NCBI GenBank assembly: GCA_047495785.1
Contig: JBLDXI010000046.1
Span: 372,001 to 436,000, forward strand
Direction of reading: 5' to 3'
Length of the DNA stretch: 64,000 nt
From: Lepidodermella squamata
Lineage: Eukaryota > Animalia > Gastrotricha
Positions 1-64,000 of the stretch are shown here, one piece after another (positions within the stretch are counted from its first letter, which is position 1; each line of letters opens with the position of its first letter). The position numbers and the translations under genes are program-made. Below the pieces are notes generated by a model, which worked only from the letters and a program-made list of their open reading frames with translations, did not search any database and had not been told where the DNA came from.

Positions 1-339
1 ACAGCTTATTTTTTCGAATTTCACGCACTCCGTTCTCTATGAAGGTGAAAATCGCAAATTTCACGCGAAATTCTCTGCGCACGGATAAAGGTGGATTTTT
101 TATTACACGAAATCTTGGTGTTCAAAGTTGTACTCCGCTGTTCAAAGTTGTACTTTTGGGGTACCCCTTGCCAAATCCTTACGCTTGCGAATTTCCGAGA
201 ATAAAAAATATCAGGATGCTACGCAAGGCGGCCCCTATCGAACTACGTTGAAAACCCGACCAAAATCGCATCTGTTGAACTTACACAGCACATTTAAATT
301 TGCATGGACGTATGTGTTCAAAGTTGTACCGGATTACGG
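1..339. mobile_element. Right end of a non-autonomous TIR DNA transposon, same family as 44563-45477
   Basis: 1-339 aligns closely with about 45140-45477. It ends in the TIR tgttcaaagttgtaccggattacgg, followed by a duplicated attacgg and TA, and carries subterminal ttcaaagttgtac repeats. Confidence 0.85.
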
Positions 340-393
340 ATTACGGTATAACCAAATAAACAGAAAAGTTACTGTAGCAGAAAAACAACTTAC

Positions 394-1973
394 AGGAGCC
401 AGTGCTAACCGGGTTATAGAGTCCCCAAAATGGCGAGTTCATGTCAACAAGACTCATATCGTCCTCCCATCTGAAGCTCGCGACGAGGCCGATGAAAGCC
501 TTAGTCGTGCCTAAAACTTGATTAGCGGCGTCTAGATCAGCCTGAGTTTTGATCGTTGCCAGTTGTCCGCCTTCGCTTCGACAAGCCAGTACTTTAGAAC
601 GGAAGGATGCAGAATCGACGGACAGAAAGTAACGGTTCAAGTCACGCAGACATGCCGCGTAATTGTCAGCAAATTTCGTCGAGTTTGAGTAGGTTTTCAC
701 CTGCATTTTAAACAAAAATGTATGACAATATCCTGAAACGGAAGATCGTGAAAAGAAATGTACCGACAATTTTAAAAATTTTGAAATTATGAGACACGTT
801 GTACATCCAACTTACAATTGTTGCTCCGTTCGGGCAGAGGTTGTAACATTTCTTGCCGTTTGAAGTGTCGCACTGAACAGCATTCTGAAAAATTAAAATT
901 GGACATTTTAGTATTTCAATTCAAGCTTTCTTACCCATGATAAGCACGTAGCTCTGTTTCTGTAGATGCCCGTGGAAAATTCTTCGGTTTCATTAGCTAG
1001 GCAGCGGGTTCTGTTCAGTCGACAACCGGTAAATTCCCGAGTAGCAGGGTTGAAGCATCGGATGTGAGGTTTTACAGAGTCGGCAAGATCACCTGGGAAG
1101 AAGCACAACCAAGAAAATTCGGAATTAAAATTCTTGAAAAAATGCATCACTCACTGTTGACATTACCCAGGCATGCGTCCAAGTTTGCCAATCCCGTCAA
1201 TTTTTTTGTCTAATTTGAAACATATATTTTGATCAAATAGTTAATTTTTTGTCCTGTTACCGTATTGACTGGACATGAAAACGAACTCGGCACGCAGCTA
1301 ACAAACTTCTGGCTGGGATCAACGCATGAATCGACTTTGAGGTTCTATGAGAAGTTCATGTAAATAGATGAAATAAAATTGATGGATGTTTTCACCGTTA
1401 GTGAGTTGAGGTCATTCGCGCAAGCCACCAAGTTTGTCTTGAATGGATATGCGCCATTGTAAGAACCGCCAACCTAGATAACATATTAACAAAGTAAAAA
1501 GTTACAAGTCAGTACGAAAAAAGTACTATTTTAAAATCTAAAAATTAGAAAAAAAATAATTCTGTAAAATAAGTAGTACCATTTTCCAAATTCTTAGCAA
1601 TTTCAACCCGCAATTTCAATCAAAAACAAACATTGTGACCATAAAATTCCCACCATGATTTCGGTAAATTTTCCACATCCAGGATTGCCAGGTCGGCAGG
1701 TTGCTGCATTAGTTGAAAAGCCATAGCACAATCTAGCAGTCTGCGGGTGGAAAAAGGAAATCCAAGATCGAAAAATTTATACCCTTCTACTTTGGACTAT
1801 CCATGTGTGTTCAAAATTACCTGATATTCGCGCAAGAGAGAACAACCGCTGGGTAGCTAGCGGCAATCAGTGAATCGGTCGTCGAACTGCGAGAAGCAAC
1901 GAGCCCACTGTCCACATAGTACAAGCTGGCTAGCAGCAAAGATCGCGGCCAATATTTCGAGTATTAATTTCAT
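394..1973 (-). CDS. Secreted protein with Cys-rich N-terminal repeats and a C-type lectin domain; multi-exon, 3' end outside the window or disrupted
   Basis: ATG at 1973 begins a signal peptide (MKLILEILAAIFAASQLVLCG), followed by several short GT-AG exons with Cys modules. Exon 700-394 encodes CRSEGGQLATIKT...AFIGL...FRWED...FW...NP, a CTLD pattern, and ends at a gtaagt donor at 393. Confidence 0.75.
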
Positions 1974-3422
1974 TTGTTTACGATAACTAAAACCGTGAAA
2001 GAGCACATTTACAAAAACCATTTTGAAAAAATGATAAATTGAATCCAAGTCCAAGTTATCTCAGCTTCCTGGGTGAGATATGATTCTTACTCAGTTTTAA
2101 AAGCTGAATATTATGGTCGAAAAATTTCGATTATTACGTAAGCGGAAAGCTGCTTAAGTACGAATATCAAATAACGCGTACTTATTTAAGTACGAATATC
2201 CACTCCGAATTTGATTTTAAGTAAACAGATTGCTTTTTCCAACTGAACTGAATTACAACCTAAAAACTAAAAACGCATTTTTTACGCGTGTCGAAAGTCT
2301 TTCAAGCCGAAGGAAATTCAAAATGAATGACCAGTTGGAAGGGGCATTGAGATTGCCAATACACGAACTTAAACGGATAAGTTATTAGCGTCAACGGTTC
2401 CGAAGCTGTGAGCTCACCCCTCAGGTGTGAGTTTAGCACATCTTAACCGTTATTTTGCATTGAATTACCAGGAGCCGGGTTGACCAATGAAGCTGGCGAA
2501 CAATTGAATCAGTGAATAACGCAGACTCTTGGGAACCCAGCAAAAGCGTCCCAATCTGACGCTTAATTTTTTGAATTAACTGTGGCCAACTAGCCGATGG
2601 AGGCTTAGATTAGGGGTAATTCTCTGAAGGCTGGTAAACCATCGACGCCAGCGGTTCATGCAATCTTTCAAAGCTTCACACAACAGTTTTTTAGGGTCCA
2701 AAAACTGAGTCCTTTAGCCAAGGTTCTAGTACTAGCTTTAAGCATCTTTGCACTAAATTCGCCAAATTCTTTGCAATTTCGGCGCCTTCGGTTTTAGATC
2801 GATAGTGATGCCCTGAACCTAGGATTTTGTATTTTAGCAACATGGTAGCCTAAGCTACGTAGAAAAATTATTGATGTTGGGTTCCGAGACGGCTGAACGG
2901 TCTGAAAAATCACCTGGATAAGTAAAATCGATACTTGGAATTGATATCGGCTCTGCAGGCTGTTTAACTCACGAACTGACCGCTTCAAGTGCAAAATACG
3001 CGTAATATGAAGATCTACCGGTTGGGCATGATAGCAAAAATTTCAGTGAAGACATGAAACTCATATTTAGTGGAAATCTATTGCTGGAGTCTCAAAAATA
3101 GTGCTGGAACCCTAGATTTAGGGTGCACACGTGCCATGGCCGATTCTTTATACTTAATTATAGCTCTGAAAAAATGAATTTTATCCAAGAGGACATTCAT
3201 CAGAATATTCGGGCGATGCAGATACCACGAAGGCTGCATTTGCGGTATAAAACAGTCGTGAGCGCTATCCGGCATGCCAATCAAAGCAGCATGTGATCAA
3301 AGCTGAAAACGAACCGAGCTCAGATTTATTCATTATTAATGACTATTTTCCCCTGCACGAGTAAAATTCTTTAATTTTACGGCAAATGTTTCTTTTCGTG
3401 CAAAAAGCGTAGTTTTCTCGGT

Positions 3423-5557
3423 ATGAAATCAACTATAATATCTGTCATCTGCCTGCTACGCTGCCTGGTGAATGGCCAGCTGTACATTGCACAATTCAAG
3501 TATAATCAAGTTACAAATTTTCCAAATTTGGTTGCGTTTTGGCCGTTCAATGAGTTGTTCGGCACGCGGGACGTATCTGGCAATTCGGTGGACGCGGCTT
3601 TCAAAACAAACATGGGTGTCTTGACCCAGGGACCGTTCGGAGCAAACGATACAGCCTGGGAGACGAACAAAGCTGACAATACAAGTTGGATCGAAATCAA
3701 CGACACAAGGATCGACCTGGGTACGTCTTCATTCACAATCGCTGGTTTCGTTGTTGCTCCGATGAAAGGTTGCATTTTTGAATGGTACGCAAGTGGAAAT
3801 TTCAGAGGTCAGTTGTTGCGTTATAATGGAAACAATGGGACCGATCTCACGCCTAATTTCCTATATGCCGCCAATCGTAATGTGGGCGCTGCGCAAGTTG
3901 CATGTAATTTCTCAACATGGCAGTTCGTTGCGCTTGTTTACAACGCCGCCAACTCATCGCTGTACGGTGTCTGCGATACAGCATTCAGCGGAAGAGTTTA
4001 CCAGAATGCATCATCTCTACCGCCAACCAGCTCACTTTTAGGCTTGGCAAGAAGGAATCAGTTAGTTGTGATTAATATAGGTAATATCGATGATAGCTAA
4101 TATTTTAATGATCTCTATCTAGGCCAACAAGTGGCATTGCATCATATAATATGAAGTTCGCCTGTGTTTCACTTCACAACGCTGCTCTTCCCTTTGCAGC
4201 CATGACAGTTTTGAGACAACAATGCCAGCTTATCAATCGTAAGAAAAACTGTTGTTTTCAGTGATAGTTGTGATCGGGTGAGATGGTGGTATTTTGCTAG
4301 CATTTCTCTTGTGGCGAAAATCGCCAATGTTAAATCCACCTTAAAAAATTAATGGGTGAAATATAAAACTACTAAGACGCGCTGAGACCATTGAGATAAG
4401 ACCGATCAATGTGTGCTTAAAACAGAAATTACGTGCGCCCCGAATTGCCAACCTGCATCATGTGTTGGGGATCTGTCCCGCCCTCGTGGCTACACATGCA
4501 CATGTCAGGCAGGTTGGACTGGGCGGGACTGCAGCAAGCGTAAGTTGGAACGATTCTTTCCTATTTGATCAGTCTGAAATCTACGTCATGTTGCAGCTAC
4601 TTGTACTCCAGCCTGTGGCATGGGAGGTAACTGCACGGCTAAGGACATCTGCACATGTGCGCCAGGGTGGACTGGTGGGCTTTGCGACACACGTAGTTTC
4701 TTTAGTAATGTATTGCGAGAATCAAACGATTGTATAAATTATTGCAGCTATATGCCCGGCTGGTTGTGCAAACGGCGGAACGTGTGTTCGTCCCAATCGA
4801 TGCATCTGCACTTCGGACTGGAAGCCGCCAGATTGTCTAACGCGTTAGTCATCTCTTATCTGAATATTTTGCGAAATTTCTCTTCCTAAATTTGGATGCC
4901 CAAAAGCTAAGATGAGCGCACAAAATGAGCCAGAGCAAGGCAGAAAGTTGCGCGCGCACGTCCATTGTTCTCAGTTCAGAGCCAATCTGGCTTAACACGT
5001 TCAAGCCGACGGCCAACATAGGTGTTTGATAAGAGATATAGCAGGCCCGTCGCATTCTGATCGACCAGGGCGCGACGTGGTCGCTTTCGGTCGCCGTTAT
5101 TGGGGCCCGATTTTGGCCGGTCCGCGTGCAGTCGGTTAACGGAGCTTTACTGCTGTGCGCTTGGGGTTCTCTGAAAACGGGCCCGTATGCGCCGTATAGT
5201 GTAAATTTAACGAATTTGAACAAATCTCGTCTCACTTCACACGGGTCCACCGAGGTGTTGCCCAAGCACGGCTGAGAACAATAGGAACCAGCGGCCAAAC
5301 GGCTCATTTTTCGCCTACTGTCCAATGTCCAAATCATCCCCGAATACCAAAATTCAGCCTGTAAGACCTATTTCTACAGGCTGTTCTATTGTTTGATTTC
5401 ATTGAACCAACTTGCCAACAGCAACAACAATGAATTTCATTTAATTTGATGCCTATTTTAGCGGTCTGTGATAAAAACTGTTACCGTCGTGGTAGGTGTA
5501 TTGCTCCAAACGCGTGTGCCTGTAATTCTGGCTGGACAGGATTCAATTGCTTCAAGC
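3423..5557 (+). CDS. Secreted LamG (concanavalin A-like) + 4 EGF-like domain protein, paralog 1; terminal exon uncertain
   Basis: Signal peptide and LamG motifs (LVAFWPFN...DVSGN, GPFG, FTIAGFV, WQFVALVYN). Exons 3423-4060, 4123-4238, 4426-4539, 4597-4692, 4748-4843 and 5462-5557; the last four are phase-1 EGF exons (CxCxxGWTGxxC). Same exon layout as 56357-58195. Confidence 0.85.
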
Positions 5558-5583
5558 GTGAGTTTTATTTTGTCACTCCTTCT

Positions 5584-5933
5584 TTTCTTCTATCTAGTAC
5601 ATTTTCAGAGGTTTCAGGTAAGCATCAGGCTGTCGATTCATTGAAACTCCTTGAAGGCTTTGAAACATTTCAGCATGTCAAGTGGAGGGTTGTAATTAAA
5701 TTGAATAGAGGCAAATGTCAAATCAATAACTTGCATCTCATTACTCTGTGTTACCGTCACTTCAACTTTTCTTCTATCTGTTACATTTTCAGAGGTTTCA
5801 GGTAAGAATCGGGCTGTATGTTCGTTGAAACTCTTAAAGACTTGGGATTTTAGCAGCATGTCCAGCGAATGGTTGCAATTGAACCGAACTGCGGCAAACG
5901 CCTATTCAATAACTTGCATCTCATAGCTTTGTG
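5584..5933 (+). repeat. Diverged tandem duplication, period about 184 bp
   Basis: Both copies contain ttcttctatct..tacattttcagaggtttcaggtaag and tcaataacttgcatctcat. Confidence 0.85.
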
Positions 5934-6516
5934 TGCAGGTATAACATCACTGCTTTGAATTTGGTTATGTCGACTTCAGTTTGAAACGCGATTTTCGAGA
6001 ATTTTCGAGAATTCATTCGTAGATTATTCTGAAACATCAAACGATACTTACATTAACGATGTGCTCGTCTGCGTGAAAATAAAGCTTGATTTGGTACCAC
6101 AGTTTGTTATCATATTCGGCAATCTGTAAGGAAAGCTTGGAGATTTGACATAACTTAGCAACACCACCAGACAAAATTCCCGGCCGGGAAAATGATACAA
6201 CGAAGGACGAATAAGTGCAGGAACTCGAATGAGCAGTTACATCAAAATTTTTTATTCGACGCTACTTCGATAACTTATGAATTGATAGCGAAACACTTCA
6301 TGATCTGATTTCCGAAACTAACTTGCTTATTCCCAATTCATGAACGAGAAATTATGACCGAGATATGCTTTGTTGAAGATAAGACTGGGCTAAGCCTTTG
6401 GCTTTTGGGCCTGTCTGGTTAAAAGTGATCTCGTACCCTTTTTTATTGGAAATTTCTGTTTGACACTCGGTTCAAAGAAATGATTAGGAGACAAATGAAT
6501 TTATTGTTTCAGTCGC

Positions 6517-8996
6517 TCATTTCCGTGACAATAAGTTCTCGCTTAATTCCCACAACTTTTCAGCTTTCACATCGTCCCTTGCAATGGTCCAAACATCGAC
6601 TGCTTTGGAATTTCTAAAATGAGGAATAAAATCGATTTCATCGGTGTCCTCGCAGCGGCCTATTTCGTTACTCCCTACTGATGGCAAGATTCTCGAGGCA
6701 ATCATCGCCCGCTGGGTGAGCCAGGTGCTGGAGGACCAACATCTGTTGCCGGATAATCAATTCGCGTTTCGTGAGCACCGGTCTGCGGTGGACGTCCCTG
6801 TCCGCGTAGCCCACAGGGTGCACAAGGCTCGAGTGGATAAGCGCAAGGTGGTAGTTGTCGGCCTGGATGTCAAGGCCGCATACGACTCGGTATGGCATGC
6901 CGGTCTCGTCTACAAGCTTGGCCAGTTGCCCCTCCCGCGCAACCTGGTCGGATGGCTCGCCGACTATCTTCGAGATCGAAAGTTGCAAGCTCGCGTTGCG
7001 GGTTTTCTGAGCAGACAGGTCCAGCTGCAGTGCGGCGTGCCGCAAGGTTCCCCGCTGTCGCCCCTACTCTATGTCATCTACACTAGCGATCTTCTCCGGA
7101 CCCCCAGTGCCCCTGGCTGTGACTTGGATGCCTACGCTGATGACCTGACGGTTGTCGGTTCTGGTGCCTCGTTCCCCGAAGCTGAGATGTGTGCTCAGGC
7201 GGAAGTCGATCGCGTCGCCGCTTGGGCCTGCCTGTGGCGGCAGCAATTCAACGCCGCAAAGAGTGAGGTTGTCGCATTCTCCCGTCGTCCCCCCGGTGTG
7301 AGGCTCGTGCTTGGAGGCACTGTCATCCCGCAAGTCTCTGTACTTCGAATTCTGGGCATTCTGTTCGATGAGAAGTTGACCTGGAAGCCCCATATCGACC
7401 ATGTGCTCCATCGCTGTGGGAAAAATCTGTCGTGGTTCCGCTCGGTTGTCAGCCGGCCAGGGCTGTCTTTCCGGTGGCGCCGCACCGCCTACCTGGCGCT
7501 CGTCCGTTCCATCGCCACCTTCGGCTTCGTTTCCTTTGCGTCTGCTGCGAAGACGCAGCTCCGCCGCCTCGACGTGCTTCAGAATAACTGTCTGCGCGCC
7601 ATTCTCCATGTCCGTCTCGATGATCGTGTTCGTGTTAGTGCGCTGGAGCAGCGCTGTCGCCTGCCCAGTCTGTCCTCGCACTTACAAGCCGTCCAGTGCC
7701 GCTATGCCGACAACGTCGTACGCTTTGTGTTGCCGCTTCGCGAAGACATCGAGAATGTTCGGCTTTCCGCGTCGCCGCCTGTGAAGTCGCCTGTCTTCCT
7801 TCTCAACGCTCGCCTGCCGCCCGGCCCGCTCCCTGTCCCACAATGTTAGTCTCTCTCCTCTTTCTTCTTCCCCTTCCTGCTTATTTCCTTGTTTCTTCCT
7901 CTCCCGTCCTCTACCTTCCGTCTCTGCTGTCCTACCACTAATCACTAGCCTTCTGTCTTCTGCTGTGTATGATAATTCCGCTCCTTGTGATAATTTCAGT
8001 ATGTGCCCGTCCGGTGTTATGAGTGGCGCACTGTCCCGGACAAGCGCCTTTTCGTGATGTGCCTGCGCCTTTTTTCTTACCTTCCAAATTGTATATTTTC
8101 GTTCGTTTTATCTGGAAAAAAGGACAAAATAAAAAGCTTTTCGTTTTCGTTCATGCATATTTACGTGTAAGCAAATTTACGTGAAGTAGCGACCGGAATA
8201 TTTTTCGATCCCAGGCTGAGTGGCGCAATAGATTGTTGTTTTAATGCCATCCGAAGGAGACGTTAACATGCAAGCAGCAAGCGGGCGCATTAATGACTGG
8301 AGGCATTGGCCACGATTTCTCATCAATTCAGTTTGAATAATGCCAGGATGGAGGCAGTAGACGGTGATGCCCGATTTCCGATCGCCGCCATTCAGCCGTT
8401 TCTCGAGTTCGCGAGTGAACAGAATGTTGGCGAGTTTCGATCGGCTGTACGCTGTCCAAGGGCCGTAGCTGCCCCGCTCGTAATTAGGATCATCGATTGG
8501 GAATCCCACTGGCCAGCAAAATTTGTAAGCCAAGGCTGCAACGATCACAATTCGAGCTGGAGCGGACCTAAGAAAGCGAACAGGCCGCGATATTATATAT
8601 TTCATGATTTCTTCAACAATTATAGAAAACCAACTTTTTCAGCAGATCAAGGAGGAGTTGGGTGAGTAGGAAATGGCCCAAATGGTTCGTCCCGAAGCTG
8701 ATTTCGAAGCCATCAGCTGTCATAGCTTTTTCACTCGGCCCGTAAACCGCTGCATTCTCGATCAGCACATGCAACTCAGGCTCCTGCGTATTCACTTCAG
8801 TGGCGAATTTACGAATCGAAGCTATCGATGCCAAGTCCAGGTTTCGAAGTGACAACCGCCGCTTCGTTTCCTCGTCATTGGTTATTCCGGCTTTTTCTCG
8901 GATGTATTGAACGGCTTCGGCAGCGGTTTGCATGTTTCGACACGCCATAATGACTCGTTTTGCGCCTTGCTTCACCAATTCGAGAACAGTCTCCCG
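6517..8996 (-). pseudogene. RDH11-14-like short-chain dehydrogenase/reductase, 5'-truncated (no TGxxxGxG)
   Basis: Exons about 8996-8635, 8567-8181 and 6613-6517 splice in frame. Motifs: RETVLELVKQGAKRVIMACRN, LDLASIASIR, FGTNHLGHFLLT, SAPARIV, catalytic YSRSK, LWELSE. An in-frame TAG and unrelated sequence lie where the Rossmann Gly motif should be. Confidence 0.8.
6643..8150 (+). mobile_element. 5'-truncated non-LTR retrotransposon (LINE, I/Jockey-group-like RT), antisense in the last SDR intron
   Basis: ORF 6644-7849 has RPISLL, QFAFR, LDVKAAYDSVWH, GVPQGSPLSPLLY, YADD and LGILFD. A pyrimidine-rich 3'UTR ends aataaaaagcttttcgttttcg. Confidence 0.93.
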
Positions 8997-8997
8997 A

Positions 8998-9230
8998 ACA
9001 GTGCAAGCTGGCTAGCAGCAAAGATCGCGCCCAATATAACAAATGTTGATTTCATTTATTTAAGGTAAATAAAGCGTGATGAATGCACGATTAAAAACAT
9101 TCAGTCGAATTGCGAGAAGCAACGAACCCACGGTCCACATAGTACAAGTTGGCTAGCAGCGAAGATTGCGGCCAATATCTCGAGTATTAATTTCATTTCT
9201 TGATGATATCTAAAAGCGTGATGAGCGCTG
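8998..9230 (-). repeat. Two tandem copies of exon 1 (signal peptide) and 5' flank of the lectin gene at about 1880-2005
   Basis: 9104-9196 is near-identical to 1881-1973. 9001-9055 is a more diverged copy (MKSTFVILGAIFAASQLAL). Confidence 0.88.
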
Positions 9231-9476
9231 GATTACCAATTCAAGCGATGATAAATTCGGAGGAAACATGAAATAAAATAATAAAATAAAATAAAATAAA
9301 ATAATTATTATAGTATTCGGGAAAAATCTAATACTAGCGTGCGATTCAATTTATTTCTGTGTTCGGACACATTTTTGACAAGTAAACAGGGGTGAACCAC
9401 GTGGATAACTTTCTCAATCTGGCACTAGATTCATTTTTTTGAAAAGCTGGCAAAAAAATTAGATTTTTCTTATATA

Positions 9477-11807
9477 CCGTAACGAGTGGTAACTTTGGAC
9501 AAAACGTGTTTTTCGAACATTAAAAATCAGCCTTTACTCCCAAATTTTTGAAATTTTCACCAAAGGTGGGGACGGTGATTCTTGAATTTACTCAAAATTT
9601 TGAGAATTTTGAGAATTTTACCTGACCTTTGGCTAATTAATATGTGTTCCGGTAACTTTGGACAATTAGAGGGTAGTTTTGGACACTCATTTGCATATGC
9701 AATTTCATTGTGAATTATCTGTTTCAAAAGTGTCTAAAAGTGTCTAAAAGTGTCCAAAATTACCCCAATTTTCACCTGTTTTTCAGGTTAATGCCCTGCT
9801 AAAACGCGTCGACGGATTGCCATTTTTTCTTCGATTATAGGGAGAGTAAATATAGGAGAATACTCATGCCAACTTTTTCTTGAAAACTGATCGACTTTTA
9901 AAAAGATAGAAGGGGGGTCCCAAAACGGCACCCAAAGTCTAAGGACTCAGCTAATGTCATCGAACCTTTATTTTCTTTTCGCGTACCATTTTGACTTAAA
10001 GCGTCGGAAATACAAAAATCGCAAGGAAAGTAAATTAAACCATCGGAATGACTTGTTTTGATTTATTTCATCGGAACACGCGACTAATGTATCGTAACAC
10101 TACCTTAAACCGTCGGAATTCGCGCTAAATTGAAGCAGCAATGAACGATTTATTAAACATTAATTTATTCTCCCATTTTTCATCATTCGAAACATGAATT
10201 TTTTGAAATTGTACGAATCTGACGGAAGTGTAGAGGAATTTGAGGACTCCGACGAGGCTATCGATGGGCAGTCGGTCGAGAATCAAGATCAGGACTGGGA
10301 TGAAGATGACCCTGCTCTGGTTGACGATGAAAATGACTTTATTGCCGACCCGAAGCCGACAGATGAATTTGAGTTTGATTTGTTCGAAACTTTGCCATTC
10401 GGCATTACATTCCATGAAGCCAAGGACTTCGTCAAGCGGAACTACAGCATTCTCTGGATTGACACTACGAAGAGCGGTTTCAACAAGCAAACATGCTATT
10501 ACGTCTGTAAGCATCGGAAGTCTGGCTCAAAGGATTGCCCCCATCGGGGTGTACTCAAATGGTCTCCTGACCAAGCCGTGTTTTCGTGTGGCGGCGCTCA
10601 TGTGCATCCAACCAATTCGACAAGCGTGTTAACAGCCGAGGTGAGGCGATATGTGCTGGATCATATCAATGATCCACCCAAGTACATCAGGGAGCGGCTC
10701 ATCAAAGACAATCCAAAGCTGACAACGAGGCAAGTCGCCAATTTGAAGCAACAGTTGAAGAGAAAACATCGAATGGCAACTGTTGGTCCTGACGCGCTTT
10801 CAAGCTCTTTCGGAACAGCCGAGCTTCGTGCCTGGTGCGAATCACGAACTCAGAAGCCTGTCGATGACAAACAACCTTATGTCGTCCACTACGAAGTCGA
10901 GGAATCGCTGGCTAACAAGGATAGGAAACCGTTCTGGGCAGTTGTCATTAGCTGCACGTTCCTCCTTAATCTTCTGGCCGTCGCTAGAAGTTTCCAAATC
11001 GATGCCACGCACAAGGTAATTCAGGGTGGCCACAAGGTCTTTATCCACTTTGGCCACTTTTCCTGCTGGTCCTCCTGAAACCGAACCGATTGGTCGAGGC
11101 TCTAGAGCACGAGGTCGCGGCCGTGGACGTGGTCGAGGACAAGCCACCACAGTGGAGCAACTACCCGCTGTTGTTCGAGGAAGAGGTCGCGGGCGGCCCC
11201 GAGGCCGTGGATCAGGACGAGGACAGGGATCAGTTGATTTGCTGGCAGTTGAAGATGCTCCGATTGCCGCTACAGCAGCGATGACACGAAGCCGAGGTCG
11301 CGGTCGTGGACGCGGGGTGGAGCTTCCAGAAGAGCTGGTTGCTCCGGCGGTTGCTCGCGGCCGTGGCGCGGGTCGCCGACGGGGGCGGGGACGTTCTTAA
11401 TTAAGTCTTAATTTGCGACTCTTTGAAAGTTACTTATTTGATCGAACATAATGTCTTAACACATCGGAAAATAAGAATAAATATAAAGGCGACTTTTCCG
11501 ATGCTTATTATTTAAAATATAAAAATTGAATATTCCGATGGTTCCGACGCTTTAAGTTAAAATGGTTCGAGAAAAGAAAATAAAAGTTCGCGGGTTTCAT
11601 GTTACTTCAAGTCTAACTGCTTGTAACTTTTTCTGAAGTACGATTTCAGCTCCAATCGTTTTGATTTTTATTTCAAACGAAAGCTGAAGAGACGGAGAAT
11701 TTTTTGCAAAAACCTCCATGATTTAAACGTTCAACCCTGAAAAGCTAAACACGTGCAAAGCCGAAAGTGTCCAAAGTTACCGTGTCCACAATCACCACAC
11801 GTTACGG
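9477..11807. mobile_element. TA-flanked non-autonomous DNA transposon (Tc1/mariner-pogo-like ends) hosting a Mutator-like element
   Basis: TA|CCGTAACGAGTGGTAACTTTGGACA at the left and TGTCCACAATCACCACACGTTACGG|TA at the right, with subterminal ggtaactttggaca/tgtccaaagttacc repeats. Superfamily is inferred from the TA target site. Confidence 0.8.
9961..11590 (+). mobile_element. Mutator-like (MULE) element, internal-deletion derivative
   Basis: About 49-bp TIRs at 9961-10009 and 11542-11590. ORF 10194-11078 has a CKHRKSGSKDC...HVH WRKY/GCM1-like finger and FQIDATHK (first catalytic Asp). It is joined near 11045 to an RGRGR/GRPRGR-rich tail in another frame (stop 11400). No TSD seen. Confidence 0.75.
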
Positions 11808-12840
11808 TATAGGGAAACAGATCACTATTTTCAATTTAACTGAACTACTGCCTAAAAAGTACAAACGAAGACGGTTTCATTCATATTTGGAAACCTTGGA
11901 AACCTGTTCACGAGTTTTAAAACCTTCAAGATTTTTGAAGAATTTTCCAATTTTTGAAAAATAGTTGTTCAATTTTGAAAAAATTTCAAATTGCGACGAC
12001 TTTCCGGACTCCAGAAATTTTACGAAAATTAAGATTAAACTCTTTCATGAGTAGTATATTTTTCTTCCGTAACTTATAGTCGGATGTAGCCTATATATAA
12101 TTTCCAATTTTCGAACGGAAAAGAATTCATTTTATATGATTATTTGAGTTGTTATGGGGTGAATTATCTGCGTTTACGATTTATTCACCTGAGGCTGCGA
12201 ATTTTCCAGCTGAATATAATACGACAAAGTGCAATTTTCGAGTTCATTTCCAACTGAACTTTTGCATAATGCCCAACGGCGATTCCTGATGACGATGAGC
12301 CTGAAACGATTTATCGAAATATTTTTTGGAAATTAAAAGACTTGAGAAATAGGATAGAACACGGTAGGCACGCTTTATTAAGGAATTCAATTTTTCATTG
12401 GCAGTGAAAAATGATTTGTACACGGAACAATATTATAATTATTGAAGGTAAAAAAATACGCGGGCCGGTTGAACAGAAACAATTTTCACCTAGCCATATT
12501 GCGCGCACATCTCTATCAGGAGAAAAAACGCGCAATGACGCGACGAAAAAAGTCGAAAAAAAACACACGCACACATACACATACATTCATTTCCGCGCAC
12601 CGAAACAACGACATAACCACCACTTTTTACCGCACCATCATCTTCGCATCCACCTTTCGAAAATTATCAGGAGAAAATTTTGAATGTGAGGTAAAATTTT
12701 TGAGTAGATTTCAAGTCAATATCACGCAAACAGCGCCTGTTGGCTCAAAGTCCTGTATTAGAAACAGGCGCCGTTTGAAAAAATTAAGTTTCATTATTTG
12801 ATTTGTGTCGATGAGTTCTTTATTGTAGTCTCTGGCTGAT

Positions 12841-15800
12841 TTACAGGAAGGCCGATGGCGTGAGGGCGCGGTCGCGCGGGGCAGCCGAGGCGGCGCGCGA
12901 GCGGTGCGTGGTGACGCGCACGGTGGTCGTGCGAAGGCGCACAAGCTGCTCGGCGGTGTCGGCGCGTTCGGCGCTCTCTTCAACCTCGGACTGAACCTTG
13001 CGGTAACGGGCCAAGTTGATGGCGGCCATTTCTTCGGCTTGTTCGACCTGGCGCTTATAAACCTGAAAAATGATTAAAATAAATGATTTTATCATAATTA
13101 AATTAATCAATTAGTATTATCAATTTTTTAATTTTAATTTTAATTTTTTTAATCAATTTGAAAAATTTATTTATCGACTAATTTTTGAACTGATCGACCA
13201 AATAATATTAAAAATCAATAATAATGAAGAATTAAAATTAAAATTAAATTTTTCAAAAATTTCAATAATTAAATTTTGAATTTTTTTCAAATTCCAAAAT
13301 TTCAATTTTTCGAATTTTCAAAAATGTCTATGCTTCACGTTCACGTACCTTCAGCTTGGTCTGAAGCTGGTGGACCGACTCCTGCAGATGGCGCTGCTGG
13401 GCGGCGTCCTCCTCAGCCTGGGCAATAACCTCCTTGAGGCGCTGTTCGGCACGGCGAGCGGCCTTGCCGGTCTCCTGGTGGGCGAGGCGTTCCGAGTCGA
13501 GCTCAGCCTCGACCTCGCGCACGCGCAGCTCGAGCAGAGCAACCTGGCGCTTGCCGCCCTTGTACGCGTTCGCCTCGGCCTCCTCGACACGGGCCTGCAG
13601 GTCGCGCACCTGCGACTCGAGCGACTTGCGCAGGCGGTCGATCTCGTTGGCGTGCTCCTGCTCGGCGCGCAGCTCATCGGCCAGGCGCAGGGCGTCGGAC
13701 TGCGAGCGCTTCGCCTTCTCATCAGCAGCCTTCAGCTCGTTCAAGGCCTCATCAAGGTCAACCTTTTTGCACGAAAAAATAGATATGAGATGCCTGAATG
13801 AAGTATTTGTCCAAAACTAGGTCATCTTTTCAATTTTCAACAATATTATGAGGTAATAAATACTTAAAATGACGCGTGTCCGAAACTAGGTCATTCATCG
13901 TTTTTCAATAATTTTGAGGAAGAAAACAAAGAGATGCATTTGTCCGGAACTAGGTCATGTTGACACAAAATTATGAAGAAAAAAAGACTAAATATGCGTG
14001 TGTCTGAAACTAGTTCATTTCTATTTGTCAATCGATTGTTCCAAGATGAAAAATGACCCAGTTTCGGACACACCAATTTTTATCAATATTCACCAATATT
14101 CAGTAAAAGGCGTGATAATTGCGGGGAAAAATTGGCTTACCTAGATAAAAATTAAAGTGTCCGAAACTGGGTCATTTTATTGGTTTTAACATATTTTCAT
14201 GAATATTGACGAAAAAACGTAGTTTTTTAGGGGGGAATGGCTTACATTCAGAGCATGGATATCGGCCTCGGTCTTGCGGCGGTAGGCAGCCAGCTGGCTG
14301 TTTTGGGTCTGCAGTTCAGAAATGCGCGCATGGGATTCGCGCAGTTCCGACTCGGCCGACTTGCGCACGCGCTCGGCCTGGTCGCGGGCAGCGCGCAGCT
14401 CTTCGAACTCGTGGTGCACGGTGGTGGTGCGGCGTTCGATTATGACAATCTGCTCGCGCAACTCCTCGCGCTGGCGCGTCTCCTCCTCGACGCGCGTCTG
14501 CAGCTCGAGGATCTTCTGCTGGTAGCGCTTCGACGTCGTGTCGAGGTCGATGCGGGCGCGGTTGGCGCCGTCCAACGCGGCCTCAAGCGTCAACACGTCG
14601 GCTTCCAACTTTTTGCGGCTCTTCAGAGCTTCGTTCTTAGCGCGCGACTCGGCCTCCAAGCTGACCTGAAATTATAACAAAATTTTAAAAAAATTCAATA
14701 AAATTTAAAACATTTCTGGTTAAGCCAAATTATGACCAAAAATATGATGTCCCAAAATTAATTTTTTTTTTCATTGATTTTTATGAGTTTCTCTTCTACA
14801 TTAAAATCTCATTTTTCATTAAGCCTTATCGATAGATAGGATTTTAAAAAAATTTCAAAATTTCAAAAAATTTCAAAATTTTCAAAATTTTTATGTTTAA
14901 AATTCAAAATTTTTAAAAATTTCAATTGGAATGTTTTTATAAATTGGCAATGAGGTCAAAAATATTCGAGAACATATTCAACGAAATTTTGAAAATTTCA
15001 ATTTCGTTTTTGAATTCTACAGATAAATTATTTGCATACCTGGAGGGATTCGATCATGCGCTGCAGGCTGCGGCGCGACACGTCCTCCTCTTCGTCCTTT
15101 TCGGAGAGGCGCTTCTCGAAGTCGGAGCGCATCTGGGCGATTTGCAGCTGGTAGCGCTGCTGCTTCGAGCACTCGACAACAATGGCGGCCTCGGCCTCCT
15201 CGAGCGCGTGCTGCAGTTCGGCCTTTTCGACCTCGATGCGGCTGCGCAGCCGCTCAATCTCGTGAACAGACTTGCCACCGTCCGAAAGTTGATCTGTCAA
15301 CGCGCGAATCTCATCTGCATATTCGAAAAAAAACACAAAAATAATTATAAAAAATCACAAATTATCAAAGATTAAGTAAGGGTAACTTGATTAATAAATT
15401 TCCAGAGAGAAAATTCATCTAAAAATTCGGCAAAAATTCGAGCAAATTCAATCCGGGTAAAATACCGAAAATTACCAAACCCGGGTGTTCGGGTTTTTTT
15501 CGGTAAATTTTGACATTTAACGAGAAAATGTGCCTCGATGGGGAAATAATCCTCAAATAAAAAGCAACCCATTACATTTTTCAAAATTTCTATAAAAATG
15601 TACGATTACTCAAATTTTTGACATTGAATTAAATCCGTTTCAGGACAATTGGAAAATCTCAGGAATTTCAATTTCAAGCTTTCCCTATTCGCAGCAAATT
15701 TTCGGGGAAATATTCACTTCAATTTAGAACGGTTCTATTTTTCTTTTAAGGCAGAGCAAAAAGAAGTTTTGAAAATTATAAATGGAACATATTTCGAGAG

Positions 15801-18800
15801 AACTGGGTCGAACCGGGTAAAATACCGAAAATGATCAAACCGGGTTTTTCGGGGTTTCGGGTTTTTTTTCGGTAAATTTCGATTCTTTCGCGAGAAAATT
15901 TGCCAACTCGAGAAGTCGATGCCCAAATTATCGGATTTTATGACGCAACTCGATGGGATTCTCTAAACGGAAAGCAATCCTAAAAAATGACAATTAACCT
16001 ATTTTTAATTTTTAATTTTTTAATAATTGAATTTTTTTAATTAAAATTCAATTTGATTTTTAATTTTTAATTTAAAAGCCACTACAGCTTAAATTATTGG
16101 AAATTGAATAAAATCCGTTTGAGAAACATAAAAAATCTCAGAAATTTTAAGGCGGATCAAAAAAGGAATTTTACCCGAGAGATTCTTGTTCTCGCGGCGA
16201 AGTCCCTCCTGCACTTCCTGAGCCTCTTCGAGTTTTGCCTTGAGTTTGTACAACTCAGCCGAAAATGAGCGCGATTCACGGTGCGACTGTTCCAGTTCAA
16301 TCTTCAAATGGTCGATCTTCGACTGGTACTCCTCCACGATTTTATTCATCTGCTTCGACCGCTTCTCTGTCGCGCTCGCCAGCGACTGCGCCCGTTCCGC
16401 TTCAACGGTCACGTTCTCCAACTCGGCCTGCAGCTTCGCCTTTTGCTTCTCAACAATCGCCAGCTTGGACAGGGCCGATTCAATCGCCTCCTCAGCCTCG
16501 AGCAGCTTAGCCTGGAACTTGCGCTTCACCTCCTCGCTCGGTTCCCCTCCGCTGAACTCGCCAGCCGCCGCGCGAGCCTTCAGCTGCTGCAGCTCCTGGT
16601 TCGCCTTAGCCAGCGACCGTTGCAGGGCCGCCTTGCCGTTGATCTCCTCCTCCAGCTGCTCACGGGCCTGGGCAACATCGGCCTGGAGAGCTCGCGATTC
16701 CGCCTGGAACTTGGTCCGAGCCCGCGACTCTTCCTCATGCGCGCGTTTCGCCCGGTCCAACTCGCCCGCCAGCTGCTGCTTAGCCTTGTTAAGCGCCGCG
16801 ATTTGCTGAGCGGCTTCCTCCAACTGCCGCTGGGCGTCCGACGCCTCCTGGCTGGCGCGTTGGCGCTGGCTCTGCAGGTTGGCGGCGTTGATTTCGGCCT
16901 CTTCGAGGCGAGCGTGAAGGTCGCCGATTTGCGCCTCGGCGGCCTTGGCGTTCTTCTCGGCGTTGGCGCGCGCCTTCGAGATGGTCGAAACCTGAGCGGC
17001 TAGATCGTCGACCTGGGACTTGATCTGCTGCTTCTCCTTCTCGACCTGTTGGCGCTTGCGGTTGGACTGCTCCAGAGCCTCGGTCAGCTCGTTGACCTGA
17101 AATAAAATTAAGAAATTTCATTGAAATTTAAAAAAATATAAACATTTAAATATTAGAAAAAATTCAAAATTAAGGAGGACAAACTTTGGTTTCCTAGAAA
17201 AATTTATCAATTATAAAAATAAAAGAATCGGCGCAAAATGAGAAATCAGAATCTCATATACCGGAACCAAATTTTCAACCTTGGCACCAAGTAGAAACAA
17301 TAATATCTCATTTCAATTAATTTTGTCAAATCACGGTTACGGCGTGTTCTGAAAGTGATGAGCGTGTCTTATAGTGAAGATCACGGAGAATTTTTAAGCA
17401 ATTTACTTGGAATTTTCAAATTAATTTGGAAATTGATGAAAATGTGAAAACCGCATTTTTTGAGCGAATTGATTTTTTAAAATTTCGTTCCGCTTAGTAA
17501 GACCCAATTAAAATTTGGCGGAATCGAATTTTATTATTACTACTTTTCCCAAGTATGCTATAGGATTTAGTATCGCAAACTTCTGAAAATAATTATTCTA
17601 ATATTTTTGGGAAAATCTTACGGCGGTACCAAAGTTCATTTAATTCAATACCTAACCATTTTATTTGGTTCTCTAACTGGTTAGGGTTGGGGTTAGGTCA
17701 GGGTTAGGGTTAGGGTTAGAGGCTGGGACTTAAAGTTGGGGATTTGGAACTGATTGGAATAATTTGGTACAAAATTCAATGATGTTTGGTACTGATTTCA
17801 ATAATTTTGTAACAAATTCACTAAATCCTTTTTTTCTAGAAAATAGGTTACGGGACTTTATGGAAAAGGTGCCAATTACTCAAATGCTAATGTCTTTATC
17901 TTTAAGAATCCAGAGCTTTAAGAAATTCAAGAAATCAGGTCGAAAATCGCACATATTTACTTTCAACTTTCGAAACCTTGACTGAAAATACTTCCCGCTC
18001 GATTCGTTTGGCTGCGCCAAACTCACTCGGGGTTCCAGATCGGGGGGAAATTTTATTTCTCCATGGCTAGCCACATAGAGTATTCCCTTAATCCAAATCA
18101 AATCTAAATTTTCAATTCTTTCCGAAAAAAACAACGAATAATTGAAACCTTTTTCATCCTTTCAGAGAAAGAAATTTGAAGCTCTCAAATCGTTTTGAAG
18201 CTCTCAAAACTCCTAATGAGGCCAATTTGTTGGAGAAAAACAATGTTTTCGAATTTCAATTTTTCCCAATCAGTGGGGATATTTATAATTGATTTTACTT
18301 ACCTGATCCTGGTTCTTCTTACGGAAAGCAGCCAGGGCAGCTTCGTTGGCCATGCGCTGCTCCTCCATGTCGACACGCAGTTTGTTAAGCTCGCCCTCGC
18401 GGCGCTTGTTCAGCTCGATCTGAGCCGCCGTCGCTCCGCCAGCCTCGTCCAACCGAGCGGCAAGGTCCTCGAGCTCGCCCTGCAGATCGGCACGCTGCTT
18501 CTCGACCTTGATGCGGTTGGCACGTTCCTGGTCCAACTCCTGCTCGAGCTCTTCAATGCGCAACAGAGCTTCCTTGTTGCGCTTGCTCAGCTGAGCGTTG
18601 TGAACATTCGCCTCTTCGATCTTCGAGTTGAGGCCGGCAATGTCGCCCTCCTTTTTGCGGACAACACCCTCAAGTTCGCCCTTGAGGCGGTCGAGCTCGG
18701 TGACGGCGTCCTGGGTCGCCTTGAGGTCACCCTCCAGCTTCTTCTTGGCCTTCTCCAAATCGGCCTTGACCTTCTTCTCGCGGTTGAGGTTCTCGTTAAG

Positions 18801-21800
18801 CTCATCAACGTGGGCTTCGAGGTTCTGCTTGACCTATTTATTGAAATTCAAATAGTTCGATTTGAAATTTAAATTTCGATCTTCGATTATTAAAAATTTT
18901 AAAATTTTCAAAATTAAGATGTTGAATTCAAATATGAAAATTTCACAGAAATTTCAAACTTCTGAATTTTTTTGAAATATTGAAATTGTAATTGAAATTT
19001 TAAATTTTTAATCAAGCTTGAAATGTTAACAATTTTAAATTTAAATTCTGAAATTTGATTCTTGAATACTTGAATTTTAATTTTTGAAATTCGATTTTTT
19101 TAATTTTTAAACAAATTTAATTTTTTTCCTGAAAATGTAAGTTACCTTGGTAAGCTGGGCGTTCTTGTCCTGTTCGGACTGGAGGTCGCCCTGGGTCTTC
19201 TTAAGGTTCTCCTCCGTCGACTTCTTCTCCTTGGACAGCTTAGCAATAGCCTGATCCTGAGCGGCAACGTCGTCCTGCAGTTTGCGGATCGACGCGTCCT
19301 TGGCCTTCTTCTCCTCCTCCTGCTTGGCGACGGTCGACTCGAGCTGCTGGATGCCGCCCTTCAGGTTGTCGATCTCACCCTCGAGCTTGACGCCGCGAGC
19401 CTCGGCCTGGTTGGCGCGGGCCTCCTCCGAAGAGGCGCGCGACTCCAGTTCGCGGTTCTGCTCCTCGAGCGCAACGCGCTGTTCGACGAGGTTGCCAACC
19501 TTCTCCTCCATCTCGCCGATCTGGTCTTGAGCGGCCTGAAGGTTGATGAACCTTGGAAAATTAAAAAAATTAAAAAAAAAATTATGGTACTCAATCATTT
19601 CATTAAAACCGAAAATTCAATTCAATTGAAAAATTTGAAAAATTTGAAAAATTTAAATTTTAAATTTTAAAATTTTTTAATTCAGGAGTGTTAATTAAAA
19701 TTTAAAATTTTAAGAATTTAAAAATTCAAAATTCAAAAATTCATTTTTAAAATTTAAAATTTCAAAAATTATAAATTTCAAAAACTAAAATTTAAAATTA
19801 TTTTAACCACTCAAAAGTGACTTACAGGTCGTTCTTCTGCTGCATGAGGACAACGTTCTGCTCCTCGAGCTGCTTGGCGAGCACATTGACGCGCTCGAGT
19901 TCCTGTTTCGTCTTCTCGAACTCTTCCTCCTTCTGCGCAATCTCGTCCTCGCTCTTGATCTCGGCGAGCAGGGGCTTGATGAGGGTGTACATCTTCCACC
20001 ACGGCCACGAGCGGAAAGCCATGTACTTGCGAACGTTGCGCTGGATCATGTCCAGGGCAGTGCGCTGGTCTTGCAGCTTCTTGTACTTGCGGCGCATCAG
20101 GTAGCCGCGGACGTAGGCCTGGAACGATGACATGATGCCGGACAGCTTCTCCTCGCGCCACTCCTCGAGCTTGGCGACGATACCGGCGCGGAAGAACACC
20201 TTGGTCAGACCCAACTTGTAGTCAGACTCGCCCATAGTCAGGGCACCCAAGACCTTGATAAGAAAAATAACAAAAAATTATCAGAAATTCAAGGGAATTT
20301 CAAAAATTTCATCCTGATGGAACAACATTTTTAAAAGCAATTTTTTCTATTTTGTACCAATAATTCGGAAACAATAAATTCCTAAAAATGAGAAAAAATT
20401 CAAAAAAAATTCAAATGTAAATTTAAATTAAAAAATAGTTGATAAACTTTCTACATTAATTTCGGACCATATTTTTTTCTTCAGAAAAATTGTCTTTTTC
20501 TCAGAAAAATATTTTTTTCTTCAGAAATGTTTTTTTCTTGCAGAAATACATTTTTCCGCCAGAAAATCCATTTTTATTACCAGAAAAAGTTCAATATATT
20601 TTCAATTTTTAAAATCGCCATCTAACATCAATCTGACTGTTCCAGTTACTCAAAAAAGCGAAAATCGAATACTTCCTGATCGCCTGATTCTGCGAAATCT
20701 GCGAAACCAGTCAGTGATTAGAAACCCTTGTCTAATTTGTGTAATTCCCAAGACACAAAACAATTTTACTAAAACCTAATATATGATTATCGCTAAGGAT
20801 GAGGCTCAAGATATTTAGGACATTTTGTTAGGTCACGTGATTACGATTAAAAAGGTCTAATAAATACAAGTTATACCTGGATGCACCGGGTGTTTTGTAC
20901 CCAGAGGAAGGCCCCGGACCAGGTGGATTAACGGAGCACATAGGAGTTCGTTTTAAGTAGGACTCACTAAGGAAATTTCTATCATATCCCTAAGTTGGTC
21001 AATCTTTAATGAACGAATATGGGCTTGTTCGACGGCCCCAATCCTTATCTATCAGAATAAGTAAGATTCCCAAGGTTTGGAGATGCTAGGAATAAAACGA
21101 AAAATTTGCTTCGGATTGAAGCATTTTTCGAAGCCCCGGACTAACTGCTTGCCCCGCACTAACTGAGAATGAATAATCCGAAGGGTTGGCGATGAGTATA
21201 GCAAAGATAGCACACAAACTCGGCTGCCCGGATTTACAATGTAGCGCTGTCCGGGGTGAACATCGGATTTCTTGACAAAATAGGTTCCTCCCTTCACCTC
21301 AGAACTTCGCCTAATGAACGATTTTCATTAATTCATACGACTTTGAATCCACTCGCCTTTATCTGATATGAGGGCAGTGTCGAAGATGGCGGAGGGGGGG
21401 GGGGGGGGGGCGGGGGGGGACTGTCCCTGCTTCGAGCCCTCGGGATCGAAGCCTAACCACACGAACCTTATGATTTGTTACCTGAACCCTGCGGAAACTT
21501 GAGCGATATAAGGGGGGACCCCTACCTATATCCCCCTTTCGGCAAAATGTCCATCTTCTACACTGTATGAGGGATTCGAATTTTCTCCAGCGGCAAGCTT
21601 AATTCTGACATTAAAATGTGAGCGAAGCGAGTTTCTCGTTTGATTTCAAAAAGCTGAATACACTTAGCGTTTCTTGGAATGATATCCCTGTGAAAATGAA
21701 GCACCACGACTAGAATTCACGAGTATTTGAGGGAGTTGTAACCTTGAAATAACAATTTTGCTAGTATTTTTCTTTTCTGGCAGGAAAAATATGTTTTCTG

Positions 21801-24800
21801 GCGGAAAAATGTATTTCTGCTAAAAAAATTAATTTCTGAAGAATAAAATATTTTTCTGAGAAAAAGAATATTTTTCTGACGAGAAAATTATTCTTCTTAA
21901 TTTCACAATTTATTGAAGCAAAATTTGTGAAAAATTTGAAAAAGATTTGAAATTTGTTCGAAAATTTTAAAAATTTCAAAAAAATTCGAAAATAAAATTT
22001 AAAGCTTCGAGATTTTTGTGAGAATTTCAAATTTCAGATTTTCGAATTTTTCAATCTTAAATTCACAATGATAAAATGGCTATAAAATTCAAATTATTAC
22101 TGGAAATTTGAGATTTTTAAATTATTTAAGGCATTTTCTCTTTTATTCAAGATTAAATTTTGAGATTTTAGAAGAAAGGCAGAAGACAGAAGACGTTTTT
22201 GTCTCACCTTCTCAGCGACGACTTTAGCGTCGACGAAGCCGGCCGGGACGGCGTTCGGGGCCAGGATGGTGTAGCGCTGCTTGAAGTCGGGGTAGATCAT
22301 GCGGTTAGGGAAGCCCTTGCGGCAAATACGGATGCCTTCGAGCACACCGTTGCACTTGAGCTGGTTCAGCACAAGGTGAGCGTCGATGTACCACGACTGC
22401 TTCATTTCGTTCGGGATAAGGCAACGCACGAAGTGAGGATGCGTCGAGTACAAGTTCTTCATGAGACGGTTCAGCGACTCGCGATGGGCGGCCGAGATGG
22501 TCGACATGGCACCACCCTTCTTCTTCTTGCCACCACCACCGGACTCTAAAAAAAATATAAAAAATTTCAAAAATTCAAAAAATTAATAAAAAAATTCAAA
22601 ATTTCAATTTTGAAAATTTTAAAAATTCATTTTTAATTTTCATTGCTAGTATTCCCTCACTTTTTAATTAATCAAATTTTCATAGATTATTCATTTCTTT
22701 TATTCTAGCCGCCGTTATTTTTTTAATTATAATGAAAATTATCCGATTTTTGCTTATTTTTGGAGAAAGTGGAACGTCCCTGTTTTTTTTTTCTCATCTG
22801 TTTTCGTATCAAATTTCACCTGGTGAGAAAAACAAGATCGGCACGCATTTTTTTCGCGATAGGAGAAGCAATAACAATAACAATAACAGCTCCACTTTTC
22901 ATCGGCTAGCGCGCCTATATGCTATATATACCCGTTTCCCACTTCGATAACGCAAAAATCGCCCATGGTAATATTATATACCTGTCAGGAAATGTAGCCG
23001 GTAGAAAAAAATCAGAGGAAAAAACAATTACTTGGGTCGCTCAACAGCTGTTGTTGCCGATATTATTGCTAAAATGACAGGTGGTACTCACACGCTTTTT
23101 AGGATAATTAATTTAGGTGCTAACAAAGCGCACTGGATATTGAATCCTACACTTCGCGTGAAACAATAAATTTTAGAAAAAATCAGGAAAAAAATATAAA
23201 ATGGATTTAGAAATTCAGAATATAATTTTATGACCATAAAAATTCAGAAATTCTCTAATTTTGGCAAAATTCAGAAATTTCAAAATTCAAAAATTTCGGT
23301 TCTATGCCAATTGAGCAAACGACGAAAATTGAGCAACGAAAATAGAGCAAAACGACTTCTGAGCAAACGAAATTAGAGCAAAACGACACGAGAGCAAATT
23401 TAATAATTAATTGCAGCTGTTATTTATTGTAAATAAAATTTGCTCTCGTGTCGTTTTGCTCTAATCTCGTTTTGCTCAAAAGTCGTTTGCTCAAATTTCG
23501 TTTGCTCTATTTTCGTTGCTCAATTTTCGTTTGCTCAATTGGCATAGAACCAAAATTTCGACTAATTTCAAATTTTTAAAAAATTCAAAAATTTCAAAAC
23601 TAATTTCAAATTTCCAAATTTCAATTTTTCAATTTCAATTTGAAGTCTTATTGTATGGCAACTTACCCTCAGGCTCGGCCGGGAAGAGGATCGGGACCAA
23701 GGTGTCCTTGGAGCCAGACATGAGCTCGATGGTGCAGGCCTGGATAGGATCCTTGTTGCGCTCGAGCCAGCCGTTGCAGTTGTACGCAACAGTGCCGGCG
23801 TAGTGCTTCAGCTGGAAGTGCGGCTCCTTGTCCTTTTCCTTGCCCTTGCCTGGGGCCGGCTTCAAGAAGCACGGCGACTTGCCAAGATGGTTCTGGTACA
23901 GCTTCTCAACGAAGGTCTTGTCGCTGCCCTTCGGCACGATGCACTCCTCCTCGAGGATGGCCATGATACCCATGGGCTTCTCGATGAGCTCGATGCAAGC
24001 GGCCAAGTCGAGGCCGAAATCGATGAAGACCCAGTCGATGGCTTCCTTCTTGTACTCTTCCTGCTCGAGGACGAACATGTGGTGGTTGAAGAACTGCTGC
24101 AGACGCTCGTTGGTGTAGTTGATGGCGAGCTGTTCGAACGAGTTGAACTCGAAAATCTCGAAACCGGCGATATCCAGCACACCGATAAAGTACTGGCGAC
24201 GGTTCTTCGTGTCCAGGGTCTGGTTGCAACGCTTGACCAGCCAGTCGAACAGACGCGAGTACAGCGACTTCGACAGGGTGGCAACGGCATAGCTGACCTA
24301 TAACAAAAAATCTCGAAAAATTAGGGAAAATACCGAAAATACCCGGTAAATCCCGAAAAAACCCGATAATACCCGGTAAAACCCGATCTTGAGACTACAC
24401 TTGGAAAAGAAATCGCGATTGAAAAAAATCCATCTTAAAAAATTTAGACACCCCGATAAAACCCGAAATTACCAACCCGAAAACCCGAAAACAAGCTAAA
24501 CCTGGTAATACCCGATTTCAAAAATATTTCAGTTTTAATTACCCCCTTGAGAAATACGAAACCGGTAATAGACTGACCTGGTCCTTGTTCTGGGACTTGT
24601 TGACCCACTCGGTGCCGACCTTGACCTTGGGCTTGGTGAGGCACTTCAGCAAATCGGTGGCGTTGATGCCGAGCAAGAAGGCGGCCTTCTCAGCCTCAGC
24701 GGTGCCATCGGCTTCAGCCTGTTCGTCCTTGGCCTGCTTGAACTTCATCTCACCCATCCACATGATGGCGGCGCACGCCTTGAACATGGACAACTTCTCG

Positions 24801-26297
24801 TCTTCAGTGAAGCCAAGAATGTCCAAGGCATCCTATAATAAAATTGAAAAAATATCAGCATTCATCATTCATCTAATAAATCCTTAGTAGACCCGGCTTT
24901 AAACTAGCTTGAAGGAACCGGAAGAGCTTGAAAAGCCCGACTAAAACCGAAAAACCAGGTAAAACCTGTTCGGACCGCATATCAGGAGCTTGAAAGCATT
25001 TGGTAAAATCTAACAAGGTTGGGAAATTCCGAAGAACCCGGTAAAACCCGAAAAACCCGAGGGAACCCGAAAACCAGGTAAATCCCGAAAAACCCAGTAA
25101 TTTTTCGGAATAAACCCCGGCAGAATGGTTAAGGCATATCTAATCCAAACAAAGCTGGCAAAAACCAATATACCCGGTAAAACCCGAAAATTCCGATAAC
25201 CAGGTAAAACCCGATATTCCCGGCACAACCTAGCTTTGTAGACTTGGTTGATAGGCCACTAAGTTGTAATGACTTACCGAGGTCGCCTTCATCTCAGCGG
25301 TATCGTCCATACCGTCGACAGTCAAGACACCCTGGTTGGTGAAGCTGTAGGCACCAGTATCGGGGGTAAGCAGGAGCTTATCAGAGAACGACTTGGCGCC
25401 GTCGGAGCACAGTTGGTAGAAGATGTGGTAGTTACGCTCGAGACGGCCGCAAGCGGTGACACGCGACTTTTCAAGCAGGTAATGCTCAATATCGGCACCG
25501 GCGATCTTACCAGTCGGGCCGAAGTGGATGCGGATAAACTTACCGAAGCGCGACGAGTTGTTGTTACGCACGGTCTTAGCGTTACCGTAGGCTTCAAGCG
25601 GCGGGTTGCACTGCACGATTTGATCTTCAAGCGAGCCCTTCTGCTTGCCAGCGTCTTCAGCAGCAACGCCCTTGGCAGCATCGGCAGCAGCCTGGGCGGC
25701 GGCGACCTTGGCGAAGTACTGAATGACCTTCTTGGTGTTCTCGGTCTTACCAGCACCAGATTCACCGGTGATCAAAATCGACTGGTTCTCGCGGTCTTGC
25801 AACATGAACGAGAAAGCGCCGTCGGCAGTTGCGTACAAATGGGGCGGCATCTCAGTACGACGCTTGCCGCGGTACTTGGCAATAACCGATTCGGTGTAGA
25901 TCGGCAGGAACTTGTACGGGTTGATGACGACGCAGAAAAGGCCCGAATACGTGTAGATGTGCTGGTGGAAGTAGCGCTGGCGCAGATTGTGCAGGATAGC
26001 GGCTTCGTTGAGCTGCGTCAAGTCAGCCATATCCGTTGTCTGCTCGTACTTGGGCGGGTTAGGATCCTGCAGCAGGTCCTTGTGGAAGGTCTTCACCTCG
26101 CCCTTCTCCGTGCGCACCGTCACTTCATCGCCCTTGGTCGAGTCGATTTCGGACAGAACGAAACCGTCCTTTTCATCGGGCGCCCAGATGGCCTTCTTCG
26201 GGTCGATCTTCGACCGCGACAGCTCCTCCAACAGCTTCTTACGGTCGACGACCAAAAACTGGTATTCCGGTTCGGTCTCAGGGATCGAACGGTCCAT
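12841..26297 (-). CDS. Mhc: Myosin heavy chain class II, striated-muscle type; 12 exons, 1953 aa
   Basis: Exons 26297-25278, 24832-24578, 24297-23667, 22545-22208, 20253-19826, 19551-19146, 18833-18303, 17096-16175, 15314-15040, 14665-14246, 13762-13349 and 13062-12841 total 5862 nt with consistent phases. Motifs: [53 protein letters not shown], and a coiled-coil rod. Confidence 0.97.
13809..14176. repeat. Intronic minisatellite-like array of gtccgaaactaggtcat
   Basis: Direct copies near 13809, 13878, 13942, 14002 and 14159, and an inverted copy near 14053. The first four are spaced about 60-70 bp apart. Confidence 0.8.
17681..17720 (+). repeat. Short degenerate interstitial (TTAGGG)n-like tract
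   Basis: ttagggttggggttaggtcagggttagggttagggttaga, within a myosin intron. Confidence 0.8.
20471..21890. repeat. Inverted arms of about 120 bp built from ~20-bp subunits, enclosing ~1.15 kb (foldback-like)
   Basis: 20471-20590 (...gcagaaatacatttttccgccagaaaa...) is the reverse complement of about 21770-21890 (...ttttctggcggaaaaatgtatttctgc...). Confidence 0.7.
21375..21565. mobile_element. hAT-type MITE (191 bp) with a poly-G tract
   Basis: TIRs CAGTGTCGAAGATGG and CCATCTTCTACACTG, with a perfect 8-bp TSD TATGAGGG at 21367-21374 and 21566-21573. Confidence 0.92.
23298..23551. mobile_element. Palindromic MITE with GG termini and 8-bp TSD (Merlin-like, inferred)
   Basis: GGTTCTATGCCAATTGAGCAAACGA ... 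TCGTTTGCTCAATTGGCATAGAACC. The arms consist of gagcaaa(a)cga subrepeats. TSD AAAATTTC at 23290-23297 and 23552-23559. Confidence 0.9.
24330..25225. repeat. Intronic ~10-bp phased (A)nCCCG repeats in blocks at about 24330-24390, 24450-24515 and 25035-25225
   Basis: For example aacccggtaaaacccgaaaaacccgagggaacccgaaaaccaggtaaatcccgaaaaaccc. Related blocks occur at about 15450-15505, 15810-15875 and 57185-57255. Confidence 0.8.
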
Positions 26298-26595
26298 TTC
26301 CTTCTAGGTTATAAGAACTATAATCAAATTAGAAAAATCCTCCTTAATGATGCGCGCACACTTAAAATATTAGTGCGCACTTAATTACGCGCGCACTTTT
26401 TGCGCGCACAAGTGTTAAAAGGTCAATTATAGCAATAAGGTCATCGCTAATCATAAAGTTTCAAGTCCTGAAAATTTATTTGACGTGAAGTATTGGGTAA
26501 TGTTAGCTCATTGTTTCCATATAAGTATGTTTAAGGTGGGCTAACAAATGCGTTGATTTTTTGAGGGAAAAAGCGAGATGAAACGCTAGCCGAGC

Positions 26596-26603
26596 TTTAT
26601 ATA
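26596..26603 (-). promoter_or_regulatory. Candidate TATA box of the myosin gene
   Basis: TATATAAA on the minus strand, a TCA-type initiator candidate near 26580, a possible donor (gttagc) near 26545, and an acceptor cctag 6 nt before the ATG, suggesting a non-coding first exon. Confidence 0.5.
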
Positions 26604-27990
26604 CTCAAGTACCGGTGTTTTAGGCAGAAAGGCCGAGAAAAATGGCCGCGTTGAAGGGTACGCGCGCTTTTCGCATATATATCAGTCACGCTGTGCGCGT
26701 TGCTTGATAGGCACGCGCAACTGTTACGTTCGCGCACGCGCGAATTGATGTTCTGATGTTCTTGTTCTTGTGCGTGTTTTTGTGTGCTCGCGCGCGCAAG
26801 AGGCCCAATTTATTACGATCGCACGGCTATTTTGTAGGTGCGCATCATGTTATATGTTGTTCTCGCTCGTTTGATTTTTTGTTATACGATCCATCCTCGC
26901 TCACATGCGCTGAAAACACTGCTATAGCCATCGATATATAACAAAAAAAACAAGAATAATAACCGCGAATTATATTGGCAACAATCAACCGACCGGCGGC
27001 TCTCTCAAATCACAGCAGGTCCATTTTTTTCGTTATATTGTGCTGCTGCTGCAACTCGAAGCTCTTGTCAGGTCTTTCTCAGCTAGCTGAATGCTGAAAC
27101 TATGATCTTGGCCTGTTTGTAATCTTATGATATACCTAACCGCTAGATTGATGGCCATAGATCATATTCGGCAGCAAGCGTTCGAGGAATGGTACTGGGT
27201 AATTCAAACGCGGATGCCTCGATCCTTGGCAGGTTCTTTCTAGATTAACACGAAAAAACGCGTGAGATAAATCTCTCTCATGAAACTGGTATGATGGGAC
27301 TGCAATAAGAAAAACAAAGTTTATGACTTATTATCAGGGTCGTCCTCATGATCGCACTGCAAAAAACTGTATTCGATTATTGACTTGCTTGAGGATTTTT
27401 AAAACGGCGAAAATCAAGAGAGCATCCACTCGAAATCACATCAATAATCATTAATTCAAATCAGCAAGGCTGAAGAATTGGCAAAACGTTTATTGGTTTT
27501 CATTAGCTGCCCTTTGCTTCGCTGAGGAAAAGAAGCAAGCAAAAATTTGCTGGACGGAATTACAATGTCTCATAGAAGTGACCCAAACACGAAAAGGGAA
27601 AGAACCAGAAATGGAAAGCGACACCTTAACACTAGAATGAAGAATGAAATTAGGATGGCAATTAGCTATGAAAATCTATCACAAAAAATGCAAAACCCAC
27701 AACCGGGTAAACTACCAATAATTACCTAATTCCAAAATACCGCAATTTTATTATGGATTTCTTGGGATTATCCGATAAATTTCGGTAGAGTTGGGCGTAA
27801 TGAACCCTTCGTCGGTTTAAGATTTGAAAAAGGTTCAAGAAAACGGTTGTCCTAATTATGGGACATGCTTCAATGCCAAAAGCTAGCCATATAAGTATGG
27901 CGTTTGGTAAAAATCGGAAGACGAAATAGACGAACTCAAAAACTTGCTGAAATGCTACGCAAGCTGTTCACTATTCATTGTACGATAGGA

Positions 27991-30900
27991 TTAATCGCCT
28001 TTGGCTACAAGTTCCAGCCTATGCTTTAAGTCAGAAAAAGTCGGTCTTTCATCGATATTCGAAGCCCAGCATGGCACCATCACCATTTCATACCTAGCAA
28101 AGTGACAGTAGCTTATAAGTATAGCCATTGTAAGGGTGACTTACAAATTTTCAGGGCAAATTGGAGGGCGATCGAGCCGATAACCATCCATGACTCTCAT
28201 CGCGACATCAGCATTTGACAATTCCTTGTAAGGGATGTACTGGCAGTCTGGAAGATGCAAAATTATAGATTGATTGATCCTGGAGGATGCTTCAGGGCCA
28301 CTCTAAATCAACCAATCAACTTACATGTGAAAATTTCCCACAATACCACTCCAAAAGACCACACGTCACTTTTCCTCAGGAAAACATGGAGCCGGATGGA
28401 TTCAGGCGGGTGCCAGCGAACAGGAATAATCCGATTAGAAGAGCACCGGTAGTACAGCTCGTTTTCGTCAATAGTCCTCGACATTCCAAAGTCGGAGATT
28501 TTCAAAACCTCCCCCGACGAGACAAGGACGTTGCGACATGCCAGATCTCGGTGCAGACAGTTACGTTCGGATAAATAAGCCATGCCGCTGCAAATCTGTT
28601 GACAGTACCCGAACAGCTCTTCGACATTCTTCGGATAGACACTTTTTCGGAGGAAAGAATGCAAATCACCTCGTTCCATAAAGGGCGTGATTATTCCAAC
28701 TTCCTCGCCGTAGAATGACACCCCGCAAAGCTCGAGGACGTTCTCGTGAATGAAATCTCTCATTAACAAGGCCTCCTTAAAAAACTGGGTCAATTCGCGT
28801 TCCGAAGATGGCATGACAATCTTGAAGCCGACCAGCTCATCATTTGTCCCGTTTTCAGAGGTAAGCACAGCTCGATAGACACATCCGAACTGACCATGGC
28901 CGCATTTATCCAGCAACTTGAGATTGGTAGATTTCACAATCACGCTTTCGATTTCTGTCAGCAAATCGCCGGAGCATTGGTACATTAGTTTGTTAAGATC
29001 TTTCGTTTTCCCAGTATCCTCTGAACTTTTCCCGCCATCTTTTTTGGCTTTTCTGTACTTTCGTATAAAGTATAATGAAGCAGCTATAGCTAGCACGGTT
29101 AAGGCGATGAGTCCTCCAATAATGCCGTAAATATAATCTGAAGAGAAGAAATACTTTGCAAGTGATTAAATAGTTAACGAATTTTACCTGGAAGATTCTG
29201 ACTTTCTGCCTTATCTCGTTGTAAGCTGGTAGTTTCCAGGAACTCAGGGTTATTTTGAGCAGTTGTTGTATTAGTTGTATTAGCAATAGTTGCTGTTGTT
29301 TCAGGCTTGATAATGGCGGATCTTTCATTAGAAAAACACGCTTCAGAGTGAAAATCCCATTCATGGGGATAGTCTATACAAGTCATGGCCTTTTTGAGCC
29401 ATTTCATTCGAGGGAGGAGGCTCATAAACCGGGCCGGCTCGTCAGATAGGCAGCTACTGGTTTGGTAGCTATGTGAGAAAATGCCGATCGGAACCACTGT
29501 TTCGCCGGTTTTCTTAACTGCATCCGCAGCACTCTTTACGAAGAGTATGGAACCATCAGCCATGTCGCATTTCGGATATTTCGAAGTCGGGTTGAAGCAA
29601 AACGTTTTGTTACCGCAGACGGATACGTTACCAGTAACGTAATAGGTGTAGATATTCGTACTCGAGGAATTGTACGCCGTCCTGCGGTCAAGCATGGCAT
29701 ACGCTGGTAGACCCCACAATATCATCTGAAAATAATAGATCAGATGATTTAATCAGAGAAAAATTGCCCCCAGATAGCATATATATTAGGCTGTTAAAAC
29801 TTGATCGTTTTCATTCTAAAGTATCGCTGATGGAATTAGTGTAAGAATTTTGAACATTTGCCAGTTGTAAAAGCTAAATTGCATTTTTCATTTCCAGATA
29901 CATCATATCAATCATATGTAATATCAAAAATGGGGTTTTTGAGAATGAATGATTAGAATCTTGTTTCTTTTTTATCATTACTTAGGGCAAAATGACAATT
30001 CGGGCGAAACTTGATGTCGTTAGCATCGTTGAATAACTCTGATTTATGCTTGTTTACATCCGTTTCAAAATTACAACTTTCAAGTAAAAAGCGGCTTTTT
30101 GAACGTGAATGTAGAGGCAAAAACAAAGACTTTTTACTTGTCACCTCTCGCCTTGAAAAGGATGTAAATAAGCCTAAATCCGAGTTATTCAACGCCGCTA
30201 ACGATGTCTTCGCTTGATGGCTCCTATTCTACAACGCCAAACTTTGAAATAATTAGATTTGAAAGAAACCAAACTGCCTGATAACTTTCAACATCCGGAG
30301 CATACATGACGGTTAAGCTTAGAAACTATCGATTCTCTAATGTATGTTAGAGCACCGAGATTTGATTCTAATAGGGAAAACGCGTAATTAGAAAAAAACC
30401 CGCGATAACTCTCTGCTCTTAAAACTTCTTAAAACTTTCACCTGCAGATGGATCTCACTGAGATGTGAATTATGCATAATATCTTTTAGCGGAACCAAAT
30501 ATGCTGCAGCGGAACCAAATTTGCATTTTGCGGAACCACTGTTGAAAGATGCCAATCATTTTTGAATAATTCTACCAGTTTAAAGCGAAGCATGTGTTCT
30601 GAATTGAACACTCTGTCTTATAGAGATTCTTACGCTGAATTCATGAGCTAATGATTTTTTCCGAATAATCTTGACCTGCAAGAAATATCCGAAAAGTGAT
30701 TTCGTGCCACTAGAAAATTCCAAACTTTGGTTCCGCTACGGCAAATTAGGTTCCGCTCACCGTAAATTTTGCTCAGGTAAAAGGAAATCAATTTTTGAAA
30801 TCAACCGTCCCGGCACGCCCCGGCGCGGATAGTTATCGTGAAAATTAAGAGAAAAAATGACCTTTTTTCAATGCATTGGTCTAGCCACATGTTGCTTTAA

Positions 30901-33296
30901 ATAAAGCTGAGATTTGTTTCACATCTCAACCTTTATCTATGATCAGGAATTTCGGGTTAATACTCACCCTCAGCTAACAGTTGCGTATAAAACACACTGT
31001 AATATGTAGCAAACATCTTCGAAAACAGAGAACTTATGTTTTGGACGATGAGGCCGGGTCTTAATTGTCTCAGCTTTTTGAAACCACTGGCACCTGAAAA
31101 CTTAAATTTACCTGGCTATCGGATAATAAATTGACAGGGTGTTCGGCAGATGATGTGAATATCTGCTCACGAGTTCGAAGTACAGTAACGACGCCGTCTG
31201 TTAAGGCCTTTGTTACGGTCAGATTCCGAGCATTAAAGTTGATGATGGTGTCATTTCCTTCTGGGGCACATTCCCGCAGGGTAACCAACATGTAAAAATC
31301 GACAAAGGTCGCTAGGCATGGTTTGTCAAGTGCGGCGTGTGCAATGCGCCTTTCAAAATAGAACTGGACAGCGGTAAGTCTTGGCCCATTAGTTGCAAGA
31401 GATGACAACCTATTCTCACACTGTGAAGGAATTGATGATCGGTGAAGGTAGCAGCATGCCATTTGCAGCTGTGCCAAGTCACTCGAGGATAAAACCGACC
31501 GATAAGCAGCTATGCAGGAGTAGATATCTAGCTGAATGGCCCGGCCATCCAAACCTTTGCTGCCGAATTCGATATTCGTAAAATTTTTGTTCGATGCAAA
31601 TATCGACGATTCATTAAATTGGTAGTAGACGCCATGTCGGTTGTGAATCGAAAAGCGACCTTCTTTTGTTATCATGAACACAATGAAAGACCACTGCTGA
31701 ACTGGCAGGAAACCGGGTAGGTAAATTTGCCATTTATCTTCGACAGTCACCTCTAAACTGCCGTTATATTGCTGCCGATAACTAGCGACTAGATTTGGTG
31801 CTGAGATGCTCATAATGACCTTTTCCTCGCCAGTCGGTTTGAAGTAAAATGCTATTGTGAATTCGGTTAGATTTGAGAACTTTCCATGGATATCGTGAAT
31901 TCTGAGCAAAAAATTAGATCCTCCATGCGCCGATAATGGGTTATTGAAAGGACCATCATGCCATATCAGAGTCGCTATCTTACGCAAATCATAGACCATG
32001 AACCATGGGCCTAAATCGCGAAAATCGTATTCCCAAGCTACTGGGATGATCATCAATATCGCAAATGGTCTCGGCCACGGAACAGCTTGAAAAATTCGAC
32101 AATATAAAATGATGAAAATGAGCTTTTCCAACATACCATGACTTATCGAAGTGATGGTCAAATGATGGGGACGTGTGGCTCTATTGATGGTTTCAAGTAG
32201 TAAATCCTCTTCGGCCCACATACTTATGCGCTCTAGAATCGCAGCATGGAATCTGCCTGTACCATCCTCCCTGAAAGAATCTCTCACTTCTAATGCAGAT
32301 TTAGGAAGAAAATCTTACGAAGTGTTCACACTGACGACTCTCAATCCAGAATTTCGAAGTAGACTGCTTATCTGAAGACAACAATATCCATGTATCTACT
32401 AAAATAGTCTGATAAGTACTTCATCGCTCGCTGCTGAAGTTGAATCGGAATTGCCATAAATACCGACTGGTAACAAGGTAGATGATGTAATAAGACAAAT
32501 TCTTCTAAACCTCGGGACTCACTCATCTGCCCAGCCGCATATATTTCGCTGCGATTTTTGGTGAATGCCACGATTTCTTCCAGCCGCTCGATGCCGAGAG
32601 CTTCCTCAAAAATCATGAAGTTAGCGAACATCGCCGTGTCTGAGGCGTCGGGACATATGACAAAATCAAACGGTGGTAAAGGAGGTGCCAGAAAGATCTT
32701 TTTCGTGAAGTTTGTTTCAGCGAGACTTGGGTCGAGGTCGTAACCTGGGGCTTGCGATACATGCATGGTGACATTTGTGAAGTTATTTCGAAAAATGATG
32801 GCGACAAACGTCCAAGTGGCTAGTGGGATTTCGACCGATGTCATTGATAAAGCCGTCCAATCTGGTATATTCCCAACCCTACTTTTGATTTGCAGGCGAA
32901 TTTCCGCTCGATTTCGCGAACTCTTTCGTACAGCTTCTACAACCATGTACCATTCATTTCCTTCCGTCCTTACTTTGTAAAGTTCAGAATTGGTATTGAT
33001 TTCAGAATTGAAGAAAAAACAGTGTGTGAAATCCATCGACAGAGGTCGATTGATTCTGTATCGAGCCACGGCTTCATATTTGTCATCTATTAGTTGATAG
33101 GCCGTGTTGGGATAGCCGAACGGCCCTGGGCGCCAACTAAGCGGTCCGCTCGACCGATAAACCAATTTCGCCCCGCGAGGTATCAAGTTCTTCAGGCCAT
33201 CTCGTGCATCCATCGACACGAAAAGGCTTGCGGTAGTAAGATTCAATGACGCGATGTGAGGTAGCCAGCTGAACCCGAGAAATGACAAAAAATCAT
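27991..33296 (-). CDS. RTK-B1: LamG - reduced SEA-like - LamG - inactive trypsin-like domain - Thr-rich stalk - TM - tyrosine kinase; 1-nt frameshift just after the ATG as assembled
   Basis: Exons 33296-32523, three short exons at about 32467-32136, then 32085-31112, 29725-29188, 29137-28325, 28247-28145 and 28093-27991. TM is IYGIIGGLIALTVLAIAASLYFI. Kinase motifs: GHGQFG, VGFK, HRDLACRN, DFG, LYY, PVRWHPPES, SDVWSFG. Confidence 0.88.
30013..30209. mobile_element. MITE in an RTK-B1 intron, absent from the homologous B2 intron
   Basis: About 55-bp imperfect inverted arms (tcgttagc..cgttgaataactc.gattta.gctt.tttacatcc.tttcaa). B2 shows the empty site gggcgaaactttatggcttgatggctcc near 45745. 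Confidence 0.8.
30488..30762. mobile_element. Degenerate MITE with gcggaacc subrepeats
   Basis: Three gcggaacca copies at the left end and two inverted ggttccgct copies at the right end. Confidence 0.55.
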
Positions 33297-33385
33297 TGTC
33301 TAAAACTGTCTAAAAATAAAACTTTCATTAGAACGGGATTTTTATTAACAAAACCAGATGGCTTGCTTTTGATCGAATTTCTTTA

Positions 33386-36300
33386 TTAAACAGCTGTCAT
33401 CTGTTCAATTCGAGTTAATAAATCACTGAAATTAGGTCTGGTCTCAGGGTCATGAGACCAGCACCGTTCGACAACATCTGTGAATCTGAATAATAACATT
33501 TTACATTATGCTCTTCGATTATTACCGGAGCTCACGTTTTTGCCGGGCAGCGGATAGGTCGATTGAGGCGGAGGCCGCTGCAAACTTTGACTATGACGTC
33601 TGAGTTCTCCTTCAGGTCGTTGTAGGGTGACTCTTGGCATCCTAAAACATATAATCACAGAGTGTAGAAAAAAATCAGTGAAATCTGTAGAATGACAAAT
33701 AAATAATAAGAGTGTCGACCCAGTAAGATATTTTATAATACCAAAACCAGAACCAAAAAAGCGCTTTTACCAGAAAATATTTCCCACATGACGACTCCAA
33801 AAGACCAAACATCCGCTGAGGTGGAAAATTCGTTTCGTTCGAACGATTCGGGTGGATGCCACCTGACTGGGATAGGTTTACTAGACCCATCGTAGATGGA
33901 TGAGAAATTTTCATCTTGCGATGCTAGAATCCTGGCCAGTCCAAAGTCGGAGATTTTAAGTATTTCCTCGCTTGAAACAAGGACATTGCGACAGGCAAGG
34001 TCACGATGAACGCAATTCTTCTGAGATAAATACACCATTCCACAACAGATCTGACGGCTGAAATCCATCAGTTTGAAAACATCGACGTCATCGATCGCTT
34101 TGAGATATGATGTTAGAGCTCCATTCTTCATGAACGGGACAATTAAATTCGGCTCACCTCGCGACAGTATCGTCCCAATCAGTTTAAGAACATTTTCATG
34201 GTCAAATTTACTCATTACCGAAATTTCGTGAACTAGAGCTGTTGCTTCACATCGATCTGTTTTGATAGTTTTGATAGCTACTGATAGTTCCGGCTTGTCT
34301 GGTTGTTTCATAGTTCCGTGCCAAACTTTGCTGAAATAGCCCTCACTAATGACCGATCCTTGTTCCAGCCAGGAGTCTTGAAGTTCGAGCGATAGCAGTA
34401 GATTGAGATCGTTATTATCCAAGTCCATTCGCTGCACCATATCTCGAAAGTCTATTGCATCGATGTATTTCGAACATTTTTGCTGGTGAGGCATCCTTGC
34501 AACAGCAGCCTTTCTTCGATGATACAGCCAGACACCCAAAACCGCGAACAAAGTGGCGACACAAAGCGCCACAGCTAACAGAATTATCGCCAAGTCTGAT
34601 ATTCCATCTGAAAATACGAAAAACTTGTTAGAAATTCCATTTGACAATAAGACTGGTTTTAGAGGTAAAAAGACCGATTTGGCGGAAAGAAACCGCATTT
34701 TGATGGCAATTTCTGAATATTCGTATTTGGTGGCGGAAGCCCAGAAATCACTCATTTCTCCCTAAAAAAGCTTTAGATCTGGAAGCTGGGATGATACCTG
34801 AATCAGCCGAAACTTCAAATCTCGTTTGGTTGGAAAGATACGTATCTGTTGAAGTCAATCCAACGGTCGCTTTGCCATCATCTGGAGTGTATACCAATCT
34901 CTTAACGCATGAATCCCATTGTAGAAGCGCTTTAGCCGGCAAACAAGCTCGTTGATCCAGGATCCAATTGGAATACGCCAGTAAATTCACAAATAGTATA
35001 ACGTTCGCCGTAGCCCGCCTCTTGTTTTTCCTTGAGTAAACTCCAATCTTGAGAATTGAAATCGTAAAACCGTTGGCCACTCTCTAGCGACTTTTTACCT
35101 GGATTAATCTGGGCCCTATAAGGGTTGCAGGGTTGAAAGGCTCGAAAAGAACCAGTGCTGCACCTTCAACTAAATTCATTTCTCTGACATCGCTTTCAGA
35201 ATTGGCGACAAAACATAGCAGAGAATGATCTCGCCCTCCAAGAGCTAAATCGCAAGCCTCTGAAGTCATTAGTCGACCTAAAATGTAATAATACGTCTTG
35301 CCACTCCTGAAGCCATACACTAATGCTGTGCCATTCCAATCTACAACTTGGTGGTAGCCACTGATCAATATTTGAACAGCGAATTTTAGCGAATTCACCG
35401 AAGTGTTCTGGGGCCAAAACGCTATGCCTAAATCCTCGTTTTCAACATGTTGCGTGGAAATGAGAGATTGGACACATTGCGCTGTTGACATGACGACAAA
35501 TCGGCTGATTCTTGAAGTTAAACAATCTCTCCCAATTTGGTCTATAAAAGAGTGGGCAATGTCGAATACCCCGAGGTCTTTATCAGTTGTGACTGACGGA
35601 ATGTCTCGGAAATTGTTTTTACTGCCCGTCGCATCGTGGAAATAACGGCATGCGTCTTGAACTTGAACGAGTTCTTCGAAACTCAACGGAGCTGCGTAAA
35701 GCCCGCAGCAAGAAATGTAACCGGTGGTACTTATGGCATCTGTTCCGATTCGTAGGCCTTCAATAGCTTCTCCGAGAGTAAAATCTGAGTCTCCCGTGAT
35801 TTCCATGGCCATACTATCTTCGAGGGACACAGAAAGCTTCGCACCCTGGAAAATCAATGCTATGAACTGCCAAGTGTTGGGAACTATCAGCCCGGCTAAG
35901 ATCAACGGGGAGGATCTGTTGTTGAAGTCTATCATGAGATCGCCTTTCGCTGCTATAATACTGACGTTGCAAGGGCTAAATTGCAGGATTTGCTGCGTTG
36001 TTAGATCTATGAACAAGTAGAAGAACACTGTGATAGAATTTGCTTCGAACATGTTCGGAAAATCGATAAAAATTTGATGCGAGAGTGGAGTGCTTGTTTG
36101 CAGGTCGTAGAAAGGTCCAGTTTCAAAGCTGTGATAAGGAATTCGTTTGCGATTGATCGCCGGCCCGTGAAGTCTGTTCGGCCCGACGTCAGACCACTGA
36201 CGATTTTCAGTCAACGGCCAAAGACCAATGAGTGCGAAGGTCCTCGGCCAAACAACTCCTTAAAATGATATCAAGTATCAACAAATAAATTGTTCCTCAA

Positions 36301-39300
36301 CTGCGTTCACCAGGGTTAATTAATATGATCAGGGTAGAGTCTCCTACCATGAGGGCCGTGCCCTTTTGATGCATAACTTCATTTTTCCTGCCCCAATATG
36401 CATAACTCACGATTTAGACCTGAAAATAACTGAACAGGGTAAATCGACCACGTAGATCACGATTCTGATGTCAGAATGCAGTATAAATGTACGGAAACCC
36501 TGTATTAGATCAAATCGCCCAAAACGGGACATCGATAGACACAATAACTACCGATGAGGCTCCATTGGCAACGAAATAGAAAATGTTGCGCTTTAAATTT
36601 ATAAAGTGGTTTTAACTTAGAGGTCACTAATTATTCATTAGTGTTTGGCCATGCCAAGTTATTAGTGGGTAATAAATTATTCATCCAGATTTTAAGATAG
36701 GACGGATTAATTGCAGCTGAAACACGCATTTTTCGACGTTAATTTCAAACTTCCCCGAAAAGAATATGACTTGACCTAGTTTCCAGGGACTAGTTTCGCA
36801 AATCTACAAGCTCCCACCCCTCACTCAACTCACCTCCGTTAGCCGTTAGCCATCAGCTATGTCTGCCTTCTAATCCTTTTCTATTCTAGTTAGTTGAGGT
36901 GAGAAGGTCGATTACAAATCAAGTTTAAAACCCTAAGGCCTATTGATTCATTTGCTTCAACCTAAAGTTTAGCGTGACGGCCTCTGTACTGCTTCCTTGT
37001 TTAAAGTTACGACGTTAAAACTCTCGATCATCAGCCTCTAGGCTAGAATGGCTAATGCCACGAGCCTCGTAAGCGTGACACCAAAGCTAAATGGCTCTAA
37101 CGTCAGTGGAGTATTTGGCGAAAACCCCGATCATCTTAAAAGGTTACTACTTAGTCGAATGGTTGTCGAAATTTTGATTATTTCCAGCTTTAAATTTTGA
37201 ATCAATGAGAATTTTTGGAATTAGAAGCTGTGATTGCGTGAAAAAAAGTAAAAATAATTCAATTTGAAATTTGTCGGTCCTTTAGTGGTTTTAAGTGCAT
37301 TCTGACATCAGAATCGTGATCTACGTGGTCGATTTATCCTATTCAGTTATTTTCAGGTCAAAGTCGCGAGTTATGCATATTGGGGCAGGAAAAAAGTAAG
37401 TTATGCATTACAAGGGCACGGCCCCAATGGTGCATAATCGTGGCTCACTTCGGCTGATCAACAATGGCTCATTGGCCATGTGTTGCATAAACGTGTGCTT
37501 TTGCGGGGTGATTATGGGGATTCAAATTTGTGAATCTTGAAGCCCTGGTTTATGGGTTTTATGGGTCTAATATTTCTTCGATAATTTATCAACCACTATT
37601 ATATTATGCTCACCCATTGAAACCTTTGAAACGGCGATTCCGCTCATTATGTCTTGCATGCTCGAAACTTGTTCCATCTCCGTGGTATTCGTAAGCTCAA
37701 AATGACGCCGTAACGTAATGAAAAGCTTGGCAATCATTTCGCTGCAATACATTCAAACTTTACTTGAAGCAGTGCAACATGGCAGTATCTCACTTTTCGG
37801 ACTTATCAAACGCCGTAACAACCAGACCATGTAGTGATACATTTTTGGCGATTTCGAAATTAGAAATGATCTGAAAAGCGGAAGATTTAAGCTGGAAGAG
37901 GTTCACCCTAAACTAACCTGTTCTTCAACTGCGCGTTTCAACCTAATTGTCGTGTCGCTCAACGGGTTGGAATATTCTGGGATCCATGTATGATTCGCCA
38001 GCTTTATCAAGCCGATGACTGACCCTGTATCATATTCTAGAATGTAAACTCAAGCAGAGTGGTATATTGACATAGTTGGTTCGGAATTACCTAACTTTGA
38101 GTTGAAACAACTCCTTACATTGTTTTAACCTCCCTGCTATCATCTAATTTATTACAAGGTTCGTTCGGAGTACTGCTGAAAACACAGCACTGAAACCCCC
38201 GAGAACCCTAAACTATTCGAAATAAAATCGCACCAGTAAATACACTGTCTTAGTGGAATCAACGAGTCCACAAAATCGCTATCGGCTGGACCAAAATTTG
38301 TTGAAGGGCGAGATTGGTTAAATGTTCCAGCATTTTAGTGTGTTATTTCTTGAACAGAAAGAAATTCCTGAATTTCCGGGTTCGATTCGCGGTGGCCAAA
38401 AATACCTGGGATTTTTTATTACTTTTCTAGAAATAACTAAAATTTCAAGATGCTGGAAAATCAAACCAATCGCGTCCTTCAACAAATTTTAGTCCAGTCA
38501 ATAAAGATTTTGTGGATTAGCTGGTTCCACTAAGGTGTTATAATAAATCACTAACATTATCAAAATAAGCATCTCGACAATGTTGGGGCGGCCACAAATT
38601 TTTTTTAAATATTCTACCTATAGTTTGCGCATTGGGGTTGGGGCCTGTAAATACCTGACAGTGATCTGAAATTGAGCTTTTATACATTAAACTAACAAGG
38701 TTGGTTGAATCGCAATCTGAAAAGTCTGGTTAAAGATGGGCTGAAACCGGTTGTAACCTAACAACACGCTGAATTGACTTACATATTTGGTTGGCAGATA
38801 AATTCATGTGCCGTACTCGCGTGTCATTTATCAAAGACGATAGTTGTTCGTAGCTGAGAACACTCGAGTGCATCATGAAGTTAGAAATAGCTTCTTGGGA
38901 GGTCACTGTTGCTTTAAGCTTTCTGTCGTCGAACCAAAGTCTCGCCGCGCCAATGTCGAGCCGCTTGGAATCGTCGAGTTGCACAGTTTCGCGGATGCTT
39001 TCCGATATCTTTTCGACGTAGTAATCGGGACCTTTTGCTACATACAGCGTAGTTTTATTCTCTTCGCGGTCGTAAGTAATCGCGATGAAATGCCACTTGT
39101 TAAAATCGATAATTTTAACGTTAAAAATCGTTTTCATTGAGTTTGGCTCAGTGCCAAATCCAAGCCGTAGCAAATCGGGTGGGCTGAAGACTGCCATATA
39201 GCCACCTTTTTTACGGAAAACAAAGTCAAACAACCCGACGCTTGCTGATCGTGAAGCGGAGAAGAAGAAGAAAGAAATAGTAAAATCGCCGAGCAGGTCT

Positions 39301-39557
39301 TGTTCCAGATCATAAGCTTGCAAAATAAATACATTGATGTGTATATGCGCCTTGACGGTATGCGATGCGTTATAGTGTCCATAGGGACCTGTTAGCATAG
39401 CAGAGGGAATGGTGAGAGCTGAGGATTCTACCAGAGGGTATTCAGTCGGGCTTAGGTCTTCAATGCCAGCTTCTGAATCCAATGCGAAGTGGAAGCGCAT
39501 TGTCGAATGCGAAACTGTGTTGCAATGCATTGATATTAATATTAAGCAGTCCAACAT
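33386..39557 (-). CDS. RTK-A1: LamG - SEA - LamG - inactive trypsin-like domain - TM - tyrosine kinase
   Basis: Exons 39557-38783 (signal + LamG), short stalk exon(s), SEA exons at about 38036-37608, then 36258-35099, about 35047-34798, 34607-33771, 33641-33526 and 33477-33386. TM is LAIILLAVALCVATLFAVLGVWLY. Kinase motifs: VAIK, HRDLACRN, DFG, PVRWHPPES, CWSHDPETRPNF. Confidence 0.88.
36346..37431. mobile_element. Non-autonomous DNA transposon with ~130-bp TIRs in an RTK-A1 intron
   Basis: gggccgtgccctt...gattctgatgtcagaatgca (36353-36480) is inverted at 37296-37424. The equivalent A2 intron near 51720-51766 is under 50 nt. Confidence 0.88.
38249..38534. mobile_element. MITE with ~85-bp imperfect TIRs in an RTK-A1 intron
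   Basis: cttagtggaa...tccacaaaatc...aaaatttgttgaagg...ttccagcat is mirrored by atgctggaa...ccttcaacaaatttt...gattttgtgga...ttccactaag. Confidence 0.8.
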
Positions 39558-40442
39558 CAACTGCTTTATCCTTCTCTCCATTTTGATGCAAGGATTGCCG
39601 ATACACTTCATTTTCTTCAAAAGTCTATTGCCACTTGATTTAGATTTTCGAAACTATATAGGGTTAAATTTCAAACAAAGCACTGCACTTCTTTTGATAT
39701 CGATAAAAAAAGTTTTAATCCAGCTGTTGGTTTTATTGTAACTATAAAACCGAAAATTATCAATTCCGAAAATGCATGATGAAAACAATGAAATGAGCCC
39801 TTATCACGTAGTTAAAAATTTTAATATATTTCCAGCACTCAACTTTAGAATTTCGCTATCGTGCTGCTACAGTTAAGTCTTAAAGTCACGCCGTTTCAAA
39901 TTTTTCGAATAATCCTGAGTTTTATGTCAAACGAAAGCGATTAAGACGATAAATTTAATGCAAAAGAAATATTTCCACCCGGAAATGTAACCAATAAGCC
40001 ACGAGGCTGGTCACATTCGGCCATGAGACGTACCGGGACGCCGGGCAGGGTGCGATCTTCGATCCCTGAGCTCCCAGGGATAGAAAAATTTTGTTTGCTG
40101 TATTTGCGAAAATGACGAGTCATTTCGGCTAATAACCGAGCGAAGCGAGAATATTTTGGAGATTTTCCACTAAAACACGCCCCTGACCATTGAACCATCG
40201 ATTTCAGCTCGAATCGATGGTTCAATCGAATAGATTGGAGCTGTTATTTACTGAGGTAAACAGTTCAGCTCACAACAAAATGTTCATTTTTTTTTATTTT
40301 CTGTTTTATATTGTTACAAGTCCAGAATGAAATTACGCACCGGCTTAGTGGCGTACCGGCTGCAAAGCTTTCGATTTCCGATAAATATCAGTAGCTATCC
40401 AATAAATATCAGCAGTCGAACATGAACCTTTCCAGGTACACT

Positions 40443-42123
40443 CACCGGCTTAGTGGCGGGATTTTCATCAATCTCATCGTCAACCTTCTGCCAGAATTCG
40501 TGGTCTGCAGCGGCATCTGAGGTTGTTGCGGGTGTCGAAACCACTTTGGCCAACTTTTTCGCGAGCAGATCGGCCTTTGCCTTGCTCCCTGTCAACGCCT
40601 TGCCGTTTCCCGTCTTTAGACTCACTACGCGGCATTTCTCAAGGCTCGAGTGGCTCGAGCTCGAGAACCTCATGGCGAGGGATCCTGGCCTCCAGCCTGG
40701 TGGAGTGCTTCGCCTGCCTGGTCCCCACGACTTTAGCGTCAGCCAGTCGGCGATCAACGATCTCAAGCCTTTCAAGGCCCCTGACGGGCTTGACAGGGTC
40801 ATCAATGTCTTCTACAAGTGGGGTGGCGCCTCTCTCCAGGTCCACCTTCGCTTGCTCTATAACATGAGCCTTGGGAGCCAATACACGCTGCCTGAATGGA
40901 AGGAGGCAGTCGCCGTGGCCGTGCCTAAGTCGGGCAAGCCGCCTGATGCCGTGGCCTCACAGCGACCCATTTCGCTTCTACCAGTGGATGCCAAGATCCT
41001 CGAAGCGATTATCGCCCGTTGGATGAGTCAGGTGCTGGAGGCTCAGCATCTCCTACCTAATAATCAATACACGTTTCGGGAACATCGGTCAGCAGCCGAC
41101 ATCCCTGTTCGTATCGCCCTCCGTGTACACCAGGCTCGGGCGCGGTTCTTGGTATCCTCTTTGCCGGAAAGCTCACCTGGAAGCCTCACATTGATAACGT
41201 CCTGAACCGTTGAGGTCGCAACCTGTCGTGGTTTCACTCGATTGTGCGTCTCGCCCGGGGCTGTCGCTGCGATGGCGCCGTGCTACTTACCTTTCCCTCG
41301 TCCGGTCAATTGCCACTTTCGGCTCCGTTGCGTTTGCCACTGTCGCTAAGACCCAGCTTCGACGTCTCGATGTGTAACGATTGGTGTTACGGCGGCATCC
41401 CGGTCATGACTAATAAGATGAATAACCATAAACCATAGCTGTGATCTAGGACTTTTGATATATGATCATGTGTAAACTAATTAGGCTGTGTAGTGCGCTC
41501 TATCAAACCAGCGTTGTCAGTATTTAAGCTCTCAATTTGCCAGTGACTGGTGTTCAGTTTATTTTCAATGAATAAATCATTAAGGGTAGCAGTTGACCGT
41601 TTCCGTGACACGATGTGCTTCAAAACAATTGTCTCCGTGCTATCCTGCATGTCCGCCTGGACGACCGCGTCCGCGTCTCCACTCTAGAGCTCCGCTGTCG
41701 CTAGCCCAGCCTCCAGTCCTTCCTGACTCGCGCTCGAAGCCGTTATGTCGACAACGCTTGCCTCTGCGGGAGGACGTGGAAAGCGTCCGCACCTCGTTGC
41801 CGCCCCTGAAATCCCCTGTGACTCTGCTGGCTTCTCCGCTGCCATCGGGCCCGCTCCCTGCACTCCTCTAATCCTGTCATGTCTTATTAGCTCTTCTGTT
41901 TTCCGTGTCACATATATGTGGTTTGTTTCACCCCCGCGCCTGTCCGTATCCAGTTCACCAGCTAGTTGCTTCTCGCGTGTGCCTTTTACCTGTAACCGTT
42001 TGTTCGTCTTTCTTTATGTGTTCGCCATATCAGCGTGCGATAATTACTCCCCTGTATGATAAATCCATGCGTGTGCCTCCCCTTCGTGTATTCGGCGCAC
42101 AGTCTCCGACAAGCCTTCTTTGA
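40443..42123 (+). mobile_element. Degenerate LINE of the same family as 6643-8150, with a 5' inversion, an internal deletion and a nested solo LTR
   Basis: KAPDGLD, VPKSGKP, SQRPISLLPVDAKILEAIIARW and FREHRSA match the first copy. The sequence jumps near 41145 to the LGILF/LTWKPHI region. The 3' end (PLREDVE...KSPV..L...LPSGPLP) and 3'UTR are homologous. Confidence 0.9.
41373..41610 (+). mobile_element. Solo LTR (238 bp) inserted in the LINE
   Basis: TGTAACG...CGTGACA termini, 5-bp TSD CGATG at 41368-41372 and 41611-41615, AATAAA at 41571. Removing it restores the LINE frame RRLDVLQNNCLRA. Confidence 0.92.
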
Positions 42124-42614
42124 CGTTGAAGATTACTGGCAGGTTCTTTCCCGATTAATATGAAACCACTCTTGAGTTGTTTTATCAAAAATTATACTAG
42201 TTTTCATTAGCTGCCCTTTAATATGCTTCGTTTAGGAAAGGAAAGAGCAGAGCAAGCACAAATTGCTGGATGGCGTTACAATGTTTCAAAGAAATAATCA
42301 AAAAGCATATATGAAGCACCAAAAGGGTTAAAACGAAAAATAGAAAGCCATATCAGAAAAATTTAGCTATAGCTTCATCTCAGCGAAACGAAAATTATGA
42401 AGGTTTAAATGATGAAGGAGAGCCTATTATTAACAGTGATTAAAAGCGACGATGGGGCGGAAATTTTCCCAGTAGATGATTAAAGTTAGAACGTTTGCCC
42501 TTCACTTGCTTCTATTAGCCGATCTTGAATAGAAGCCCAGTTTTTCACCCTTTTTCGGACATTAAAAATCTAGAAGCCCGGCTAGTATGATTACGGTATG
42601 ATACTACGGTATGA

Positions 42615-45600
42615 TTAATCGTCTTTGGCTACAAGTTCCAGCCTATGCTTTAAGTCAGAAAAAGTCGGTCTTTCATCGATATTCGAAGCCCAGCATGGCA
42701 CCATCACCATTTCATACCTAGCAAAGTGCAAAGTGACAGTAGCTTTTACGGATATAGCCATAATAAGTGATGGCTTACACATTTTCAGGGCAAATTGAAG
42801 GGCGATTGAGCCGATAACCATCCATGACTCTCATCGCCACGTCAGCGTTTGACAATTCCTTATAAGGAATGTACTGGCAGTCTGGAATAAGAAAATTAGA
42901 CTGGTCAATTCAGGAAGATGCTTTAGGGCCACTCTAAATGAGCCTATTAACTTACAGGTGAAAATTTCCCACATGACCACTCCAAAAGACCACACGTCGC
43001 TTTTCCTGAGGAAAACATGAAGCCGGATGGATTCAGGCGGGTGCCAACGAACAGGAATAATCAGATTTGAAGAGCACCGGTAGTACAGCTCGTTTTCGTC
43101 AATAACCCTCGACATGCCAAAGTCGGAGATCTTCAAAACATCCCCCGATGAGACAAGCACGTTGCGACATGCCAGATCTCGGTGCAGACAATTGCGTTCA
43201 GATAAATAAGCCATGCCGCTGCAAATCTGTTGACAGTACCCGAACAGCTCTTCGACATTCTTAGGAGTGACACTTTTTCGAAGGAACGAATGCAAATCTC
43301 CTCGTTCCATGAAGGGCGTCACTATTCCGACTTCTTCGCCGTAGAAAGCGACCCCATACAGTTCAAGGACGTTCTCGTGAATGAAAGCTCTCATTAACAA
43401 GGCCTCCTTAAAAAATTGGGTCAATTCGCGTTCTGAAGAAGGCATGACAATTTTGAAGCCGACCAACTGCTCATCATTTGTCCCAGAGGTAAGCACAGCT
43501 CGATAGACACATCCGAACTGACCCTGGCCGCATTGTTCCAACAACTTCAAATTGGTAGATTTCACTATCACACTTTCGATTTCTGTAAGCAAATCGCCGG
43601 AGCATTGGTACATAAGTTTGTTTAGGTCTTTCGTTTTCCCAATTTCCTCAGAACTTTTCCCGCCATCTTTTTTTGCTTTTCTGTACTTTCGTATAACGTA
43701 TAAGGAAGCAGCTATAGCTAGAATGGTCAAGGCGATGAGTCCTCCAATAATGCCATAAATATAATCTGAAGAGAAGAACTATTTTGCAAGTGATTAAATA
43801 GTTAACGAATTGTACCTGGAAGATTCTGACTTTCTGCCTTATCTGGTTGTAAGCTGGTAGTTAATAACTCAGGGATATTTCGATCAGTTGTTGCAGTTGT
43901 TGTATTTTGTATGTAGTTGTATGTAGTTGTTGTTGTTTCAGGCTTGATAATGGCGGATCTTTCATTAGAAAAACACGCTTCAGAGTGAAAATCCCATTCA
44001 TGAGGGTAGTCTATACAAGCCATGGCCTTTTTGAGCCATTTCATTCGAGGGAGGAGGCTCATAAACCGGGCCGGCTCGTCAGATAGGCAACTACTGGTTT
44101 GGTAGCTATGCGAGAAAATGCCGATCGGAATCACTGTTTCGCCGGTTTGCTTAACTGCATCCGCAGCACTCTTTACGAAGAGTATGGAACCATCAGCCAT
44201 GTCGCATTTCGGATATTTCGAAGTCGGATTGAAGCAAAAAGTTTCGTTACCGCAGACGGATATGGTACCAGTAACGTAATAGGTGTAGATATTCTTACTC
44301 GTGGAATTGTACGGCGTCCTGCGGTCAAGCATGGCATAAGCTGGTAGATCCCACAATATCATCTGAAAATGATAGAACAGATGATAATAATCAGAGAAAT
44401 ACAGCTCCTGATACAGCTGTAAAAACATTTTCTGTCTCATTCCAAAGTACCGCTAATGGAGTTATTGTAAGAATGTTGAAGTTGTGTCAGTTGTATATGC
44501 TACCCACATGAAACCTCAAGGGCTTACAGTAGGCCTAAAACTACATTTCCAATTTTAGGTAACCGTAATCCGGTACAACTTCGAACAGGTACAACTTTGA
44601 ACGTTTCACGCAAATCAGCTTTTCTCTGAAACCATGGGGATCTACCACTTGGGAATTTTATTGAATATAGATATCGCTGAGATCTAACATTTTGCCAAGT
44701 TTCATCAACAGAGCCCCCACAGTCTCTTCCTTAAAAATTCCACATAATAGAATTTTCTACTTTGAAGTGTTGTCCCGCGATAACCGCAGCAGATATCCGC
44801 GCGCTCTAACTTAGCGAATTCAAGCTTATACTTTTCTGAAGAAGTAGCCAAAAAGGCACGCCCGTCTATAGAGTGGTTTTCGCGTGGCATGCGCTCAAAG
44901 TTGCAAGGGTAGCCGGTATAACTTTGAACACTTGAATGTACAACTTTGAACACGATAGAAATTCATTATTTTGACTTAGAGGAGAATGTTCAAGTTTTAT
45001 CCAGTCATTTTTCGTATTTACTGTCGAGCATAGATAACGTAGTGATCGAAGAGGACACTTCCTATCTCGTCATGGCAACGAATTAATTTTGAATACGGAG
45101 TAAAAAATCCACCACAAGAATGTTTTTTGTGTAACATTATGAATTTTCACGCACTACGTTCTCTATGAAGCAAACCAGTGAGGCGAAAATCGCAAAATTC
45201 GCACAAAATTCTCTGCGCGCGCACAAAGGTGGATTTTTTATATCAGGAAATCTTGGTGTTCAAAGTTGTACTTCGCTGTTCAAAGTTGTACTTTTGGGGT
45301 ATCTCTTGCCAAATCCTTACGCTTGCGAATGTCCAAGAATAAAAAATATCAGGATGTTACAGAAGGCGGCCCCTATCGAACTGCGTTGAAATCCCGACCA
45401 AAATCGCATCTGTTGAATTTACACAGCACATTGAAGTTTGCCTGGACGTAGGTGTTCAAAGTTGTACCGGATTACGGTACATAGGCCTACGTTTTACCCA
45501 TATAGGCCTATGATTTTTCGGCCCGAGCTAGGCCTATGTTCCAATTTAAGCTTACGCTAGGCCTAGGCATCAGTAAATAAGTGAAATATGCATAATTAGA

Positions 45601-48369
45601 CTGTACCAATGATGCACATGACAGATAAATGGAATTTCATTTCAGGATTATATCGAAAATGGGATTTTTGAGAATGAATGAGGAATTTTTCATTAGAATC
45701 TCGTTCCTTTAATATTATCCTTATTTAGGGCAAAACGATCATTTGGGCGAAACTTTATGGCTTGATGGCTCCGAGACTACAAACCCAAAACTTTGAAATA
45801 ATTAGATTGAAAGAAACCAAACCGCCTGATAACTTTTAACATCCGGAAATAAATAAAGGTTAAGAAACTCTTCTTAAGAAACTGAAACTCACGATCCTCT
45901 AATGCTGTCAAAATCTCGACCTGCAAATGTCGCGTTGTGCAAAGTAAAGAAATCTCAGCTGTATTAAAATCGAAGTGTACCTGCATTGAAAAGGGTCATT
46001 TTTCACATAGTTTTTTGGCTATGACTTTTATCTATGATCCGTAATTTCGGGTTAATGCTCACCCTCATAACAAATTTTCGGGCTCAGAATCTTCGAAACC
46101 AGAGAAATTATGCTTTGGAAGTTGACTTAATTTTAGATTTTCAGCTTTTTGAAACTACTGGCACTTGTAAACTTTAATTTACCTGGCTATCGGATAATAA
46201 ATTGACGGGGTATTCGACATATGATGTGATTATCTGCTCACGAGTTCGGAGTACAGTAACGACACCATCTGTCAAGGCCTTCGTTACGGTTAGATTCCTG
46301 GCATTAAAGTTGATGTGGGTGTCATTTCCGACTGGGGCACATTCCCGTAGAGTTAGCAACATGTAAAAATCGACAAAGGTCGCTAGGCATGGTTTGTCGA
46401 GTGCCGCGTGTGAAATGCGTTTTTCAAAATTGAACTTGAGAAAGGTAGGTCTTGGCCCATTAGTTGCAAGAAATGACAACCTATTCTCACACTGTGAAGG
46501 GGTTGATGATCTGTGAAGGTAGCAGCATGCCATTTGCAGTTCTGCCAAGTCAGTCGAGGATAAAACCGACCGATAAGCAGCTATGCAGGAGTAGATATCT
46601 AGCTTCATCGCCCAGCCATCTAAGCCTGTACTGCCGAATTCGATATTCGTAAAATTTTTGTTCGATGCAAAAATCAACGATTCATTAAATTGGTAGTAGA
46701 CGCCATGTCGGTTGTGAATCGAAAAGCGACCTTCTTTTGTTATCATGAACACAATGAAAGACCACTGTTGAACTGGCAGGAAACCGGGTAGGTAAATTTG
46801 CCATTTATCTTCGACAGTCACCTCTAAACTGCCGTTATATTGATGCCGATAACTAGCGACTAGCTTTGGTGCTGAGATGCTCATAATGACCTTCTCCTCG
46901 CCAGTTGGTTTGAAGTAGAATGCTATTGTGAATTCGGTTAGATTTGAGAACTTTCCATAGATATCATCGATTCTTAGTAAACTATTATATCCTCCAAGCG
47001 CCGATAATGGGTCATTGAAAGGACCATCACGCCATATCAGAGTCGCTATCTTACGCAAATTATAGACCATGAACCATGGGCCTAAATCGCGAAAGTCGTA
47101 TTCCCAGGCTACTGGGATGATCATCAAAATCGCGAAAGGTCTCGGCCACGGAACGGCTTGAACAATTAGTCAATAAATAATGATGAAAATGAGCTTTTCC
47201 AACATACCATGACTTATCGAAGTGATGGTCAAATGATGGGGACGTGTGGCTCTATTGATGGTTTCAAGTAGTAAATCCTCTTCCGCCCACATACTTATGC
47301 GCTCTAGAATCGCAGCCTGGAATCTGCCGGTCCCATCCTCCCTGAAATGAATCACTCGATTCTAATGAAAATATGGAAAAAATCTTACGATGTGTTCACA
47401 CTGACTACTTTCAATCCAGAATTTCGAAGAAGACTGCTTATCTAGAGACAACAATTTACATTTTATACTAAAACAGACTGATAAGTACCTCATCGCTTGT
47501 GGCTAAAGTCGAATCGGAATTTCCCGAAATACCGACTGGTAGCAAGGTATGTGAAGTAATAAGGCTAATTCTTCTAAACCTCGGAACTCACTCATCTGTC
47601 CAGCCGCATATATTTCGCTGCGATTTTTGGTGAATGCCACGATTTCTCCCAGCCGCTCGATGCTGAGAGCTTCATCAAAAATCATGAAGTTCGCGTACAT
47701 CGCCCTGTCTGAGGCGACGGGACATATGACAAAATCAAACGGTGGTACAGGAGGTGCCAGAAAGATCTTTTTCGTGAAGTTTGTTTCAGCGAGACTTGGG
47801 TCGAGGTCGTAACCTGGGGCTTGCGATACATGCATGGTGACATTTGTGAAGTTATTTCGAAAAACGATGGCGACAAACGTCCAAGTTGCTAACGGAATTT
47901 CGACCGATGTCATTGATAAAGCCGTCCAATCGCGTATATTCTCAACCCTATTTTTGATTTGCAGACGAATTTCCGCCCGATTTCGCGAACTCTTTTGTAC
48001 AGCTTCTACAACCATGTACCAGTCATTTTCTGCCGTCCTTACGTTGTAAAGCTCTGTCTTGGAATTCATTTCAGAATTCAGGAAAAAGCAGTGCGTGAAA
48101 TCCATCGATAGAGGTGCATCCATTTTATATCGAGCCAAGGCACTGACATATTTTTCCTTTTTTAGTTGATGGGCCGTGTTGGGATAGCCGAATGGCCCCG
48201 GGCGCCAAGTTAGCGGCCCTTCCCACCCAAAAACATATTTCACCCCACGAGGTATCAAGTTTTTCAGGCCATCTCGCGCATCCATCGACACGAAAAGGCT
48301 TGCGGTAGTAAGATTCAATGACACGATGTGAGGTAGCCAGCTGAACCCGAGAAATGACAAAAAAATCAT
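42615..48369 (-). CDS. RTK-B2: paralog of B1 with an intact start and the same architecture
   Basis: ORF pieces 48369-47503, 47127-46174, 44440-43802, 43730-42831 and 42821-42615 are collinear with B1. Signal peptide MIFLSFLGFSWLPHIVS; kinase motifs GQGQFG, HRDLACRN, DFG, LYY. Confidence 0.9.
44563..45477. mobile_element. Non-autonomous TIR DNA transposon (915 bp) in an RTK-B2 intron
   Basis: CCGTAATCCGGTACAACTT ... AAGTTGTACCGGATTACGG|TA, with subterminal gtacaactttgaac repeats. Absent from B1; a second copy lies at 1-339. Confidence 0.9.
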
Positions 48370-48455
48370 TGTCTAAAACTGTCTAAACATAAAACTTTCA
48401 TTAGAACAGGATTTTTATTAACAAAACCAGATGGCTTGATTTAGGTCGACTTTTT

Positions 48456-51400
48456 TTAATAATCAGCCATCATCTGTTCAATGCGAGTTAATAAATCACT
48501 GAAATTAGGTCTGGCCTCGGGGTCATGAGACCAGCACGGTTCGACAACATCTGTGAATCTGAATAATAATATTTTAAATTAAATGATCTCAAATAATTAC
48601 CGGAGCTCACGTTATTTCAGGGCAGCGAATAGGTCGATTGAGGCGTAGGCCGCTGCATACTTTGACAATGACGTCCGAGTTCTCTTTCAGGTCGCTGTAG
48701 GGTGATTCTTGGCATCCTAACACATATAATTACAGTGTACAGAAACAAATGAGGCAGCGAACGAAGTAAGGGAAGGCTATGAGGGGTAGCGTACCCCCGA
48801 AAGGTAAAGACAGAAAATCACGGAAAAACATTTGGTCCGATCATATGGGTCCGATAAACTGGGGACCCAAGGAACCCTGCCTCCACATCCCCTCACCTCG
48901 AGGATTTTACTTCCTTCACCGAAATGAGGACAAATCCAGGACATCTGTAAGTAATCTGTATCTGGGCTTCGTCGATATAGGTAACAAAATCGTCAAAATC
49001 CTAGAAAATATCCAAAAGTTATCATACCGGAAAATATTTCCCACATGACAACTCCGAAAGACCAAACATCAGCTGAGGTGGAAAATTCGTTCCGTTCGAA
49101 TGATTCAGGTGGATGCCACCTGACTGGGATAGGTTTACTTGACCCATCGTAGATGGATGAGAAATTTTCATCTTGCGATGCTAGAATTCTGGCCAGGCCA
49201 AAGTCAGAGATTTTTAGTAGTTCCTCGCCTGAAACAAGAACATTGCGGCAAGCGAGGTCGCGGTGAACGCAATTCTTCTGAGATAAATACACCATTCCCG
49301 AACAAATCTGACGGCTGAAATCCATTAGTTTGATAACATCGACGTTTTTGATCGCTTTGAGATATGAGGTAAGAGCTCCATTCTTCATGAACGGGACAAT
49401 TAAATTCGGCTCACCTCGCGACAGTATCGTCCCAACCAGCGTAAGAACATTTTCATGGTCAAATTTACTCATTACCGAAATTTCGTGAACTAGAGCTGTA
49501 ACGTCACATCGATCTGTTTTGATAGTTTTGATAGCAACTGATAGTTCCGGCTTGTCTGGTTGTTTCAGAGTTCCTTGCGAAACTTTGCTGAAATAGCCCT
49601 CACTAATGACTGATCCTTGTTCCAGCCAAGAGTCTTGAAGTTCGAGCGATAGCAGTAGATTGAGATCAATATTATCCAAGTCCATGCGCTGCACCATATC
49701 TCGAAAGTCTATTGCATCGACGTATTTCGAACATTTTTGCTGGTATTCAGACGGCATCCTTGCGACAGCAACCTTTCTTCGATGATACAGCCAGACACCC
49801 AAAACCGCGAACAAAGTGGCGACAGAAAGCATCACAGCTAACAGAATTATCGTCAGCTGGGATATTCCATCTACAAAAAACGAAATATACATAAAACCCA
49901 CATCTAGTTAGTTGAATACTGCTCATGAAATTTAGATTTAAATTTAAAAAATTTGAAAATGTTCTCTAGCTGAATTTATACATTTTTTATAAGAATAGGT
50001 TAGTGGTATGTTTCTTACATCGAGAATTTCATCATCCGCAATTTATCATGAACATGTTATACTTTTCATTGGAAGAAAGGGCCGTCGTACGAAGTAGGTT
50101 CCTGGGGCTGTATCGCACACTGGATAGAACGAGTGACTGATTATGCTTGCATGTTCAACCCTAATGTTGCACTCCGAAATGTCAGCTTTCACCATGCAAT
50201 ATTGAGCTCAAATATCCCGTATAACCGTATATGGAAGCAGATAATATGTTACCTGAATCAGGCGAAGCCTCGACTCCAGTTTGATTAGAAAGATATGTCC
50301 CCGTTGTAGTGACATATTGGCTGATTCCAGCGGTCGCTTTTGTGAAAACGGGAATATAAACGAATCTCTTTACACACGAATCCCATTGAAGTAGTATTTT
50401 GGCTGGCAAACAAGCTCGTTGCTCAAGGATCCAGGTTGAATACGCCAGTAAATTCACGAAAACGATAATTTTCTCATGAGCTAACATCTTGTTCTTTCTT
50501 GCGTATATTCCAACCTTGGGAATTTGGGTAGTTCAACGGTTGAATATTCTATAAAGACTATTACCAGAATTAATCTAGGCCCAATAAGTGTTGCAGGGTT
50601 GTAAGGCTCAATAAGAGCCAACGCCGCCCCCTCCATTAGGTCCATTCCTTTGACTTCAACATTTGCGAAAAAACACAGCAGAGAATGATTTCGCCATCCA
50701 ATAGCTGAATTGCATGCCTCGGTGGTCATCAATCTACCTGAAATGTAATAGAACTTCGAGCCACTCTTGATACCATACACCAATGCTGTGCCGTCCCAAT
50801 CTACAATTTGGAGACTACTGACCAGAATTCCAGCAGCGAATTTTAGCGATTTTTCTGAAGTGTTTTGCGGCGAAAACATCAAGCTAAGATCCTCATTTTC
50901 AGCATGTTGCGTCGAATTTACAGATTGGACGCATGGCGTTGTGGATATGACGACAAATCGACCGATTCTTGCGGCCAAGCAATCTGGAGAAATTTCATCC
51001 AGAAAAGAGCTTGAAATGTTGAATTCCGCTAGGCCTGATTCGATTAAATGGATTCGGAAGTTTCTTGCTTTGCTTTTATCGCCTGCCGGATCGTGGAAAT
51101 AACGGCATGCGTCTTGAACTTGGACCAGTTCTTCGAAACTCAACGGAGATGCGTAAAGTCCACAACAAGAAATGTATCCGGTGGTACTTTTGGTATCTGT
51201 TCCGATTCGTAGGCCTTCAATTGTTTCTCCGAGAGAAAACTCTGCCGAGCCGCCTGTAATTTCCATGGCCATACCATCTTCCAGGAATACAGAAAGCTTC
51301 GCACCATGAAAAATCAATGCTATGAACTGCCAAGTGTTGGGAACTATCAGCCTGGCTAAGGTTAACGGCGAAGATCCGTTATTGAAGTCTATCATGAGAT

Positions 51401-53113
51401 CGCCTCTCGCTGCTATAATACTGACGTTGCCAGGACTGAATTCCAGAATCTGTTGCGTTGTTAGATTTAGAGACAAGTAGAAGAACACGGTGGCAGATTT
51501 TGCTTCGAACACATTCGGAGAATCTATTTTAATTTGTTGCGAGAGTGGATTGCTTGTTTTCAGGTCGTAGAAAGGCCCAGTTTCAAAGCTATGATGAGGC
51601 ATTTGGTTGTAGTTGATCGCCGGCCCGTGAAGTCTGTTCGGTCCGACATCGGACCACTCACGATTCTCATTCAACGGCCAGAGACCAATGAGCGCAAACG
51701 TCCTCGGCCAAATAACTCCTGAAAAATAGTTTAAACGGGATTGACGTTAACCGATATAGTGCTCACCCATTGAAACCTTTGAAACAGCGATTCTGGTCAT
51801 TATGTCCTGCGTGTTCGAAATTTGCTCCATCTCAGTGGTATTCGTGAGTTCGAAATGACGCCGTAATGTAATTAAGAGCTTGGCAATCGTTTCACTGCAA
51901 TACATTCAAACTTTACTTGAAGCAGTGCAACATGGCAGTATCTCACTTTTCGGACTTATCAAAAGCCGTAACAACCAGGCTATCTAGCGATGCGTTTGTT
52001 ACGATTTCAGCGTTAGAAGTGATCTGAAAAGCGGAAGATTCAAGCTGGAAAAAGGTCGCCTCAAACTAACTTGTTTTTCAACTGCTTGCTTCAAACTAAT
52101 TGTTGCAGCGCTCAGCGGGTTGGCATAATTGGGCATCCATGTCTGATTCCTCAGCTCGATCAAGCCGATGACTAACCCTGTTTCATGGTAAAAACTCAGG
52201 CATAAGGGTATATTGGGATTCAACTTTGAGTTATATCGGGTATGAGCGCTGGGGTTTTTCCTGGTTTTCTTGCCTGGTCCTCTCCAGCTGTGGGGGCGGC
52301 GTTCCCCCGTACAGAACTCGATGGAAAGAAGTTACGCAAAATTGACTTACATATTTGATGGCTAGCTAAAGTCGTGTGGCGAACTCGAGTGCCATTTATC
52401 AGAGACGGTAGTTCTTCGTAGCTCAAGGTGCTCGAATGAATCATAAAGGTAGAAATAGCGTCTCGTGAAGACACTGTTACATAATATCCAGGAATGTCTT
52501 CGAACCAAAGTCTTGCTCTACCAATATCTAGCAGATATGAATCGAGGAGCAAAATTTCTTGAACCTTTTCCGAAATTCTTTCAACATAGTAATCTGGACA
52601 TTTCGCTACATATAACGTGCTTTTCTTCTGTTTGCTGTTGTAAGTAATCGCGATGAAATGCCACTTGTTAAAATCGATGATTCTAACATCAAAAATCGTT
52701 TCTATTGAACTCGGCCCGGTGCCAAATCCAATCAATAGTTGATCAGGAGGCTTGTAGGTTGCCAAATAGCCGCCATTTCTATGGAAAACGAATTCATACA
52801 ACCCGACAATGTCTGATCGTGTAGCGGAGAAGAAGAAAAAAGAAATAGTGAAATCGCCGAGTAGGTCCTCCAGACGATAAGCTCGCACAATGAAGGACTC
52901 TCTGGAAAACGCCTTTACGGTGTAGGATGAGTTGTAATGGCCGAAGGGACCTGTCAGCATGGCCGACGGCACGCTGAGCGATGAGGACTCTATCAGGGGG
53001 TAATTCGTCGGGCCTATGTCTTGAACACCAGCGTCCGAGTCCAATGCGAAGTGGAAGCGCAATGTCGACTGCACAGCTGCAATGCAATAAATTGAAACTA
53101 GACAGCCCAACAT
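48456..53113 (-). CDS. RTK-A2: paralog of A1; splice path through the stalk (52350-52190) unresolved
   Basis: ORF pieces 53113-52351 (signal + LamG), SEA (LIELRNQTWMPNYANPLSAATISLKQAVEKQ), 51674-50481, 50487-50182 and 49901-48993 (TM + kinase). Last exons end EQMMADY* at 48456. Confidence 0.82.
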
Positions 53114-53937
53114 TATCCTTTCCTGAATTTCGACGAAAAACTCTGAATGCACTTCATTATTTATTGAATTTCTAACAAATTACTGCACTCCCTTTGATAT
53201 CGATAAGGAAAAATATTTCTACACAGCTGCTGATTTTAATGAAACTGAAAATGGAAAGTCGCTAATGATAAAAATACGTTTATCGCACATTTCAAAAGTT
53301 TTAATTTATTACCAGCTCTCACCTTATTAACTTCGATATTTTTTACAGTTCCGCCTCCAGATATAAACTTCCACGCTAAGTCACGTCGCTATGAATTTGT
53401 CCTTGAATTCGAATTTCCAGGCGCTGACTGAACATCGTTTTGGGGGGATTTTTCCACCTTTCAAGAAATGTAATGCTAAGATAATAAAGATATACCCAAT
53501 TGCGTGCTTTAGCAATTTTTAGCTAATAGCGATGTTGTAGATTCGGTAGTTGCACTAAGAAGTCAGAAGTCAGAAATTTCTTAGCGTTAGGGTAACAACT
53601 TTGAAAATGATTCGAATAACGAATGTAGCGTAGGATTCTCGAATTAGGGGCCCAAATTGATGTGCAAAGGGATCCTGTGGTTTTTTTGGGTTTCCTATCT
53701 TGGCTTTCCGAACTAGGTTTAGGATACTCCTATACTCCCGCGGTACTTTGCGCACTGAAGATTAGAGAAAAGGAATGTTGCTTTGTTGATACATTTTGTA
53801 TAACAATTGTGCCGAGTCCACGAACAGCAGCGGCATTGTTGATGCAACATTGCGCCTTCTCAAGTGTTTACATTCTTACATATGGCATATGTTAGTGCAC
53901 CTATACCAGTAAATATGGAGCATTGAGCCTTATTATA

Positions 53938-55916
53938 ATGAAAACTTCGTCACTGCAATGCATATTTGTTAGCCTGCTTTTAATTGCAAATATTAGCCTA
54001 ATTCTGATTGGCAACTATTATTTTTGCAGCAAGCCAGTTACAATTCTAAATTCTGAAACAAATACATCTACATCAGCGAATTTAACCGAATATCAGTTAG
54101 TAGAAGAGAGGAGAAAGTTCAAATTTCGCGGTTGCAACTCCATCGAAAGATGGCAAGAGGAACGAGATAAACTTCGAGCCGCTGAGACAATCGAATCAAA
54201 CAAGCTAGTCAACCAATTCAACCTCACTCGAGTCGCTCATTTCGTATTACATCCTAAATCTGCCCACAGAAAATTCACTTTTAAAGTAAGCCCAATTATT
54301 GACGATTTTGCATGATAATTGTTGTTTGAAGAACTATATTAGCCTCCTCAGTGCTGTGCGGTTTCTTGAGCCAGATGAAGTGTACATTCACATACCATCC
54401 GAGCCTGAACCGGACGAATCATGCTACCATCACTGGTGGGAAGAAGCTCTATCCACCATCCCTTTTCTAAGGCTCAACTACACGAAAAACATCACTTTAG
54501 AAGCAATTATCAGTTCGATTCGAAGTTCAGGTGGAGGTTTTGTGATCCCTTTAGCTGGCATTGTTTTCGGAGGCAGCGCAACTACTCCAAACATCCGAAG
54601 CTCTCATGCGAGAAGAATCTCCATTAAAAACCCTAGAGAGCTTATTCTCCTCAAAGAAGAACAGATCGCATCTATTTCCTGCACCGACTACCTACCAGTG
54701 AAAAAGAGCAAAACCTCTAATGGGAATTTCGTGATGGACGACGATCAGTACTATGGCCTAGAAATCGACCCAAACGCCCCCATCGATTTTTGCTATTCAA
54801 TACCAGATGGAGTCGAATTATTTCCCATTGATATAATGACGGGGCAAGAGCCGTTTGCGAAACTAGTCCGGACCCTGTTCTACGGAACAAAGGAAGAAAT
54901 GTTCGTAAAACCAGCTCGTTACAGCCTTGTGACCACGATTCCACTGATTTGCCACTACATTTGGATCATAGGGTCAAATTTAGAGTTCGATTCTTTCCTC
55001 AGCATGTTAAGCTGCCTTAATATTTTAGGGTATGTCTGAGATTCGTATTGAGACCTCTGTTATCACAGGTTTTTCTTGATTTAGAGCCGACATTTTCATT
55101 CACGGTTCACTTCCTCCCTCTGGATGGAGATGGGAGAAACTGCTGGCAATGGGCGGGTCTAAGGTCCGATTCATTCGAACTCGGCTCCCTGAAATGGTCT
55201 ATGGTAACGTGGTTTGGGAAAAGGCGCATATCAGTGACGTTTGGCGAGTTGAGGTCCTTCTTCGATACGGCGGTATCTACGTTGACTGGGACGCGATTTT
55301 CGTCAAACCTCTAGATCCATCCCTGCTAAAACACGACGCTGTCCTATGCTTCGATATAGTCAAATACCCTGATTATCCTGATGTCATGAGTAATGGAGTT
55401 ATGCTGGCTAAACCGGGCTCATTCTTCTTCCACCAAGTTCAGGTTTGAAATTTATTTAATTTAACTGCAGTTAAATTAAATAAATTTCAAAAAATTTGGA
55501 TTTTTTAGAAATCAATGAAGGATTTTCGTTCAAATGCGACTGGCTTAGGGTTGATACCCCATTTTTACAACTCTTTGTTTCTTTACTACAAAACATATGA
55601 GTGCTATCCTGATAGCGTATATCTCGAACCTCGACTTCAAGTTATCTGCTACGACAGCCGATGTCATCCAACATGGCTGCCGAATTACAAAGATCTAGAG
55701 CTACATTACGACATTGATTGGATGGCCGGGGAAGCCTATGCGCTACATAACACTTATCCGATACCGAACGAATTCAAATCGGAGGAGACTTTACTGAAAG
55801 CTAATGGAACTCGCTCTTTCTACTTTGATATTGCTCTTAAAGTTCTAAAGCATTCGGGAATCGAACTGAAAGATTTGGCAAGTTATAAGTCCAACGAACT
55901 CAAAACTCTTCATTAA
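53938..55916 (+). CDS. Type II membrane GT32-family (alpha-1,4-glycosyltransferase-like, DXD) protein
   Basis: Exons 53938-54285, 54332-55029, 55085-55442 and 55509-55916 are in frame. N-terminal TM; IPLICHYIW, AHISDVWRVEVLLRYGGIYVDWD, SNGVMLAKPGSFF. Confidence 0.88.
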
Positions 55917-56316
55917 GAAGCGCATTCGACCTTTGCAGTAAAGTCAAATCATGATCGACGATGAGGAGCCGAAAAAGCCGAAGCTTCACACCACTTGACT
56001 AATGGATATACATAGTTTTACCTCGTTATGAATGATTTTATTGGAATGCTCATCTACCTTTAACCGGATAGAAGGTTGAAAATTGATTCGAATCCGGTAC
56101 ACGGGTTGAAATCAATAATACGAGGTTATTTGACAGTTCAATTCTAATGCGAACTCACACCCCGTATAATTTCCATCTAAAATTCAGGCTATTTTTGGAT
56201 AAATAATAAATTGCGAGAATCCTAGCTGTGCACCGGTATCAATTATTGAATTACGAATTACGAAAACCATTTGTTTACTTCTTCACATGACAATCCCATA
56301 GCAACCGATATCGTAA

Positions 56317-56324
56317 TATAAATA
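56317..56324 (+). promoter_or_regulatory. Candidate TATA box of LamG-EGF paralog 2
   Basis: TATAAATA followed 21-27 nt later by TCAGT initiator-like motifs, with the ATG at 56357. Confidence 0.6.
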
Positions 56325-56356
56325 GCACTGATTCCAGTCAGTTCAGTGCGAAAAAA

Positions 56357-58195
56357 ATGATTTTCCCATTGTTTTTCCTCACTCTGATGCCCTTTGCTTT
56401 TGGCCAGGAGTGCGTAGCGCAGTTTCTGAACAATCAAGCTAATCTGCCTAACCCAGTCACCTTTTGGCCAATGAATGCGTTATTCGGGCTTCGGGACGTT
56501 TCTGGTAACAACATCCATGCGAACTTCGCCGCTACAACTGGAGAGCTGGTAGAGGGCCCTGATGGACTGCCGAACACAGCTTACGAAACGAACAAGGCAG
56601 ACACGACGAGTTGGATAGTTGTGAACACCTCAGCCGTCAACATGGGCGCATCTTCTTTCACCCTTGCCGGATACGTCTTCGCACCTAATCGAGCTGCCAT
56701 TTATGAATACTACTCAGGCTCAATTGCCCAAGCCTGGTTATGGAATATGAATCGATACAACCTGTACGACATGCAGCCTAATGTACTCACCGCTAATAGT
56801 GCTATTGACGGAGCTGCAGAGGGGACCTTGTCATGTGACTTTTCGAAATGGCAATTCATCGCGCATATCTACGACGCGGCAACAGCGAAGCACTACGTGT
56901 ATTGCAACACAACCATAAGCAATTTAGCCCCACTGCCTTCTGCTCCTATGACAACTGATACACTTATCTTCGGTCACAGGTTTCTTTTAAGCATTTTCAT
57001 GTTTCTTGCGACAACATGTCCCATAAGTAACGCAAGCAAAGATAATACACGGTAAACGGGTTCAGAAACTCTAAAACGAGAGACGTCGCTAGAGTCTAAT
57101 CTCATGGTCAGAAAAAAGTTATAAAATTTTAATCAGGTATGTCACTTGTTAAAAAATTAAATTGTTAAAAATAGAAATGTGGTCCAACCCGGTAAAATAC
57201 CGAAAATTACCGAACTAGTTACCATCGGGGGTTTTCAGGTTTTCGGTTAACGGTTAAATCGCGGATAAAAGATGCTGGGAATTTTCTCTTGGTAGGTTCA
57301 ATTCTTAAAAATTGATTGAATTTTCTACAAAAAGTTGCCAAATTAAAAAATAATTGGGACACGCTGTAAAAGCTTGTTTTTTCACAGAATGCCTAACATG
57401 TATATCGGAGGGTCGTTTGACAACAAGTATGCATGCATTTCGCTGTGGAAAGCTGCGCTGATCCCATCGCACCTGGCGACCATTCGCCAACAATGTCAAC
57501 TTATAAATCGTAACAGAAATATCCCATCTGAACTTCTGTGATTCCGGCATTTCCTATATAGAGATAAAGTGCAACGACAAGTGTTTACCCGGTAGCTGTG
57601 TCGGAGACTTGAATAGCATGGGCGGTTATCGATGCACGTGCCAAGAAGGCTGGGAAGGTTGGGACTGCAGGATTCGTAAGTTACAAGAGTTCGAAAAGCT
57701 AAATACAGTTGGTTTCTTTATTATCAAGCGACATGCAACCCAGGGTGCGGCATTGGAGGAAGATGCACGGCCCCAAATACGTGTACTTGCGCCCCGGGCT
57801 GGTCTGGCAGTCTCTGTGAATTACGTAAGACAATAACAGAAAATGGACATTAAACTTCGATCTTCTGATATTTTCTAGCATCTTGCCCTTCAGGCTGTGA
57901 AAATGGCGGGACTTGCATTAGGCCTAATCGATGCGCTTGCGCCAGTGGCTGGTTGCCACCCGACTGTCTTACTCGTGAGTCTGCCTCACTATATATCACA
58001 TTTGATTGTGTTCTTGGGCTTCGCAGCATCCTGCCCGAAACGATGCTACTTTCGCGGAAAATGCATCGCCCCTAACAACTGCGAATGCAGGCAAGGTTGG
58101 ACTGGTGCAGATTGTTCTACAAGTTAGTTCGGGCATAAAACTTGAAAAAAACCGTACAGTATTTCTTCCATATAGGAACTGAAGGTGTGTATTGA
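56357..58195 (+). CDS. Secreted LamG + 4 EGF-like domain protein, paralog 2
   Basis: Exons 56357-56979, 57388-57509, 57562-57675, 57729-57824, 57879-57974, 58027-58122 and 58176-58195. Shares ETNKAD.TSWI, SSFT.AG.V.AP and SCVGDL with paralog 1. Confidence 0.87.
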
Positions 58196-58692
58196 CGGAT
58201 GAAATTCTTATTCATATTATTCACCGCAGTATTTCTGCTTCAGGTTATTGCCAAACTGCCGCATGCTGATTGGCCCCGTTCCAAATTTCCCTTCTTACAC
58301 CTTTCACCAAGGTGAAGCCATAGCCTGAATTACTCTTGTTGCCTCGTCAAATCTGTCTGAAATCAGTCTAACGCAATTTCTCATCGAATCGCCATTTATG
58401 ACCTTTTCTGGCCATATGATAACGTGACTTCACATCTCATTTTGGACTTTCTAGTCACTCTTTAGTTCATCTTGTTTGCTTGCTTTTCATGATTATTTTC
58501 ATGCGATTTCCTAATACAGAACAGTGAACAGGATGGTACCTCAAAATCCTCACATTAATTTATGAGTTCCTCACTTAAAAAATCACTCACGGCTTGGCAA
58601 AACGATTTCCGACAAGCTTTTTATTTACGGTTGACTTCAAATTTCACAGTTTCGACATATCAAGAGGCTAGATAACTTTCTCGCCAATGTCC

Positions 58693-59442
58693 TTAGTTGT
58701 GAGCGGAAACCTCACTCCAAAACTGGGTCAAAAACACCTTCATGAAATCGTGACGCTGCTGAGCCAGTTGGCGCGCAGATTCCGTCTTCATCATAGCCGA
58801 CAAATGCAGCAACTTCTCATAGACATGCCCAATCGCATCGCCGCCTTTTGGCTTAACAGTCGATGCGTTGTACTGCTCAGCCGTCGGCTTCTCAGCCACG
58901 TAATTCTCCGGCTCAGTGAACTGCGAAATCACGCCTCCAGTCGCCCCAGCATACGCGAAACACCTAGCCAAACCCGCGGCGCCGATCGCGTCTAAACGAT
59001 CAGCGTCCTGGACAATCATGAATTCAATCGTCGAGCAAATCGCTGGTTTCGACTGATTCGCCTCCAACTCCTTACGGAAGGACATGTTCGCGACAATTTG
59101 AAGGCACGAGTCTTTTTCGTCGTGCGTAAGGCCCGGAATTTTGTCGAGAATTGCCAGGATGTGCTGGCGTTGAACTTCAACGCTTTTCGTGTATTTAAAA
59201 TCGCCGACGTCGTGGATGAGCGCGGTGATTGCGACGACTTTTTCGTTGATTTTCAAGCTGCTATCACGGGCCTGTTCCATAGCGACTAGACGCAGGGCGT
59301 TTGATTTAACGCGTTCGATGTGGCTGTAATCGTGGGAGGCGTCTTGTTTGTTGTCTTCTAGGTAGATTTTGACTAGCTGCTCGGTTGTTCGAAGCATCTC
59401 GGAGCTCAACAAGTTATCAGTCGCTGAACAAGCATTAACCAT
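58693..59442 (-). CDS. Intronless HD-domain metal-dependent phosphohydrolase (YedJ/YpgQ-like)
   Basis: SHDYSHIERV, ALIHDVGDFKY, VQDADRLDAIGAAGLARCFAY, HVYEKLL..MMKTESARQLAQQRHDFM..FL.QF..E. Confidence 0.9.
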   Translation of the reverse strand: MVNACSATDNLLSSEMLRTTEQLVKIYLEDNKQDASHDYSHIERVKSNALRLVAMEQARDSSLKINEKVVAITALIHDVGDFKYTKSVEVQRQHILAILDKIPGLTHDEKDSCLQIVANMSFRKELEANQSKPAICSTIEFMIVQDADRLDAIGAAGLARCFAYAGATGGVISQFTEPENYVAEKPTAEQYNASTVKPKGGDAIGHVYEKLLHLSAMMKTESARQLAQQRHDFMKVFLTQFWSEVSAHN

Positions 59443-60579
59443 CTTTCGGCGTCTAAATACTCCTACAAGTTAACGGAAAAATAGTTAAACTTGAACAATA
59501 AGGTAAATTTAGCTGAAGAATTATTAAAAAAATGACCTATAGCAAGAGCTGTCATTGATAGAAACAGCAGACTATAGCGAGTACTGTATCAATTTTATTG
59601 CATGTGAAAAAAGGCGAGATAACAAAAAAGTCACAACACATAATGTGGCAACACATTTTACACACGTGCGAGAGAAAAAACAGTGCGATGTGTATATGAG
59701 TGTGTTAGTACAATTTTTCATTCATAAAATAATGATAGTGGTCGTGATGATTCATACGCCGCCATACCGTAGCGCGGGATAGGTTTGGACACTTCGGCTT
59801 TGCAGGTGAATAGGTTTGTAACGCCGTATGATAAAAATACAAGGTTTGTTGCATAAAATTCCCCGTCTCATGCGCTGTCGAATGGCATGAGCCCCAGGGC
59901 GATTGGAGTAAAACTTGATTTTTAAAAAATATTATAAGAAATGCAACTCAACTGGCCAATTTTGGGCCCTTTATTTAGGACAAAAGGTATTTTTCTCAAT
60001 TTCTTCAGAAAACATTATGTTCATATTTTTTTTCGAATTTGAAAATTGAAAATTCAGGGGAAAGGAACAAGGTAAATATGTGTAGAAAATCAATAAATTT
60101 TACCGGAAAAACGAAGCTCACCTTAAACATTTTGGTTTAAACAAATTATATTAATTTCCGAATTAGGACACATTTTTGATCCTCGAACAGTGTGGAATAA
60201 GGTGGTGGGGCCGGTGGATATACGGTACCGCCGAGTTGGCCCTGTAGTTTAGCAAAAATGTCCCTCGACCAAAGGGTCCCCCTTGTGCTTTTATTATAAT
60301 TTTCCCAGCTCATCCTCACCAGTTGGAAGATCCTATATTCCACCCCGAATGGTTTAGTCAAAAATTACAGGTATAACACTTTTCGATCCCAGCATTGCCC
60401 AACTTAAAGTCTTGAACTTGAGATCAAATACCAAATTTCAGGTTTTTTCAAAGCGTGCATCAGCCTGATGTCGGATTTCAAGAATTTCAACACTTCGAAT
60501 GTCTTCAAATGCTTTTATTTGAACTTGATAATAAAACTAAGGGTTTGCGTTACGGAAATGTCAATGAAGTGTCCCTGAA

Positions 60580-60996
60580 TTATTTCCTAGCCATTGCAAA
60601 CAGTGACAGTCTGCCGTTTTTGCAGACAGTATCGACGATTTGCTTACAAAACGGAGAAATCTGACAGATGCCTGTTAGTAACTGCTCTCGGCAAGACAGG
60701 CCCGGTTTGGCTTGGTCGTGAGATACTGTTTCCTTCTTATCCAAAATCCGCAATTCGTCATTCATGTCGGACAATCCAGGAAAATCCTCTATTTCCTTCT
60801 CGACGCCAGCTGAAACAATGGAGAAAATTCAAAATTAGGCAATTTCTAAAAATGTAAAATAAAACTTGCATTGTTCTGGTTCGTTAGCCTCAGGTATCGC
60901 ATTGATGTACAGAAAATTTTGGGCCAGGCCTTCCCTCACGAGTAGAGCGAAATATACTGAAAACAGCATGAGAGCGAGAAAAAATTGGGACGTCAT
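60580..60996 (-). CDS. Small secreted prepropeptide-like protein; 3' structure uncertain, may extend to about 59720
   Basis: ATG at 60996 with signal peptide MTSQFFLALMLFSVYFALLVREGLA. A GC donor (gcaagt at 60869) and tttcag acceptor (exon from 60809) give an acidic segment, KK, and a Cys-containing tail. Confidence 0.5.
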
Positions 60997-61744
60997 TTTG
61001 GTTTATAATCAAGCCATTTCACCAAATTCTAAGTTACAGAAAAATAACATTAAAATATTAGCATTTTTGTCATTCTTTGTCTCCTGAGACCTTCGAGGTC
61101 ATTTGGTATTTTCTTGCGCTAGTAAAGAATTTCATTTTGCTAATTAAAACTGGAACACATGGGATTCCAGAATTTCTGGACTCGTTGGGGATTGGTATCT
61201 TACAGAAGCTAAAATATCGTAAAAAGCAAAAATTGGAACTCGAAATTTGAACCGAGGAAATGACATGAAATAGTTGCGCAGACATTGCCAGGGATTGTCC
61301 ATGATTTTCCGTTCAATGACGTTCAATATTCATCTAACGGCCCCCAGCATAGAAATTGGGCTATATATCCATAAATAGCGTCTGTGGGAGTCTCACGTGG
61401 TCAACATTGCATTCTCAAGAACTTAATTTTCTCCTACTCGAGCTTTTTTACGGCTCTCTCCACTCAAGTGTTAAGCCCTTGAAAGACAGCGTAGCTTTTA
61501 GGCGAAACCAAAATCAGCGCTACTTCATAGTTCTGCATACAGTTTCTCAACTGACTGGTAATTCCCACGCTCATTTACACATGAAATAACTCCTTAATTT
61601 TGAAAAATTATGAGAGCATCAGCTGTTTTAATATATTCAACAAATAAGAAAATATTTCCGAGTATTCATAAGCCATTTTTATTTTTTTCACTGAACCGAA
61701 TAAAACAGAAGGAAGAATCCATAAAAATTACAAATTTTTCCAAA

Positions 61745-62725
61745 TCAGAGCTGCTTAACGTCGCACGAAGTTGTAATTACAACAGCTGATTCAGATTTTT
61801 TAATCAAAGGCTCACTGTTATTTCCCGAAGAAATCTCCTCATTGGAGCTCTCGCCAGATTTAACGGAATTCCTTGCCGTCGACAGTTGATTCGCCACTTT
61901 ACGAAAATGGATGCACCTGAAAATCGCAAAAACAAGAGCACCAGCGCTGAGAAGCAACAGCACGGCCAATACACCTAAAGTCACTGATAACGGCTGGATT
62001 CTCAATTGATTCCCAACTCCACTTTCCGCCGGGCCATTTCGCGTTGGCTCAACTTTAACAGGAGTCATTTGGGCAGATAGAGTTTCAGGCTTAATGTGGC
62101 AGTAGTACTGGAGCACCTTCTCCTGGCCGTTATTCGCCGACCGGCCAGCCCCGTACCATTTCGCCTGGTAACCAGGTGGGCAGGTAAAGTCGCCAGTTAC
62201 AGGATTAGGAACATCATCAGATATCGAATTGCCTTCTCGTTGAATCTGGTAGAAACCACCCAGCTCTGATCCGTTGAAGAACACGAAGCAGATCGATTGT
62301 TGACACGCAACTGGCCGAATGTAGCGATCTTCACTGTCGAGAAAACTCGGCGATAGCAGGTTGAAAACGATTGTCTCATAGCCAAGCGGGCATGTGAAAG
62401 CGTTTGTGACCGGGTTGATCGCTTCAATGGTCGGCAAATTGCCGTATTTCTCATCGCATTTGAAGAACATCCCGCCAAACGGGTCGAAGCCTCGTGTCTT
62501 AGCGAGGCATAAATGCGTCTCTAAGATTTCTTCCTGGTAGTCCGAAACAGGACTTGCGACTAAGAAATCGGTGGTGTTGTCCGGGCAGTAGGCGTTTTTG
62601 TCGTCAAACGTGTTGGCAATCAAAGCGCCTCGGCGATACGAGTACAAGCCGCGGAAGCTTGTTGCCTCGCTGCCTGGCAGAACTAAGCACCATAATAAAA
62701 GAAATGCCGGACGTAGGGGTGTCAT
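61745..62725 (-). CDS. Intronless type I membrane protein with an MPEG1/perforin-2 P2-like three-repeat domain and no MACPF domain
   Basis: Signal peptide MTPLRPAFLLLWCLVLPGSEA. Repeats FRGLY..N....YCP, FGGMF..NPVTNAFTCPLGY and LGGFYQ..NPVTGDFTCPPGY. TM VTLGVLAVLLLLSAGALVFAIF, then a Ser-rich tail. Confidence 0.78.
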   Translation of the reverse strand: MTPLRPAFLLLWCLVLPGSEATSFRGLYSYRRGALIANTFDDKNAYCPDNTTDFLVASPVSDYQEEILETHLCLAKTRGFDPFGGMFFKCDEKYGNLPTIEAINPVTNAFTCPLGYETIVFNLLSPSFLDSEDRYIRPVACQQSICFVFFNGSELGGFYQIQREGNSISDDVPNPVTGDFTCPPGYQAKWYGAGRSANNGQEKVLQYYCHIKPETLSAQMTPVKVEPTRNGPAESGVGNQLRIQPLSVTLGVLAVLLLLSAGALVFAIFRCIHFRKVANQLSTARNSVKSGESSNEEISSGNNSEPLIKKSESAVVITTSCDVKQL

Positions 62726-63670
62726 TGTTCCGTAACCATTGCAGCTCCTGAGTCTTGCATTAACTTGGCGCCGTATTATACTTAGAGCCTGAATGCTTGT
62801 TGTCAAGTATCTGGCTTATTCACTATGGTCAGCAAGCGTATCGCGTCAACAGCCTCGTAAATTAGACCTATTAGTGAAGGGCAAAATAATCTTTCAAGGC
62901 ATAAAACAATCAAATTCAGCCTGGTTTTTTTGAATATACCTCTGGGAAAAATTATTATAAAAACAAGGCTTGAGCGTTTTATTGAAGAGCAGAATCATTT
63001 CTAACCACAATCTTAAAATAGGATTAATTGAATGGAATTAGGGAGAGACACGGCGTTTCCCTGAGACTCAATGTGAAAGACCTCTGATTTTTCTCTGATG
63101 GAACCAGACATGATTGAAAATGAAATAAAATTGATTGTTTTTGACCTTGTTGAACACAATAATAGTTTCAAGTATCGTAGTTAAATCCCATTTATCGATT
63201 TCATGTCACTGCGTCTATTATCAAGCTTTTGATAGGTAAAGCAGCACCAAGTACTGGCCGTGCCGTTTTTTATTCTAAAAATTGAATGAATATGTGGGCG
63301 TGCTTGGATTTTCGAGTATCACGAAATAGCAATTAACCATTTTTTATTGACCATCTCAGTGCAAATATCGATCGGGTATAACCAAAAAAAGGCTCGAACT
63401 CTGAAATTTCATTTTTTCGAATTCACTACTCCTCTTTGCCAAAAAAGAATTCGATAACAAAACAATTGCTTTGTCCGATGGAAAAAATTCCAGCTTAAAA
63501 CTTGTGTATTGTAAACCTTGTTCTTTGCTTGTTTTGCCGAGAAGTACACGGGATGCAGTAGTTTTTATGCTGCGCTCGGTTAAGCACGAATGTATTACAC
63601 TAGCTACGGTGAGCATTAAGTAATAAAAAAGTGAAAGCCAGAGCAACAAAATTACGCATATAATGAAAAT

Positions 63671-64000
63671 ATGTTACAAAAGCTAAAGCATGTAGCTAAA
63701 GCTAGGTTTCGTTTGCTTGTTCTACTATTCGTAAGCCTCGCACTTCTCGTCATCATTCTAGCTGTAATAAACACTTTCTACATCGAGTATGTTGGAGCTC
63801 TGTATCGCAAAATCACCAGCGGTTCTGACTCGCAATCTACGGCAGTTATTTGCCATGACCAGAACGCTCTGAACGAGCAAAGGCGAAAATTTACCTATCA
63901 AGGATGCGGCTCAATTGATAGATGGTTTGACAGCAGAGTCCAAACAAGGGAGAGGGACATCGAAAATGCCAGCCGACTAATTGAAAAGACTCATCTACCG
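63671..64000 (+). CDS. 5' part of a second GT32-like paralog, cut by the window edge
   Basis: Open frame MLQKLK...LLVLLFVSLALLVIILAVI (TM)...EQRRKFTYQGCGSIDRW matches EERRKFKFRGCNSIERW of the gene at 53938. Confidence 0.8.
   Translation, partial: MLQKLKHVAKARFRLLVLLFVSLALLVIILAVINTFYIEYVGALYRKITSGSDSQSTAVICHDQNALNEQRRKFTYQGCGSIDRWFDSRVQTRERDIENASRLIEKTHLP

Follow-up and report, generated by a model that had tools for sequence, protein, structure and literature searches.

The classification of receptor tyrosine kinases rests on the ectodomain, and some lectin-type members of this group are lineage-specific. Sweet Tooth of Hydra, which carries C-type lectin domains, and the discoidin-domain receptors are taxon-restricted examples. 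Catalytically dead protease domains of the S1 family also have a place in receptor tyrosine kinase signalling. HGF and MSP use such a domain as a protein-binding module in signalling through MET and RON, and in vertebrate kinase ligands the part that binds the receptor is a LamG domain in Gas6 and protein S and a dead S1 domain in HGF and MSP. Triad-substituted S1 domains that act by binding are likewise found in serine protease homologues (masquerade and the SPHs of the prophenoloxidase cascade), protein Z, haptoglobin and azurocidin. A membrane-anchored, extracellular S1 domain is typical of the type II transmembrane serine proteases such as enteropeptidase, matriptase and hepsin, where it is often accompanied by SEA and other modules.

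Here, we describe four genes of Lepidodermella squamata that lie in one window, the whole 64,000-nt stretch of DNA that was analysed. They probably encode type I receptor tyrosine kinases, arranged in tandem A-B pairs, that arose by the capture of a LamG-LamG-pseudoprotease cassette. Like HGF and MSP, they tie a catalytically dead S1 domain to receptor tyrosine kinase signalling. In HGF and MSP, however, the dead protease belongs to a soluble ligand, follows kringle domains and needs an activating cleavage, whereas in the receptors it appears to lie within the receptor itself, follows LamG domains and lacks the activation site. Type II transmembrane serine proteases are anchored at the N-terminus, have an active triad, are activated from zymogens and contain no kinase, while the receptors are predicted to be type I proteins with a dead triad and an intracellular tyrosine kinase. 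Membership of that protease class was considered and rejected, as the S1-like domain precedes the membrane span and has no triad. With Sweet Tooth and the discoidin-domain receptors the genes share the joining of a tyrosine kinase to carbohydrate- or matrix-binding modules by domain shuffling, and to our knowledge none of the lectin-type lineage-specific receptors has an S1-derived domain or the LamG_3 pair seen here. Arthropod SPHs, protein Z, haptoglobin and azurocidin are soluble, most of them keep the full-length fold, often with an activation cleavage, and we know of none that is fused to a kinase.

The genes occupy the minus strand from 53113, the ATG of A2, to 27991, the stop codon of B1, and form two duplicated pairs, A1-B1 and A2-B2, with 86-89 nt between A and B in each pair. 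All coordinates below are on this strand. Each of the four splices through GT-AG introns into an open frame of 1159-1187 aa with 8-9 exons, and the splice sites are conserved across the genes. A1 (33386-39557; 1187 aa) is intact in the spliced model, in which all introns are GT-AG and internal stops are absent; its nine exons are 39557-38783, 38048-37918, 37870-37794, 37741-37614, 36258-35099, 35047-34798, 34607-33771, 33641-33536 and 33485-33386. A2 (48456-53113; nine exons, 1180 aa) requires an exon 2 acceptor at 52177 for its open frame, the A1-type acceptor giving a +2 frameshift at a T run (about 52178-52194). B2 (42615-48369; eight exons, 1165 aa) is intact, and B1 (27991-33296; eight exons, 1159 aa) is open past its start. 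Relative to B2, B1 has a 1-nt deletion in a T run directly after the ATG (33296-33288) that shifts the frame, which may be either a true early frameshift or a homopolymer assembly error. A retroelement fragment sits between the two A-B pairs. The only run found that contains the locus is of genomic DNA, as judged from its contigs, which cross the introns unspliced.

All four proteins are predicted to have the same domain order, namely a signal peptide, two LamG_3/ConA-like domains, an S1-like domain, a Ser/Thr-rich stalk, one membrane span and a tyrosine kinase. The hallmarks of type I topology are present, with one hydrophobic span per protein and basic residues after it; A1, A2 and B2 have a hydrophobic N-terminus, and there are 12-16 N-x-S/T sequons on the extracellular side versus 0-2 on the intracellular side. 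In each protein the membrane helix (A1 34522-34593, A2 49856-49785, B1 29126-29055, B2 43754-43683) is the one 21-mer whose hydrophobicity score exceeds 1.9. The kinase domain of A1 (33389-34368) was defined by Pfam, motifs and PDB matches, and its equivalents are found at 49625-48459 in A2, 28913-27994 in B1 and 43541-42618 in B2. These domains match Pfam PK_Tyr_Ser-Thr with E-values of about 1e-63 to 1e-64, among them 2e-63 and 3e-64, contain the tyrosine-kinase motifs HRDLACRN, DFG and PVRWHPPE, and have only tyrosine kinases (EGFR, Eph and MET) as their best PDB matches. Together with the single membrane span, the Pfam match and motifs bear out the identification of the genes as receptor tyrosine kinases in an earlier, sequence-only reading of this DNA. 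A label of MET-like kinase was rejected, as Eph, MET and Mer score about equally; in phmmer searches, Eph came ahead of MET for the A genes, and MET, Eph and Mer fell within two orders of magnitude of each other for the B genes. The proteins also do not fit the MET/RON class, since the ectodomain has no Sema-PSI-IPT modules and the phmmer scores reveal no specific affinity of the kinase for MET.

The ectodomain has relatives on metagenome contigs, where LamG-LamG-pseudoprotease proteins without a kinase are encoded (P0001, P0003, P0004, P0005, P0006, P0011 and P0017; loci L001-L003). An HMM built from these relatives alone matches all eight LamG exons of the receptors, two per gene. The first LamG_3-like domain is encoded with the signal peptide by exon 1 (A1 38783-39557, A2 53113-52351, B1 33288-32523, B2 48369-47592). 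It matches Pfam Laminin_G_3 with an E-value of 6e-5, a score that falls short of the curated cut-off, and the relatives-only HMM with E-values of 2e-26 in the A genes and about 1e-8 to 1e-9 in the B genes. Pfam Laminin_G_3 is found in the relatives themselves. For the second, LamG_3/ConA-like domain (A1 35636-36256, A2 51716-51093, B1 32083-31442, B2 47154-46513), the relatives-only HMM gives E-values of 1e-28 to 1e-32. An AF2 model of this exon has a pLDDT of 80-90 over residues 1-210, and Foldseek places it among ConA-like jelly rolls (E 4.5e-9), with matches that include the lectin-like subdomains of neurotoxin binding domains and a trans-sialidase lectin domain. Two LamG-type domains had been called from the sequence alone, and the AF2 model, Foldseek and the HMM agree with that call. 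The same reading had given the family a SEA domain between its LamG domains. This cannot apply to the B genes, where the two are joined by a linker of just 61 aa (B1 32371-32137, B2 47441-47208), too short for SEA. In A1 and A2 the LamG domains are separated by a ~110-aa insert in three small exons (A1 37614-38048, A2 52177-51767), the putative SEA, whose exon pieces of 25-43 aa, scanned singly, match nothing in Pfam, SEA included.

The S1-like domain follows directly. It comprises residues 579-792 in A1 (34943-35635, split by a 51-nt intron at 35098-35048), 568-778 in A2 (50410-51092, split by a 50-nt intron at 50564-50515), 532-757 in B1 (29378-31441) and 536-761 in B2 (44015-46512). In the B genes the introns that divide it are far longer: a 1386-nt intron (31111-29726) parts the N-lobe of B1, which ends at 31112, from its C-lobe, which starts at 29725, and in B2 the intron has 1820 nt (46182-44363). 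The features by which the domain had been recognised by eye were all recovered. The C-x15-C loop lies in the juxtamembrane domain of every gene (A1 35524-35474, A2 50981-50931, B1 31318-31268, B2 46389-46339), degraded counterparts of GDSGGPL occur as VEGAAL in the A genes and CDMADGSILF in the B genes, and the domain ends with IGVYS...NWI in A and IGIFS...KWL in B.

Direct searches do not detect this domain. Pfam Trypsin matched no exon piece of the window even at an E-value of 10, and a profile built only from exons of the window found nothing among PDB sequences at E-values up to 10. The link to S1 proteases runs instead through the relatives. A profile of the paralogous exons finds LamG+Trypsin proteins with E-values of 2e-22 to 1e-9, in alignments that run through the Cys42-Cys58 loop, and an HMM restricted to the S1 region of the relatives matches the C-lobe in all four window proteins at 18-25 bits, a match that spans the junction of exons 5 and 6 in the A genes. 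In the other direction, an HMM made from only the four spliced S1-like regions finds the Pfam-Trypsin domain of P0017 with an E-value of 9e-14 (48 bits), while the best of 1600 shuffled decoys reached 4.1 bits. P0017 itself matches Pfam Trypsin over its full length (E 7.8e-24), and a joint profile matches 538 PDB chains of S1 proteases. When the four regions were aligned with the relatives' S1 alignment in hhalign, the probability was 98.5% (E 1.8e-15) over 179 columns that extend from the Cys42 equivalent through the C-terminal helix with both lobes in register; the A genes by themselves gave 97.2% and the B genes 96.5% (E 8e-10, 180 columns). At the level of sequence, then, the S1 resemblance exceeds chance, as judged by the window-only HMM against shuffled decoys and by hhalign. 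The proposed homology of the juxtamembrane domain to S1 proteases is upheld by these profile matches through Pfam-Trypsin-positive relatives, and the domain likely adopts a chymotrypsin-type S1 fold. In the ESM Atlas, Trypsin clusters made up 96 of the 100 named matches to the B C-lobe exon, with a best score of 0.92, and the A1 S1 part and an A1 C-lobe fragment had only chance-level matches (ketoacyl synthase and SMP-30). AF2 gave the S1-like part a pLDDT of 22-53 with a 21-row alignment, an input that was without the domain's last ~35 residues and had about 12 informative rows, and a mean pLDDT of 32 with a single sequence.

Whatever its fold, the domain is not expected to cleave. By alignment, His57 is replaced by Q in A1, P in A2 and E in the B genes, and Ser195 by E in A and D in B, which confirms for all four genes the loss of both residues that had been read from the sequence. 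The domain is therefore a pseudoprotease rather than an enzyme. The N-terminal activation site (Arg/Lys-IVGG) is absent as well. The cysteines, as aligned, appear to be kept or lost as disulfide partners: the four genes all retain Cys42-Cys58, with 15 residues between them, both gene types retain a pair aligned to Cys168-Cys182, and Cys191 and Cys220 are present together in B and absent together from A. The equivalents of Cys58 and Trp141 are separated by 83 residues in chymotrypsin but by 46 in A and about 57 in B, so about 26-37 are missing and the N-terminal barrel cannot be complete.

The secreted relatives suggest where such an ectodomain may have come from. Their cassette has the order seen in the receptors, their S1 domain has His57 and Ser195 likewise replaced, and their LamG_3 domains open with the same WP.P..L.G.WP motif and close with the same C(R)-x-x-H linker. 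Their genes are also alike in that the gene of P0004 has an intron position in common with the receptors and introns of about 50 nt, and in that of the relative on L003 a phase-0 intron of 54 nt follows '...LIQ', at the position of intron 5 in A. Unlike the receptors, they end directly after the S1 domain, without a stalk, membrane span or kinase. In addition, their S1 domain is full length and detectable by Pfam whereas that of the receptors is not, they lack the ~110-aa inter-LamG insert of the A genes, and P0011 has CUB domains upstream, which are not described for the receptors. This secreted family is itself undescribed, and its S1 domain is, by the aligned residues, already catalytically dead. 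Since the cassette exists as a secreted and already dead family, the receptor looks like a captured binding module.

No relative of the cassette fused to a kinase was found among 1.84 billion representative proteins. Of the 80 kinase loci that the kinase exon retrieved in a metagenome scan, none carried a LamG or S1 module of the cassette family, and a scan of metagenome loci with the ectodomain alignment found no relative. A word-indexed protein search gave no matches to the paralog alignment and, with the S1 region of P0003, a single close relative. In the literature searched, there was no receptor tyrosine kinase class with a protease-fold domain in its ectodomain. The suggestion that no described class has an S1 domain in its own ectodomain is thus in line with the literature and protein libraries searched, and the combination of LamG-LamG-pseudoprotease with a tyrosine kinase was found in no paper or protein database searched.

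The capture reading presupposes one transcript for ectodomain and kinase, which is suggested by the frame-matched GT-AG junctions and, in B, by the 50-nt intron before the TM exon. Were the two separate genes, the spliced models would be chimeras of a secreted LamG-LamG-pseudoprotease and a downstream membrane kinase with a short ectodomain. That the relatives are secreted and end right after S1 is compatible with such a division, as are the seemingly tight packing of the genome, evident in the A-B spacing, and the ORF of the A1 kinase exon, which reaches upstream to an in-frame ATG at 34755. However, this ATG has no counterpart in A2, A1 and A2 show no conservation 5' of their TM-exon acceptor although they do in the exon, and a TM exon alone would be without a signal peptide. 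In all four genes, no stop ends the S1/stalk exon before the GT donor and the frames match across the stalk-TM junction. In B, just 50 nt precede the TM exon (29187-29138 and 43815-43766), too few to hold a terminator, promoter and start. Separate genes are judged highly improbable. It is highly improbable, too, that the cluster consists of decaying recent duplicates, pseudogenes or soon to be, with an architecture that has no current function. The B1 frameshift right after the ATG, the +2 T at the A2 exon 2 acceptor and the retroelement fragment between the pairs would suit decay, but both defects are in homopolymer runs, where assembly errors are common, and a nearby acceptor rescues A2. Furthermore, there are four open frames of about 1160-1190 codons over 8-9 exons with conserved splice sites, and dN/dS, at 0.27-0.31 overall, falls to 0.12-0.16 for the kinase. 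Purifying selection acts on the four genes.

A further question is whether the S1 resemblance reflects ancestry only, such that the eroded domain is no longer a chymotrypsin fold and serves as a mere structured spacer or has an unrelated fold. The failure of AF2 on this part, the empty direct searches of Pfam and PDB sequences, the loss of residues between the Cys58 and Trp141 equivalents and the chance-level ESM Atlas result for A are what such erosion might produce. Yet the AF2 input was incomplete and poor in informative rows as noted above, the profile-profile alignment stays in register over both lobes, the disulfide partners are kept or lost pairwise, and an independent language-model search calls the B C-lobe Trypsin. 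The S1-like domain also has a dN/dS of 0.35 in both paralog pairs, which indicates constraint. Ancestry without the fold is accordingly judged improbable.

The capture of a secreted cassette thus remains the probable explanation. The ectodomain would consist of two ConA-like/LamG_3 jelly rolls followed by a degenerate S1 domain of the chymotrypsin family that has neither the catalytic His and Ser nor an activation cleavage site and whose N-terminal barrel is partly missing. The cassette is seen as secreted proteins of related organisms sampled in metagenomes, and the most likely origin of the receptors is a secreted binding module of this kind that was joined to a stalk, membrane span and tyrosine kinase. 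It is plausible that the lectin-like domains and the dead protease bind an extracellular ligand, either a glycan or a protein, and that ligand-driven clustering activates the kinase, by analogy with other receptor tyrosine kinases. Proteolysis would play no part in this activation. That the pseudoprotease acts as a bait or tethered ligand is speculative. A broader proposal, in which an undescribed receptor class captured a whole secreted recognition protein and secreted paralogs serve as partners, ligands or decoys of the receptor cassette, is unlikely. In such a system a module typical of ligands would have become, in nature, part of the receptor. A role in immune or self/non-self recognition would be consistent with tandem birth-and-death and with the more rapid evolution of the outermost LamG domain.

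On the capture reading, a dead S1 domain, which in HGF and other soluble factors is used for binding, could also be part of the receptor itself, and a secreted LamG-pseudoprotease family is indicated as the source of the module. The family may lend itself to the study of how domain capture gives rise to new receptors and may serve as a test bed for the binding partners of dead proteases. As the S1-like domain is too diverged for Pfam annotation, similar receptors may be under-reported elsewhere. On the intracellular side, the A kinases have a degenerate, atypical glycine loop (EGYFSKV).

The observation behind the sequence-only reading, which had claimed a family of receptor tyrosine kinases with a dead trypsin-like protease in the ectodomain, is real. 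The four genes concerned, A2, B2, A1 and B1 in that order, occupy 27991-53113 of the minus strand. Spliced models, assembled manually on the basis of reading frames, GT-AG sites and conservation between paralogs, give 9 exons each for A1 (1187 aa) and A2 (1180 aa) and 8 exons each for B1 (1159 aa) and B2 (1165 aa). All introns are GT-AG, the majority are 47-61 nt long, and internal stops are absent from all four models. DNA comparison within the cluster gives 75-92% identity between A1 and A2 exons and ~89% between B1 and B2, which shows that a whole A-B pair was copied as a unit. Separating the two pairs, between B2 and A1, is a reverse-transcriptase fragment at 40453-41205 (+); this and the stretch at 6644-7849 (+) are non-LTR-type retroelement copies or fragments with an RVT_1 domain and a GC content of ~52%. 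Two details of the models concern T runs. Directly after its ATG, B1 has six T (33288-33296) vs seven in B2 (48361-48369), a one-T deficit that shifts or loses the B1 frame from codon 4 and may stem either from misassembly of the homopolymer or from incipient pseudogenisation. In A2, the A1-type exon-2 acceptor carries two additional T within a T run, and the frame is open only via an acceptor 17 nt downstream of that site. In both pairs 86-89 nt separate the A stop from the B start (33297-33385; 48370-48455). AATAAA occurs within these gaps, and an acceptor-like TTTTAG lies immediately 5' of ACAATG, so that the layout as a whole is reminiscent of an operon or of trans-splicing.

That these are receptor tyrosine kinase genes is borne out by their large 3' exons, which match Pfam PK_Tyr_Ser-Thr (E 2e-63 in A1, 3e-64 in B1) and carry the motifs HRDLACRN, DFG and PVRWHPPE. 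The closest solved structures are tyrosine kinases throughout, with no one family prominent (Eph E 1e-46 and MET 1e-40 for A; MET 1e-42, Eph 1e-41 and Mer 1e-40 for B). The glycine loop is canonical in the B genes and an atypical EGYFSKV in the A genes. A single strongly hydrophobic span occurs in each protein, followed by basic residues and preceded by a stalk rich in S/T and N-glycosylation sites; N-x-S/T sequons number 12-16 per protein on the extracellular side vs 0-2 on the intracellular side. In the one public run that holds the locus, contigs span the introns unspliced, so the run represents genomic DNA and the single-receptor reading rests on structure. In the gene models the S1/stalk exon is not ended by a stop codon, and frames agree across the junction between stalk and membrane span in all four genes. 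In B just 50 nt of intron precede the membrane-span exon, and in A this exon is conserved between A1 and A2 while the sequence 5' of it is not.

The ectodomain was compared with 1.84 billion representative proteins in an exhaustive HMMER search using a profile built on the four large ectodomain exons, which returned 18 matches. Those that are not bacterial are unnamed proteins encoded on metagenome contigs in ENA; these relatives contain Pfam Laminin_G_3, and seven also contain Pfam Trypsin. Within the window genes, the sole Pfam LamG match is a sub-threshold Laminin_G_3 in A1 exon 1. An HMM built from the relatives only matches both LamG exons in all four genes. The second domain scores E 1e-28 to 1e-32; the first scores 1e-26 in the A genes and between 1e-8 and 1e-9 in the B genes. 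The second domain of A1 was also modeled by AlphaFold2 from a 21-row alignment at pLDDT 80-90, and Foldseek places this model among ConA-like jelly rolls (E 4.5e-9). Both LamG domains of the sequence-only reading are supported. Two small plus-strand genes (3375-4261 and 56291-57052) encode a signal peptide and a LamG_3-type domain belonging to this family (relatives-only HMM E 1e-16 and 1e-10; no Pfam match), and this lectin-like family seems to be widespread in the genome.

The trypsin-like nature of the juxtamembrane domain is seen through these relatives. Pfam Trypsin does not match the window pieces even at E 10, and a window-only exon profile found nothing among PDB sequences. The paralog-exon profile aligns with the relatives without a break over the LamG domain and on through the Cys-x15-Cys loop, which is the Cys42-Cys58 loop of their Pfam Trypsin domain. 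With LamG columns left out, an S1-only HMM of the relatives matches the C-terminal half in all four spliced proteins (18-25 bits), and its alignment is continuous over the A exon 5/6 junction, which supports the splice as well. Conversely, an S1-only profile of the four window regions matches the S1 domain of the relative P0017 with 48 bits (E 9e-14; a maximum of 4.1 bits among 1600 shuffled controls), and P0017 itself matches Pfam Trypsin across the whole model (E 7.8e-24). By hhalign, the four regions together align with the relatives' S1 alignment over 179 columns (98.5% probability, E 1.8e-15), A alone in the C-lobe only (97.2%, E 3e-11) and B alone in both lobes (96.5%, E 8e-10). A joint profile matches 538 solved S1 proteases (best E 3e-26). 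Independently of the metagenomic intermediates, ESM Atlas features group the C-lobe exon of B1 with Trypsin clusters (96 of 100 named matches; best score 0.92), and two A1 fragments score at chance level. By alignment, the Cys42-Cys58 pair and the pair aligned to Cys168-Cys182 are retained in A and B; B keeps Cys191 as well as Cys220, and A has neither. In the P0004 gene, on contig L003, a phase-0 intron of 54 nt directly follows '...LIQ', the position of the 50-51-nt intron 5 in A1 and A2. This cysteine pattern and the common intron position agree with S1 ancestry. In the contiguous A1 exon, AlphaFold2 gave the S1-like part pLDDT 22-53 (21-row alignment; the last ~35 residues of the domain lay outside the input), values that probably reflect domain reduction, the shallow alignment and the input of the contiguous exon only. 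At the sequence level, S1 ancestry is well supported, the fold itself being a prediction.

Alignment to a solved protease and the relatives likewise upholds the view that the protease is dead. His57 is replaced by Q in A1, P in A2 and E in B, Ser195 by E in A and D in B, and the alignment contains no activation cleavage site in the window domains. The Cys58-to-Trp141 equivalents span 46 residues in A and ~57 in B vs 83 in chymotrypsin, so the N-terminal barrel must be incomplete. Since neither His57 nor Ser195 is kept in the relatives either, the domain was a pseudoprotease before it joined a kinase. The SEA domain of the sequence-only reading fares less well. The A genes encode ~110 residues between the LamG domains on three small exons, pieces individually too short for Pfam, and an SEA domain there is a guess; in B it is unlikely, given a 61-residue linker on two small exons that has no similarity to the A insert.

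Between paralogs, dN/dS (Nei-Gojobori) is 0.35 for the S1-like domain in both pairs, 0.23-0.25 for the second LamG domain, 0.34 (A) and 0.55 (B) for the first, and 0.12-0.16 for the kinase. The ectodomain is under constraint yet evolves faster than the kinase, and in B its membrane-distal end is the fastest.

On contigs L001, L002 and L003 the relatives' genes are tandem, nearly intron-less and of LamG-LamG-pseudoprotease layout, terminating after the S1 domain wherever the end is visible. None of the 18 matches joins the cassette to a kinase, and 80 metagenomic loci retrieved with the kinase exon do not contain it. Taxon-restricted ectodomains assembled by shuffling are already known among receptor kinases. 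These genes most likely represent a lineage-specific receptor tyrosine kinase family formed when a secreted lectin and dead-protease binding cassette was captured as a receptor ectodomain, in which ligand would activate the kinase without proteolysis. The sequence-only reading knew of no described receptor tyrosine kinase class with an S1 ectodomain, and full-text literature searches returned HGF/MET work only and no receptor kinase with a protease-fold ectodomain. On L002 (4546-9270), two CUB-domain ORFs lie upstream of a LamG-pseudoprotease ORF, probably as a single gene of CUB-CUB-LamG-pseudoprotease layout, and on L003 (GC 38%) a Cys-loop channel ligand-binding-domain gene adjoins a LamG-LamG-pseudoprotease gene (3301-3748; 5237-7843); the source of the L003 contig is probably a related animal. 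Elsewhere in the window are a muscle-type myosin heavy chain gene at 13300-26300 (-), with a motor-domain exon matching Pfam Myosin_head (E 2e-106) and long coiled-coil exons downstream, and an ORF at 58693-59442 (-) that lacks introns and encodes an HD phosphohydrolase domain (Pfam HD, E 3e-7).
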